The notes under the pieces were generated by a model. It made no database searches and was not told the DNA's origin. It saw nothing but the letters and a program-made list of their open reading frames with translations. Below, piece by piece: positions 1 to 64,000 of a stretch of DNA of 64,000 nt; position 1 is the first letter of the stretch; each line of letters begins with the position of its first letter. This stretch comes from Rhodosorus marinus CCMP1338 (lineage: Eukaryota > Plantae > Rhodophyta), in NCBI GenBank assembly GCA_029953675.1, contig JAMWBK010000005.1, positions 744,001-808,000 on the forward strand. The letters run 5' to 3'. Both the position numbers and the translations under genes were made by a program.

Positions 1-42
1 TGAAAGCCTTTTTGTTCTTCTTCTCTCTCTCTCGCTCCTAAG

Positions 43-249
43 GAATGTCTGGAGGGATCTGATCATTGGCTCCGTGGTGAACAGATCAGACTCAAACATC
101 CAAATACGGGGTTGTATATTGGATCTTCGGCAAAGTATGCGTATGGAGCTCCAGTCCAGGGACAGCTGGAGATATTCTCCACTCGGGAAAAGTCGCAAGG
201 TACCATTTGGTGGACAAAGGAAGGACTTTACTTCCCTGAGCATAACTGA
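43..249 (+). CDS. SDF2: Terminal exon of SDF2/SDF2L1-like MIR-domain protein (gene starts before the window)
   Basis: After a polypyrimidine tract and AG at 41-42 the frame reads ECLEGSDHWLRGEQIRLKHPNTGLYIGSSAKYAYGAPVQGQLEIFSTREKSQGTIWWTKEGLYFPEHN*. This matches the third MIR repeat and C-terminus of SDF2 (W.R...RLkH..TG..L...GQ.E...W...EG.Y). Confidence 0.8.
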   Translation, partial: ECLEGSDHWLRGEQIRLKHPNTGLYIGSSAKYAYGAPVQGQLEIFSTREKSQGTIWWTKEGLYFPEHN

Positions 250-431
250 AGGCGTGGCGTGCAAGTCGAAGTTCCAATCGCCATAACTCCCGCAAGCAAC
301 TCAGACTTGGATATGCTTTCCTCGTGCCGTTTCGATATTTTATAGAACGATTCTTCAATCAGTTCAAACATTCACAATAAATAGATGACACACGCAGCGA
401 CATTCAGCGTTTCACCACCGAGCTGTAACTG

Positions 432-1786
432 TTACAGCTCGGTGGAAAGAAACTGTTCCAGCTTCTCTCCGAGGATTTCTAGCAGAGTCGGATGGGCACT
501 GTGTCCAACACCTCCCAGCTCCGTGTAAGTAACGCTATCACAGTATTCAGATAATATCTTCGCGTCCCTCGCTGCCTTCTTCCGCGGAACCGACATATCC
601 CTCTTGCCCTGTGCAAGTGTTACCAAATTACAGATTAGAAGCGCGCGTACGGGGTGCACATATGGAGCGATAGCCGTACCTGTAACATCACTATTGGAGT
701 TGCTGGACTCGCTAAGGACATGCAACCAGGTAGATCAGTATGCAAAGCCAACCATGCACATAAACTGATGCAGGCCCCTAGCCGATTGTCGAACCTCAAC
801 GCTGTGTTCACCGCTACTGCGCCCCCCTGTCCAAATCCCCCTATGACGATTCTTGACGCTGGAATACCGTTTTTAACTTCCTCGTCTATGATCGCCGAGA
901 CGCGAGCCACCGAGCAAAGGATCCCTACCTTGTCCTCGGAGTTTTCGCTCGAATTTGCCCGTGTACCATACCAAGCTCTCTTCTTGGAGTCACGAATCAG
1001 TCCGACGACTTTCCGCCTCGGCGCGCAGGGCAGCACATATTTCACCTTGAGCTGCCCATGTCGAGCAAACGCTTCCACCCAATAGTCAGCATGCTCTCCG
1101 ATCTCGTGCAGGAAAATCACCGTGGCCGAGTGTTCCCCTTTCGGGGTCATGACAACTCCCTCAGAACCCCCACAGAATCCTAGGAAACACGCACGAAAGC
1201 GTAGACGTTAGTCTTGAGCCACTCGACCATGGTGAGGTGCGGACTGACTGTGACTCATACCTTTCCGGACGTCGTGCTCGAGAGGGAAACCGACCTCGTT
1301 TTCAGCCTTCCTCGAACCGAATCGCTCTGGGCGACTCCTCGGAGTCAATTGTTTGTCATTTTCACTGTTCTTGATGGGGAAAGCCTGAACATCGTCTGCC
1401 GGTGGATCCGCACCATGGTTGATGTCCTTGAAAGTTACTTGGACATTGTTACCCACGATATCATATGCAGAATTGGTCGCCCTGCTGACCGAGCCTCGTG
1501 ATATTCCTGCATCTTCCTGCATGAACGTATGGGAACCAGTTTCCCTTCCAAGGAAGCTCTTAAACGAAAACCCTCTCACTCCATGTTCCGAGTTGATGGT
1601 GTCCCGTGCCTCCTCTTCTTGCGGAGGGGGTTTATTGCTGGGTTCAAAGTATTCCTGCAACCAGGGCTGGTTCGTCGAAAGGGGCTGGAAATCCTCATCG
1701 AATTCGTCGTCGGCATCCTCGAATAGGCCGTCACTTCCAAGGCTTTCATCAGAAACCCCAATTTCAGGCTCGCCTAGGCTCGTCAT
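432..1786 (-). CDS. Acyl-protein thioesterase/lysophospholipase-like alpha/beta hydrolase with a long acidic N-terminal extension; nucleophile Ser replaced by Gly
   Basis: Three exons: 1786-1261, 1179-680 and 608-432. Introns 1260-1180 (GTATGA...branch GACTAAC...TAG) and 679-609 (GTACGG...CAG). Motifs ATVIFLH, KYVLPCAP, RIVIGGFGQGG, QGKRDMSVP and GVGHS. Additional upstream exons (1890-2100) are possible. Confidence 0.75.
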
Positions 1787-2639
1787 TGTTCAGAATGTAG
1801 CCTCAAGCTGCTTGCCAGCAGGTAAACAAGTGCGGTAACCCCGAGGTGTCATAAATCAGATGAGACCATACCTCACGAGATACATACACTCAAAACAACT
1901 CTTCTCGCTGTATCGGCGAGTACCTCAGGAAGTGCGCTTTTAGAATCACAATGGAAACCTGTACCTCGGAGTAGTGACAATTACGGAAGACACTGCCTAG
2001 GGCCCTCCAGAGAGACGGCGAATACAGAGCTCCCCACTTACAGAAGGTAACAGAACCACCAGAAGAAGACACCAAAAAATCCCAAAATCTGAACGCCCTT
2101 TCCTCTGATCACAACCACTATCGTAACCCCTAGACAGAAACTGCAAAAACCAGCCGCCCAGTCACGTCACGAGCTTTCATCCATCAGTCCCAGTCCACTG
2201 CATCAATCAGTCTACCCTTGTCAACTCACAACCTCACCGCCGACCAAACTGCCAAAAAAAAAAGAAATCAGGACAAACAGATCCAAAACCCTTCACCACC
2301 TTTCCAACCACAATCCCATTCCTACCAAACCACCCCCCTCACCCTCCCACACCCCAACCAAAAAGTCCCCACCAAAACCTTACCAGCTCTTCACTTTTAA
2401 CTAACGACAAAAATAGCCACAAAACCCCCTCTGTCCTCGTTCCCTTCCCTTCACCCCTCCTTGAATATCTCACATCTTCATACCCCGGCTTCCTTCAACT
2501 TCCTAGGCCCTTCCTGCTTTTGTCAGCACATAGACAAACCCCCCTTCCTCCCCCCCAAACCACCTCTCTTTCCTCACCTTCCGCTTCCCATCTCGGCATT
2601 TTCCCCTTTCCCAATAATCTCATCAAATTCTCAATTAAA

Positions 2640-2830
2640 GCATTAAAAAAGCACCAAAATCTCATTTTTCCATCAATAATAATTGATAATATATAAATAT
2701 AATATAAACAGTATTTCATATACAAAATTTATAATAAAAACATAAATATATTATAATGTTTTTCTATACCGTTATATTTATACCACGTGTCTATTTATTC
2801 AATTATGATTGGTTTGAGAAGAAAACTTAA
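2640..2830. promoter_or_regulatory. AT-rich island flanked by C/A-rich (left) and G/T-rich (right) tracts; probable divergent promoter core
   Basis: Very AT-rich stretch containing CACGTG (2783-2788) and ATTGG (about 2808), with a compositional skew flip on either side. Confidence 0.45.
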
Positions 2831-3444
2831 GTTTTTTGATGGAGAAACTTTCTCCTATTCTGAATTGATAAAATTCCAAAAAGGGGTGGGGTGACTCGCT
2901 CGTAAAGGAAGCTATATTATTAATTTATTAATTTTGTAGAGGGGGAATTGTTTTTTTGAATTGACAAAATTGGTCATCAACAGAAAAAGGGAATTTGAAT
3001 TTTTGATTCAGATATTGGAAACTAAGTTTAAATTGTTTTTTAAAAGTTTTTGTACTAAGAAAATTGTTTTTGTTTTTATTATTTTGATGGTTTGTTTTTT
3101 GCCCAAAATGGCTGTTTGAGTTTTTTGAGGCTCGGGGTTTTTGGTGCGTTGCGAGCGTAGGGAGGTACATGTGACCATGTATTGCCGGTCGAGACAGTAG
3201 GCGAACTGAGTGTGAGAGTGTGTACAAGGCAGTGCTGATGGCACCATGCATTAGCATTGGTGTGGGTGGGTGGGGGAGCGCTTTTCTGGGGCATGGCAGC
3301 GTAGTGTATATTCGTTTAGGTTGTTGAAGGGCTGTGGGACAAGGCGGGAAACAAACGATTTTTGATGGGTAGCAATAGCTTAGCTTGCTGATTATTTTCC
3401 GATGCCCCTGACCTCAACACACCGCTTTTGGTATAGTTGGTATA

Positions 3445-3485
3445 GATTCATGATCCGTATCTCCATGGGATACGGATCATGAATC
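3445..3485. repeat. 41-nt near-perfect palindrome (single-base bulge)
   Basis: GATTCATGATCCGTATC-T-CCATGG-GATACGGATCATGAATC; removing one T gives a perfect 40-bp palindrome. Confidence 0.9.
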
Positions 3486-4329
3486 AGAATCCTATTAGGT
3501 TTTCTTGGTTTTCCCTCACCGCCGCTCCGTCGGGATCACCTAAATCTGCTCCAATGCACGGCGCTAGATTTTCTCCCTGTTTTAGCTGCGTCAAGCGAGA
3601 TTTTGGCGAACCCAGACAATATCTTTAAACGGCACCTCCTAGTCTCTCACCATCGCCTTGGACAACACCTAAAAGCTGTAGACCCTGGATATCCCAAGAG
3701 GAATGCTTACCAAATGCTCCTCACATACACCTCTCATCCAATTTGACAGACTAAAAGAATTCACATACTCCGAGTCGAGTCCCAGTCCCTCGCTCTGCAC
3801 GTGAGCAGTAGTTTAAGCACACTGCCCCGGACCAATCTCCAAATATACAAAATACAAAGAATTCCAGAACTATGGACGGAATTCATCGACTAAAGTAGAA
3901 TCAATAATATAAAACAACTTTTCTCGCAATGTCCAGAAACACCCAAATCAAGGTAGTAAGTCGAATGAAAAAATTCTCAAATATGTCAACAATTTTGAAC
4001 GATTCGTAGAACCGCTCTAATTTTTAAATTTTGCAAGAGATTTATTTCTCCGCGAAAAGTTGCAAAAAAAATGCGAAAATGATTTAGTGCTTTCTCAACC
4101 CGCTGGGCTTTGTTCCTCGAAAAACTATCATGTTTTCGAGATTTTTTCAACCATGATTGGCTATGATTGGATGAACGTTTTTGGTAGAGAGTACTGATTG
4201 GAGAGATAAGAAAACAAAAGTTGTTTGATTCGTCGGGAGACCTTGAGGCATTGAACTTCAAAGGGAAATGAGAAGACGAAATACTGGGGGCCGATTTGAA
4301 AGTCTTGATGGTTAGGGCTACAGATAGAC

Positions 4330-4775
4330 AGATCGGTTCAATCGGAGGCTACAATCACCGAATGAGGTACTCTAGGAAGTGCGCAGATAGTGCGCCTCCA
4401 AAAATGAGGCAGCAGTACAGCGCCAGGTGACCCAACGGCACGTGGTTTCGTGACATTCCAGTCGGCACAAACGACTGGAGGCAACATCTCATTGCAAACA
4501 TTCGACAAGTTCCTGTAGTACCGCTCACCGACTAAGAGCCATCTGGACCTTGCCCTTTCTGTCGGGCCAACAAAATACCTCGCCACCGTTGCAGATCCAG
4601 AGAACTTTACCCCGATGGCCTTCGGAACATATGGCCGACGTGCAGTACGAGCAATTTGCAGACCTTCGCAACCTCGCGAGACATCTAGACTCCTCGCCCA
4701 TCATCTTGGGCACAGCTCATGTCGCGATGAACCGCACGCTGTGGAGAGGTAACCCTTGGGTTACGCTTTGTAGTT
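4330..4775 (+). mobile_element. Degenerate 3' fragment (RLE endonuclease region) of a CRE-like non-LTR retrotransposon
   Basis: Ordered motifs across frames: R*P (about 4423-4433), DIPVGTNDWRQHLIANI, TKY (4570-4578), NFTPMAFGTYGRRA (4603-4644) and MNRTLWRGN (4727-4753). The last matches INRTLWEGN of the relic at 21.8 kb. Confidence 0.65.
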
Positions 4776-4799
4776 GTGAGAGTGCCAGTACCTTTTAGT

Positions 4800-5322
4800 G
4801 GACAGTGTTTTCTGATCAGGTCGTAATCATACGCTTGTTTCTCCAGTAAACCAGAGTCGCTGGCTCAAAGAAGCGTACAGTGATCGGTATTGAACATGGA
4901 GCGGACCAAGGAAATAAGCGTAAATACTTATCTTCCCTGGCCTTCAACTTTGGTTGCTAAACGAACAGGATCAGTAGACTTAACTGTGCTTGCTACCTTC
5001 CTTAACGCAACAGACGAAAAAATATTGCAGTCTTGGCATAACCATATCCCTTACCCTCAGGTCTCAAGCTACCCGAGTATACCGCCAAGAGATGAGAGCA
5101 CCCGGTTGAATTCTCCTTCGCGGTGCCAAAGCCAGACATCCACCTCAGCGCAAATCTGTCGTTTGTCAGTCGGAGGATACTGACACTAACGACAGATTTG
5201 AGCGGAGTCCTTGATTTTCCCTCGACCTCGCCAGCTCCGAAAGAACACGAGAAGCTTTTGGGCATAGTACGTTTAATCTCCAGCTTCGCTTGCTCAACCC
5301 GATCCATTTCCATTCTACACAA
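4800..5322 (-). mobile_element. Possible highly degraded RLE non-LTR relic (ORF 5002-5322 and downstream)
   Basis: SCSFGAGEV, NDRFALRWMSG, SHLL, AREDKY and RFFEP appear in the order expected for the S..GAG.W / F..alR..LG / H / K.Y / F.P motifs. Weak. Confidence 0.3.
5144..5207. repeat. Long hairpin: 20-bp stem with a 2-nt bulge and 8-nt loop, plus an imperfect outer stem
   Basis: CAAATCTGTCGTT-TGTCAGT / CGGAGGAT / ACTGACA-CT-AACGACAGATTTG (5151-5200); CTCAGCG (5144-5150) pairs 5 of 7 with AGCGGAG (5201-5207). Confidence 0.85.
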
Positions 5323-5423
5323 TCCGCGCTTGGTTGCTCACGCTTATGCCTGAGGTACAGGCACAGAATGGATCAGGAAGGCACCACTCCTTCCCCTTTA
5401 TCTACAAAATGGGCCCGCGTTTG

Positions 5424-6388
5424 CTAAAGCCAGGGAGGTGGATTTGGAGGTATTCTAACGAGATCTGTATCGAAGAGCTCAATGAACTGCTCACTTAGAA
5501 GCCGTACCTGTAGTATCAAGCACGGACGAAGAGAGATTGAGGGATTGCTTTAGTTCCTAGGGAGCTCTCTCGTCTCCACTTGTTTTTCTGTCTCACCTTG
5601 CTTCCTGCAAAGCTTCGATATTCTTCAAACACAGCAGTTAGATTCCAACGCTGAAGTTTTCTCATGCAGCCAACCACAGTGCCGGTTTGATGCCGACCAA
5701 GGTGGCACATGATAAGCAGCGGATAAGTAGAAGTGTCTAGAATCGTATCCATAGCCGTCAAGACTACCTGAGAAAGCATGGACCATGCCGCGTTGAGAGT
5801 AGCTCTCAGTCTATCCGCTTTTCTTCACTCATGGACGTTTTGTCGAACAAACCTCTTCAGACATTGATTTCCATGAAAGGCTGAGGCCGACGCCTCCGAG
5901 ATTCACCATGTCAATGTTATGGTCACTCACGAAGTTCAGACTAGAAATTCAAAGCGGTTGAAGTTAGACGAGTCCAAGCGACTGCCTCAGTGTCTTCAAC
6001 ACCAAGTTCAAGAATTGCACTCACAATTGTTGAGATGGCTCCTCGGAAGCAAGGTTGACGATCGTCTTCAGCTGAAGCTTTTCCAGAAACGGAAAGTTGA
6101 GCTCGTTTGGCATACCAGATCGGTACCTGTACATACAGAACAAAAACATCGTACGAAGCTTCGTCAGTACACCAACATGGTTTGTACATACGCAGAGTCT
6201 CGCATCGGGGGACTCAAAACACCAGAAAGCAGAATACACCATAAAATAAAGTACAGACTTCGCGACGACTTTTCCAAGAAATTTTATGCTCACAAGTTCT
6301 CTTCAACGATTCCAAAATTGATCGGCGGGATCAACGAGCCTCCCAAAACCACATACTCCAAATACCGTTCATCCGCCGCGGCGCCCAT
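5424..6388 (-). CDS. OCA1: OCA1/Siw14-family atypical tyrosine phosphatase-like protein (multi-exon)
   Basis: [81 protein letters not shown] and last exon [25 protein letters not shown]. Confidence 0.88.
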
Positions 6389-6599
6389 TACGAGAAGCGG
6401 AGCCTTCCGTTGAAGAAGATCCAGAAGCAGAACAGAACGTAAACAAAAAGAAGAAGGAGATAATCAAAGAATCTCCAAATCAAACACAGATTCAATAGCA
6501 GCTCAGGAACCTAGGACGTGCTGATGATCTGCACACGAATTAGTGGCCCTTTTGCATCGACCCCGGTAAAAGTGATAGTTGTGTTAAATCTTTTCGCAT

Positions 6600-6661
6600 G
6601 TGCTTGATACCACAGGTAAGGCTTCTGAGTGAGCAGCTCATTGAAATCTTTGAAACAGATC
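6600..6661 (+). pseudogene. Inverted orphan copy of the OCA1 last intron/exon junction
   Basis: 54 of 62 nt identical to the reverse complement of 5462-5523. Reads VRLLSEQLIEIFETD versus [15 protein letters not shown]. Confidence 0.8.
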
Positions 6662-6769
6662 CTATGATGTGATTGTGCTAGGACTCGTTGGCAGGCACTG
6701 ATTTTGACCACCTTAGATCATTCCCTTGTTCTTGGAGTTGGCTTGGTAGATTCAAAGATATGTCTACTT

Positions 6770-6842
6770 CAAGGTTGTGGATGCGGTGCTTCTGGGAGAC
6801 GAGCTAGGAAAGCTCAAAATAGCCTGTCCATCCACAACCTTG
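6770..6842. repeat. 14-bp perfect inverted repeat with a 45-nt spacer
   Basis: CAAGGTTGTGGATG (6770-6783) and CATCCACAACCTTG (6829-6842). Confidence 0.8.
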
Positions 6843-7170
6843 GCTGATTACTGGTTTGAAGGGAATGATTGAGATGGATTGTAATCCAGACTGCTGTATC
6901 TGTTTTTGAGTGGCGTTTTTTCACAGTATTTCGTCTCCTAAGCAGAGTCGTACAAGTCAAGTTTCCCTACATTTCAATGATTTGAATATTGCTGGAGGTC
7001 GAGTAGAGAGGTGGGTATCTTCTTTCCGTCTGAGTGCTCATCGATGGACAACAATAATACTCCACGTAATGACTCGTGTGGTCGCAATGAACCTCAATGC
7101 CGCACAGACCCCTGCCAGAGAAGCCATGCCAGGGTTTCGACTCTCCGTCGCTGTTCACAGAATTACCTAC
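6830..7170 (+). mobile_element. Degenerate RLE non-LTR retrotransposon 3' relic
   Basis: TLADYWF, AESYK (6942-6956), REVGIFFP (to 7028), HRWTTIILHVMTRVVA and FRLSVAVHR (7135-7161) occur in the expected order across shifted frames. Confidence 0.45.
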
Positions 7171-7355
7171 ACATCGACAAGCCCGGATGTTTAGCGTACG
7201 AACCAGCAAGACAAATAGTAAATAAGATCAAGAGCAGGGTCGTGTGCCTGGGAGGTGAGGTTAGCTTTACGTTTGTGCAACCTCCTTGGCATTCCACACA
7301 AGAAAAGCTAACGTACTACAAAGTCCAATAAATATAAGTTTCCTCCACATCACTA

Positions 7356-8210
7356 TTAGTTAAAGGCTGTCGTCCCTTTGCCGTCTGTCGCCGTAGGATC
7401 CTCTTGTAGGTCGATGCCGGTACCTTCCAAGTGAACATTGGTGAGCTTCATGCGTTTGTTACTTCGAGCTTTCTGACCTCGTGGTCTCCTCCTATTAATC
7501 TGAAAATAATAAAGACAAACAGATACGTCGTCAGCCAATGATTGCCCCGCAACCCGGACGTTCTGTGGGTCGGTGGATAAGCGAACATGATCGTACCGCG
7601 AGTTGTGGAAAGTCTTCGACTCTGCCCTTCTTCACCCCATTCTCAATGAGGTATCTATGTACCTCAATTCTGTCTGGCGCATGTATCGTTTCCCACATCC
7701 CTCGAATGTCATCGCTCACAGGCAAAGAGAGAGTCGAGTCATAGGGATATACGATTTCTTTCTTGTCCGTAGAGTTCTTTAGAACGATTACCTCCCGCGG
7801 TATACTGTTTATAATATCCTGGAAGGCAAAAAAGTGTACATAAGAAATGTGAACAATCCATGATCACCAACCAGACTCTAGAAATCCTGAAATCCTACCT
7901 TCATATCGTCAGTAACCCCCTTATAGCAATCATCTAAAGCCGCTCTGGGGACTCCATCATGTCTTTTTCGGAGGAAAACTAGGAGCTCCTCCTTGTTTCT
8001 AATATAGTACTGACTCTTCCACCGCCATCTACCATCTCTCTCCCTCAAAAACTTGGTACTGGACTCCACGTTCTTCCTCAGCTCCTGATTGTTCACAATG
8101 TCCGTCCCCAAGATCTTCTCGATCTCCTCGGGAGTCATCGGTCTGAGCTCCTTCCTCAAGACGTCCAGGACGCTCTTGATCTGCATATTCAAGGTCTGTG
8201 GCTTACTCAT
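7356..8210 (-). CDS. GTF2E2: Transcription initiation factor IIE subunit beta
   Basis: Winged-helix region (VLDVLRKELRPMTPEEI...WRWKSQYYIRNKEELLVFLRKRHDGV..LDDCYKGV), then VIVLKN..EIVYP..VSDDIRGMWETI and a basic C-terminus RRRPRG..KLTNVHLEG..DLQED; three exons. Confidence 0.85.
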
Positions 8211-8582
8211 CTTGACTAGTCTCGCTTCAGCGTTAAAACACTACCACAAACAAACGGGAGAACGTGACTCCGAGTGCAAGAATGAGGATGAACCCCCTCC
8301 AGCGCACACTGTTCTAACCAAAGATTGTCGCAGAGCACTCAACAACTTAGTCCTTTTCTATCAATTCTTCTTCTAGTAAACCTCAGCTCCGCTCGTGGCC
8401 CCCCGCCTCAATCCCTCCTCCCTCACCTAGCAACATACTTATCCATATTCCTCTCTTCTGAGGGCTGGGGATGGTCAGTGAACATGAGCAGGAAGGACCA
8501 TCGTTGGAGGGGCAACTAGTTTGATATCAAATCCTTTTCTCTCAATTCGAGTTAGGCAGAATGATGTCGCAGTTTAGTTCAT

Positions 8583-9206
8583 CTACGAGGCGTCTGATGG
8601 CCTTGGGTTAGCCTCAGGGCGATGAAACTGGCTATCATTTTTCTCTCCTGAACTGTATCGCTCTGGGTTGCTTGCGAAGCCGTGTGACGTATCGAAGCCA
8701 AGCATCCTTAGCCAAAAGAATAGAGGACGAGGTAGAGCTTTCTTTATTCCTGCTTCTGATAACTCGGCCAATGTCGAATTGGGTATTCTTTGCGACGAGT
8801 TCAGGTTGTCACCAGGGGTGTGAGTTCCCTAAATGCATACGGCACCGTAGTACGGTTTGTTTTGTATGTTAACCGGTATCTTGCCCTTATTATGACTCGA
8901 ACGTGCTTGAAGCTACAATCCAGTATATACGAACTGAATTAGTCGGTCCCTGCTGAGTGAGAAGACTTGGAATGGCCGTCCTTGGAAAGGTTCATGGAAG
9001 CCTCGCGATAATGAACGCGGAGGCTCTGATGATCTCAAGCACTTGCGAAGCAACTTGAAGGACTTCGCCTGAAGAAAGCAGATTCGAGCAAGGCAATCGC
9101 CGACTAGGATGAAAGCAGAGATGGCTTCGAGTCTAAAAATCGTTGTACTCTTGGTAGGTTCCCATGACTGGTTTTTCAGTTTCAAATTCTTAATGATACA
9201 AGACAA
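8583..9206 (-). other. Unresolved: small hypothetical gene or another degraded retroelement relic
   Basis: Short ORFs only. LSEAGIKKALPRPLFFWLRMLG weakly resembles the GAG.W..P / F..lR.LG motif. Confidence 0.2.
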
Positions 9207-9319
9207 GGGGTTAGAGCGCCTGCCGACTCGTCCTCTTCGTTAAAAACACGAAGATCCACGGGCCGGGTCTCTGTCTTACTTCTTCTGCAACAGTGCACCT
9301 CCGGTTCCAACGTTAGGGT

Positions 9320-11488
9320 TTAGGTCGCTCGGGGAACTTTCCTCTTATATCGGATTGTGGTGGGACCCTTTGGTCCTACTACCAAGGCCTCCTGCGATCA
9401 TTAGAAATGTTCCGATAGCGCAGCTCACGCGTGAGACCTCACGCACGAATAGCATTATTATCTCATCAGCGAACTTACATAGTTGGGTACATTCATCTCT
9501 CCAACAGGCTCAAGGTCGAAGTCTCGCAGCAGAACACTCCTACAAAAGGCAGAGATCATCAGAACCAATAGAGCTAGAGAAAACGCCCATTCCGCAGAAA
9601 CTTACCAGATAGCTTTCACCTGTAGAAATGCGAACTGCTCTCCCATACAGCTGTGACGGCCCCCACCGAATCCCATGAACGTCAACCTCGCCTTCTTGTC
9701 CTCCACTCGTGGCTCAGCGAATCGGTCTCTGCCGTGCGTAAATTCAAAGCGAATGAGCTTCCAATGCACAACTACACATGAATCAGTAACTCTGCTGTTG
9801 AATGTGACTTACGGATCAAACTCGTTCGGCTTTGCCCAAAGCGAGGGCAAGCGTCCAGTCACTGCAGGAGACATAAACAAGTAGTCACCCTTCGGTATGC
9901 TCATTCCCTTGTACGTCCTTTCATTCTCCACTTGACGCATCAAGAAGATCAGTGGCGGGTACATGCGGAGCACTTCCTTCATGACCCTGTGGAGAAGGTT
10001 CATCTGCATCAGGGCTTCGTAATTGAGTTGCCCATCTTGCCTAAATCGATTGAAACGAGCTCCGTCAGGAAAGTGATGTAGGCTAATGCAATTGCCCTTC
10101 AAAAGCTGGGGCAGAAAGAGCCGCAAAGTCAAGTATTGCCCACCCTTTTAGTGCATTCTGTTGCTCTTCCACAACACGGGATAGGAGGTCCTTGTCCCTT
10201 ATGAGGTGGAGACCGATCCAAGTTGACGTAATGGACGATGTGTGTTGTCCACCAAAAATAGCAGCTATCAGCAGACCCTGTGGAAGGAGTTGTTCCGAAA
10301 AGTTATAAACCTCCGCCAAGCTCTAAGCGAAGCTAGCAATCAGCTGTGATGGAGTCATACCACAATGGTAAAATCATCGCAGGAGGAGCCATCAGTTCTC
10401 CTCGCCTGCATAAACACCTGAAGGAGGTCGTCGCCTACTATTCCTGTCTCTCTACGCTTGCTAATGACCTTCTGGAAGAGCTTTTGCAAATCTTTACGTG
10501 CCTGATCTCGTTTTCGATGAGCTGAGGTGGGCAGATTCGGCACGAACAAAGATAGAACTTGCATTCCTTGATCCAGAATGTGAATCAGCTCAGCGGCCTG
10601 CGGACAAGATTGAACCAGTTCAATTTTTAACCTGCCTGCTTGTCTGGACAACGGCAAGCTCGTTCGTGTCATTCGTTCGATAGCAGACCTCTTCAAACAT
10701 GTCCTCGCGTACTTCGGGCCCAAGGAGACATCGGGATGCAGTCATCAAAATCAATCTCGCCAGCTCGTCGAACAAATCCACCTCCCCCTCATTGCCCCAC
10801 TTGGCGAAGAAGCTTTCGCTCTCATTCACCATATGCGGAACGTAACCTTTCAACTTTGTGATTCGCAGACCTAATCGTCCAGATCTCACCTGTGAGTACA
10901 ACGGTTGGAAAAAAAAACAACACCGCAGGAGGGAGCGGCATACCACTGCCAAGCATCTTGAACTGGAAATACCTCTCGTCGAGGTCTGCATCGTAGACTA
11001 CTCCTGGTCCGAACACAGGCACCGTAAAGCGGTAGATATCTTTAACGTCCACATCGGTGTCCTTGCTTAGCAAGCTCACTTCATGTGCACTCGGGCTGAG
11101 AAGGAACGTGAATCGCTTGCTCGCCATCTGTGCACAAGAAATCGATCGGCAGACTCACGATCAGCTACCACGACTTGTTGACGCGATTGTAAACTTCACG
11201 TACGTTAATGGTAAAACAGTCACCGAGCGAGTTATGGCCTCGGGTGACCATGTCGAGCGGCGCTTTCGCAAATGCAAGGGCATTGCCAATCAGGGGCAAC
11301 CCTTCCGCATACAGCGGTGGCAGGACCTTACCACCCTTTCCGGACGGCACTTGATTGAACGCGAGTACCACTACAATAGAAAGACTGAGAAACGCCACTA
11401 CCACCCATCCGACCGCCTCAGTGTCCCCTTGTATCGCCTTCTCAGCGGTTCCAAGGAGAACCCCCTGAACATCCTCCAAGACTCCCAT
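9320..11488 (-). CDS. CYP51: Sterol 14-alpha-demethylase (cytochrome P450 family 51)
   Basis: N-terminal TM anchor, LPLIGNALAF, VPVFGPGVVYD, I-helix IAAIFGGQHTSSIT, K-helix KEVLRMYPPL, FDPDRF and heme motif FGGGRHSCMGE; at least 7 GT-AG introns; ends ...RYKRKVPRAT*. Confidence 0.95.
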
Positions 11489-13046
11489 TCGTACTCTTTA
11501 TCCCCAACCCTCTGGCTGCTCTTCTTCACTCCAAAAGTAAACAACTAAACCAGTCACATCCGAATAAAAAACTCTGCCCACTCACTATCACTACTCGATT
11601 CCCAACTCTCCATTCAATTCTATCCCTACCCCCAAATTCACCACCATCAACAGTTTCGTTTTCCCTCCCCCACCGAACTCCACCGAACTCCACCCTCTTC
11701 CTCTCCTCCCTACTCCCCCTCAACCACAACAAGTAAACAATCTTCTCAAAAATGAACCATTCCCGCGATTCAGCGACCACATATCTAACTTCACCCCCCC
11801 TTCAAAAAATAAAGCAAACAGATCTAATCAGAATCACGTTAATTTTTGAACCAAATTCCGTGTTTGATGAAAGCAAATTTAATCCCCCCACAATTGATGA
11901 CGCGATGGGGTGATTTTTAATAGAATTATGTTTGCCAACCTGGTCGATGATAAAGGCCAGTGTTCCAAACATCCAGTTTTTCTTTTATTATTGTACAGGT
12001 TTAATGTTTGGGGAAACGGAGGGGGTCGAAATGCTGATGGATTACAAGGATCTATTCATCAATGCGAAGTATTTCAACATGCAATTAGAATTATTGAAAA
12101 ATAATCGCGGATATTTTCATGTGAAAGTTTTGAGTAGCCTTAACTTTGTTTGAAACCAAGTGTTTTCGTGAGTAGCTGGCTGACTTATTGATAATTATTA
12201 ATATCTTTGATGATATTTTAGTAGTTTTTTAGAATTTCGCGATCAAAATTTAGATGCCGATGTTGCATAAATGCTTTGAAAGAAGAAATATATTCACTGG
12301 ATAGTCTATACTTAGATAAACAGGTCCTGATTTTGAAATGATTTGGCGTTTAACCTCTTCGACGTGTGGCGAGCAATTGGAGGGTGCAAAATTCTCTCGA
12401 AGAACTTGAAGAAAAAAAGAAGGAAAGTCTCACCGCGAAAACCTTCGCAGAGGCAAACTCTCGTACTCAGTTTTTAGATGTGCATTCAAATATTGGTTAA
12501 CGTGGTCTAGCGGTAATTCGATGTCCTAAAAATACATTATTCGTGCGCAAACACATTTTTACATATTGTATAAAATATTTGTTATTATGCGGCCAAGAGA
12601 ACTTCCTCTACAGCTAAAATTTCTCAAATAAACGGTAAATAACCTATATATGGACTCAATATAACGATACATATAGTGGTAAACAAGTATTAACAGTCCA
12701 GCCGGTCCAAAAGTCGCCGAGCGACTCGGAAAGGAAAATTACGTCCTATATAGAGGTTAAACTGTAATATTTGGGTGCAAAAGTTTTCAGATAATACTAA
12801 CCTGAAAAATGTATTGTTTATATAGTATGTTAATCATGTATTAAGATGCTCAGGACAAGGGCTTTAGACGAAGATTTCAGCTTCTGATGGGGATGGCCAT
12901 TGCCGGAGATTTTAGCTGACTGGAGGTTGGACCGGGTTTGGGTCGGTTCGGGGAGGTTTTAGCATAGTCTCTATACCTTGATGGACATAATTTAGTTTTG
13001 TGCTTCTGTTTACTGGCTTGTTAGATTGGTTTTGATTTTCAACTCG

Positions 13047-15129
13047 ATGTCAGCGCTAGGGTTCCTCGGAGGTGTTGGCTCGTATGGACAACGCAAGGTT
13101 GGCAAGAAGCAGACATGTGAGAGACGAGTGGATTTGCCGAAATGTAGAGTCTCTGTTGACTCTTTAGGGTCAGGTTTGCAGAAGTCTGGCAATTTTGAGA
13201 AAAACAATGGCATTGGTGATGATTCTCCGCTGAATGAAAGCCGCTATTTGGAGAAGGTCTTGACTGCCCGGGTTTATGACGTCGCCATCGAGTCCGCTCT
13301 GGAAGATGCGCCGTTGCTCAGCGGTAGAGTGCAGAATAGAATTCTGCTGAAGCGGGAAGATACGCAGCCTGTATTCTCTTTTAAACTTCGTGGTGCGTAC
13401 AACATGATGGCGAAAACCCCATACAACGTCCTCAAAAATGGAGTCGTAGCGGCATCCGCTGGAAACCACGCACAGGTAAGTTTCCGCGTGTCCCAATTGT
13501 TGTAATTGCGATGCGATGGGTGCTGACGAAGGCGACCGCTTCCCGTCTTTTTGTAGGGTGTTGCGCTTGGTGCACAAACTCTTGGGGTCCCCGCAACAAT
13601 CGTGATGCCGAATGTAACCCCAGCTATCAAGGTTGAAGCAGTGAAAAGAAGGGGTGGCATTGCCATCCTTCACGGGAGAAACTTCGATGAGGCGAAGGCC
13701 AAGGCGGAAGAGATCTCTGAAGAGACCGGGGCGCTTTACGTCCCTCCTTTCGACCACCCCGAGGTCATTGCTGGTACGCTTAACGTAGAACTGCTCACAT
13801 GGCAGTATCTGGAAGAGGAATTTGATCAATACTAATTCAAGTTCTTATATTGCGGCGGGCTTCATTCAGGTCAAGGCACAATCGGGCTCGAGATTCTTAG
13901 GCAAAGATCAGATCACATAGACGCAATCTTTATTCCAATCGGCGGTGGAGGTCTCATCGCTGGTGTTGCGACGGTAGTGAAGAGACTTCGTCCGGAGATT
14001 AAGATTATAGGAGTTGAACCTTTTGAGGCAGACGCCATGAAGCGCAGCATCGATAAGGGGGAAAGGGTGAAGTTGAACAGAGTCGGGACCTTTGCTGATG
14101 GGGTAGCAGTGATTGAGGTTGGAGAGGAGACATTTCGGCTTTGCAAGGATTTGATAGATGAGATCGTGCTTGTTGATAGGGAAGAAATTTGTGCATCGAT
14201 CAAGGATATGTTCGAGGACACAAGATCTATTCTAGAGCCCTCCGGGGCGCTGAGTGTGGCGGGGGCGAAGCGGTACATTGAAGATAACGACGTAACTGAC
14301 CACACATATGTTGCGATAACGTCGGGAGCGAACATGAATTTCGATCGACTTCGGTATGTAAGCGAAATGGCCGAGATAGGCGAGCAACGAGAAGCCATTT
14401 TTGCCGTGAAAATTCCCGAGCGAGCCGGGTCCTTCAAGGAACTAATCCAGAACCTGAAGAATGCAAACATTACTGAGTTCAATTATCGATTCGCTTGCTA
14501 CGACGAGGCTAGCGTGTTCGTTGGGGTTGGTGTTTCCGGACCGAAGCACGCGAAGGATATTCTCGAAAGTTTGCAGTCGCATTATCAAACACTGGACCTG
14601 ACGCACGATGACATGACCAAGTTGCACATGCGACACCTGGTCGGTGCGTAGGATTCTTCCCTCGCGAGCGGAATAATCCAGTACATGCATGAGAAGCTTA
14701 CTCTTGTTTTTCTCAACATTGCACTGTGGCAGGTGGACGTACGAGTGAGATTGTCGACGAAGTACTTTATCGGTTCGAGTTTCCTGAAAGACCAGGCGCC
14801 CTGTTAGATTTCCTCTACAAACTCAAGTTCGACTGGAGCATAACTCTCTTCCACTATCGGAATCATGGGACAGATGTCGGGAGGGTTTTGGTTGGCGTTT
14901 CTGTTCCTGAGAGCGAGCGCTCCGAGTTCGGAGAGTTTCTGCAGTCCCTTAACGGTCTTGGGTAGGGATTGCGTTCCGCCGATGCCAATCGCTTGCCGCT
15001 GTGGACTCCCCGACTAATGGTACATTTTCACCCGTCGTTCTGCTCAGGTACAACTGGACTGATGAGACTAACAATGAGGCATACAAGCTTTTCCTAGGAA
15101 ACCAGAATGTAGAGCTCTGTCCAACTTGA
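13047..15129 (+). CDS. ilvA: Biosynthetic threonine deaminase, plastid-targeted
   Basis: LKREDTQPVFSFKLRGAYN (PLP Lys), ASAGNHAQG, PIGGGGLIAG, FADGVAV, SGANMNFDRLR and two C-terminal ACT domains (IPERAGSF; FPERPGALL..HYRNHG). N-terminus MSALGFL is transit-peptide-like. Confidence 0.95.
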
Positions 15130-15629
15130 ATATGGCGAGTGTTTTGATACCTTTGTTTATACTCAGCCAAACTAACCCAGGTCTACAACCCAGAAATGGT
15201 TCCTCGGAGCCTCAAATATCTCCGGAAGCCCAGGTGCGTGCTTCCGTTTACCTTGGCGTTTGAGAGGTTTCACTAATCTGTACATGGAAACTTGATTGAA
15301 ACGTGAGCGTAGTGATCCACGTCTGTCTAAAGTAACTATGAGAAAGAGCTTTCTCCTCGGAACCGGAACGCGAAGACCAAAACCTCATTACATCATCACT
15401 CGCCGGATCTCCGTTTTCGAGAACCTTTTGGGGGTTGTTTCCAACGTGCCAGGAGCTCTAGCTTAGGGCAGTCGATGATCTTACACCAGCTTGCGGTGGC
15501 AACAAGCACATCCACAACATCCAGCCGTCCAGACCCCTCCCGGCGAATCAGTTATTCTTGAATTCAATCAATACGTTTCGAAATCCACTGTTTTCATTGG
15601 AAACAGAACACCTTTTTGATTGATATAAT

Positions 15630-15703
15630 ATGATAATTGGTAAAAGATATTCTATATTGATTGTTTACCTACGATAATTGGTGAGTATATCTCATATTGA
15701 TTG
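15630..15703. promoter_or_regulatory. Degenerate direct repeat (about 33 nt x2), each copy carrying GATAATTGG and ATATTGATTG (CCAAT-type boxes)
   Basis: ATGATAATTGGTAAAAGATATTCTATATTGATTG (15630-15663) and ACGATAATTGGTGAGTATATCTCATATTGATTG (15671-15703). Confidence 0.5.
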
Positions 15704-16249
15704 AACTTGTGTAATCGTTGCGACTTCCCGTGGTATCTTCTTGTTTCACCTGAGAGAATGTATTCAAGGGCTAGCTACCCGGAGAGCGAACCCCGAGAGC
15801 GAGGAATCACAAACGAGGCAGAGAACGACTCTCAAGAATAACGGAGACTGAACTCCGCCAAAGGGCAAAATGAAGAAAGATTGGAACCGCGACTAGCGAT
15901 CAACTTCATTCCCGAGGTTCTCACATTTTTCGGGGAAGGGTTAGGAAGGCGGGAACCCGTTTGCTTTAGCTCTTTGAGTTTGACGACAAGGTGATGTGAA
16001 TAGGACGACCAAGGTATGATCAGATTAGAGAACGCGTCTGGGAGTGATAGCCTGGATAATGAGTTATCAAGAGCTGTGCGTCGAGGTTCTTCGGACGAGA
16101 ATAGTTCTCTTTTGAGTGGATCTCAGAGGACCCTACAAGCGGCGTTTACTGGTGATCGGATTACTTGTAAGGTGGCACATTGTTCTTAGGATTTTGTAAG
16201 GACTTTTAGCGCCTGTTTCGTTACCGCCATCACGGATGGTCGTGATGTT

Positions 16250-17260
16250 TTGGCTGGTCTTCTGAGGGGTGTTTTCGGTCAAGGGGTCTAAGAGCTAAGA
16301 GCACTGTTTGTCTCTGTTCCTCGCTCCTGCTTCCTGGCACAGCTCAGGATGGATCAGGTTTGATTGACCAAGCCTTCATTGCGAAGAGGAAGCGGAACAG
16401 GTTCACCTTTTGGTTGGGCAGAAATTTGTACCACAATGATGACTCCTGTTTGGAACCTGACGCAGAGCTTGCTAGGAGGACTGCCACTGAGTTGGCCGAG
16501 GCTACCAGTCGATTAGAGGTAGAAACAGAACGAAGTCTTAAAAGTCCGTTTGATTGAAAATTCTGCTGACCACTCTGACAAATCCATTCCCACCCCCGTT
16601 ACGGCGTGCAGAGGACTACTCTTCTTATTCTCTTGTTAACCCTCTTCGTCGACCCAGTGATTACCGCCGTCAAGCATGATTCTCTGGCTCGAGGATTTCA
16701 AGACTTATGGAGGTTCGGTGTTCTCGACACAATAGTCATCTACGTTCTCATCGGGCTTTTAGGAGAGCCGTTTAGAACGTGCGAGTCACTATTGACATCT
16801 GGTAGTCCGTACCTGGGTTAGTATTTCAATTCCAAGAACACGGGCGCTCGACTGCCGAAGATTCTGAATTTTCATCTCGTGTTTCTCCTTCCAGAGGAAT
16901 ACACTCAGGACGCAGAGCAATCCCTAACGCTCAGGACGGTTATCTCCCTTGTGCAGTCGTTCACAAAGTTTTTTTTTTACCTCAACAAATACTTCATCTT
17001 TCGTCTCTCTTCAACCTTCGGCAGAACGGTCGTGCGCTCTTCTCTTCTGGCTCTGAGAGTGGAATCCCTTGGGGACCTGCTGCCTATCGCCATGCCAGAG
17101 AGCTTTTCTGATATCGCAAACTTCATTCTCGCCTAGGAAAGTCACTTCAAATTAACATCGAAAGCCTTGCTTATGCCCGGATTCGCTCATCGCCTCGTTC
17201 GGTCCTCATTGTCATCCTGTAGCCGAATAGTATTGTTGGTCGGAATGGGGACCGTAGGCC
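16250..17260 (+). mobile_element. Degenerate RLE non-LTR retrotransposon 3' relic
   Basis: LLRGVFGQGV*, FTFWLG, KHDSLARGFQDLWRFG (from 16672), GEP (16762-16770), LVVRTW...ALDC (to 16855), NKY (16984-16992), LALRVESLGDL (VESLG at 17059-17073) and HRL...SRIVL, in the expected order. Confidence 0.55.
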
Positions 17261-17992
17261 AACCTGGCAATACATGTGGCTTGTCAAAAATTGTAGCTAG
17301 AGGAAATAAACACCAAGGGAATCGGAATGCGTTCTGCAACGAGGAAGGAATCGAGGCTCAATTCAAAGCGTCCGCTTTTGCTCGCATAGGTCTCAAAGCT
17401 TAAAAGTTCACGGTCACAACTCAAACTTCCTTCTATCATCTCGCTTTCTCTTTAGCTTCTGCCACAACAGAAACACCCGTCGTCAAGAACAGCAAATATA
17501 TGAGCACGAGGGACTTCGGAAAGCAGATTTACCTGGGGGTTTTCAGCTCGATCTCAAGGCAGCGTTTCACATCTGACGATTGATTTCAGGTTCTTCATCC
17601 TCGTTGTAGAGTACGGTCGATTCCGCTCCATGTTTACTTCATCCTCCTATTAAACCGTTCTCTCCCATCCACCGAGATGGACGGAGATTGATGCTCGTCG
17701 TTAAGTGCATGTAATAGTCTTTCAAATGGACAGTCTATAAATATATTTATGTGTGTATTTATTTTTAAATATGATAATAACACCGTAATGCCTATAGAGT
17801 AGAGATTTTACGTACTTGACGACTAACCTGAACTTACGACTTATGACTAGGATGAATTTATTTTGGTCTTATTGAAGACTCATGATCGATCACCGCCGTG
17901 GAGCAGCGATGCGTGGGATTGGGGAGGCGCAGAACTGTGCTGGTTGGAGGTGGTATAGAAGGAGTCTTGCTCTTTTGTGAACTATTAAATAC

Positions 17993-19051
17993 ATGGCCAG
18001 ATTTACTAGCCCCCGTGAGGGCTTTGTTCCGCTCTGTGGAACGCGACCATCGGTCTTGCGAGGGCCACGCGTCGTCTGCCCCAAGCGGGTGAGACCTGCG
18101 AGGAGATTTTCTAGGAGAGCGCAGATCGTCGCTCTGACTTGGGAGGAAGTGAAGACCTCCACAATGCTAGTGAATGTGTACTCTATTACGGATAAGGAAG
18201 GGTACCCAATCCTGCAGCCGGTAAGGACCGTCGCCCATGAGCTTTCCCTCTCACGGGACAATTTGCGCCTGGTTAACCATCTCTATGTGCCGGGTCGGGC
18301 CGTGATTATGTCGGAGTAGATGTATGGCCACGAGCGCCTAGTTGGCTCGCTGTATTTCTTGTCCTGCGAACAGGCCATGCTGACCAGAAAGTCGTTGACC
18401 GATAGTGGTGCTGAGTTTGGACAAGGAGCTCAGGTCGCTGTGATCCCGTTTCATGTTGCTTTTGAGAAAGTGATTGCCGATCCCATACCAACTGAAGATA
18501 CGGATGACGAAGGAAGAGAAGTTTACCTTATCTTTCGGTTCGTTCCAGATCTCGGCGAGGTAAGACAGGTTGTGAAAAACCAATGGCAGCTTTCGGACTA
18601 CTCACGGAGTGGAGTTCACCAACTTCTGGCTGAACAGCTTCAGGTCGCGAAAACGATGATGGAAAAGGATGGCGTGGATACGGAAAATCTCCCAGAGGTT
18701 CCAGTGTTCTACTCTGCCAAGGAAGCGGACAAAGCCGGGACTGTGTTCCTTTCGCACGAGGACTGCATCAAGAACATACAGGAGACGGAATCAAAACAGG
18801 ATGCTGGCATGGAGTCGGTTGTCCTCGCAGACTTACCCGAACTACTGACGGAAGCGAATCAGGTACGTTTGTGTAGGGCTAGTGATCGTCATCCTTGCGG
18901 AGCGTGACAATATCTAATCGTCATCTTCCTGACTTTTCAGGTCGCTGTTGTACCCTCCACCTACAACAAGATGTTTGTCGACCAGGTGTTCTCCGAGGCA
19001 GGCATGGAAGGATTCGGCAATGATAGTCAAGGAGGAAATGTTGAACATTAA
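17993..19051 (+). CDS. TIC22: Tic22-like chloroplast intermembrane-space import chaperone with transit peptide
   Basis: VYSITDKEGYPIL, SLYFLSCEQA, VAVIPFHVAF, YLIFRFVPDLGEV, VPVFYS and VFLSHED match the two-fold Tic22 pattern; introns start at GTAAGG (about 18221) and GTACGT (about 18864). Confidence 0.7.
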
Positions 19052-19487
19052 AAACAAAAGCCTTCTGCACAAGAATGAAAGCTTTCTTCGTGAATGATTA
19101 TGCCCTCCACAATTCTTTCATCCCAGGATCAAGTCCTGTCGTTTGCGGGTAAAGTTCACTCTGTTGTTGACAGCAACACAATCCATCGGTTAAAAATGTT
19201 CCATGCCGCCGCATGATCGGTTTCCGAAAGGGATGGTCACACTCGGTTCCGGCCTGGAGGCCATCGCAAACCACAGTCGAAATTTCCAGATCAATGGAGA
19301 CATTGAGTATTAGTATTGAAACCGAATCAATTTATCTTGAGAGTAAACCAGAATACATTGGAAGATGGCTAGTTCAGGAGACTCTCCCCACATCTGGAAC
19401 ATGTGCAGCGCGGATGATGAGAAACTGGTGTCGGGAAACGCACTCTAGCGCTTCTGACCACTCGAGGGTTTCAAAGACGACGACCTG

Positions 19488-20489
19488 ATGTCGAGGCTAG
19501 GATTTGTTCTTACAGGATTCTGGACAACCGCCAAGGGATCCAACTCGGCAGAAAAGAGGTGTGCTCAGAGAAAGATGGATCCCAAGACACAAGTCGACGC
19601 GGAAGGAGCGTTAAATCTTTTCTTTCTCTGTTCAAAACTGAAAGTGCGTAGTTGGGGGATCGTAAACCATACTTACGAGTTGTTCCAGGGCCTAAGTCGG
19701 ATTGTTCCATTTTAAAACACGTAGGAAACTAAGAGGACTGGCTGGATCAACAATGGAGTGGCAAATCCTGAGTCGATATCCGACCACATGCACAGGATGG
19801 CCATCATCTCGATGGTTGTGGGGGACTCACCTGAAGTTCGAGGGAGGTGAGACGTGCTCTCTCCGTGCTTTGCCTCCAGTGGCTCCCGCTGAATTCGAAA
19901 TATACGGATCTTCTTCTTTCGGATCGAATCCAAAAGACTCGCGAAGATGGCCTGCGTCCACGATCTAGCAGAAGCCGTGATTGGTGACATCACCCCGGAT
20001 GACGGGGTTTCTGACGAGGAGAAACACCGCCGGGAGGAATCCGCAATGCGCGATATAAGAGATGAGTACCTGGGTGGCTCTGATATTGGTAATCAGATGG
20101 AAAGACACACCCGATAGTATGGTTTGTCAAGGAGCTTAAGTACCAGATTCAACCTCCCTCGTTTAGGCCGCGAACTCTACGACCTCTGGCTCGAATACGA
20201 CAAAGGAGAGAGCCAGGACGCGCAGATTATGAAGCAAATTGACAAGTTTGAGATGATTGTACAGGCATACGAGTATGAGCTTGGTATGTGAAGAAGCACC
20301 CGAATTGTGTCAGTGTTGTTCTTTAGTTTCGATGGTCTGAGCAAACTGATTCAACTATGCATTGGTACAGCACAAGGAAAGAACCTTTCACAGTTCTTCG
20401 AGTCTACAAAAAACTCGTTTACAACAGAGCCATTTACGACGTGGGTGGAGATCTTACGAAAACGACACGAGGAGGTTCTGAAGAAATGA
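19488..20489 (+). CDS. HDDC2: HD-domain 5'-deoxynucleotidase (HDDC2/YfbR-like), possibly with a transit peptide (alternative ATG at 19575)
   Basis: KLRRTGW..GV..PESISDHMHRMA, KMACVHDLAEAVIGDITP.DGVSDEEKHRRE, LWLEY, KQIDKFEMIVQAYEYE and LSQFFEST. Confidence 0.88.
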
Positions 20490-20582
20490 CACAAATGCAC
20501 CGTGGTCAGACGGCCTCTGTACATCAGCGACGCCCTCTCTGGCCAGGGAGGTTGATATTCTTAGGACATGCGGACATAGCGT

Positions 20583-21359
20583 CTACACTGGTTGCTGTGG
20601 TTGTGGCGAGCTCTCCTTGTTGGGTTTAGCGATGATCAGGTGCGTGGTTCCGAGATGAAAGGTCTTTTTATCCTTCACGGTGGAGCCGCTTTCTTCGACC
20701 AATTTGTCAATGTCGCGATTGTAGATGCATCCCCATTTGTCATAGTGCTTCTGGGCGTAAACGGCTTGCAAGTTGCGGAGAACCTCAAATGAACTCGCGC
20801 CGTGCTCCAGGAGAAGAATCGTTCCATCGTCCTTGCACACCCTTTGCATCTCCTTCAGTTGCTTCTCAGGGTGATCAACACTGCACAAGCCAAATGTCCC
20901 GACCACAGTGTCGAAAGAATTGTCTGGATAGTTCAAGTTCTCAGCGTCTTGAACTTCGAACTTGAAGATCTCCCCTTTCTCCTTTGTGCGAAGCTTGTTC
21001 GCTTTTTCCTGGGCTGTTTGAACCATTGCGACGGAAGAGTCCGTGAACGTGACATCGCATTCAGGCTTATAGTACTTGAAGTTTCTTCCAGTCCCCCCGG
21101 CGACCTCCAACACGCGCCCTTCCGCCTTGGAAACCAGCCAGTACCGCATCAGCCCCAGCAGCATCAACCGCTCATCGGCTGAAATCGAGGCGTCGTATTT
21201 CCCGGCAAGATCTTGATATAGAAGTTTTTTATCTTTCTTTGACGTCCTCATTTCCACCGGCGGCACGTTCTCCCCCTCACGGCTCTTCCTCCACAGGAAG
21301 AAAGATCCTACGCCCGCGGCATACGGGAGAAAAAAAAGCCCGGCCTTGAGGAACACCAT
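20583..21359 (-). CDS. OMS1: OMS1-like SAM-dependent methyltransferase (mitochondrial type), intronless
   Basis: N-terminal TM segment, YDASISADERLM, motif I VLEVAGGTGRN, FDTVVGTFGLCS, LLLEHG and WGCIYNRDI. Confidence 0.75.
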   Translation of the reverse strand: MVFLKAGLFFLPYAAGVGSFFLWRKSREGENVPPVEMRTSKKDKKLLYQDLAGKYDASISADERLMLLGLMRYWLVSKAEGRVLEVAGGTGRNFKYYKPECDVTFTDSSVAMVQTAQEKANKLRTKEKGEIFKFEVQDAENLNYPDNSFDTVVGTFGLCSVDHPEKQLKEMQRVCKDDGTILLLEHGASSFEVLRNLQAVYAQKHYDKWGCIYNRDIDKLVEESGSTVKDKKTFHLGTTHLIIAKPNKESSPQPQQPV

Positions 21360-21779
21360 CCAAGTATATGTACAAGTAATAGATCGATTCAAGTAGAATC
21401 GCAAAATCGATTGATGCGAACCGAACTAACGAACAGATCACTCCAAAGCTTGACTTCTAAGATGACATCTCCACCCGCCTCCGTCAAGACAGCCGCAGAA
21501 TTCTATGTTCTGAAAAACCCGTTGAAATTGAAAGTGTCCCAGTTTTGATGGTGCACTGTCCCGTTTCATAAACGTATAGCAATGTGCGCTTCAGGGTCCG
21601 CCTTTGAGAAGAGGAGGATGACGCTGTAACTGTATCCTTTAATGGGTAGCTGCCTAATGGAGCGCAACACTAATTCTATCACTATCGAAGGAACAGGAAG
21701 GGCTTAACCCCGTACCTCGGGGTCTCTAGTTACGATAAAAAGAAAATACGGAGTCAGTGGCTCGTCCGCCTGATCCACA

Positions 21780-22600
21780 CGGAGAGCTGCTAGTGCAAGC
21801 TCTGCGTTCCCTTCCCAAAGCGTTCTGTTTATCTGAGCCCGTAATGCTGCTCGGCTCTCGATCTTTGTCAGCATATGACTGCATCCTTCCCGAGAAACCC
21901 ATGTGTCATCTCTCGTGTCCTTCCAAAAGTATCTATCGCCATCCGTATGAATGTATCATCTGGGTGCTAAATCGATATTTCCTCCTTGTAATGCGCAAGT
22001 TTCCAGCGCTCTGCATGCTTGGCTGCAAATTCGTTTGTATCTCGGCTCCTCGGAAGGTGTCTCGTCTGTAGTGGCGACACCACAGTCCACATCAATTACA
22101 AAGCGTTGCCACGTTCCTGGGTGGATGGCCACCAGGTCCGACTTCAAGTTGCATTTCTCGAAGCAATCTGTGGGTTCCTGTTTCACCTCCCATCGGTTCA
22201 GCCGCTTTGCTATCTCTGTGCATCCCGCATCATGCCTCCTGTTGCCCACAGCTCCGTCGATGTCAGGCAGTAGTGCAATCTTTGTACACTGTTCGTAGGT
22301 TGGTACTATTGAAAGTAGTACCCCTTTCTGTGGTACGAAAGTCCCGGAATCGGCAACCCCAACAATTGTCTGATAGTCAGCTGCATTTCCGGTCCGCTCA
22401 GTTTTCTGGGTACGAAGCGTGGCAAATCTCGTTAGAGTAGCCAGACGCCCTGATCCAACTGCTGCAGCGGAGCGGATTCGGGCTCGATGTTCCGGGTCAC
22501 AACCGTCTGATCTGTCACGAGCCTGATGAAAGCTGTTGGGTGCGCCCCTCGTGAGAGAGACTGTTGTAAGGAACCAAGCTGCATAGCAGGCGTGTCGTGT
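21780..22600 (-). mobile_element. Best-preserved fossil 3' end of a CRE-like (RLE) non-LTR retrotransposon
   Basis: With a few frameshifts: QQSLS, RARIRSAAAVGSG(V)WL (22486-), LSGPEMQLTIRQLLGLPIP (22401-22345), HYCL, RRHD (RHD at 22237-22229), QEP, SDLV (22141-22130), VIDV (22099-22088), AERWKLAHY (22014-21988), FIRMAIDTFGR and INRTLWEGNA (21832-21803). Confidence 0.8.
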
Positions 22601-22924
22601 GGGTTGTTTTCTTTCGGGGGAGGTCGTCAGGTACGTCGGGCGTAAGAAGCCTGCGGACCCTAGAAGCTCCCCTACCGGAAGACAACCTAATATGGGGTAT
22701 TTGTCGCCGAGATCGGAATGCTGAGAAGTATTGCGAAAGCCTTTCCCTTGGGCGCAACGGCGCCGCCCGGGTGAATCGACATTGGTACTCGGTGACCAGT
22801 TAACTATGAATGAATGCAGCAAAACTGCAAGAGCGTGTGGGCTCTTTCCTAGGAAACTCAGCGGGTTGCTCCATTGCGAAGGACTACATAAAATCGGCGG
22901 ATTTTACAAAAAGCGCTTATTTCC

Positions 22925-24327
22925 CTATTTTGGAACCATAATCTCTTCGTACATTGGAAGGCCTCGCATGATGGTACCTGTGACGTCGGAAGCATCGTCC
23001 AGAGCTCTGATCTCAGACTCATCCAGCGACCATCCCAAAGCGCCTGCGTTTTCCTCTGCTTGGGCTTTGGTCTTTGCTCCCGGAATTGGGATCATTCCCT
23101 TACACATCACCCAGTTCAGCGCCACTTGGGCCATCGTTCTATCTCGGCTGCATTCAAATTCATTCGAAGTAGAGCAGGAGTTAGCTCAACGATTGGGAGC
23201 TTATAGATCTATGGTGTGCCTACTTCTCAGCCACCCCCCGGAGCACGGTGAGTAGCTCAGAGCCATTAGCAAGCATGGATCTAATGGATCCATGTCGGGG
23301 ACCCGAAGGCAAATTGCCCTCCGCGTATTTTCCGGTTAGTAGCCCCTGAGCAAGTGGAGAATATGCCAAAATCTTTATGTCTAGAGATTTGCAGAGCTCC
23401 TACAAAACAGATGACGCGGCAGGTTCGTCAGTGAAGCTTTTATCGAACTCCGATGTGGAACGTAACCTAGATCGCTTACCGCCAATTCCTCTTCAGGCCT
23501 TCTGTACGCCAGATTGTAGAGTATCTGGTTGCTAACTAGAGGGACTCCTCGCTCCTGCATCCTCTTGTGCACGACAAGAAGTCTCTTTGGGCCGTAGTTG
23601 GAGACACCAACAGCCTTTATCAGGCCTTGTTCGTAGCATTTTGCAATGCCATCCCAGTATCTTTCATCCAGTCCGAGACCTGGCCAATGCAGCTGGTAGA
23701 GATCTATGCAGTCCTCTCCCATGCGCTCAGCAGATCTCTTACATGCCTCAACAACGCTATCAGCAGAAAAACGAAAAGGAAGGAGCGGGCCAAACTTCGT
23801 GGCGAGAACCATCCTGGATCGCAACAATCATCACCACCTGAGACTGTTATCTAGGCCTCAAGAACTGTTTTTTTGTCGAAACTCACCCTTCCTCGCCAAC
23901 CTCTTTCCTCCGCAGGTAAGATCTCTTGAATCTACCACAACGTCTCTCCGATTCACCGATAGCGTAGACCTCCGCGGTATCGAAGAAGTTGATTCCACTC
24001 TCCAGACTAGCATCAAATGCTTTCTTCTGATCCTGGTGTTCAAGAAACGCATACTCCATGTCAAAACAAGAATTCAAAAAAACCGAAAGCATCCGTAGAA
24101 TTATCAGGACGTCTGGATCTTACGTTCTCGTCCCCTTTCCCCCAGTAGAAATCATCTCCCCACGACCAAGCTCCCACCCCCAGCGGACTCACCTCAAGAG
24201 GTCCCAAGTTCACGCGATAGGATGTCGGTGAGACTTCGGACATTAGACAACAGCCCGAATTACGTGCAGAGCGACTATTGCCCCTCACCAGACTCCATGA
24301 ACTAGAAATAAACCCAAGCCCATCCAT
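22925..24327 (-). CDS. Plastid-targeted aldo-keto reductase (pyridoxal reductase/At1g06690-like)
   Basis: LGVGAWSWGD, FFDTAEVY, LATKF, IDLYQLHWP, AVGVSNYG, AQVALNW and IPIPGAKT..QAEENAGALGW; N-terminus MDGLGFI. Confidence 0.88.
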
Positions 24328-25742
24328 CACAGAACGCAGCTTAAAAAGAAACCGAAACAAAAAAATCCCACACCTTCTTTCTCCTTCAGGAAATAGTCTC
24401 AAAGAAAGCTATTTGAGTTCGAACTTGTATTCGCCTTACTAAGTAATCTTCAACTCTAGTTGACCACCAACACTAGTACCCAACTGCAACCGCTCCGCTC
24501 CAACTTCCCGAATGAAGATCGCACCCAGGCATGCCATTCTCTCAATCCAACTGTCAGAATCACAGACGGAACGTTCCGATATCGATCTTTCCCTTTAAAC
24601 GATACATAAAAGCGATACATTTACCTGACACTAGATTTGAAAGAAGTTATTTATCTAGAATATACATAACAAACTATAAAGCTAAAACTACTCAGTAAGC
24701 AAAAGTTTGGGGTCCAATTAACTAGAAGCCTAAGGCTGAAAATGATACTTTTTAACAGCTGTGTTCATATACAATTGGACAAATTAGCATGTAAATTAAT
24801 ATAAAACATCAAATTGAATGCATTAGCCATTCATGTCACTCGCACAAAATTTATTTCCTAATTATTTAACCATTTAACGTTTGCACAGCCCTATAAGCCA
24901 CCTTGCAACTGACTAAAAAATAAAATAAAAACAATTTAAGTTCTATTGAATTGACAAAACTTCTCCCTTTATTTTGCTCTGGCACAGCACGTGTCAGGAC
25001 AATTTGCTTTCTCTAGAAAAGGTCGTGCTCAGTTTGAGCACCAGATAATCTAGATATAGCACTAAGAGAGCCCAAATTTCTTTATTTATACAACTATGCG
25101 TCATAAATTTGAACTTTTGAAGGGCACTAATACAGATTACGGCCAATTTCAGTTACAAAAATAGGTATCTATATAGATACACCAAGTATATTTATACGTA
25201 TGCGTTTATACTCCAAAAATATTCGTTAGAAGAATATTTTGGTAAGTTAGGTTCGCAAATTTGGAAACTTATGCTTGGAAATCCATGAAAATGTTTTTTT
25301 AGGATTCCCGGATTGGTGAGGTTTTTCGGTGGTGTGGATGCAGAGGGGAACTGCTAGCAGTCCTTTTTTTCTCATGATCGAGTGCACTTACAACGGAGTG
25401 TTGGAAGGGTCGAGAGCAAATTTTGCTCTGTGGAGGGACAGTGCGTATATCTCGACATCTATATATACATGCTCACGTTTGTTTGTGTGAGTATCTGTGT
25501 ATGTTGAAGCTGACAAGGGTGAGGTTTCTTTAGTTTGGGATTTTGACGTTTGCGCATAACTGAAGTTGTTGCGACTGTTTCTGGTTGGCAGGAAGCTTTT
25601 TGTTTTGTTTTTTTGATTGTCATCGGTTTGGTTTGGTGAGTTGGCATGGTGTTTTTGGATCGGGCGACGTACGAGTAGTTTTTATCGTGAGAATTTGGCT
25701 TTGGTTTTGGTTTGTTTGGGGATTTGACTTTGGGGAGGTACG

Positions 25743-26685
25743 ATGGTGGACCATGGAATTCCGCTGATGAACATCAAGGAAAAACTGGCTCAGGTTGAGG
25801 ACAAAGTCGTAGAATTGAGAAAGATTTTGAAGGACGAAATTCTGCCGGAGCACGACGATATTCTTCTCCTGAAGTTCCTCCTCTCTCATCATGAGGATCC
25901 GGAGGAGGCCGCTACGTGGTACAGAAAGGCTATGGTATTCCGAAAAGAGAATGCTTCCTGGTTGTACGGAGAAGAGGGCCCAGAGGAAGAATTCATCCGG
26001 AGCATATTCAAGGTCAAGGATGGGATGCATTCGAGGGATGGGGAACCAATAATGCTTGCTCGTTCTGGAGAGAGTCTGAAACTTTTGAGGAATCACGACA
26101 ATGTAGTCGAAATTATGAAAAAGTTCGAGCGCTGGAGCACATGGCAGAAAGAGGTAACCTAAAGCGAGCTTGGCATAAACAATTTCGTCATAGATTCTGC
26201 CGTCTGCTGATATGCTGAATAGTACTTTCACTTTCGTGTAACGATAGAGAATCTATCAAGAATGCGACAAGCTTACGCGAACGACGGGTTTGCTCCACAA
26301 GATGTATTTTGTTAACGACATGGCCGGCATGCAGCTGTGGACCGACCTCAGGATTGCTAGAGGCATTGGAAGCTCTTCAAAGGTTAGTGAGATGATCCAT
26401 CCACAGCTGGTTGAAAAGCAGTACGTCGTCAATCCGCCGGCATTCATTAGAATCCTTTTCGCGACTGTGAAACCATTTATGAGCAAGAGGGTAAGCTGGA
26501 ACGACAACTATCCTGCAACGTATGTTCAGAGATCTCACGTTTCTTACATGTTTTATTCATGTTTTCAGATGGCTAAAAAGGTTGTGGTCGTCAACGAGAA
26601 CAACAAAAGGACTATAGAAGAAAAGGGAACCATCAAAGACCTTCTCGGTTTTGACCACGCAAGCGTCAAGTTCGATGAAGAATAG
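25743..26685 (+). CDS. CRAL-TRIO (Sec14-like) lipid-binding protein
   Basis: DDILLLKFLLSH (CRAL-N), W.RK.., SRDGEPI, VNDMAG and HPQLVEKQYVVNPPAFIRILFATVKPFMSKR..KKVVVV. Confidence 0.8.
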
Positions 26686-27183
26686 CTCTATCAGATCCCC
26701 TTTCTAAGCCGCGAATTGAAGAGAAGATTGGAGATTTTGCTTCGTTCGTAACCAGGCGTGTTTATGTATAAACTTTGTTTGAACCTGATCTCGACGCTGT
26801 CCAAAGCACTGGCGAGTCACAGAGGCAGCCCCAAGCGGCTAAAGTCCATTTTCCGCGGCAAGGTTGACGAGCTGCAACTTGGCTTAGAGGTTCATAATCG
26901 ATTCTGATGCCCACACCAATCAAAACTCCTTTGTCGAAGGGCAATGGCAGGACTTTGTCAATGGCCAATCTGAGGCTACGAGTGGCAGAAGGGCTCCAGT
27001 AAAGACCCCAAAATCTATTGCAAAAGCATTCTAGCTGCGGGCGCTATAGCCACAGTCCCGCTCTCTCGAAAGCGAAGTAGTGTCCACTCTGGGAGGCTTA
27101 TTCCACTATCAACCGACCTCCCGAACAACCTTGTGAAAAATACAATTTTGATATATATTAGACAGAAAGAACGAACAGCGATT

Positions 27184-27339
27184 CTATTGGCATACCAAAA
27201 CCCATATTATGATAACAATTACGCGTCAAACCGCCAAATTCCTCTAAACTCCTAAACCAGCGTCAACATTGATTGGATCGCTGAGGAGGATGAGCTCCTC
27301 TATTGGCATATCGAAAATCTTTATTATGATAACAATTAC
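27184..27339. promoter_or_regulatory. About 40-nt direct repeat x2 with ATTGG (CCAAT) box and TATTATGATAACAATTAC
   Basis: CTATTGGCATACCAAAACCCATATTATGATAACAATTAC (27184-27222) and CTATTGGCATATCGAAAATCTTTATTATGATAACAATTAC (27300-27339), upstream of kynureninase. Confidence 0.6.
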
Positions 27340-27674
27340 CCATTAAATATCCTGAGACCCTCTTCTGCAAGTCCATCTCATTATTGATTGGGGCAAAAAA
27401 ATGGAAAAGTTAATATTTTTGTAATGTAAACTGACTGTTTTATTTCGAAGGAAGTGGATGAGGGGCGAGCCGTGGACCCTTTATAAATGAAAGAAAAATG
27501 GAATGGGTTCGCGTGGTGTGCGAGGGGGGAAGGGTGCCATACATTTTGGAATGCCCCTAAAGCTTCCAATGAAGACCCGGCAACTCAGGATTGATTCTGG
27601 TTGTTGCAATATACTGTTTTCTTGTGAGGAGGGAAGTTGGTGGTCTGTCGAAACGAGGTTTGAGGTCCGGAAGG

Positions 27675-29352
27675 ATGCGGATTGAATCGAGAAAGATGCA
27701 GATCTCGTCCTGGGAGGAAGCGGAGGCGTTGGCTGGCCGTCTGGACGCGGAGGACGACTTGGCCGAGTTTAGGGGAAAGTTTCATCTGCCAAGGGATACC
27801 AATGGTAAATTCAAAACCTACATGTGCGGAAACTCGCTTGGATTGATGCCCAGGGTGACCACGCAGCGGCTGCAGCAGCACCTGGAAACTTGGGGCCAGA
27901 CAGGGGTTGAGGGACACTTTCACGGCAAAGAGGCATGGTTAACGATAGAAGATGCGACAAGCACGCTAAGCTCTAACATTGTTGGAGCTAAAAGTCCCCT
28001 GGAAGTCGTCTACATGAACACGCTCACTGTAAATATTCATCTGATGATGGTAGCGTTTTACCGGCCGAAAGGCGAGCGCTTCAAGGTTCTCATTGAGCAA
28101 AAAGCGTTCCCATCCGATGACTACGCTGTTCAGGCACAGGTAGGATGTCAAAAGATTAATGTCTGAGAGATCGAGAATTGGAAACACAACGAGCCAGATT
28201 GGATCCTGATTTCGTTGCTAACTTTTGCAGGTCAAGTTCCACGGTCATGACCCTGAATCTGCCATAATCAGACTTCGACCACGGGAGGGGGAGTCTACTT
28301 TGCGTACTGAAGATATTCTGGGTACAATCGAGCGAGAACGGGACAGCTTGGCATTGGTTTTCTTCCCAGGCGTTCAGTACCTTACTGGCCAAGTTCTGCC
28401 CATGGCAGCCATAGCAGAAACTGCATCTAGGCATAGCATACCAGTCGGGTTTGACCTTGCCCATGCGGTTGGGAATATAGAAGTGTTCTTGCATGACTGG
28501 GGGGTCGACTTTGCTGTCTGGTGCAGCTACAAGTATCTAAACGCCGGTCCAGGTGGGGATCGAATTAACGGGAGATATGGTTTCGCGATTGAGAGCTTTT
28601 TTGACAGTGAGTTCTGAATTTAACTGTTCAGGAGCGGTCTCTGGAGTGTTCTTGCACGAGAAGCACGCGCACAATAAGGAGCTGCCGCGCCTAGCTGGGT
28701 GGTGGGGTTATGACCGAAAGTCAAGGTTTCAGATGAACGAGACGTTTATTCCTCAACCTGGAGCGTGAGTCGCTAACACTGTGCTGCCGTACTTCTCGAG
28801 GTTTTCTGAACAATCCTCTTCGTATCATGACTCTAGGTACGGATTTCAACTGTCCAATCCTCCTGTACTGGCGTCTGTACCGATTGTTTCATCACTTGAA
28901 CTCTTCGAGGAGGCTGGCATCACAAATATTCGGAGAAAATCGGAGAAGCTAACCCTCTACCTCGAGACTCTCCTGCTGAAATTTGTTGGCTCAGAAATCG
29001 AGATGTTGACTCCTTTAAACCCGGAGGAACGTGGGAACCAGATCTCGTAAGTTTCACCCTGTCTAAACGGAAGATCAGAGCTAAACAGGCACATGAAATC
29101 GCATGAGTTTAACCTTGTACCTGTCGTGGCCGACCTTGGCCCCTGATTCTATGCAGGATTCAACTGAAAAGAGCAAACCTGCAAAAGGTTCAATCCTTTT
29201 TAGAGTCTGTAGGAGTAGTCTGCGACATCCGCGAGCCGGATGTACTTCGCATTAGTCCCGTGCCGTTGTACTCCACTTTTCACGACGTGTTCTCGGTTGT
29301 CAAGTGCCTTTCCGACGCAATTCAGAAACAAGTAAGCTCATTGACGGAGTAG
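27675..29352 (+). CDS. KYNU: Kynureninase (ATG at 27675 or 27696)
   Basis: LDAEDDLAEFRGKFHLP, YMCGNSLGLMP, MNTLTVNIHLMMVAFYRP, KAFPSDDYA, GFDLAHAVGN, DFAVWCSYKYLNAGPG (PLP Lys), RLAGWWG, LSNPP, RGNQIS and CDIREPDVLRISPVPLY. Confidence 0.95.
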
Positions 29353-29610
29353 ACCTGGTCGGCTCACTTTCTCTACCCCTTGCTGCCTCCACGCTTTTGT
29401 CGTCCACTGGAAATTAGGTTTCTACTGGCACACAGTGACCCTAAAAATACTCTTTTTACACTTTTCTAGGGTTTACACAATTGATTTTGGCGCATCGGAA
29501 CTGTATAGACGACGATGCAGAGCCAACTTTGGACGCCGGAGATGAACTCTCAGCTGTTTCAAACGGCCCTGAGCCGTTTGCGTTCGGTTGCTAGCGGTTG
29601 GTTGCGGAGC

Positions 29611-30432
29611 TCAGTTGGAGCTATTAATTGTAAGGAAGGAGAACAGACCTGAAGTTGGTCCATCCTGCGGTTCCAGAGTTGTTGGTGGCTCTTCTCCATA
29701 GCAATGGTGGTATGGTGACCTGTACGCGTTTTCGTGAAGCAGCGAACCGCTGTGGGACTTGCAAGCAACAGCGCAAACCTCGAACGTACCACTACTCGCG
29801 AGATCGTAGATTTTCAACCTTTCCATGTTCCTTAATCGTGCTGAGGGAGACTCCTGAGAAATTGCCAGAAAGTAACGCAGTATCAGCGAGAGTAGAGATC
29901 GAACTGAAGGTAGACAGGCCCGTGGATAGCAAGCCGGTCGCCTTCCGGTTCAGGTACCTTGGACACCGACAAACAGCATGAGACACAGAACTCGAAATGT
30001 TTACAGCAGTGTGATGCTCGCTGGCATCCTGCGCAGATGTATCTAGGAGGCTCTGCTGGACAGCAGCCGGTAGCGGGGTCTTGGTTCTTCGTGCTGCATG
30101 TGTATCCTTAAAAAATTAGTAAAATAGGATATGAAAAGAACAATCAAAACTAGGTTCGTTTTGCACACTCAGTTATTCGATTTCGAACCTTGGTCATCAG
30201 CAACCAACCATGGCCCAGAAGTCACATACTTGCAGCCTCGCTCGGCTGTGGACCTCCTAACAAGCCGTGACGCGTGCTGCCAAGATTGTTCGCTGACAAA
30301 CTCCTTTGAAGTGTGCTTCAGCAAGGGCACCTGTAGCAAACCGGTGATGGTCGTTACAATGAGGACAAGGGCAATTCCAACTGCAATCGTGGACTTCTTT
30401 TGCTGCTTTCGTCGAAGGAACATGCCCGCCAT
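29611..30432 (-). CDS. SPRING1: SPRING1/C12orf49 (UPF0454)-like cysteine-rich type II membrane protein
   Basis: TM anchor, then GC..VTSG..LVADDQG, GCC...YICAGCQ..HCCKHFEFCVSCCL and FEVCAVACKSHSGSLLHENAY...HHCY. Confidence 0.8.
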
Positions 30433-32574
30433 CGAACTACCCTCTACAAATCTCCAAGTTCCCGCATCCTACGTCTGGTTTCCAGTAGCCCTAAGTAAGC
30501 TGATCCTTTGGAGGACCGTTAGATTTAGACGCGTGCGAAACAATGACGAAATAAATTCCGACGTGCTGGTTGCACCCGTTGTACTAGACCACAGCTAAAA
30601 AAGTCTCGCTGTCAGGAAAGGCCAATAGCGTACAGCAACTTACGTCAACGCTTAAGTCATTTTGTCAGAAAAAGTTACGATATACATACATACAAAAACC
30701 TCCCAATACACCCTCATAAACAGACTAGTTTCATTTTTAGACATCCGAGGCAAGATTCAATACCATACTACCAAACTTAGCTTCAGCTGTTGTGTGTCAA
30801 GGGCAAAACCTTCGAAGTCATCACTGCCTCAACCAAAACTTTTACTATTATGGAGTAACGTCGATCCTCTTTCCGAAACGCACGCGATCGCCAATCCAAA
30901 TTCCACCATACACTCCAGTTTTAGAAGGAATCATCTTTCCAAAAAAATCCCGTTCAAATTCAAATGCGATATAAATTTTACTATTATACGCAGTTTTCCG
31001 AAACCAGCTTATTCAAGGCAAATAGGTAGAGAAAAGGAACCAGCCAATTCAATCAAATACCCCCTTCCCTTCCCCCCCAACGAGTTCCTAAAAGAAATGA
31101 ATGTACTTATGAAAACAATATAAAAATTCTGCCCACATTGATGAAGTGCTTGAAAGAAATAGGGGTTAAAGATACTCCCATAAAAAAAAAAGGGTTCCCC
31201 CCCCCTCCCGCGTGCATTTGTGAACATGGAGAACGACGAACGGGGGGTTGTTTTGATGGACAGCTTCCAGCCAGAAGCGGTTCAAAGTTTTATGTTTTTT
31301 AAGGAATAGAAACAAGTTGGAAAAGGGTTTCTTTGTACTTTTTGCAAAAATATAGACTCTATCTGCCTTAAAAACGGAAAGCGAAACAAAATCATGAAAA
31401 AAACGTAGAGAACGGATTTTCGTTGAAAACAAAATATGGAGGGCAGAAAAATTGGGTTTTGTATGGAAACGGAGTTAAGGAGCACAATGTTGAAAGTTGT
31501 TTATTTCTATCTTATATTTGTATTTTCGCATTCAATACCAACCCCCCTCGCTGTCGGTTGGCTTTCAAGTAGTTTATGGCTGAATCTTTCACCAACAACT
31601 AACAACTCACCGAGGACTGGGACTCTTGGATATCTTATTTTACCCCTCCCCAAAAATTTGAAATTGGGACAACACCTACTGCTTTTAAAAACTTAGGGTT
31701 TCGAATAATATCGGTTTGTGGCTTCTTTGCTAAAGGGGGATACATTTTTTGACCCATTGGGATAGCATGGTATAGTGGGCGGAGCACGATAAAATAGTTG
31801 ATGACCAATAAAAATCTATACACACGGTTCGCCCGAATTGATTGGTGAAATATTAACCAATAAAAATAGTTTAATATAAGAGCGTCTAAACTTCTTTCTC
31901 AGTACAAGTATTCAGAATTTTAATTTTCACTTCTATTTTCTTGAATTTTGGGTTGTTTTTGTCTCTTACGCGTATAAATGGCTGAAAACTAACTGCAATC
32001 GAGATAGCAGCGGGAGGAATTTGTTATAAATTAAGCACTATGATTTTTTGTGTGTAATAAACGGGGATCCTTTTTTTTACGTGAGATTCATACCATCATC
32101 TGTGCATTATTGGAAATATTTTCAAAGATATTTCATGAGCACAAAAATTTGAAGTGAATTCTTAGACTCTTCTTGTTTGTTTTTTGGGATTTTCCGGCTG
32201 TGTTTTCTCGCTATTGTTGTTGTTGGCTGAAGAGAGGTATTTTGATGTCTTAGCGAGTGTGGGTGTGATGAAGCGGTCTTGGGAGGGAACTGTTGGGGTG
32301 GAGGTAGGAGGGGTGTGCGGGAGGTCGGGGGTTAGGGTGAGGGCGGGAGATAGATATAGTGTACGCCTGGGTTTGGCACTCTTATTAACCGGAGAGGATT
32401 TTGTGCCGGGGGGTGGGGGGGAGGGAGGGAGTGATATACGTCAGGTTTGTTTTGGGATGGGGGGTGAGGGGGAAGTTTGAAAGAAGGGTTTGGTGGTAGG
32501 TTGTGATGTGATTGTAAAGGTGGTAAGTGGATGGTAGAGGATTTGCTGGAGTCTGGTTTTGCTGGGTGTCAGCG

Positions 32575-35500
32575 ATGGGACCTCCGCTGGTACGAACGAG
32601 GTTGGCTGTGCTGGCCTTCCAGGACGTGCTGAGGGAGGATGAAAGTCGAGTGTTGACGAATAATCTGCCTCCAGGAGAGGTGGATCTGCTGATAGACGGT
32701 GATATTGAGTCCATCGCGGTGGGATACGGTTGGTTTTTGCGGAAGCCTCGAGGCGTGATTGTCACAGGGTCCTGGAAAGCTCGCAGTATCTCTGACGGTA
32801 GATCTTTTCGTATTCATCTAGGTCACGCTCTGGTTGCTACTACTGATGGAACCGTTTTCGCCTGGGGGTACGAATCCTGTCCGCGAAGAGCCTGCTGCAT
32901 AGCCTGTTGAGGGTTTTTGACTGACGGAAGGGTTTTTGTTTCATCCACAGGAGAAACGATTCTTTCGGAAAGCTGGGTATTGGCTCAAATGAACCAGTGA
33001 TAGTCCCGCGAAAGCCGCAGAGAGTCCACGGAGAACTGAGCGAGAAGAAGATTGTCATGGTTGCAGCTGGCAGCCATCATAGCCTTGCACTTTCCGATGA
33101 AGGAACAGTCTATGGATGGGGAATGGACGAATTTGGTCAAACAGGTGAGTTGCCGGCGCGTGAGAATCAAGGTCCGATCAACGTGCCTCCTAACGTAAAC
33201 TTTCTGGACGTGCACGAAATGTTCAGGAGTTTCCTCGGTTCGCGCCAGAAACGAACCCCGTGCTATAACTCGAGTTCCACCTCATGTAAAGATGGTGAAG
33301 ATTGACGCTGGGTGGAATCATTCTGCGATGATAGACGAAAACGGAGTTCTGTATACAACGGGAGTGGGGAGAGACGGACAACTCGGTGTCGGTGTAGGTG
33401 AGAATAGGAGTGTACCTAACGCGGTGACATCCTTGAGCGAGAAGGTAACGCCTCATGCCGAGCCTCCCACCGAAAGCATTTCATGTGGCGCCAGACGATT
33501 CACAAGCTGAAGTCTTGCCGACTCGGACACCCATACAGGTTGTTGATGTGAGCTGCGGATACTCGCACACTGCACTTGTGACCGAGTCTCACAAGGTGTA
33601 TTCATTTGGAGTGGACGGACTGAGAGCCATATATATTTCCTACTTCCCGATTCCGCGGAACGTTCAACCACTGAGCGGAATGGGAATAGTGCAAGTAGCG
33701 TCCGGGAACAGTTTCACGCTGTTCCTCAGCGACACCGGCATAGTCTTTGCGGGAGGCCTCAACGACGTTGGACAGCTCGGTCTCGGTGACAAGGAGAGTA
33801 GAAAGCAGCCCGTTCTCGTCTCTGCATTGCTTGACCACTTTGTCGTGAAGGTAGGACACCGAACAAGCTAGCCTCAGATCGCAGAAGAGACCTGACCAGA
33901 TTCCAACTACTTACCGAATTCCGAAAGGTTTCCGCATTTACGCGATACTCGGTTGCGATCACTAGAGAAGGCCTTGCCTTGCATTGGGGAGAAGGAATCC
34001 TTTCTCCAAGGATTCGGATCTCCAGCATTGGCCCCTCACTTGATGGAGAAGCGGGCAACGGAATCCTAGTTGCCAAGGCGAGGGTGGTGGACAAGCTGCA
34101 AAACCACGTGGAGGGAGGCCGCGGAAACGTTTTCGGGACTCCTGGGAACATTGGAAGGGATATGAGCAATTTGATTTCCGATCCGTTTTTGCTGTCTTTT
34201 GCGGATGTTGCTATTCTGCTTGATGATGAGACAATCCCGGCGCACTGGTTTGTCCTTTCCGCGAGATGCAAGGCGCTCCGATCCTGTGAAAGGAGAAGGG
34301 TTTGTTTCCGCCAAAAGCAAGGAAGTATCGGTTCGCAGGAGAGTTACTGACGGCTCGCTGAATACAGGAAATCGATCTCTCGAATACATCGGAGACCGCG
34401 GTTCGGGCGATTCTACAGTTTATTTACAGCAACACATTTCCGCAGTCGCTGACGATAGAGGACGCAAGTAACGTTCAGAATCTTGCCCGTCTACTTGACG
34501 TTGCTGCCGTGGAGTCCTCCTTGGAGGAACTCTTTCCAAATGCAAGAGGAGCACTTCCATTTGCGTACTGCTGTTTTTTGGTATTGCAGACACGGTTTGG
34601 CTGACTTGTAGTGCTTTCTACCGCTCCTTAGGAAGAGTCAAAATGTCCGATTACGTTTGATCCTGGCAGGGAATGCGCAATTTGCTTGATGGAAATGCAC
34701 ACTGAGGATGCGAGCAGGTTGAACTGCGGTCACCTCTTTCATACTCGTTGTGTCGATGAGTGGCTAAAGGTTAAGAGCTTATGCCCCGTTTGCAAAGCGA
34801 GGGTAGAAACTCGTCACCTTTGGACTATGATGCTTGAGGAGGGGGATGAGACGATGATGAGATACTTGCCTTGGATGCATGGAGGGAACTTCCTGGATAG
34901 CCAGCTTGGAATAGATCTAATCCGCTCGCTTGAGATCAAAGGAAGCCCTGACGTTACCATATGCCATGGTAATGGCCCTGCCCGCATAAAGGCACACAAG
35001 GCTGTTCTCGCGGCTCGAAGCAAGAAATTTCGAGAGATTCTGGAGCGGTCGCCTGACGCTGACGTTATATACTTGGATCGAATCTCCAGCCAGTTCATGA
35101 TATCGATTGTAAAGTACATGTACGTCGGGAGTGAAGCGGTTGCTCATTTGCTGAACAACTGGGCAGCAGAGCTTCTGGCCATTGCGGACTCTTTCGGTAT
35201 GAGCGATCTCATGGGGGATTGCGAGAGGTAAGCTATCAATTACATGCAGGATGCGAACCAATCGTCTCTTATCGCTCGTTTTTTGGATGGATTCGTGATT
35301 GACCAGGTACTTGAAGGCGAATCTAGGCATGCGGGACCTCTCCTCGTTGCTGCATTTGGCTTCAAAAGCTCAGGCATATCGATTAAGAATGAGCTGTCTG
35401 GCTCTATTGAATAATCGGGTTAAGAACCACCGAAAGTTTTTGGACTTCGTTGAGGACTCGGTCGAGATCGCTGCCTCAAATCGAAAGACGCGACTGTTTC

Positions 35501-35694
35501 GGCGGTCCCGTGAGCCCGCAAGCGCGGTTCGAAACAGACTCACGATGCTGAAGCAGGCTCTTGACTGCGAGGTTTATACTCTTTCTGACGACGAAGCGAG
35601 AAAGCTGATCAAGTTGGTGAACAGCACCAATTGGGATAGCCTAGCGGAGGGCTGTCAAGGGCAGCCACGGAACCGCTTGCTATTTGGGAGATAG
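32575..35694 (+). CDS. RCC1-repeat / BTB / RING-H2 / BTB-BACK protein (putative E3 ubiquitin ligase)
   Basis: RCC1 repeats (VAAGSHHSLAL, IDAGWNHSA, VSCGYSHTA, VASGNSFTLFL, GQLGLG). BTB1 (FADVAILL..IPAHWFVLSARC; LSNTSETAVRAILQFIY). RING-H2 CAICLMEMHTEDASRLNCGHLFHTRCVDEWLKVKSLCPVC. BTB2 (PDVTI..IKAHKAVLAARS..IVKYMY). BACK-like LLHLASKAQAYRLRMSCL. Confidence 0.8.
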
Positions 35695-36071
35695 AAAGTT
35701 ACCGGGAGATAGAATGGAGGATTCTTCATGGGTGTTGATAGGTTTGGAATCTGGGCTGTTTAATTTGTTAACTATATAGTACATAAGGACGAGTAATTTT
35801 GAGAATAAAAAATCCATTCTACTCTCGTCGTCCTCTGGCGGTGAAGCGCTTCACAGGCTCTAGCCCGAAGCTCGCATGAGCTTAACGAAGACAATCGGCC
35901 ACTAGCGCAGCGAAATTGAAGTGTTGCCGTTGCGCTGATGCGCCACAAGATATCGCTTCATAGCCGCGTCTTACAGCAGTTGCAGCAAGCCGTCAATACG
36001 CGAATGCCGAGCGCATCCTTGAAGGTTCTGGTGTTCACTTACGAGGTCTCCAGAAGAGCGTTCAGGTTCAG

Positions 36072-36895
36072 TCATTGCTCTCGCGGTTCCTCCATCGCTG
36101 CTTCCTTTCGGGCTTTTTCGGCTTTTTCCAACCTTTTGAAGCTTCTGAACGTTACGGAAGCGAGCGGGTGATCATCACCAAAATCCTCCTCGTCTACCGA
36201 CGCGCGTTGACGGTTGAGCCACATTGCCCGTCTCTGGTCTAGCTCGCGTTCCTTCCTCTGCTGCTGTTTTTTGTTGGCCAGGATAATTCTATTTCGCCTC
36301 GATTTTCCTATCGTGGAGAACTCCCATCTGAGGATCTCCTCCAACAATGGATCAGAGAACGGGAAGTTCCTTTCATCCGCCTTGTCCAACTCGCTAAATA
36401 GCTTAACGTATTCCTCATGTTTTCGACAATATTTCTTTGCCTGTCCATACAATCTAATCCGCTCTCCAACAACACCTTTAATCCTAGCCATCGACGTTCT
36501 AACCTAGGCGGGGGACGGAAGATATATATATGAATCAGCTCCGGAGGTAAACCCTATCTTTCAATTTCGCAGGTCCATACCTTCTTGAGTCGGCTACGTC
36601 CTCCCTGCCAAAACTGGCCGTTGGAGTCGCACCACTGTTTCTCGATGTCTAGAACTGTCCTCTCCTTGATTAGTACATACCACAGTTTCTGCAGATCTTC
36701 AGTGGACTTTAATCTTAGCTCAGATGCCGACCAAGGTCTCCCCACAGGTCCAGAACCCGCACCTCCTTGCGGATCCAAGAACTCAAGAACACCCGCCTGC
36801 GAAGAGCTCCATTCCTTTTCGCTCGCCATACCCCGAGCCCCACGCCAACCGAGATCACGAGTTCGGCGCAAAAACCCAAAAAAGTTCTTGATCAT
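36072..36895 (-). CDS. MRPL47: Mitochondrial ribosomal protein uL29m (MRPL47)
   Basis: GRPWSASELRLKSTEDLQKLWYVLIKER...RLKKV | RTSMARIKGVVGER; Arg-rich presequence; one intron. Confidence 0.88.
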
Positions 36896-37250
36896 CGCTC
36901 AGAACCTCACCACGAAGATCAAAAAAAAAAGGTCCTTAACAAACCACACCTCCCGCCAAAGCAAAGCCTGGCTCCGTCAGCTAAGAACTACCCCGCCCCA
37001 ACTACCTCCCCCACAACTCGAAACCACAACGACAACAAAGAGAGTGAATTCGGCTAGAAATTTTAAAGGGATCGAGAACGATCCTGATTAAGCCGTAAAC
37101 AAAAGAGCTATATCCCTCCGTAATCCGCATATATCCCCCTCAATACACCAACCTCATCCGCTTACCACCGAAATCTCCCCCCACACCAACCTCTTCTCTC
37201 CCAACCTCAATCACAAACCACGTCCAACAACGCACTAAAATCCGGGAAAG

Positions 37251-37318
37251 GACAGCTGTCGAGCATTTATATCTATCGACAGCTGTCGTGAAATTTTCAT
37301 TCTCTAAGGACACCTGTC
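37251..37318. promoter_or_regulatory. Three copies of GACA(G/C)CTGTC (E-box core; the two CAGCTG copies are palindromic) in the MRPL47/proteasome beta1 divergent promoter
   Basis: GACAGCTGTC at 37251-37260 and 37278-37287 (together a 12-bp inverted repeat) and GACACCTGTC at 37309-37318. Confidence 0.5.
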
Positions 37319-37772
37319 CAACCTGATTATTGGATTGCTGCTGTCCTATAAAGATGACTAACATATCTCACTAATTTCCAAAGGGGGTGATATGGACTTA
37401 ACATATATTTGATGTAAAATTGAAAACTAATAATAAAAAGCTTAAGTACGTATAATTAATGCAGATTTGATTGGGGGGGGAGGGAAGGGGATTGAAGGTG
37501 ATCGAATTTGTTCGGGTTGAGGCGGTTGGGATGGGGCTTTTTGGTGAATTTTTTTTGGGGTGGATGATGGTGATGGGGTAGAGGGTTAGGGACTGGGATA
37601 AGGAGGGGATGGAGATGCATTGGATTGTGTCGGGAAGAGTTAGGATTCGAGATAAGCTTTGGTTTAGTTGGATCGAGTTATTTGTTAAGACTCTTGTGGA
37701 ATTATCTGTGTTGGATCGGGTTTGTGGTTTTTGCGGTGGGGCGAGGGAGTGAGGGGTGTTAGGGTGAGAACG

Positions 37773-38827
37773 ATGGACGTGATGGAGGCTGGAGGTATGG
37801 ATTGGATGCAGAATGAGCATATGCTCGGGGTAAGTATGCTTGGTTAAAAGGCGTAGTCCTTGGTTTGCGTCCCCGCGGACTGGCGCGCGATCTGTCGTTT
37901 TTAAGCCGATGGTTTTTCCCGTTTTTGAGTTTGTCGTTGAAGTATCCTGTTTGTTTCTTTTCCTGTTCGCAGACGTCGATTATGGCGGTGGTATATGACG
38001 GGGTGATTGCAATGCCCGAAAATGACGGATGCTTCTTTTGCTTGGATGCTGACTATTCGCGTCGATTTTTCTTTCTCTATCAAGGGGGTCGTCCTTGGTG
38101 CAGACAGTAGGACAACCACGGGGTCATACATTGCAAATAGGGTCAGCGATAAGATTTCTCCGATAACGGAAAAGATCTTTTGCTGTCGATCTGGATCAGC
38201 GGCCGACACTCAGGCTATTTCAGACTACGTTAGGTAACGAGATCGGAAAAGGATGTTGACATTATACTAAACTCACCTATTCAACATGCCGGATGTACCT
38301 AACGCACTATGGCCGTTCGATGATGCGCACCAGGTACTATATTTCAATGCATTCTTTGGAGATCGGTGAGGAGCCGAAGGTCGCGACTGTTGGAAAGATG
38401 TTCAGACTAATATGCTATCGAAACAAGGCGAACTTGCTGGCAGGAATTATTTGCGCAGGTTATGATAAGCACGATGGTGGTCAGGTATGTATTAAACGCA
38501 AGTGTGCACCGGGACATTTCAACAGGTTCTTAGTCTTGGTTTGGCTTGCAGGTCTACAATATAACTTTGGGAGGGTCAATTCTGAAGCAGCCCTTCGCGA
38601 TCAGTGGATCTGGAAGCAGCTATATCTATGGATTTTGTGACTCCAATTTCAAAGAAGGTATGGGGAGAGATGAAGCCGAACAGTTTGTGATTCGCGCACT
38701 CGCTCTAGCGATGAGCCGCGACGGGAGTTCAGGAGGTGTCATTCGTACAGTGACAATCAACGAGAGCGGTGTTGACAGAAAGTACTACTCAGGCAAGGAT
38801 ATTCCGGGTTTCTACGAAGGATGGTAA
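37773..38827 (+). CDS. PSMB6: 20S proteasome subunit beta1 (PSMB6/Pre3)
   Basis: HMLG|[10 protein letters not shown]|[47 protein letters not shown] and [13 protein letters not shown]. Confidence 0.95.
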
Positions 38828-39219
38828 ATAGCATGTTGTCTCTTGTAATTCAACGTACGAACCCTAAGCATGGAACTTCTCCGTCGTGCTCTGCGGTGTC
38901 CAGCCCGGTCCCGCGCGGATCGCGTGAAAGATTTTTGCACTTAGAATTTAGAATCTTTGGCTCTAACATTTCTGTTCCCACAAATCGGACCAGCACACCA
39001 TCCGATTGTGCTTTCCAGGGAGAGGGGGAACCAGGGTCTCATCGCATCTCATCATCTGCGTCCAATAGGCAGGCACAATATTCCCGAACTTGTCCACACA
39101 GTTCAATTCGCTCAAAGATCTAAACAACGTGCTTTTTACATTTCGTGAACTCATTCTTACTATTTGTTGTAGGGTACTCGAGTTGAAGAATAATACTATT
39201 TACGTTACAATCACAGTTC

Positions 39220-40198
39220 TTAATGTTGTTCAGGGACCTCCATTAGCCGCTTCCTCATTACATCTTCGCCTCTGAGAGGGATGTACATGCCATCCTTCAA
39301 AACATTTAAAACTGCTTCGTATGTTACGAACAATACCGCGTAGGTTGGTAGGCAACGCAGCAGCGTCATACCGAGCCCACGGAAGAGAAAGCTCGGCCCT
39401 TCTGATTTCAGGGTTCCTCTCAGAAGCTGCACAGTTCCCATCGGCCTTTCTTGCACCTGGATCCTCGTCTTAAGGACATCCATTGGATAGGTAAAAACCC
39501 AGCTCAAGATACCGGCCGCAGCACCGGCGAGAGCTATACCGGTCATACCAGCTTTCTCTTTCATGGAAGGTTTCAGGGACGCGTAGCTCCCAAAAAAGAT
39601 GGCGTTTGCTGGGACTCGTCGGATCGTATTCGCGACCAGTCCTGACGCTAAAGAGCGCAATCCCTCAACTTGCGCAATTCTCCACATGTAAGCCAAGACG
39701 CCATTTCTCGAACCCAAGCTCACTTGCATCCTTCACAGTTTAAACGAAAAGAAATGAGTCCCAAATTACGAGTATCAACGGATTCCAATATGTGAAGCAG
39801 AAAGCCTACCGGACTTTAGCAACTTCGAAGGGGTTTGCGACAAGAGTTTGCGCGAATCCTGCTGCAGCTCCAGACAGGGCACTGACGGTCGCATCAGACT
39901 TGAACCTTTCATCCACTTCAGCTCTCCGCTCAAGATACTTCTTCGTCATTCCAAAACTCCAAAACGTAACACCCAACTGGAACGGGATTATCATCAACTG
40001 TGGTGAGAGACCTCTATAAAATCCAACCACCCCATCCGCTCGCACCAGGTTCCTCATCGAATCAAAAACCGTCGACTGACCCGTTATCGCCTGCAATCGA
40101 ACCCGCACCGTGTCAAAAGGGTGCCCCACAACCACAGCCACCCCACCGCTAATCGAACCCGCGGCGAAGTCATACACCCTAGGCAAACCAGTCGCCAT
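39220..40198 (-). CDS. Mitochondrial carrier (carnitine/acylcarnitine or basic amino acid carrier type)
   Basis: Three Px[DE]xx[KR] signatures: GHPFDTVRVRLQ, ANPFEVAKV and TYPMDVLKTRIQ; GFYRG and LFRGLG. Confidence 0.9.
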
Positions 40199-41149
40199 AA
40201 CAAAAAATGAAACCAACAACACAAAAGTCAAACCTAGACACCCCCGCCAGAAAAAGGAGCTCCACGGACCGAATCCAAAGGGTTTCCTTCCACAGACAAA
40301 ACCAACAGAAGTGGGCGCTATCTAATTAATCTTGCTCTTACCAAGATTTTTCTCTCTTCCCACTCCAGAAAGACCTCCCCACCCATCCTTCCCTCTCTCC
40401 ATTTCACAGAAACTCCTGTAAAAACGTCCATCCTGTGGCCTTCCAATGGACCACATCGCACATGACGAAATAATTGCACCTCCAAAACCAAACATAAAAA
40501 CGTCGTTCTTTTTCTGATTAAAATATTCAAATAATCAATAGAATTAGGTTATCATACCGGTCTTATCCGCACCTTCTAAAGGACCACGAAATCCCATCTT
40601 CAGAAAAGATCTACTAGGATTATACAAATTTATTTATTTATATATTCCAATGAATGAGCTTGGTACGAAAGTATCTAACGCGTGGTGGATTATTATTTGT
40701 TATTTAAGAACTTGATTGAATTAGTATGTGATAATTGGATTTTTATGTTGGGAGTGCGTTTTAGTTTTAGTTTTTCAAGGTTTGATCGGTGCACCGTCGA
40801 GATTTTTTTTTTTTCTTCCGAGCGAGTTTTTTGTCCGCTTGCCCCTGTTTCGGTGGGGAAAATTGAGGGGCTGGTTTTGGCGCTTTAGAGGTAGTATTTT
40901 GATCTGTTTTTCGAAGGGATTCTTTTTGGTCTTGCGGACTTTGGGAGGATTCTGATTTCGGCAGGTTGTGAAGCGATGCTTTTGAGTTTGAAGCCTCCTA
41001 GCAACGCTAACCCCAACTGGCTCATACTAATCTGAAGCATGAGTATTAAACCCAGAAGCACGACTATGATCGGGGTCGACGGCACTCTACTATCAACCCT
41101 GGGAACCTGATTCCGCTCCTGTCTTCCCCGCAACCGTGAGAACTTAACC

Positions 41150-42000
41150 GACTCAAAAGTGTAGGCCGCAGTTGATATGCGGCGAGCGATCGAGACCCGG
41201 TGAATGTAGCGCATGGAACCCTACATGCATCTGTTTCAGCTGGGGATTATCAGAGAGAGAGCGACGTGCTCTTCTCTGTTTGGGATTCCCACAGAGGACT
41301 GTTGAGGCTTGCCTTAGCCTTTTGAGTGCTTTTCCTCCTAGCTGGGCTTAGTCTTCAATTGATAGGACGATTTGGTTCAGGCGCCACTTTGGCCAGTTTC
41401 GTTTTGGGTAGAAATCTTCAATCTGTTGGTGTTGGTGACTTTTCGGACTGCCAGGCTGTGTCCCCAGCACGGCCTCTAGCGTTAGGGCTCTGGCGTGGAG
41501 AATACGAGCCTTTTTGTGTTTATTTTCCGTAGGTCAAGGAGATCGAGGACGATGCGACTCGACGCTAGCGATCTCCAACCACTTTGACCATGCTGAAAGA
41601 ACCTGCTACACCTTCTAAGTTGTATAGTACTGCTCCTCCCGATGCCGAAGAGAATCCGTCCATTGCACCGCTTTGGAGACAGATCTTGCAGCTTGCAACT
41701 TCTTCTAGGCCCTTCTGAGGCACAAAGCGGCTCTAGTCTGAAAGTACTAAGAAGCACGCAAGGAATGCGGATCAACTCATTTTTTCTTCCGAGAAACGTT
41801 TCGTCCTCAAGACGCAGTTTCATGTAGACATTTATTCGGTCGTTGCCTACTAAGCAATGAGAAACTCAAGTGCATTGTCCAGTCAACTGGACCCGGACCA
41901 TTTCTCACACTTAGCTATCCAATTGCTGTAGTAGGCTGGAGAAGAATTGTCGTCAACGACCTCTCGCAAACGCCCAATGCTCTGATCCGCGTTCTATGTG
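41150..42000 (-). mobile_element. Possible highly degraded RLE non-LTR relic
   Basis: RLEP, NGRILFGI, LRKINTK, ALTLEAVLG and HRVSIA appear in the expected order; no clean gene model was found for this gap. Confidence 0.25.
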
Positions 42001-42358
42001 AACTTCTGTCCTGCGTTTTTGAGGTCATCGACCATCAGAATACAAAAGTCTTTAGAGTCTAGTAACACACAAGCTGGATACTTTTGCATCTGCCAAGCTC
42101 ACAACACGTGTCAATGTCAACAGATATCAAAATCAGATATCAAGACTCATAAGCTCGCGCCTTTAACGAGCTCTGGCTTCGTTCTTAGTTCGCTTGAGTA
42201 TTCGGCATGCTTTGGAGTTGACGACCTGGGTCGTGCGAGTTGAAGAGAGCCATCACATGCGATTAGGAACTCTTGGCAGCGGGATCACAAGGCGACTCAC
42301 TGGTTTCATATAGGCCAAGAGTTTTCGCTTGTACGTTCCTTCCTGAAAGGAGAGCAGA

Positions 42359-42838
42359 ATGGATGCGGATCCAAGTTGTGACGATGATCCAACTTTCTTA
42401 GTAACCACCATCCAGCCGATGTTGAAAGGGGCTTTTCGCGGGAAGAAGGTTCGAGGTGAGGGTGGATCTGGGCATTCACGTGCGAGCTACGATATCCTGT
42501 GTCACTAGAGCTAAAGTTTAGAGGCCATTCGTTTCGGATTTTTTTGCGGGTTGGTTTTGTTTTCTTGTCCCTTCCGCTGCAGTGAAGGCTGAAGCGCTCG
42601 AGTTGACCTGCGAGTTCCTTAGGTGTTTAACAATCGGTGAGGTTGAGTGCGAGACAGCACGAGTTCAACGAAGGTTTATGACTAACTACAGCGCTCCCTG
42701 TCCGCTGCTGCTCGTTTGTCCTTGTCTATTTCAGAAGCGGTGCAAAGATCTGCACAGCAAGCGTCGCTGGAAGGGACCAACAACGTGGAACCCAGACATA
42801 TCCAGGCGATCTTGCCTCAGCTCCTGCTCGATTTTTGA
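42359..42838 (+). CDS. CENPX: Centromere protein X (STRA13/MHF2) histone-fold protein
   Basis: Three exons give MDADPSCDDDPTFLVTTIQPMLKGAFRGKKVRVKAEALELTCEFLRCLTIEAVQRSAQQASLEGTNNVEPRHIQAILPQLLLDF*, ending in the typical LPQLLLDF. Confidence 0.9.
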
Positions 42839-42960
42839 AAGATATGAGATTTACTTTGGTACAAGAACCTGACCTGATCCGTTTCGTGGATGCAAATCCT
42901 TGGACTTGCTCAGGGTGCACTTCACTTGGGTAACCCAGACTAACGTTCTGCCATTTCCAA

Positions 42961-43764
42961 CTACTTGGACTTTGCCGCGGCGGCCGCGGCCGCTGGCCCT
43001 GCGCCCCCACGCTGAGGTTTTGCCATCATGTAGTTTCTGAAGAGCTTCGATCCGACAAACGTGACGATCATCACCGCAGACATACCGTACTTTTTCAGGA
43101 ATGAATCTGGCAGCGCAGGAAGAGCCTTTGTTTCAATCGATATAGTTTCGACTGTGCCATCAGAGTGCGTCCGTGTGAGAAATCCGACACCTAAGCTAGT
43201 AATCTGGAAAGTGTAGACTCCAGCATTTGAGCCATCTCGCCATTCACCCTGCGCGTCAGGAGTAAGAAGAGTAAGCTAAGTATGGAGCGATATGCTAGCA
43301 GCCCGTATTTGCAAACTAGTTTGCCTCCCTACCTGTGAGATCCAAGAGCTAGAGGTGGAACTATGAAACTGAAAGCTAAAGATCTTCTGAAAATCGTCCC
43401 CTTCCCTCTCGCTGCTGTTTTCACCCGTTTCTTGAACGGCAACCGTATCTCCGAGGAGCAAATCCCCCTGAAATTCCGATCGGAAGAGCAGCTTTACAGG
43501 ACGCTCACGCCGATTTCCCTCGTCATCTTCACTTACAATGAGCTTCCCCCGAAGTTGTCCGGTGTGATCCTCCTCAAGCGCACTAGAGTAAATCACGAGC
43601 CTCGAAGGAGACCCAACGCCATCACTCATTCCCTTTCCATCGATCGAGTTCGTTCTCAGATCCCAATTCCCAGCCAAAAAGCTCCCGGCGTTACTCACCG
43701 CCTCATCGCAAACAGCACCTCCCACCCACAACAACCCGCACACACTCAACAGGAGAAACTTCAT
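42961..43764 (-). CDS. Signal-peptide, single-pass membrane protein (C-terminus resembles EMC10-like SFLxKY-TM)
   Basis: MKFLLLSVCGLLWVGGAVC signal peptide; one intron; ...DSFLKKYGMSAVMIVTFVGSKLF...AAAAAAAKSK*. Confidence 0.6.
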
Positions 43765-43974
43765 CGTCCCCCCTCTCCAACCCACACCTTCGAAACCAAA
43801 CAGATCGTACAGGCTCCTTAAGCTTTTCCAAAACAAAACAAAAACAGAACTGCCACCATCACCGAGTGAAAACCAGAAACTCTAACACAGTTTCCAAACC
43901 CCCCCCCCACCTTACCACACACCCAACTAACCTCATATAATACTCGAGGAAATGTCAACCGGGACGTCTCGCCT

Positions 43975-44331
43975 TGACTCTGCTTTTCAGAGAATGACAT
44001 CCTAGCGAACGGCTCCTCACATCGAGAAAATCTCTCAATCGTCATTTACAGAGTGAATCGATGGGGTAATCGTTAGAATGGATAACAATCCAGTGGTCCA
44101 GTGGGTCTTTGTTTCGTGATAAGCTGGGACTATATCAGAAGTGAAGAGCGTCACTCCCTGAGTCATGCTGTTTTCAGAGAAAAGACACGGTACGACCCTC
44201 GGCTCCCCCACATCCACAAGATCTCACAGTCGTCATATCAGAAACGAATCGATGCGATGGTCGTTAGAATGGATAACAATACAGTCAGTTTGTTTCGTGA
44301 TAAACTAGAACCAGGTCAGAGGTGAGGAACG
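43975..44331 (+). repeat. Degenerate tandem duplication (two units, offset about 184 nt) of apparent RLE-retroelement origin
   Basis: Shared blocks TTTTCAGAGAA, CGGCTCC.CACATC, GAATCGATG, TCGTTAGAATGGATAACAAT and TTTGTTTCGTGATAA. Translation across unit 2 gives ERHS..YDPRL..KRIDAMVV, and downstream EK..NFPF. Confidence 0.75.
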
Positions 44332-45151
44332 TGCTGCCCGACCGTTTGCCACCAGGAAAAGGTGGAAAGGAACATGGCGTCAGCCGCAGCCACCGTAGAG
44401 AACTTTCCGTTCATCCTACTTCAATCAAATGAGAAACACAATGATTGATCTACATAAGTCAGCATCATTTATTCAATCAATTTGGGAGGTTAAAAGAGAT
44501 TGATCTAGTCAGCAAGTTTCGGGGTTTGGCTGGATGATTTTTTTTTCGCTGCGAAAGATGGGTTTATTTGCTTTTGCTTTCAGGTTCAGCGCGATTCTTA
44601 ATGGCCGCTCGCCGGCAGCGATCGGTATTGTTTCGGAACATGGAACTCGAGTGCGGGTAACTGTAACTACAACCATGTTACCCGACTTCAAAGCCCGGCG
44701 CAACTGAAAGACCACCAGATTAAAATCCGTCCTGTTCGATGCATCCTTGCAAAAATCTCAGGAAGCGGCCACGGAGCAACATCAATGGAATACGGCTCAA
44801 CGTCGAGGTACTGGAAACCCTCCCATTCCGTAGCGGTGCTGTTCTCAAGAAGTCGATGTCGCCAATGCTTGCTGTACTCCGCGTTGAACCCTAGAGTCCG
44901 GACTTAAGGCGAGACGGCCAGGACCTGAGAGCTCCAGATCACTACTGCACGTGCTATGCGGACGAAGGCTCAAGGCTCATTCGTTCAATGAAATTTTGGC
45001 GAATCTTAGAGCGACCGCGGGAAAAGTAGTCAGACAAGTGCACGTGATACAGAAGCTCTCAGTCGCGTCCTCGAAAGCAAACACGCCGGATAAGTGTCCC
45101 TCCAACCGTGGACGAAAAATCATCGCGCTCTCCCGTAAAACCGCTCTGCAG

Positions 45152-47338
45152 TTACACGAGGACCCTCCTCTTGATACTCCTCCCGCGTGACCACACGGCT
45201 CTCAAGATCCTGGCTCAGCGCAAGTTTGATTCCCTAAAGACGTGAAAGCGAAAAGCGTTCAGGGAGCGGTTCTTGTTCTTGCGTTCGCCCTTCACAACTC
45301 GGAACTTTACAAGTTGGCATCAAGCGATCAAGCATGAGATTAGTTCAGTCCGCAGGAGTTGGTACGAATCCCCAACCAAACTGCCTTCATGCATGACCGC
45401 TTCCATCGCAGCTTGGGCCTCACTGTCCGGGAAGCCATCTTTACCGCCCCGCGGGGGGGGGGGGTAGCGATGGCATTTGTAACAATTGAAACTATGACCT
45501 TACTCCTTTCACCGCGGACAATTCAGGATCCTTGTCCATGGTCAGTGCTAGATCGTACTCATCCGGCGCCAGGGCTCTCAGCTCCGCCGTAAGTCGCTTC
45601 TCGAAGCCTGAAACGGATTTGGGAAAAGGGCCGTTCATCCGTCAGAAACCATCTACGAGACGTGCTGAGCGCGGGCACGTGAAAGGCGGTTTCGTCACCT
45701 GGAAGCTTGCAGTTTCCTCCTGACAGGACGATGTTGTTGTAAACGCGTCCCTGGAGTTGTTTCGGGAGGGCAGCGATAGATTCTACGATGATCTCGTGCA
45801 ATCCTCCTTGGTGCAATCCCAGATCAGACGGATGGAACAGAGCCTCAGGAATGCTAATTCTCTCCTGAAACCACCGAGAACAAACGAGTCCAAGTCGGGT
45901 TAGCTCAACAACTAAAACGTCCCTCGAGGCAAAGCCGGTGCACTCACGTTGTTGAGCGTGAGGGTTGGTTGCTCCTGCTGACCGGGATCGCCTTTCGCTC
46001 TTTTGGGTACTAGAGTGCGGGCACGAGAAATTCAAAAAAAAATTGTCGGACATGACGGATACACAAACGACGATGGAAACTAAACGCAGAACCTTTCTTT
46101 GGCACTTTGGGGTTCGTACCTGATGGTCTTGAATACCCGAACCGGTTTTCCTTGTCTGATACGTGCGTCTGGGGTTGCATGAAATAATCGCAAACGCATA
46201 GATCAGGTTATTTTGATTTTCCCTCAGTGCAAGTCATCCTGTAGCTGATGATGTGCTGCTCACCGGAAGAACATAGTCGATCATCGTCTTGTTGCCTTCA
46301 TTCAACGGGAGTCGAGTTTCCTCGAGCTCTGGTAAGAAATCCTGAGCCACATAACATAACTCCTCCTTCGCTGCATTGATCACGAGAAATTCATCCATCA
46401 TGTTCCAGCTGCGAAAGCTTACGACCTCTTTGAGCTGATTTGTAAGGACTTTCCCTCCGAGATCCAGCCTCCTAGAGTACTGCTGCTGCGCACCGGAATT
46501 GAGAATCGGCACAGCATGGCTAAACGAAAAGCCAGAATCGAGCACGAGACCATCTGTAACATCGAAGTGCCTCGCTACCAGAGCCTGGGTTTCACACCAG
46601 CGGCAACCTGATTCTTAGTAAAACGGAACAGACGTGCGCATCGGACATAACCTGAGCGCAAAAGGGGAATGATTACCGCTGGTGGAGCTGAATAGTACGA
46701 AGCAAAACCGAACTCCTCAAACACTAGCTCGTCCATCCCCCTTCTCAAACTTCCTGGTAATGCAATCGGTTCTGTCACTACTAAACAGTTTTCCTTCGGA
46801 TCGACTAGAGGAGGAGAAGGAGCATTACCACGTTAGCGATCCAGGGAAGAGGTCGTGCCCTCGAACTGGAGAAGAGTGAAATCAGCATCTCAGTACCTTT
46901 GCTTCGACTGAAGATATACTTCCAAACGTCCCTTTGAAGGTCCCATTCCTTCACATAACCTCGCTCGATCGGCCGTCTAAAGAACAGTCCTGCGCCAATG
47001 GTAGTGAAGCCGCCGGACGGAAACGAACAACGACGATATTGAAGTGTTTCAACAAGGTGCTCCTAAGCTTCTCCAAGCGCAATCATTGCATCGTGCCTAC
47101 CAGAATAGGAGGGTAAATCGTACAACTCGGACGAGACGAGAAAACCGCCGTTTCTCTTCGTTGCAACACTGGAAGATTTTTTCGGAGGCTTCGCTACAGC
47201 ATTCGGGAAGACCTCAGCAGAAGATGAAACGCCCTCGACGTCACAACCTCTGCTCCTTTCTTCAGCGGACACATAGCCAGTCTTAATATTGTAACCGCCG
47301 TTGTCTAGCACGACGATTCCCTTCCCGTCAAGTGCCAT
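45152..47338 (-). CDS. ARP6: Actin-related protein 6 (SWR1 complex)
   Basis: IVVLDNGGYNIK, LTEP, VFEEFGF, VLDSGFSFSHAVP, RRLDLGGKVLTNQLKEVVSFRSWNMMDE..INAAKE.LCYV, ERISIPEALFHPSDLG, NIVLSGGN and VVTREEYQE. Confidence 0.92.
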
Positions 47339-47399
47339 TCGTGTCCGTCGAAGAACACAAAACCAACACTCGATCAAACATGCATGTAGAATGAACAAG

Positions 47400-48260
47400 C
47401 AGGTCTCATGGCATCGCCATAGAAACCAAAAGTATACATCATCTTCAACTGTGGCGAGCAGGTGACAAGCCTACTCAACCTACGTCCTAATCCAATGCCC
47501 ATGTACACCACGGGGGTCTTGCTAAGCAAGGGACGACTGGGAAAAAATTTCCTCCGCCTGGGGAGTCGTAGTGTGCTGCGAGTACTTATGCAGCGGAATG
47601 ATGCAACTATATAAACTTAGGCGCTTGGAACAACGCTGATTCTTCGCAGTCTGTTTAAGGAAGCTACGTCAACGCAGGCGCTCACGCCCCTCTGACGCTC
47701 TGCCGCCTGCCTTGGCTACAGGGACCTTGGTCCTTGTTGGATTGAAGTCTGTAAGACTTAGATAGAGCAAAGGGTTTGTTACGTTGCTTGATAGTGTTTC
47801 AGAGGCTGCCCTAATATACTTTCCCGATAGTTCAGTTCCTTTTGAGTGGAGCTCTCTGGCGCTGTAAAGCTGCCCTTGTCCTCGAGATCGCGTTTCCATG
47901 GGCGCAGTAAGACCGCCAACATCAGCTTGATGTGAAGTTTTCTCGTTCCGTGATGGATTCGTTTGTTCTTCTCCAGAATGTAGCTCTCACGAAGCAAGGA
48001 GTGCTGTCTGTCGGTATCTGCAGGACGCCCTATGCCGGCCGGGTCAGTGGGTTTGCGAGGTAAATGTACCCCCGTTTTTCCGTGGTGTAAGCTCGAATGT
48101 GTTTGGGTTGTGAACGATGCATGAGCTAGACGAACAGGATGTGCACGGCGCTTTGGCTAGCTTGTATTGCTCTTGACTCTCTATGAATTTTTCTGCAGAG
48201 TTAACATCTGGAAAAAGTATCGTCCATGAGCTCTTCTCGGACTCTTTATTAATAGAGGTT
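47400..48260 (-). mobile_element. Degenerate RLE non-LTR retrotransposon 3' relic
   Basis: SEKSSWTILFP (about 48240-48210), CTSC..H, GRH (48040-48032), HQADV, HKY (47590-47582), IF and FLWRCHE (LWR at 47422-47414) in the expected order. Confidence 0.4.
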
Positions 48261-48549
48261 AAATGCATTTTACAAGTTCTTTTCGGATCCCCCGGGGCTG
48301 ATCCACAGGCCGAATTCTAAAAGCGTTCGGGGTCGGATCTGTTCGTTCTCATACCTCCCAGTTCAGAGGTCTGAGCAGGTTGTTCTCCGGTCTTCAGTGT
48401 TGTGAAGAGAAGCAGACCCATTCTTCTTCAAGGCCACAGCTCGAAGCTTCGAGTCTTATCCATCCGGTCTCATCCAACCCACTACAGTGACAATACAAAC
48501 CTGCCTTTGGATTATCGAACTGTTCCCAGATCGCTCAAGCGCATCCAGC

Positions 48550-51500
48550 TCAAAGGATATCGTTTGTCCAGTACTGGAACTTGTCGTAGCCAACAGTCCA
48601 CTGGTTGTGATAACTTTGGTTGACAAGTTTGTTGATTTTCGAAATCGCTTCCTTTTCTGGGATTCCTGGAAAGAACCGTTTGCGCAGGTGGTCGACGAGA
48701 GGTTTTCCACCCTTCATGCACGGCATCTGAGTTCCTTCCACCATGATTTCCACGAGGGTGATGATCACCTCTGAGTGCTTCCGGGCGGCCATGAAGCCAG
48801 CGACAAAGAGCTCACGGAACATTTGAAAAGTTCGGCTCTTGTGGCCACCCATCACGCCAACAAAGTCCTGGCTCAGTTTGAACGGGGCGGCCTCGAAATT
48901 GATATTTCCCGGGGTGTTTGAAAGCATATACCCGAAATCTATATGTATCAAACACCCAGAGGTGTCAAGCATGATATTACCATTGTGTCGGTCCTTCAAC
49001 TGTGCCGGAGGACGCAATAAACAGCCGTTCAGTGCCTCGTCCAACCACTCATGATATGTTCGTGGAGAGCGAATGTACTGACCTGCAAGAAGTAGGAGAC
49101 TAGGGAATAACCCGCAAGAGATCTAACGAACGTACTCAACGCCGTTGTGAACCGGTTCGAGTCCACAGGACCGAACGCTATCTCGAAAAACTGGCGTAGG
49201 CTTTTCAGTTTCGGACTCTTCTTCTTCAGGCCGTGGATTGTCACCGCGTTCGGAACAAGTTCAACAAGTCCAGCGTCCGAGGCCAGGCATATTATCGTGA
49301 AAGGTCGCAGGATTGTTTGGACAGACTCTGAGCGGAAGATAGAGTCAAACTGGGTTATCAGCTGGATTGCAAGCTGCTCCTGCCTGAGGTCGTCTCCCGC
49401 TTTGACAATTAACGCGTAGATTTGTCTATCAGGTATTCCGTTGAAGGGTGAGTTTCCCAGAATTCGCTTTTCTTTGTCCTCCCAGAGCTCTCCAAATGTG
49501 TTGCCAAGCATTTTCTCTCTTGCTCGGTTAGCCGCCTTGTTCTTAACATCATCTTGTTGAACAACCAGTTCTTCAGGTTCCTCGACATATTTCATCTGAT
49601 CGTGCACTATGTGCTCGCAGAATATGCTCCCATCACTATTGATCAGCTTGCTTCTGACCACCTTCGGAAATGCCCAGCAACAGAATCCTTCTGTTAGATG
49701 CCCTGGCATTGCACATGCCTTTCAAAAGAGAAAAGCGATAGTTCCGTAACAGATGCCTTACCTCAACAAATAACATGTACGGAACCCTCTCTTTCGTGCT
49801 GAGGACAACGCTCTCGTCAGGAAGAGTTCGCAGCATTCTTATAGCTCTCTTTTTCGATCGTATGAGAGGAATATGTGGTGCTCGCAAGAAAGCATTTGGT
49901 CCTGCGGCAACTACAGCGGCTGGCGTCGTCTCCTCGAGATCCTGAGTCATTCCTGTTGGCTCAAAGCATTAGGGGAGCTTGAGAAAAAAACTATACAGGC
50001 ACTGCCATTGAAAATCTAAAATACATGCGAGCGATACATACTCTCGAGGATAAGAGCGTCCACTAATTTGAGGGAGACCTTCAAGTACTTCTTACGATCC
50101 CCCTTCGGTATCTTCCGCAGTTTGATTGAAATTGTCATTAGATCCCTCATCAATTGCAGACTGTCATTGAAGTAATTGAATCGCTCTTGTTTCAGAGTCA
50201 GGTATCTCAGCGCATCCAAGTGTCCTTCGTCCCCTTCATCCTCCAGAAAATGATGAATTTCTATCAGCTTCCTGCGGAGTGCCTTTGCGCTCACTGCACG
50301 CAGCTCCTGTTCCGGCTTTTCGTAGTCATAAATATACCGACCGCTTGATTGACTCAAGGCCGATCCGGATGAGTCTCTCCGGGGGCCTGCAGCATCTGCT
50401 TGTTCATCTCCGGTTCTGAAATCGTTATCCCCATCGCCTTTCAGAGGTTCATCTTCGTCAGCTTTTCCGTCTTCTGTGTGGTTGGCCAAACCTAAGGGGC
50501 CAGTTTCCGAAGTCAGACTCTTCCCTTCAGCCCCCTCATGATCGACACCGTGTCCAGGCTCCTTGACGGGATCCAAAGCGACTCTCGCCTCATGCGAAAC
50601 CTCAAGCTTTCCCTCATCTTCCTCTGCATGTATCATTTCTGTTTCATTAGTGCTATCCCCTTCAACGTCCGAAGTTTGATCATTTCTTTCCTCTGATCCC
50701 TCGTCTTCGTTCTTACTAGCATGGGAGTCTGACTTGCTGGAAACCTTAGCTAACCGGTCTCCACCAGCGTCGTAAGCCTCTGGCTCAGCGTGTAGGTTAG
50801 GATTGAAATGTACCGTACTAGGCCGCGCATCGTGTTCAGACCCAGCCTCGGATTTTGCATCTTCCATTAAGCACTGTTCAAGCATGTCACCAAGCTGACT
50901 TTCGTTCCATGAGCTGTCAGCTTCCTCCTCATTCAGAGCACTGCTCCTAGAGGCCGGCTTCATGCCCAAGCAGGTCAGTTGTGTAGCGTTGGAGTTAATC
51001 GCTTTTAGTGGGCTTGAGTTTTGCTCCATGGAACACTTCTTCAGACGGACTTTGTACGGTCTCACCTGATTCTCTAACATGCTGTCTTCCTGGGGTTCCA
51101 AACTGGGATCAACGGGGACGGACTCTCTTGACAGTTCGTATGTCGCGAGCTCCATCTCTTTTGCGTCTTCAGTGTGCATGTTGAAAGGCCCATTCACGGC
51201 GCTGATCTCACAGCGGGTCCGGAGCTCTTGTCGAAATCTTGTAGAATTGCCAAGGTTGTTGATGACTGCGTCCTCTACTGATGCTTCAAGGAACCAGTAA
51301 ACCTGAAGAGCGAAATGAACAGATGATGCGCATTTATCCATAAGAAGGCGTTCGATCGTCGGACTTCCTCGGAGGTGGTAGACAATCATGTGACTAGTAT
51401 GAGATTCGGAGCAAGCGCGTTGTCAGTCGAAAGTGAAAACCAAACTGGTTAAAGGACGCGCCTACCTTATTTGGGGTAGATAGTTCTCCATATCAAGGTA

Positions 51501-51716
51501 CTCCAAGTTGTATAGTTCATTGCAGAGGTAGTCGAGAACCCCTCTGTTCCGCCTGTATTTGTAAATATACGCTATAGCCATCCAAGCATCGAAAAAGTCG
51601 GACCGAAAGAGTCGCAGAAGCCATCCAAGGTTGAGCCCATCATCCTTCGAGCTCCTCGTCACCTCGAAGCGAGGATCCAAATCCAAGTTCTTAATCTGAA
51701 ATCTACTTCTATCCAT
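48550..51716 (-). CDS. PI4KB: Phosphatidylinositol 4-kinase beta (PIK1 type) with a long acidic insertion
   Basis: WLLRLFRSDFFDAWMAIAYIY, HFALQVYWFL, VLSTKERVPYMLFVEV, IVKAGDDLRQEQLAIQL, SLAGYSLVSYFLQ, LKDRHNGNI..IHIDFG, FEAAPFKL and YDKFQY..N.I. Confidence 0.95.
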
Positions 51717-52260
51717 ATCTCTCAAATAAACGTAAAACAGAATTAAAACAACTAGGCGTGAAACACGCCGCGACCCCCCAAAAAAGGAGTTCTACCCGCT
51801 GACACCCTCAAAAAGATTGCCTCGTCACGGAGACGAATTAGCTTTCACGCCTAACACATTGGTCTCATGAAGAGCAGTCTATTCTCCCCCACTCTAGCTA
51901 TGCAACCGTTCCTCAAGCACAAATTCTAGACACAACCGAAAAACAACAAATCAGACTTTCTCAAAAGCCGACTTTGTCTTTCTTCAAGGCTATCCCGTCT
52001 AGTTCACCATACAGCACCCACAACACCAAAAAAAAGCAAAAACCCACAAATCCACACTGTTCAACACATCATCTCTCACAAATGGACTTCCCTTCAAAAC
52101 ACCTACTCCAGAACGCTTCCACCAGCACTACCGGCTTTGGTCAATGCCAACAGCCCCAATTCTCAGATAAAAGCCGAAGAAAATTTCAGTTTCCCCAATC
52201 GCTTGTAGGAATGGATTATCCAACGCTTCTATCCTTCTCAAGCCCGTGAACATGCCAGCT

Positions 52261-52311
52261 CAGCTCACCTTCCCAGCTCACCTTCCCAGTTCACCTTCCC
52301 AGTTTACCATC
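52261..52311 (+). repeat. Minisatellite, 13-nt unit CAGCTCACCTTCC x4 (last two degenerate)
   Basis: cagctcaccttcc cagctcaccttcc cagttcaccttcc cagtttaccatc. Confidence 0.85.
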
Positions 52312-52394
52312 AACTATCCCAACCGCTCTAACACAGAAACCAAAGCACTTTCTCAGGTGGACAGACTTTCCGCAACCAGCTACAACTTGTTCTT

Positions 52395-53430
52395 CTTCAC
52401 GAACTCAAATGTTGGTAAGAGGGAGCAGAAACAAAATCTCAAGTGTCTTCGAATTTATGTTGCTGTAACAGTCGAATATGGTCTGGTCAAGATAGCACAA
52501 GCAGATACAAGCACCGATTGAGGATGAGAACACGTCAAGTAGGGATTGAGAGAGACACACGCAGACTATCTCAGGGCCAAGGTCTTGTTTCAAGCACGTT
52601 TGCAACAAGCTCAATGTTAGAGAGAAGCTGAAACAAAGAATCTGAAATGCATCTGTTTGGTACAGTCGAATGTGATCTCGTCGGTCTTCTTGCGAGGCCT
52701 TATGCAACCAGCTCGATGTTAGAAAGAGCTGAAACAAAGTCTCAAGTGTTTTCCAATGCATCTGTTTCGTGAACTCCAATGAAGCACTAGGAGATACAAG
52801 CAGCGCTTGAGGATGAGAACAGGTCAGGGTTCTTTTCTCAGACTTTTGCAAGCAGCTCGATGTTAGAAAGAAGCTGAAACAAATCTCATGTGTCCTCCAA
52901 GGCACCTGTTTCGGAAAGCCAATGTGGTCTGGTCAAGCAGTGCACTGGCAGATACCATCACTGCTTGAGGATGAGATCAAGTAACGCCTCTCTCTCTAAG
53001 ACTTTCTCAAAGGCGAATGTCCTGTTGCAAGACCTTTGCAACCAGCTCGATGTTGGAGAGGCAGAAATAAATCTCAACTGTCTTCCAGTGTTTTTGTTTC
53101 GAAAGCCCAATGTGGTCTGGCCTAGTGGGAAGGCAGACGTGCACGCCATGCCAGGATGGCAAGGCGAACATGAGCTTTGCAACAACGAGAGAGGCTAGAT
53201 TGCTACAAGGTTTTCAGATTGTTGCGGAAGAAGAGTTCTACTAAGATAGATACTAGCAAAAGTACATGAAGAGAATGGAAACGAATCTGAACGACTCGTT
53301 CCATGCTCGTAAACCATAATTCTGTGCTTCGTCCTTGAGAAAGCTCGCTCGTTGGTTTCCATGTATGGCGCTGGTTCTTGTCCTCAGTATCCAGATCTCT
53401 AAGAGTTCCAGAGAGCCCTTCATGAAAAGC
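52395..53430 (+). mobile_element. Irregular array of five related segments resembling RT motifs 3-4 of a non-LTR element, followed by an RLE-linker motif
   Basis: Core CTC(G/A)ATGTT(A/G)G...GAAA(C/T)AAA at about 52404, 52609, 52711, 52855 and 53045. TGAGGATGAGA at 52519, 52808 and 52966. Translations QLDVRKS*NKVS, ADTITA*G*DQVTPLS and MPGWQGE; then EKARSLVSMYGAGS...EFQRAL (53337-53420). Confidence 0.55.
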
Positions 53431-53715
53431 AACAGGAAAGACTGAGTTCTGTGGAAGTCACTACGAAGTTTGCAAGCCTGTTTGGGCGAGCTTATCGAGT
53501 CTTGACCAATTGTTGCTTTGGCAGTGGACCTCTGAGCAGCAACTGCGAGAGAGCTTTACGCTGAGAAAGAGACAAATTGAGTCCTCATTATTCGATGGCT
53601 TGAGCAGTCTAGAATTGTCTTGCTTATTAGGCAGACTGAAATTCTGGTTTTTTCCCCGTCTTTTCTTTTATTACCTTTAAATACAGATTGCTTGTATAGA
53701 TATGCGGACCGCTGT

Positions 53716-55851
53716 CTACCTTCTGTAGCGCATGCGTCTGAAGTTGACCCACAGGTGGAAAATTCCTCTTTCAAAAGTGCACTTGAAGCCCTTCTTGTGC
53801 GAGTGTTCCCATTCACGATTGACGATCTTGAAGGCGATGTCCTCATAGGGAGGTCCGGCAACGAAGCGGAGGATGCAGACGTCTGGGTTATCAGTCTTTT
53901 GGATCTTGAAACCCGGTGCTTTGGATTTGTCGATCAGGTCCGGGTAGAAAATGTTAAATTTGTAGCCCTGGACGGTCTTTGGGGGAGGGTTGTCGTGATC
54001 GTAATGAGTCTGGTTGTACTTGTTCCATTCGTAGCCTGTATGAACCCTGTTGAAGTATTTCGGCTTCCGAGGCTTGTACTTGTCGTTCCAAGCATACTTC
54101 TTATCCAGGTTCACTTCTTCGTTGAACTTTTCCTCGTTCTCTCCCATTCCCCTCTTAGATTCACCCTTGATCATCTCCTCTTCCTTCTCTAGCCCACCCA
54201 TTTCACCACTGCCTTCCATGGTCGCTCCTTTATGCCCGTGTCTTTCTTTGTAATCCACGAAGCTCTTATTGATCTGGTTTACCCGAGCACGGGCAATGTA
54301 GTACTTCACCCGATCCAATACGACCTCCCAGTACTCTACGTCGATGTCGCCACCGCTCTGAAGCGTTTCGGATACCTCCGCGTTCATCTTCTTCAGCGTC
54401 TCCATGTCCTTCCTTTCCAAGAGCGCCTCAATTTCCTCCCGAACGGCTTCATTCACTCCTGACGAAACACCCTCGCCGCGGCTCTGAACCTGCAGATCGG
54501 CCTTCGCAATAAGGCTAAGGTTTCTCCAAAACTCGTACCGAAGCTCCTTACCGAATACTTCACCTTCGAGCCCTGCAATAAACGAATAAAAGTCAATTGT
54601 CAAAAACAACAAGTATTCATCAATCGCAAAGTTGCCCTTTGCACAGAAGCGTAAATTCATGCCAGGGCGAATCGATTCGGTCTCCAAGCACGGAAAGAGA
54701 TAAGGCATTTCGCCAACGCTTTGTGGACCTCGGTAGTGTGGTCGTAGGCCCACGCGATGGACATTCAGAGAGCTTCACAGCTTTGCGGTTAAGAACTCAC
54801 CTTCGCACTCCATGTCATACAGTTCAATGAAACGCAGTTCTTCTTCTATATGATCTACAATTTCCTTCAGCCTATCCACAGTTACCTTGGAAAGAGTTTC
54901 GTAAGGTGGGTTGGGGTCCGCCCCAACCTCGGCGAGGTCCACTCTCGAGTTTCGGGCGAGGAAGTCCGCCGGCGTCGGCCGGTGTTCCCGCAGCCTCACC
55001 GCTTGCTTCGTGTAGAAGTTTGTCGAGTGAAAAACTTCTTCCCTGTACTCCCAATCAGCATTTTCCTCGGCTTCCTTCTCTCGAGCTACCCTGGCTTGCT
55101 CGGCCTCCCATTCGGCTCGCTCTTGGTCCCTTTCGATTCGTCTCAGTTTCGCCTATTACAGAGAGGACACGCACAATGTGGTTTAAGTACGAAGCGCGGA
55201 ATTACCTTAGAATAATGACGTCTATACCCTTCTAAGTTCGTCTTGTAGTCCGATTTTGCGACGCTCAATGTCCTCCGCATCTTCCTCTGGATTTAGCCCC
55301 ATTTTCTTCATTTTTTCGTTCTTCTTTTTCCATACGAACTGATCGTCAGAAGGTTGAAGACCTCCTTCTTCCTTCTTCTCGTCTTCCTGAACCTCTTCCT
55401 CTTGTCTCCTTGTGTCTCTTCTCGACGATTCCGTTCTCTCACGAGATCGCCTCCTCGTTGGTGAGCCCCGTCCAGAACTTCGATCATTTCCAGATTCGTA
55501 TCTCCCACTCCGTCCCCTTCCTATTCTTTCATCCCCGCTGTGTTCATCTTCAGAATACCTGTCCCCTCTTGGCCTCCTGTTCTTCAATACCTGTCTATGC
55601 CGATATCCGTCATCCTCACTCGAATCCCTCCTATCCCGTTTCCTTCCATACTTATCGCCTTTTGAATGCCTCCTATCCTCCTCAAATTCATCCCGTTTCT
55701 TCCTCTCATCCCTTCTATCCCATCCACGGCGATCCTCGTACCTCCTCGATCGTCCATCAGGACTTCGACTTGAGCTCCTGCCACCTCTTCTCCTTCCCGG
55801 AGAATACCTGCTCGATCTTCGAACTTCTACTTCTTCATTTCGGCTCCCCAT
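53716..55851 (-). CDS. CACTIN: Cactin (spliceosome-associated)
   Basis: RS-rich N-terminus, FVWKKKNEK, RLREHRPTPADFL and the C-terminal DKYKPRKPKYFNRVHTGYEWNKYNQTHYDHDNPPPKTVQGYKFNIFYPDL...GPPYEDIAFKIVNREW. Confidence 0.95.
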
Positions 55852-56299
55852 TTCGTCTTCAAAGACATCGAACCAAACCTCAAAATGATACCCAAAGTCT
55901 ACTCGTCCATTCTCTCCCCTTTCCCCGACCTCTCAAAGCCTACAAATACACTAATGAAATCCTTTCCGACAGTGCAGACAAAACATGTTCCATATTATTA
56001 GCACACTGTAGAAAATCAATAACATTACTTCGTTAAAAATAACAATATATGAAAATTTTAAAGAGAATATTTTCATTGCGACCTTTTTTTCATACCTATT
56101 GTGAATATGTCTTCGTTTCTATATAAAATATGATCGATGGGGTTACATAGGTGATGTCCAACGTTGCAATTATTCTGGAACAGTCGCGTGCAGGTGGGGT
56201 TTGTGAGTGGTGTTCGGGATGGTGAGAAGGAGTTGTGGACTGTTCGTGGATGGAGCCACCCTCTTCGTCACGTGATCGTTACTTTCTGAGAGGAGCGGC

Positions 56300-56730
56300 T
56301 CGAGATGATGCTCGTGAACACCTCCGTCTTGCGGGCGATTCTGGAGTTGGATGAGTGGCGACTGGTTGGTTTCTCTCCTGCGTGCTTGCGTTTTGGAGGT
56401 CTCTTTGACGCGCTAGTCGAGCTTCGTTTTTAGAAGGCACAGCACGAGCCAATCCGTCATTTCCAACCTCTTAAGTAGCTCGTTCGCAAGCACAAAGAGG
56501 TTGGGCCTGTGTCTCTGCGACAATGTAGACTCTAATGCGGAACTGGTTCCGGAACTTCATTCACTTGTTCTCTGAACTGCAGAATATGATGATACATGAA
56601 GCCCTGGCTTTGGTCTAACAGTTCTCCCAAAGATCGAGACTAAGAGAACTCAGGCAGAGCTTCTTTCCAGACTGATCTGCTTTCTAGATAATCGCGCATC
56701 TTGGACGACGCGTCTGTAGTGATGCGTTTT
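56300..56730 (+). mobile_element. Degenerate RLE non-LTR retrotransposon 3' relic
   Basis: AREHLRLAGDSGVG*V (56310-56357), KRLGL (about 56495-56509), HSL, IHE (56592-56600), FPD (56664-56672) and GRRVCSD (56703-56723), in the expected order. Confidence 0.4.
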
Positions 56731-56747
56731 GACCCATGGCCGTGATC

Positions 56748-57297
56748 TTATCCTCCTTGAGCTGGTAGTTCTGCCTGTGACTTTTGTAGTACCTCCCCTA
56801 TCTTGTTCGTCGCCTATTGATCAAATGGCAGAGCAGGTTTCAGGATCGAAACAGACGTTTTCGACGTCCTCGCAATTCGTGATATAGAAAGGATCAACTC
56901 GAAAATATCAGACTCTGCGAGAAGTGGAAGGCTTACGTCAAGGTACTTTCCAACGCATCGATCAACGCATACCTTCTCGCCAGTGTTAAGCTCAGAGTCA
57001 GTGTACCGAGGGACGCACTTTTTGAAGCACTGATCTGCCATTCTAACAAAAGTGTGCGAGTAGGTTATTGATCTGAGTAAGCTGCCCTTAAGCCAAAAGA
57101 GTTCACCCTCAAAGAGGCCTGAGGAGTAGGTAGATAGGATTCACTATCCATGCCAAGACTCAAACCAACAGCCCATCCGGAAAAGCAAACGAGAAAGAGA
57201 AAATACGAAACGGACGTTCAGACACTTACTTGTTGAAGAGATCAGCGTAGAACGTGATCTCCTGCTTCATTAATTCATACTGATTAGGCATCGCCAT
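56748..57297 (-). CDS. TIM10: Small Tim chaperone Tim10
   Basis: [22 protein letters not shown] / [35 protein letters not shown] / [21 protein letters not shown]; twin CX3C motif. Confidence 0.85.
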
Positions 57298-57795
57298 GAC
57301 GAAGGCTCCACGTCCGCTCGATGATCCAAGACTTGTCAATATAGTTAGTAAGTCTCGATCAATACATATCGTCCGCCTCACCATCATCCGAACGCAATCT
57401 GATCAGCGGTGAAGACGCCAATCCGAGGCTTAGAGATCCACAAAACAAAATTTCAATTAAAAACGCCGGACAACCTTCTTTGGAGCTTGTCGAATCTGAT
57501 TGGATTCAATACTGAGTAGCAAGGCAACCCATTGGCTTATAGGCATGACTACATCTTCTGACTGGATACTAGCTCCTTGAATAGTTTTGTTTTTAGATGT
57601 AGCTTCTGACGAAAAGGGTTTCTTGGTTTTTAATTAGTTTTTAAATAGTCTTTGTGAACATCATGCTGCTCATGGCCCGGCAAGACGAAGCCTGTGTTCT
57701 TGCTGCCGTTTCGAGAGTTTTTGAGCGGCTCTGACTTGGAAGCATGTAAATCAATATAGCAGTAGATCCCGATGTGAGGACCTACAAGTTTTGTT

Positions 57796-59542
57796 TCAGT
57801 ATGTGGGGAACTCCGGGTTGCACTCCTGTCTCCATGCGTCGAGTCCGCCGATTACATCGGTTGCGTTTTCGATTCCTGCTTTCCTCATCATGGAAACGGC
57901 CGTTGCAGAGTCAACGCCTCTGCGACAAATCTAAAAGGCAAGAAAAAAAGACGCACGTAAATCCTCCATCGAGACAACACAGACTTGAAAAGTGCCAGGA
58001 ATGTTAGCGTCGACTATCACAACGAACCAAAATGATCTCCTTGTCGCCAACCCGATTCTGAATCTAAAAAAAGGAAGAACCAGACAAACGTTAACAGGAT
58101 TTCAAACTACGCTTCCGTTGCAGCTTGCAGAGTCCCTCGTTCGTGTTAGCTTACAGTGATAAGCTCTTTTGACAGTTTGGTGATCGGAATGTTCTGGAAT
58201 CCACCGATAGAGCACATATCAAATTGCTCTTTTGGCCGCACATCTATACACAAAGCATCTTTCAGTCGACCCTTGTCCAGCAGAGCGGTTGCTCTCAGAC
58301 GACCTTGGTCAGTACTCTGCGGGGTCGCACAGCTGCCCGCCAGAGTGAATGAGCCGTAGTCAAACTCGGCTGGATTGACGATCCGCTGGCTACTGTCCTC
58401 GGGGTTGCCGCAGGCTCGGCAAGTTTTGCTTCTCGATCGGAGACGGATCACCCTCGTTTCACAGCTCAGACCATCATATAGAACCATTCTCCTAGAGCAA
58501 ACTTCCGCACCCTCCGAGCAGAAACCCAAACCGCGATTGGCTTAGTGAGACTCGATCGCCGATAGATATGTGAGCTTGCTTCTTCCTTGGGTTATCCGAG
58601 GAGATTACCTCAATTTCAGCGGCAAGCTTCAGCGCCTCTACGGCTTGCATGGTGCCAATGACGCCTGGAACTGGTCCCAAAACTCCGGCAGTATCGCACG
58701 AGCCTACACAATCTGGGGGAGGCGGGGAAGGGAAAATGCATCTGTAGCAGGGTGACTCTTCCGAGTCACAGTAAACGCTAAGCTGCCCTTCAAACCCTAG
58801 TGCACAAACCGTTTTTGCCGGATTCAGTGCCTAGGCCAAGAACCGATGTTCAAAGGACCACGGACGCCTATTTCCAGACGCTCTAGCTCACCAATTGCGG
58901 ATCCAGAGACAAGAGGCTTACGCAGGGCAGCGCAAGCATCACTGATAATGTACCGAGACTCGACATTGTCCGTGCAGTCTAGGACAATATCAAAAGGTAA
59001 AATTAGTTGCAGAGCAAACTTGGCTGTGATGCCTGTAGATAACGTGCAAATCGAAGAGCCGGGATTGATCCTCATCAGTGAGTCCCTCAATGACAAGCAC
59101 TTATCTGCCCCTACGCTCGCATCCGTATGTCCAATCTACGACCATGGAACGACGGAAAACAAGATTTCTCATCAACCGATGAAAATCCCAGAATCGAAAA
59201 CATTGAGAACACTAAAAAGCAAGAGACGGCAAAAGTATATCCTACCTGTCTATGCAGGTTACTTCTATCTACACTATCTCCACGGTCCAGTAGGCCCAAC
59301 CTCCCCACTCCGGCGCTCGCCAAGTACATCGCCGCGGGACATCCCAAGCCCCCAGCACCAATGACGAGCACGCTCTTCTGAGAAAGTCTCTTCTGTCCTT
59401 CAACGCCAAACCTCAACAGAAGCATTTGACGGGAATATCGCTCCAACACATCATTCGAGAAAGCCTGCCGAACGCCGTTCTCCTCCTCCTGAGCAGTGCT
59501 GGCACCCTTCAACTCTTGGAGTTCACCCCACGGTGATTTCAT
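57796..59542 (-). CDS. MOCS3: Adenylyltransferase/sulfurtransferase MOCS3/Uba4
   Basis: [72 protein letters not shown], and rhodanese IDVRP..., ICRRGVDS and GGLDAW. Confidence 0.93.
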
Positions 59543-60172
59543 CGGGAACTTCTAATTCTGCTGTTTAGCGAAGTGAACCAACACCCCACGAAGCAGAAAC
59601 TTTCCTGACTCAAGGTTGTCCAACGCCACCAACAACGCTAACTCACAAGCCTAACCCCGCCTTCCTCAAAACCTTACAAACCAATCTAAGCGGACCGCCG
59701 CGAGGAAACGAAATGAGTTCATCAAAGCAGACGGTCGGGCTCATCAGCTTCAACGACTACGCGAGAACTATTCCTTCGAGGCTACTACAGGATTGACAAG
59801 TTTAGTTAGTCCGGAGTGGACTGAAGGATGATCGCGACGGCTGAAGATAAAAAGCGACCCTAAACAAGACAGAGCTATCGTTGCTCAACAATAAGTGAGA
59901 CAGCGACCGCGGTAGACCGAGGAAGACGAGCCTCTGCGGAAAAGTACCGACGTCGATCACCAAGAAAGGACCAACGCTGGTCACGTACGGGTTATGAAGC
60001 CCGAGGGTTCCGAGGGTGAAGACGCAGTGCGCATCCTCGCCCCTCACGCGGACGGAGCGGAATGATTGTCAAATGCCGAGATGGATGTTGAGCGCTGTGT
60101 TGACGAGGAATCCTTGTGCTTCCACGAGGATGGGGACAGAACGCATCCTCCGTTTTCTTCGACGGACTGTCA

Positions 60173-60289
60173 AATTTTTACTGTTAGTTATCTACACTTC
60201 TGTTAGCTTCTTCGGCTGATATGTCGCCTTAATTTTTTACTGTTAGTTATCTACACTTCTGTTAGCTTCTTCGGCTGATATGTCGCCTT
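60173..60289. repeat. Near-perfect 58/59-nt tandem duplication spanning the stop codon of the RRM gene
   Basis: Two adjacent copies of AATTTTT(T)ACTGTTAGTTATCTACACTTCTGTTAGCTTCTTCGGCTGATATGTCGCCTT that differ only by one T. Confidence 0.95.
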
Positions 60290-62360
60290 GAAGTGTTCAA
60301 GCGCGCTTTCCACCTTGAGCGCGTGGTCAAAGCTCTCCAGAACAGCTCTGGGTTGATCCTCTGGAGGCTTGCCCTTTTCAACACTGTTCACAAATCTTTC
60401 CACAGATTCAATAAGCTCCTTGACGCCATCTCCAAAGCCAATCTGAGGTTCCTCGCGAGCGGGTGGTTGCGGCATGCTCGCGAGTGACGATTGATCATCT
60501 TCAAGATTCTCAATCAAAGACGCCAGCTCACGATTTTCGCTCCAAAAATCCACCGCGCTCTCCTCAAAAAGCTGGTTCATCATCTGCTCGTTTTCGTTTT
60601 CTCCTTCCGTGGCTACCTCGCCCAAATTGTCATTCCCCTCCAATAGGTTGAGCTTTTTGTCTCCTTCCCCGGACTCACCAGAGACAACCACACCTTGAGG
60701 GATCTGTCCTTCCGCAGCTTCATTCTCGTACTGATTGCTGCCAGGCTCATTATCCGCAAGGGCAGAAAACACGTTAAAAGAATCTCCACCTAGGGAAATC
60801 CCGTTGTCTCCATCGTGGACAAACTCAACCAGATCCTCACGATCCTCACCCTCAGCAAACTCAGCGAACGGGTCAGAGGTATCGACATCGAGTGGTTTCG
60901 CTCTTTTGTCAAGAAAACTCCTATAGCTTCTTGGATCGTTCCCGTCAGATTCAAACGCGTCAATGAACGAGGCCGTAATGAAATAGTCACTCAACGAGGC
61001 GACTTGTAGCTTCCGAAAGCCCAGGAGGGCGTCGTCATTGTTCCGAAAGACAACATTCACGAAGACGTTTCGAGTTGGCGTAAAACGCCAGAACCAAAAC
61101 TCCACTCCACGGAGATCTCTGAGCAACTTCTCAAGATTCTCAAGCGGTTCATCCTCCCGAATCTTAAACGAAAGCGCTCTTCTGGGAACAGGATCAGCAA
61201 CATAGTCATGTATCCTAACGGGTTCACCGCCTAGCCTCACGGACGCCATTGTACTTCTCATGTTCGCCGCGTCTTCGGGTCGCTCATACTCAACAAAGCA
61301 GCTGCCGTTAAGCATCGGCCCAAAGCGTTTGATGGCACCAAATTCCGAGCAAATCTCGCGAATGTTCTCCGGTTTTCTAGTCGAGCAGTGAACCACAAGC
61401 TTCCTGGGGTCGCCTTTCTTTCCAGTTGCATCTTGTTCGCTCACCCCGCTTCCAGCCGCGCTCTTGTAAGTGATCACCTGCGCATGAATTGGTCTGTCCT
61501 CTATGATGTAATCGCTTATGCCAGACACTACCCGCAGGGCATCCACATCGCGCTCAAACTCGACAATTCTTGAGCCAGGGCCTTCCTCAATGACCCTAAT
61601 TGGTAGGGAGTAGGGCTCACAGAGATCCACAAGCTGGTGATTCTCGAACTTTTTGGGCATGCCTTTGAACCGCACGTATCGCCGAGCAGCGGCTTGTTCT
61701 TTCGTTTGCATGAAACGGTCCACCTCCGTTCGATACTGAGATCCAAAGACCTTGGCCGTGTCGTCAACGAGTCTTGGGAACAAAGGCCGTTCCTCCGCAT
61801 CCGAGTTGTCTTGATTCTTTCAGAGATGAAGAGAAGCAGGTCTTAGAAGTCGGCTTTGGACGTTATCTGGAGGTGATAGTACCTACAATGCTTAGAGAAA
61901 CGCCCTCAAGGTCGTAGGCGTTCCATTGCTCTTCTATGATCTGCTTGACCTATGAAGTAGCAACAGGACGTAAGCATTCGAACAAGCTGACCCTTTCAAC
62001 CTGCCTCTAAAAACCCTATCGAAGACTTACCATTGCCGGCGAGTTGGTTTCAGCGGGAAGAACCGAATCATCACTGCCGGACGAGAGATTTGAGCGCAAT
62101 GGAGGAGATTGAACCAATCCTTTCTCTGAACCGAACTTCGTACCCGAACTGAAACTGGCTCTCAACCATAATCGATCCTACACCAGAAACGGCTTGAAGA
62201 TGTTAGCCCACGCCCTGAAACCTTCCCAGAGTAAGCGAGATTCAAGTTATGGGACGCGATCATGCAATCAAAAGCTCACCAGATGATTACCGCAACCAAG
62301 CACTCGGACCGCACCCAAGCATCCGCTAGGTGCTGTTTTCAACCGAATTCTGCCAACCAT
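60251..62360 (-). CDS. Multi-RRM RNA-binding protein with acidic C-terminus, probably organelle-targeted (5' exons tentative)
   Basis: 510-codon terminal ORF with RNP-like motifs (VRFKGMP, RIVEFE, LVVHC, SCFVEYE, VFVNVVF) and a D/E-rich tail. Upstream exons were inferred from GTAAGT/CATAG sites; the candidate ATG at 62360 gives an Arg-rich N-terminus. Confidence 0.7.
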
Positions 62361-62580
62361 TGAAATCATAGCCTCAACACACGACCGGAGGACCAAGACT
62401 ACACCCAAACTGAGTTCTCCTCGAAGTCACTACATACTAAAATTTACCGTTTCTTCACATAGCAAGCCTTCTTCTAGACGCCAAATGACCCTGAGAAAGC
62501 TGTAAACGTCAACTCTTAAGTCGCGCCTACAGCGGTGATCTGTCACCCTCGTCCAGTTCCCGACCGGTGACGATGGACAC

Positions 62581-63570
62581 GGCGGTGTAACTTAATCGGT
62601 GAATCAATGTGTCATTAACGGGCTTGACCGGTATACTAGGAAGGAAGACTGTTTTTTGCAGTTGATTTGAACGCATCCACAACATCCATGTGTCCTCCTC
62701 TGAACCAATTGAGCTCCACTGACGGTGTAGCTTCAAACTGTGGCTCCACTGTAGTTTTGTTCAGCAGGGAATGTGCTCAGTCGCATCTTGTGCTGCCATC
62801 CCCCAGGGTGCGTTTTCGTTCATTTACGAGCCATTGAGGACGACCACGACGGTGAGACTTACCAACGTACTGGATTCACGATGTGGTGCAGGAGTGCAGA
62901 TTACTGCTGCGCCTTGCACGCGTTGAATCTCCTGTGCATCCAAAAACGTCGTCAAGGACCGATAAGCTTCCTTTAACTACCGCCGACGGTGTGACTCAAC
63001 TTTGTGGTTTATCGGTGTAGTTTGTTCGCGGAGAATCCTGTTTGGCAGTTGTATATGTTGGGACGTGCACACGTCCATGTGTCGTCCTCTGGACCAAGTA
63101 GTTCCACCGTCCGCGGTCACCGGCAATCTCGCAATGGGGTTGAAGACGTTTGTGAGATGTTTTCCGAACGAAATGCCAGTATATCCCGTTTCCACGGACT
63201 GCATAGTTTCATAACGTGGCTTAGATGCAGTTCAAAGCCGGCTGAATGCTTCTGACGATGCAGTTACGATGTGGTTCAGAGTTGGATAATCACTTAATCA
63301 AAGTCGAACTACCTTGCAGTCAGACTGGCTGACGGTGTGACTAAAGGATGCGCTAGGCGAAATGTAGCTTGGCATAAACAGCAAGCAAAATCCACTCTTT
63401 CTTTCCACGTTTTTACAGTTCAGAGCTTACGATTCCGAGTTGCTTTTCCGTAGCTGGGCTTCGGCCGGTAGGTTCGTAGCACTGTAGAACCACAGCAGCC
63501 AGAAAGTTGCTTGTATACAAGAAACCGCGTTAGCACAGATACGTATGCTATTATGCAGACGGTGTAGCTC
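62581..63570 (+). repeat. Degenerate dispersed repeat (G(A/G)CGGTG(T/A)(A/G)(A/G)CT x6) with a longer duplicated block; partly RLE-like
   Basis: Motif at 62581, 62721, 62848, 62985, 63331 and 63558; block 62650-62720 resembles 63039-63108; frame at 62874 reads IHDVVQECRLLLRLARVE...SRTDKL. Confidence 0.55.
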
Positions 63571-63778
63571 AACAGTGTACCTCAACGCGATATCAGAATG
63601 CTATTATGCTTTAAAGCCTTGAATCTTCCCCGTTCCATTTGCTCTCCTCAAGGGATACGAGCTTCCGACGTCCTAGATTTTGAAGGTCTATTCCATAAAG
63701 GTCCCAACCTTTACCTCTTACGAAAGGGTTGCAATCACTGACTGGAATCCGTTCAAACGAGCGTTTCTACCGTCTGAT

Positions 63779-64000
63779 CTATTCGGCTGGGCTTTCTGTC
63801 TTGTCTTTCCGGCCTCTCATCCTCGCTTTCTTCTTGCTTTCATTCATTTTAGGGACTGTTGTTGGGTTCACTGAAAGGTCCATAATCTCTTCATAGTCCT
63901 CTTCAAAATCTTCGCTCGTTAGTGAACTACTGAGATCCTCATTATCAAAAGGAGTACTCTCCGCCTCAGGGAGGGTTCCTTCGTCCGAGTTTTCATTTTC
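63779..64000 (-). CDS. C-terminal end of an acidic/basic protein (gene runs off the window)
   Basis: Open frame from the window edge: ENENSDEGTLPEAESTPFDNEDLSSSLTSEDFEEDYEEIMDLSVNPTTVPKMNESKKKARMRGRKDKTESPAE*. Confidence 0.6.
   Translation of the reverse strand, partial: ENENSDEGTLPEAESTPFDNEDLSSSLTSEDFEEDYEEIMDLSVNPTTVPKMNESKKKARMRGRKDKTESPAE

Follow-up and report, generated by a model that had tools for sequence, protein, structure and literature searches.

R2 elements insert at one site in the 28S rDNA, whereas the two decayed copies that we describe here (fossils G and A) both lie between protein-coding genes. R2, known from R2Bm of Bombyx mori and R2Tg of Taeniopygia guttata (PDB 8gh6, 8ibw, 9dou, 9nl2 and 9nl3), is one of the closest comparisons for the family to which these copies belong. 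R2 and the family alike encode one protein, in which a LINE-type reverse transcriptase (RT) precedes a linker, a CCHC knuckle and, at the C-terminus, a PD-(D/E)xK endonuclease, and the order RH(D/N), EP, PD, DV, KxxY is common to both. However, identity to R2 is just 14-19% in fold alignments, and the R2 sequence alignments match best in a region that does not include the long conserved block preceding the knuckle in the family, 'RARxRSxxGxGxGxWL...LGLP'.

Spliced-leader RNA genes are the insertion sites of the classical CRE elements, but no spliced-leader target is evident at fossils G and A. In its domains the family fits the CRE/SLACS clade (CRE1, CRE2, SLACS and CZAR of trypanosomatids), as it combines an RT with a C-terminal restriction-like endonuclease (RLE) and has no apurinic/apyrimidinic endonuclease (APE). 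The APE-type LINEs, represented by LINE-1 ORF2p (PDB 8c8j, 8sxt and 8uw3), are similar to the family in leaving 5'-truncated copies behind, and the RT of P0077 matches ORF2p (E 3e-4 to 1.6e-3). In contrast to APE-type LINEs, the nuclease of the family is C-terminal and restriction-like, and a Pfam scan of eight long relatives found the N-terminal APE domain (Exo_endo_phos) in none of them.

We consider it very probable that two of the 25 gaps between coding sequences in the DNA analysed here hold dead, 5'-truncated copies of an RLE-type LINE, and that the remaining gaps are without detectable LINE sequence.

The window and its genes

The window is a stretch of 64,000 nucleotides of nuclear DNA from Rhodosorus marinus (GCA_029953675.1, contig JAMWBK010000005.1, record positions 744001-808000), and it is a gene-dense part of that genome. 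The deposited calls place 26 genes in the whole window, with SPRING1, PI4K and RING/BTB genes and a p450 cluster among them. Rfam and tRNA scans of the whole window were empty and gave no RNA gene. The share of the window outside the called CDS extents is 44%, which corresponds to 28.2 kb of CDS-free DNA in 25 gaps.

A sequence-only reading of this DNA had listed nine gaps as gene-free, and had proposed that each of them holds several motifs of one ordered series from the 3' end of a CRE-like LINE. Eight of the nine do lack a called CDS. The listed gap at 16.3-17.3 kb, on the other hand, overlaps a called gene (16016-17136, plus strand) of 257 aa that has no Pfam match. The motif series itself proved real at 21.8-22.6 kb and 4.3-5.3 kb and was at chance level in the seven other listed gaps.

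Table 1. Features of the window discussed in the text
Feature	Position	Strand	Remarks
Fossil G, RLE-type LINE 3' end, 5'-truncated, frameshifted	21626..22626	-	~1 kb
Fossil G, linker motif RARxxS..GxW: 'DPEHRARIRSAAAVGSGR', frame break, 'WL'	22438..22498	-	profile columns 53-72
Fossil G, LGLP motif: 'RDLPRF...IRQLLGLPIPGLSYHR'	22327..22431	-	profile columns 73-130
Fossil G, endonuclease core: 'RRHD...EVKQEP...KSDLV...VIDV'	22088..22243	-	profile columns 131-184
Fossil G, KxxxY block: 'AAKHAERWKLAHYKEE', then in-frame stop	21761..22086	-	compare P0002, P0004, P0007
Fossil G, FxPxAxExxG block: 'FIRMAIDTFGRT', after in-frame stop	within 21761..22086	-
Fossil G, C-terminal tail: 'RAQINRTLWEGNAELALAALRVDQ'	within 21761..22086	-	3' of FxPxAxExxG block
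Fossil A, short decayed copy	4437..4753	+	~0.3 kb
Degenerate tandem array, not a fossil	52396..53125	.	families D1, D2, D3, D5; profile scores null-level
Tandem repeat, not a fossil	44015..44332	.	families D4, D7; profile scores null-level
Weak candidate, not significant	6507-6641	-	31.3 bits, z 3.1
Weak candidate, not significant	35738-36019	-	26 bits with broad profile; tblastn E 0.03
Weak candidate, not significant	53230-53553	-	tblastn E 0.033
Weak candidate, not significant	62787-62913	+	22.9 bits

The LINE family behind the motif series

The linker-knuckle-endonuclease module has 520 relatives at E <= 1e-3, and five of these, P0001-P0005, are R. marinus transcripts. In P0005 an upstream RVT_1 domain is joined to the linker, and of eight long relatives that were scanned, seven have RVT_1 200-450 residues upstream. 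A search of PDB with a single sequence gave noise only, but a family profile of 32 sequences (A2) matched R2 proteins over the knuckle and endonuclease (E 3.8e-12 to 2.2e-7). In a fold search with the family model, R2 took ranks 1-7 (E 1.7e-6 to 1.4e-3), and the best matches of the P0077 RT were R2 and LINE-1 ORF2p. In the family a CCHC zinc knuckle lies immediately N-terminal to the endonuclease, and fossils G and A keep only remnants of this knuckle. Three knuckle columns (C166, C184 and H195) are invariant in the family and two more (C169 and H179) are conserved at 90% or more; in the endonuclease, D230 and D245 are invariant and K275 is near-invariant.

These profile, fold and RVT_1 results bear out the earlier assignment of the motif order to the linker, CCHC knuckle and PD-(D/E)xK RLE of an R2-group LINE. 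Thus, the family is an RLE-type (R2-group) non-LTR retrotransposon with a C-terminal PD-(D/E)xK endonuclease, and its intact protein is a LINE-type reverse transcriptase followed by the linker, the CCHC zinc knuckle and the R2-type endonuclease.

No Pfam model matches the linker-knuckle-endonuclease module, and Pfam scans of the 21.9-22.8 kb ORF and of P0001 returned no family. Remnants of this kind therefore escape domain-based annotation. The class as such is already known in R. marinus: in the published RepeatMasker table CRE/SLACS LINEs are the main repeat of the genome, with 4036 elements that amount to 2.82 Mb or 9.04%. The label 'CRE-like' agrees with this table, which is the sole evidence for CRE and is a genome-wide label, not one tied to fossil G or A.

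Fossil G

Fossil G comprises a linker, a knuckle remnant, the endonuclease, a C-terminal tail and ~90 nt of 3' UTR (Table 1). Its 3' end, at ~21626, is the limit of DNA similarity to transcript L001. Its neighbours, likewise on the minus strand, are an aldo-keto reductase gene with its stop at 22925, less than 300 nt from where the fossil starts, and a methyltransferase gene that starts at 21359. Our frameshift-tolerant profile aligner, a custom script whose calibration consists of dinucleotide shuffles and reversed sequence only, gave a collinear minus-strand alignment of 160 bits with a broad profile, 444 bits with the Rhodosorus family profile and 350 bits with subfamily profiles. Additionally, hmmsearch found five collinear pieces (E 3e-19 to 3e-6), and the match to P0001 has a database-wide E of 2.2e-7. 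Six of ten motifs occur in order, and none of 200 shuffles reached that number. The linker motif is common to P0001, P0005 and P0006. Residues aligned to the invariant H195, D230 and D245 of the family are kept, as is the aligned K of the endonuclease, and PD has become SD.

A stop-free frame of 315 codons covers 21959-22903 on the minus strand. This raises the question of whether the region at 21.6-22.9 kb could be a live gene, either as a domesticated endonuclease or as an unannotated 288-315 aa ORF, rather than a dead copy. We regard a live gene as very improbable, because the family match has at least nine frame breaks, so that the alignment runs in 10 segments, and requires read-through of one in-frame stop. 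In addition, the CxxC of the knuckle was lost in a frame break, leaving '...RLHYC...' at 22249-22302, and the long open frame includes neither the LGLP and KxxxY blocks nor the C-terminal tail, which are read in other frames. The deposited annotation also has no gene at this place. Gene finders had been expected to call such copies hypothetical proteins; this was not borne out, as both fossils are uncalled in the deposited annotation.

Fossil A

Fossil A lies inside a 3.6-kb gap (1787-5423), ~670 nt from the stop of a Y_phosphatase2 gene (5424, minus strand). It reads, in order, 'GTWFRDIP', 'RQHLIANIRQVPVVPL', a knuckle remnant, a deletion, 'ENFTPMAFGTYGRR' and 'LRNLARHL...MNRTLWRGN'. The deletion has removed ~100 profile columns, from RHD to KxxY, that is, the endonuclease core. 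Five motifs are in the chain in the gap at 4.3-5.3 kb, a length that 3% of shuffles reach.

A chance alignment is the alternative to be weighed for fossil A. Single pieces of it are weak by themselves: although the tblastn matches are all collinear, those to P0007 and P0001 have E values of 0.006 and 0.01, and the broad profile reached just 22.7 bits. The match to P0071, however, has an E of 5.5e-5, and three to seven pieces are collinear on one strand and in the correct order. Subfamily profiles gave 58.7 bits (z 13.7) against a null with a mean of 26.3, an sd of 2.4 and a maximum of 31.1, the family profile gave 32.5 bits against a null maximum of 26.7 (1452 bins), and single sequences gave 40.0 bits (p 1.7e-6). 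Moreover, 'MNRTLWRGN' matches 'MNRKLWQGN' of P0002, a family-specific string. We therefore hold it very unlikely that fossil A is a chance match.

How the fossils may have formed

Both copies are 3' ends that lack the RT, in agreement with the earlier proposal that 5' truncation leaves 3' ends behind. An RT profile found no RT remnants among the six-frame pieces of the window, as expected because the copies are 5'-truncated. Based on what is established for R2, we propose that the R2-type endonuclease would nick the target and that reverse transcription would prime from the nick. Reverse transcription would often stop early, so that the inserted DNA would comprise just the element's 3' end. 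Inserted copies may later decay neutrally. The two fossils occupy differing intergenic contexts; a 3' boundary can be placed for fossil G alone, and neither copy has a definable 5' junction.

The remaining gaps

The sequence-only reading had gone further and had ascribed to such LINEs the majority of the gene-free gaps and a large part of the intergenic DNA. The numbers do not support this broader claim: fossils are present in two of the nine listed gaps and two of the 25 CDS-free gaps, and they make up ~1.3 kb of the 28.2 kb of CDS-free DNA (~5%). The frameshift-tolerant profile search of the gaps, which that reading had suggested, recovered fossils G and A and left the other 48 gap-strands at null level.

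It could be argued that most gaps do consist of RLE-LINE copies, but copies decayed past ordinary searches. The two gaps with genuine copies, four more candidates below threshold (Table 1) and the rank of CRE/SLACS LINEs as the main repeat of the genome would all be in keeping with this. We nevertheless find it improbable, because the 48 other gap-strands score like shuffles, with a mean z of 0.11 (p 0.54) and 0.24 (p 0.10). In the seven other listed gaps the profile scores are within the null, and motif chains do not exceed in length those of shuffles or of other DNA in the window (the observed chain is matched by a fraction of 0.20-0.91 of shuffles). Motifs of two residues, for instance EP, PD and DV, are expected by chance several times in each kb when three frames and stops are allowed. 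With seven of the nine gaps at chance, strings of motifs of two or three residues that are pieced together from different frames do not count as evidence. Two of the listed gaps are instead tandem repeats, and a third lies partly over a called gene. When six-frame pieces were compared all against all by blastp, no similarity between gaps emerged, and Pfam found no domain in the 150 longest open frames of the gaps.

The four sub-threshold candidates could be real, very old LINE pieces. If all four are counted, fossil cover rises to ~2.2 kb of 28 kb. Scores at their level, however, also occur antisense in real exons: the PI4K gene yields 25.7 bits and the RING/BTB gene 29 bits, and for the aldo-keto reductase gene exon 1 gives an antisense tblastn E of 0.001. 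For 53230-53553 (minus strand) the tblastn match to P0002 extends over 114 aa at 29% identity, and shuffle calibration gave no support to it as a fossil; the same was true of 62787-62913 (plus strand) and 35738-36019 (minus strand).

How far such a search can reach was estimated with simulated copies. Recovery was 12/12 with 30% of the sites changed and 3.7% indels added, 5/12 with 40% changed and 0/12 with 50%, figures that are optimistic for unrelated LINE subfamilies since the test sequence was itself in the profile. The detection limit of all methods applied is ~40% changed sites. Beyond ~40-50%, short motifs read by eye are no evidence for copies either. The sequence-only reading also suggested that the LINEs may target gene ends, an idea for which the window offers two copies. 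A related proposal is that the intergenic DNA is built largely of LINE 3' ends more than ~40% diverged, and that the elements insert preferentially in the DNA that directly follows stop codons, a 'safe harbour'. We give this little credence; if it were true, fossils G and A and the four candidates would be just the youngest layer. On our preferred reading, that of two dead copies, the remaining gaps would be ordinary intergenic DNA, made up of promoters, UTRs and spacers, with decayed tandem repeats in two of them.

As this LINE class has already been reported to make up 9% of the R. marinus genome and the other gaps show no signal above chance, the finding is an ordinary one, and it has little importance beyond annotation. 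It means that old, RT-less copies of the dominant repeat class of the genome are also present between housekeeping genes, and that both segments are better masked, as remnants of LINEs, than treated as gene candidates.

Tandem repeats in two listed gaps

The degenerate array takes up most of the listed gap at 52.4-53.4 kb, and its copies are 62-89% alike and spaced ~100-300 nt apart. The second repeat occupies the listed gap at 44.0-44.4 kb and consists of two copies of a ~190-nt unit that are 78-80% alike. According to the R. marinus genome paper, mitochondrial minicircle repeats are abundant in the nuclear genome, and the two arrays (44.0-44.4 and 52.4-53.2 kb) might be nuclear copies of such repeats.

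Identity of the LINE module

A sequence-only reading had ascribed a series of protein motifs in nine gaps of the window to the C-terminal linker, zinc knuckle and restriction-like endonuclease of CRE/R2-group LINEs, and what it took the motifs to be was correct. A 288-aa ORF at 21956-22822 (-) had no Pfam match, and database-wide it matched one protein, P0001 (E 2.2e-7), whose relatives are R. marinus transcripts. In one of these, P0005, a reverse transcriptase domain (RVT_1) immediately precedes 'RARIRSAAGSGSGVWL...LLGLPIP'. Searched with a profile, a set of 1.84 billion representative proteins yielded 520 relatives at E <= 1e-3. Eight long relatives were scanned; RVT_1 lies 200-450 residues upstream of the LINE module (linker, CCHC knuckle and restriction-like endonuclease, RLE) in seven, and an APE nuclease was absent from all eight. 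The family consensus keeps the order of the motifs first listed (RARLRS..G.GAW, RLGLP, C.C...H...C, RHN, EP, RPD, DVTV, K..KY, F.PF..E.FG, LQRGNA), with complete or near-complete conservation in its Cys, His, Asp and Lys columns. A 32-sequence profile matched R2 proteins of solved structure over their C-terminal knuckle and endonuclease (E 3.8e-12 to 2.2e-7). The seven best PDB matches of the AlphaFold model of P0001 (pLDDT 75.9; >90 over the nuclease) were all R2 proteins, and the best matches of the RT of one long relative were R2 and LINE-1 ORF2p. Thus, the module is that of a LINE, with an endonuclease homologous to that of R2. Because no Pfam-A model matches the linker-CCHC-RLE module of this family (alignments A1 and A2), its remnants are missed by domain-based annotation.

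Two decayed LINE 3' ends

With the family profile, hmmsearch detected fossil G in five pieces, collinear and spread over three frames (E 3e-19 to 3e-6). Our frameshift-tolerant profile aligner linked 10 segments that span the linker through the C-terminal tail; the broad profile gave 160 bits and the Rhodosorus profile 444 bits. The copy has one in-frame stop and has lost the knuckle CxxC, and it keeps the residues that align with the catalytic D, D and K. Its DNA is 64-69% alike to the Rhodosorus-type transcript L001, past the stop codon and for about 90 nt into the 3' UTR. This similarity stops at 21626, with no poly(A) after that 3' end, and a search for an upstream RT remnant found none. 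Fossil G fills the spacer from the aldo-keto reductase stop (22925) to the methyltransferase start (21359). It has no gene call in the deposited annotation, which contradicts the expectation that gene finders would call such copies hypothetical proteins.

Fossil A scored just 22.7 bits with the broad profile (null in 500-nt bins: mean 15.3, sd 2.3, max 27.5). With family-specific tools, sequence comparison gives a clear match: 32.5 bits with the Rhodosorus profile against a null maximum of 26.7 (1452 bins), 58.7 bits (z 13.7) with subfamily profiles when one large deletion was permitted, and p 1.7e-6 with single sequences. Collinear tblastn matches were obtained with the related proteins P0071 (E 5.5e-5), P0001 (E 0.01), P0008 and P0007 (E 0.006). 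The copy retains GxWxRDxP, the LGLP block, a knuckle remnant, FxPxAxxxxGR and NRxLWxGN; a deletion has removed about 100 profile columns (RHD through KxxY). Upstream, at 1787-4400, is the largest CDS-free stretch (3.6 kb in all), with a GC minimum of 0.42; its open frames reach at most 189 codons and gave no Pfam, RT or LINE signal.

Both fossils are old copies. It had been suggested that such LINEs may target gene ends, a generalisation that these two copies do not support.

Features of the window (window position = record position minus 744000 on JAMWBK010000005.1)
Feature	Position	Strand	Context or evidence
Fossil A	4437-4753	+	LINE 3' end
Fossil G	21626-22626	-	LINE 3' end
Methyltransferase gene	20583-21359	-	deposited gene call; exact match of its protein locates the window on the contig
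Tandem array	44015-44332		intergenic; 2 copies of ~190 nt, 78-80% alike
Tandem array	52396-53125		intergenic; copy spacings ~100-300 nt, copies 62-89% alike
Sub-threshold candidate	6507-6641	-	31.3 bits, z 3.1
Sub-threshold candidate	35738-36019	-	26 bits; tblastn E 0.03
Sub-threshold candidate	53230-53553	-	tblastn E 0.033 over 114 aa
Sub-threshold candidate	62787-62913	+	22.9 bits
Fossil-free score	PI4K exon	antisense	25.7 bits
Fossil-free score	inside RING/BTB gene		29 bits
Fossil-free score	aldo-keto reductase gene exon 1	antisense	tblastn E 0.001

The remaining gaps

The window carries 26 deposited gene calls, and 25 CDS-free intervals between CDS extents sum to 28,168 nt (44% of the window). 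Eight of the nine gaps fall within these intervals; the ninth, at 16.3-17.3 kb, is not gene-free, being overlapped by a called gene at 16016-17136 (+). This gene (257 aa) and those at 42961-43764 (-; 239 aa) and 63779->64000 (-; 466 aa) carry no recorded Pfam family. Scans of the window for RNA genes came back empty.

The observation was confirmed in part, and the proposal that most gaps are LINE fossils was not supported. Motif chains, as originally defined, were at chance level in seven of the nine gaps. Frameshift-tolerant searching recovered fossils G and A, whereas the other 48 gap-strands, tested gap by gap against dinucleotide shuffles with 65 subfamily profiles and 19 Rhodosorus-type sequences, resembled the null (mean z 0.11, p 0.54, and 0.24, p 0.10). 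The 150 longest open frames over all gaps contained no Pfam domains. A simulated 800-nt copy was recovered in 12 of 12 trials with 30% of sites changed and 3.7% indels added, in 5 of 12 at 40%, and never at 50%.

Four sub-threshold candidates gave collinear, multi-frame matches to portions of the LINE module, and some of them could be very old LINE fragments. None was significant once corrected for the number of tests, and scores like the best of them also arise where fossils are impossible.

Degenerate tandem arrays, unrelated to each other, occupy the gaps at 44.0-44.4 and 52.4-53.2 kb. According to the genome paper, nuclear copies of mitochondrial minicircle DNA are abundant, and minicircle constant regions contain tandem repeats; such copies are a possible source of the two arrays. 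Separately, a 59-nt unit occurs twice in tandem at 60172-60289 (98-100% identity), spanning the stop codon (60251) of an RRM-domain gene; this pair could reflect recent duplication, or an error of assembly or polishing.

LINE content and transcription

Detectable fossils amount to about 1.3 kb, making up 2% of the window and about 5% of its CDS-free fraction, so the claim that LINEs supply much of the intergenic DNA is not supported here. The depositing paper identifies GCA_029953675.1 as the 31.2-Mb nuclear genome of the red alga Rhodosorus marinus; for it, the authors' RepeatMasker table gives 4036 CRE/SLACS LINEs (2.82 Mb, 9.04% of the genome), 0.06% R2/R4/NeSL and 4.03% unclassified repeats. 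Therefore, a large CRE-type LINE population is already on record for R. marinus. LINEs are scarcer in the window than in the genome on average. The legend of Supplementary Fig. 10 of the genome paper describes a low Kimura substitution level for most repeats. The findings in the window are all within known biology.

In L001 (JGI 3300016967, 2684 nt), one LINE copy is represented by its 3' end; the ORF of this copy is broken by a frameshift near 1977, and the element ends at about 2204. Directly after it, 2226-2684 is an internal fragment of a second copy, which resembles window positions 22539-22576. Thus, LINE copies can be nested or head-to-tail, and can be transcribed.
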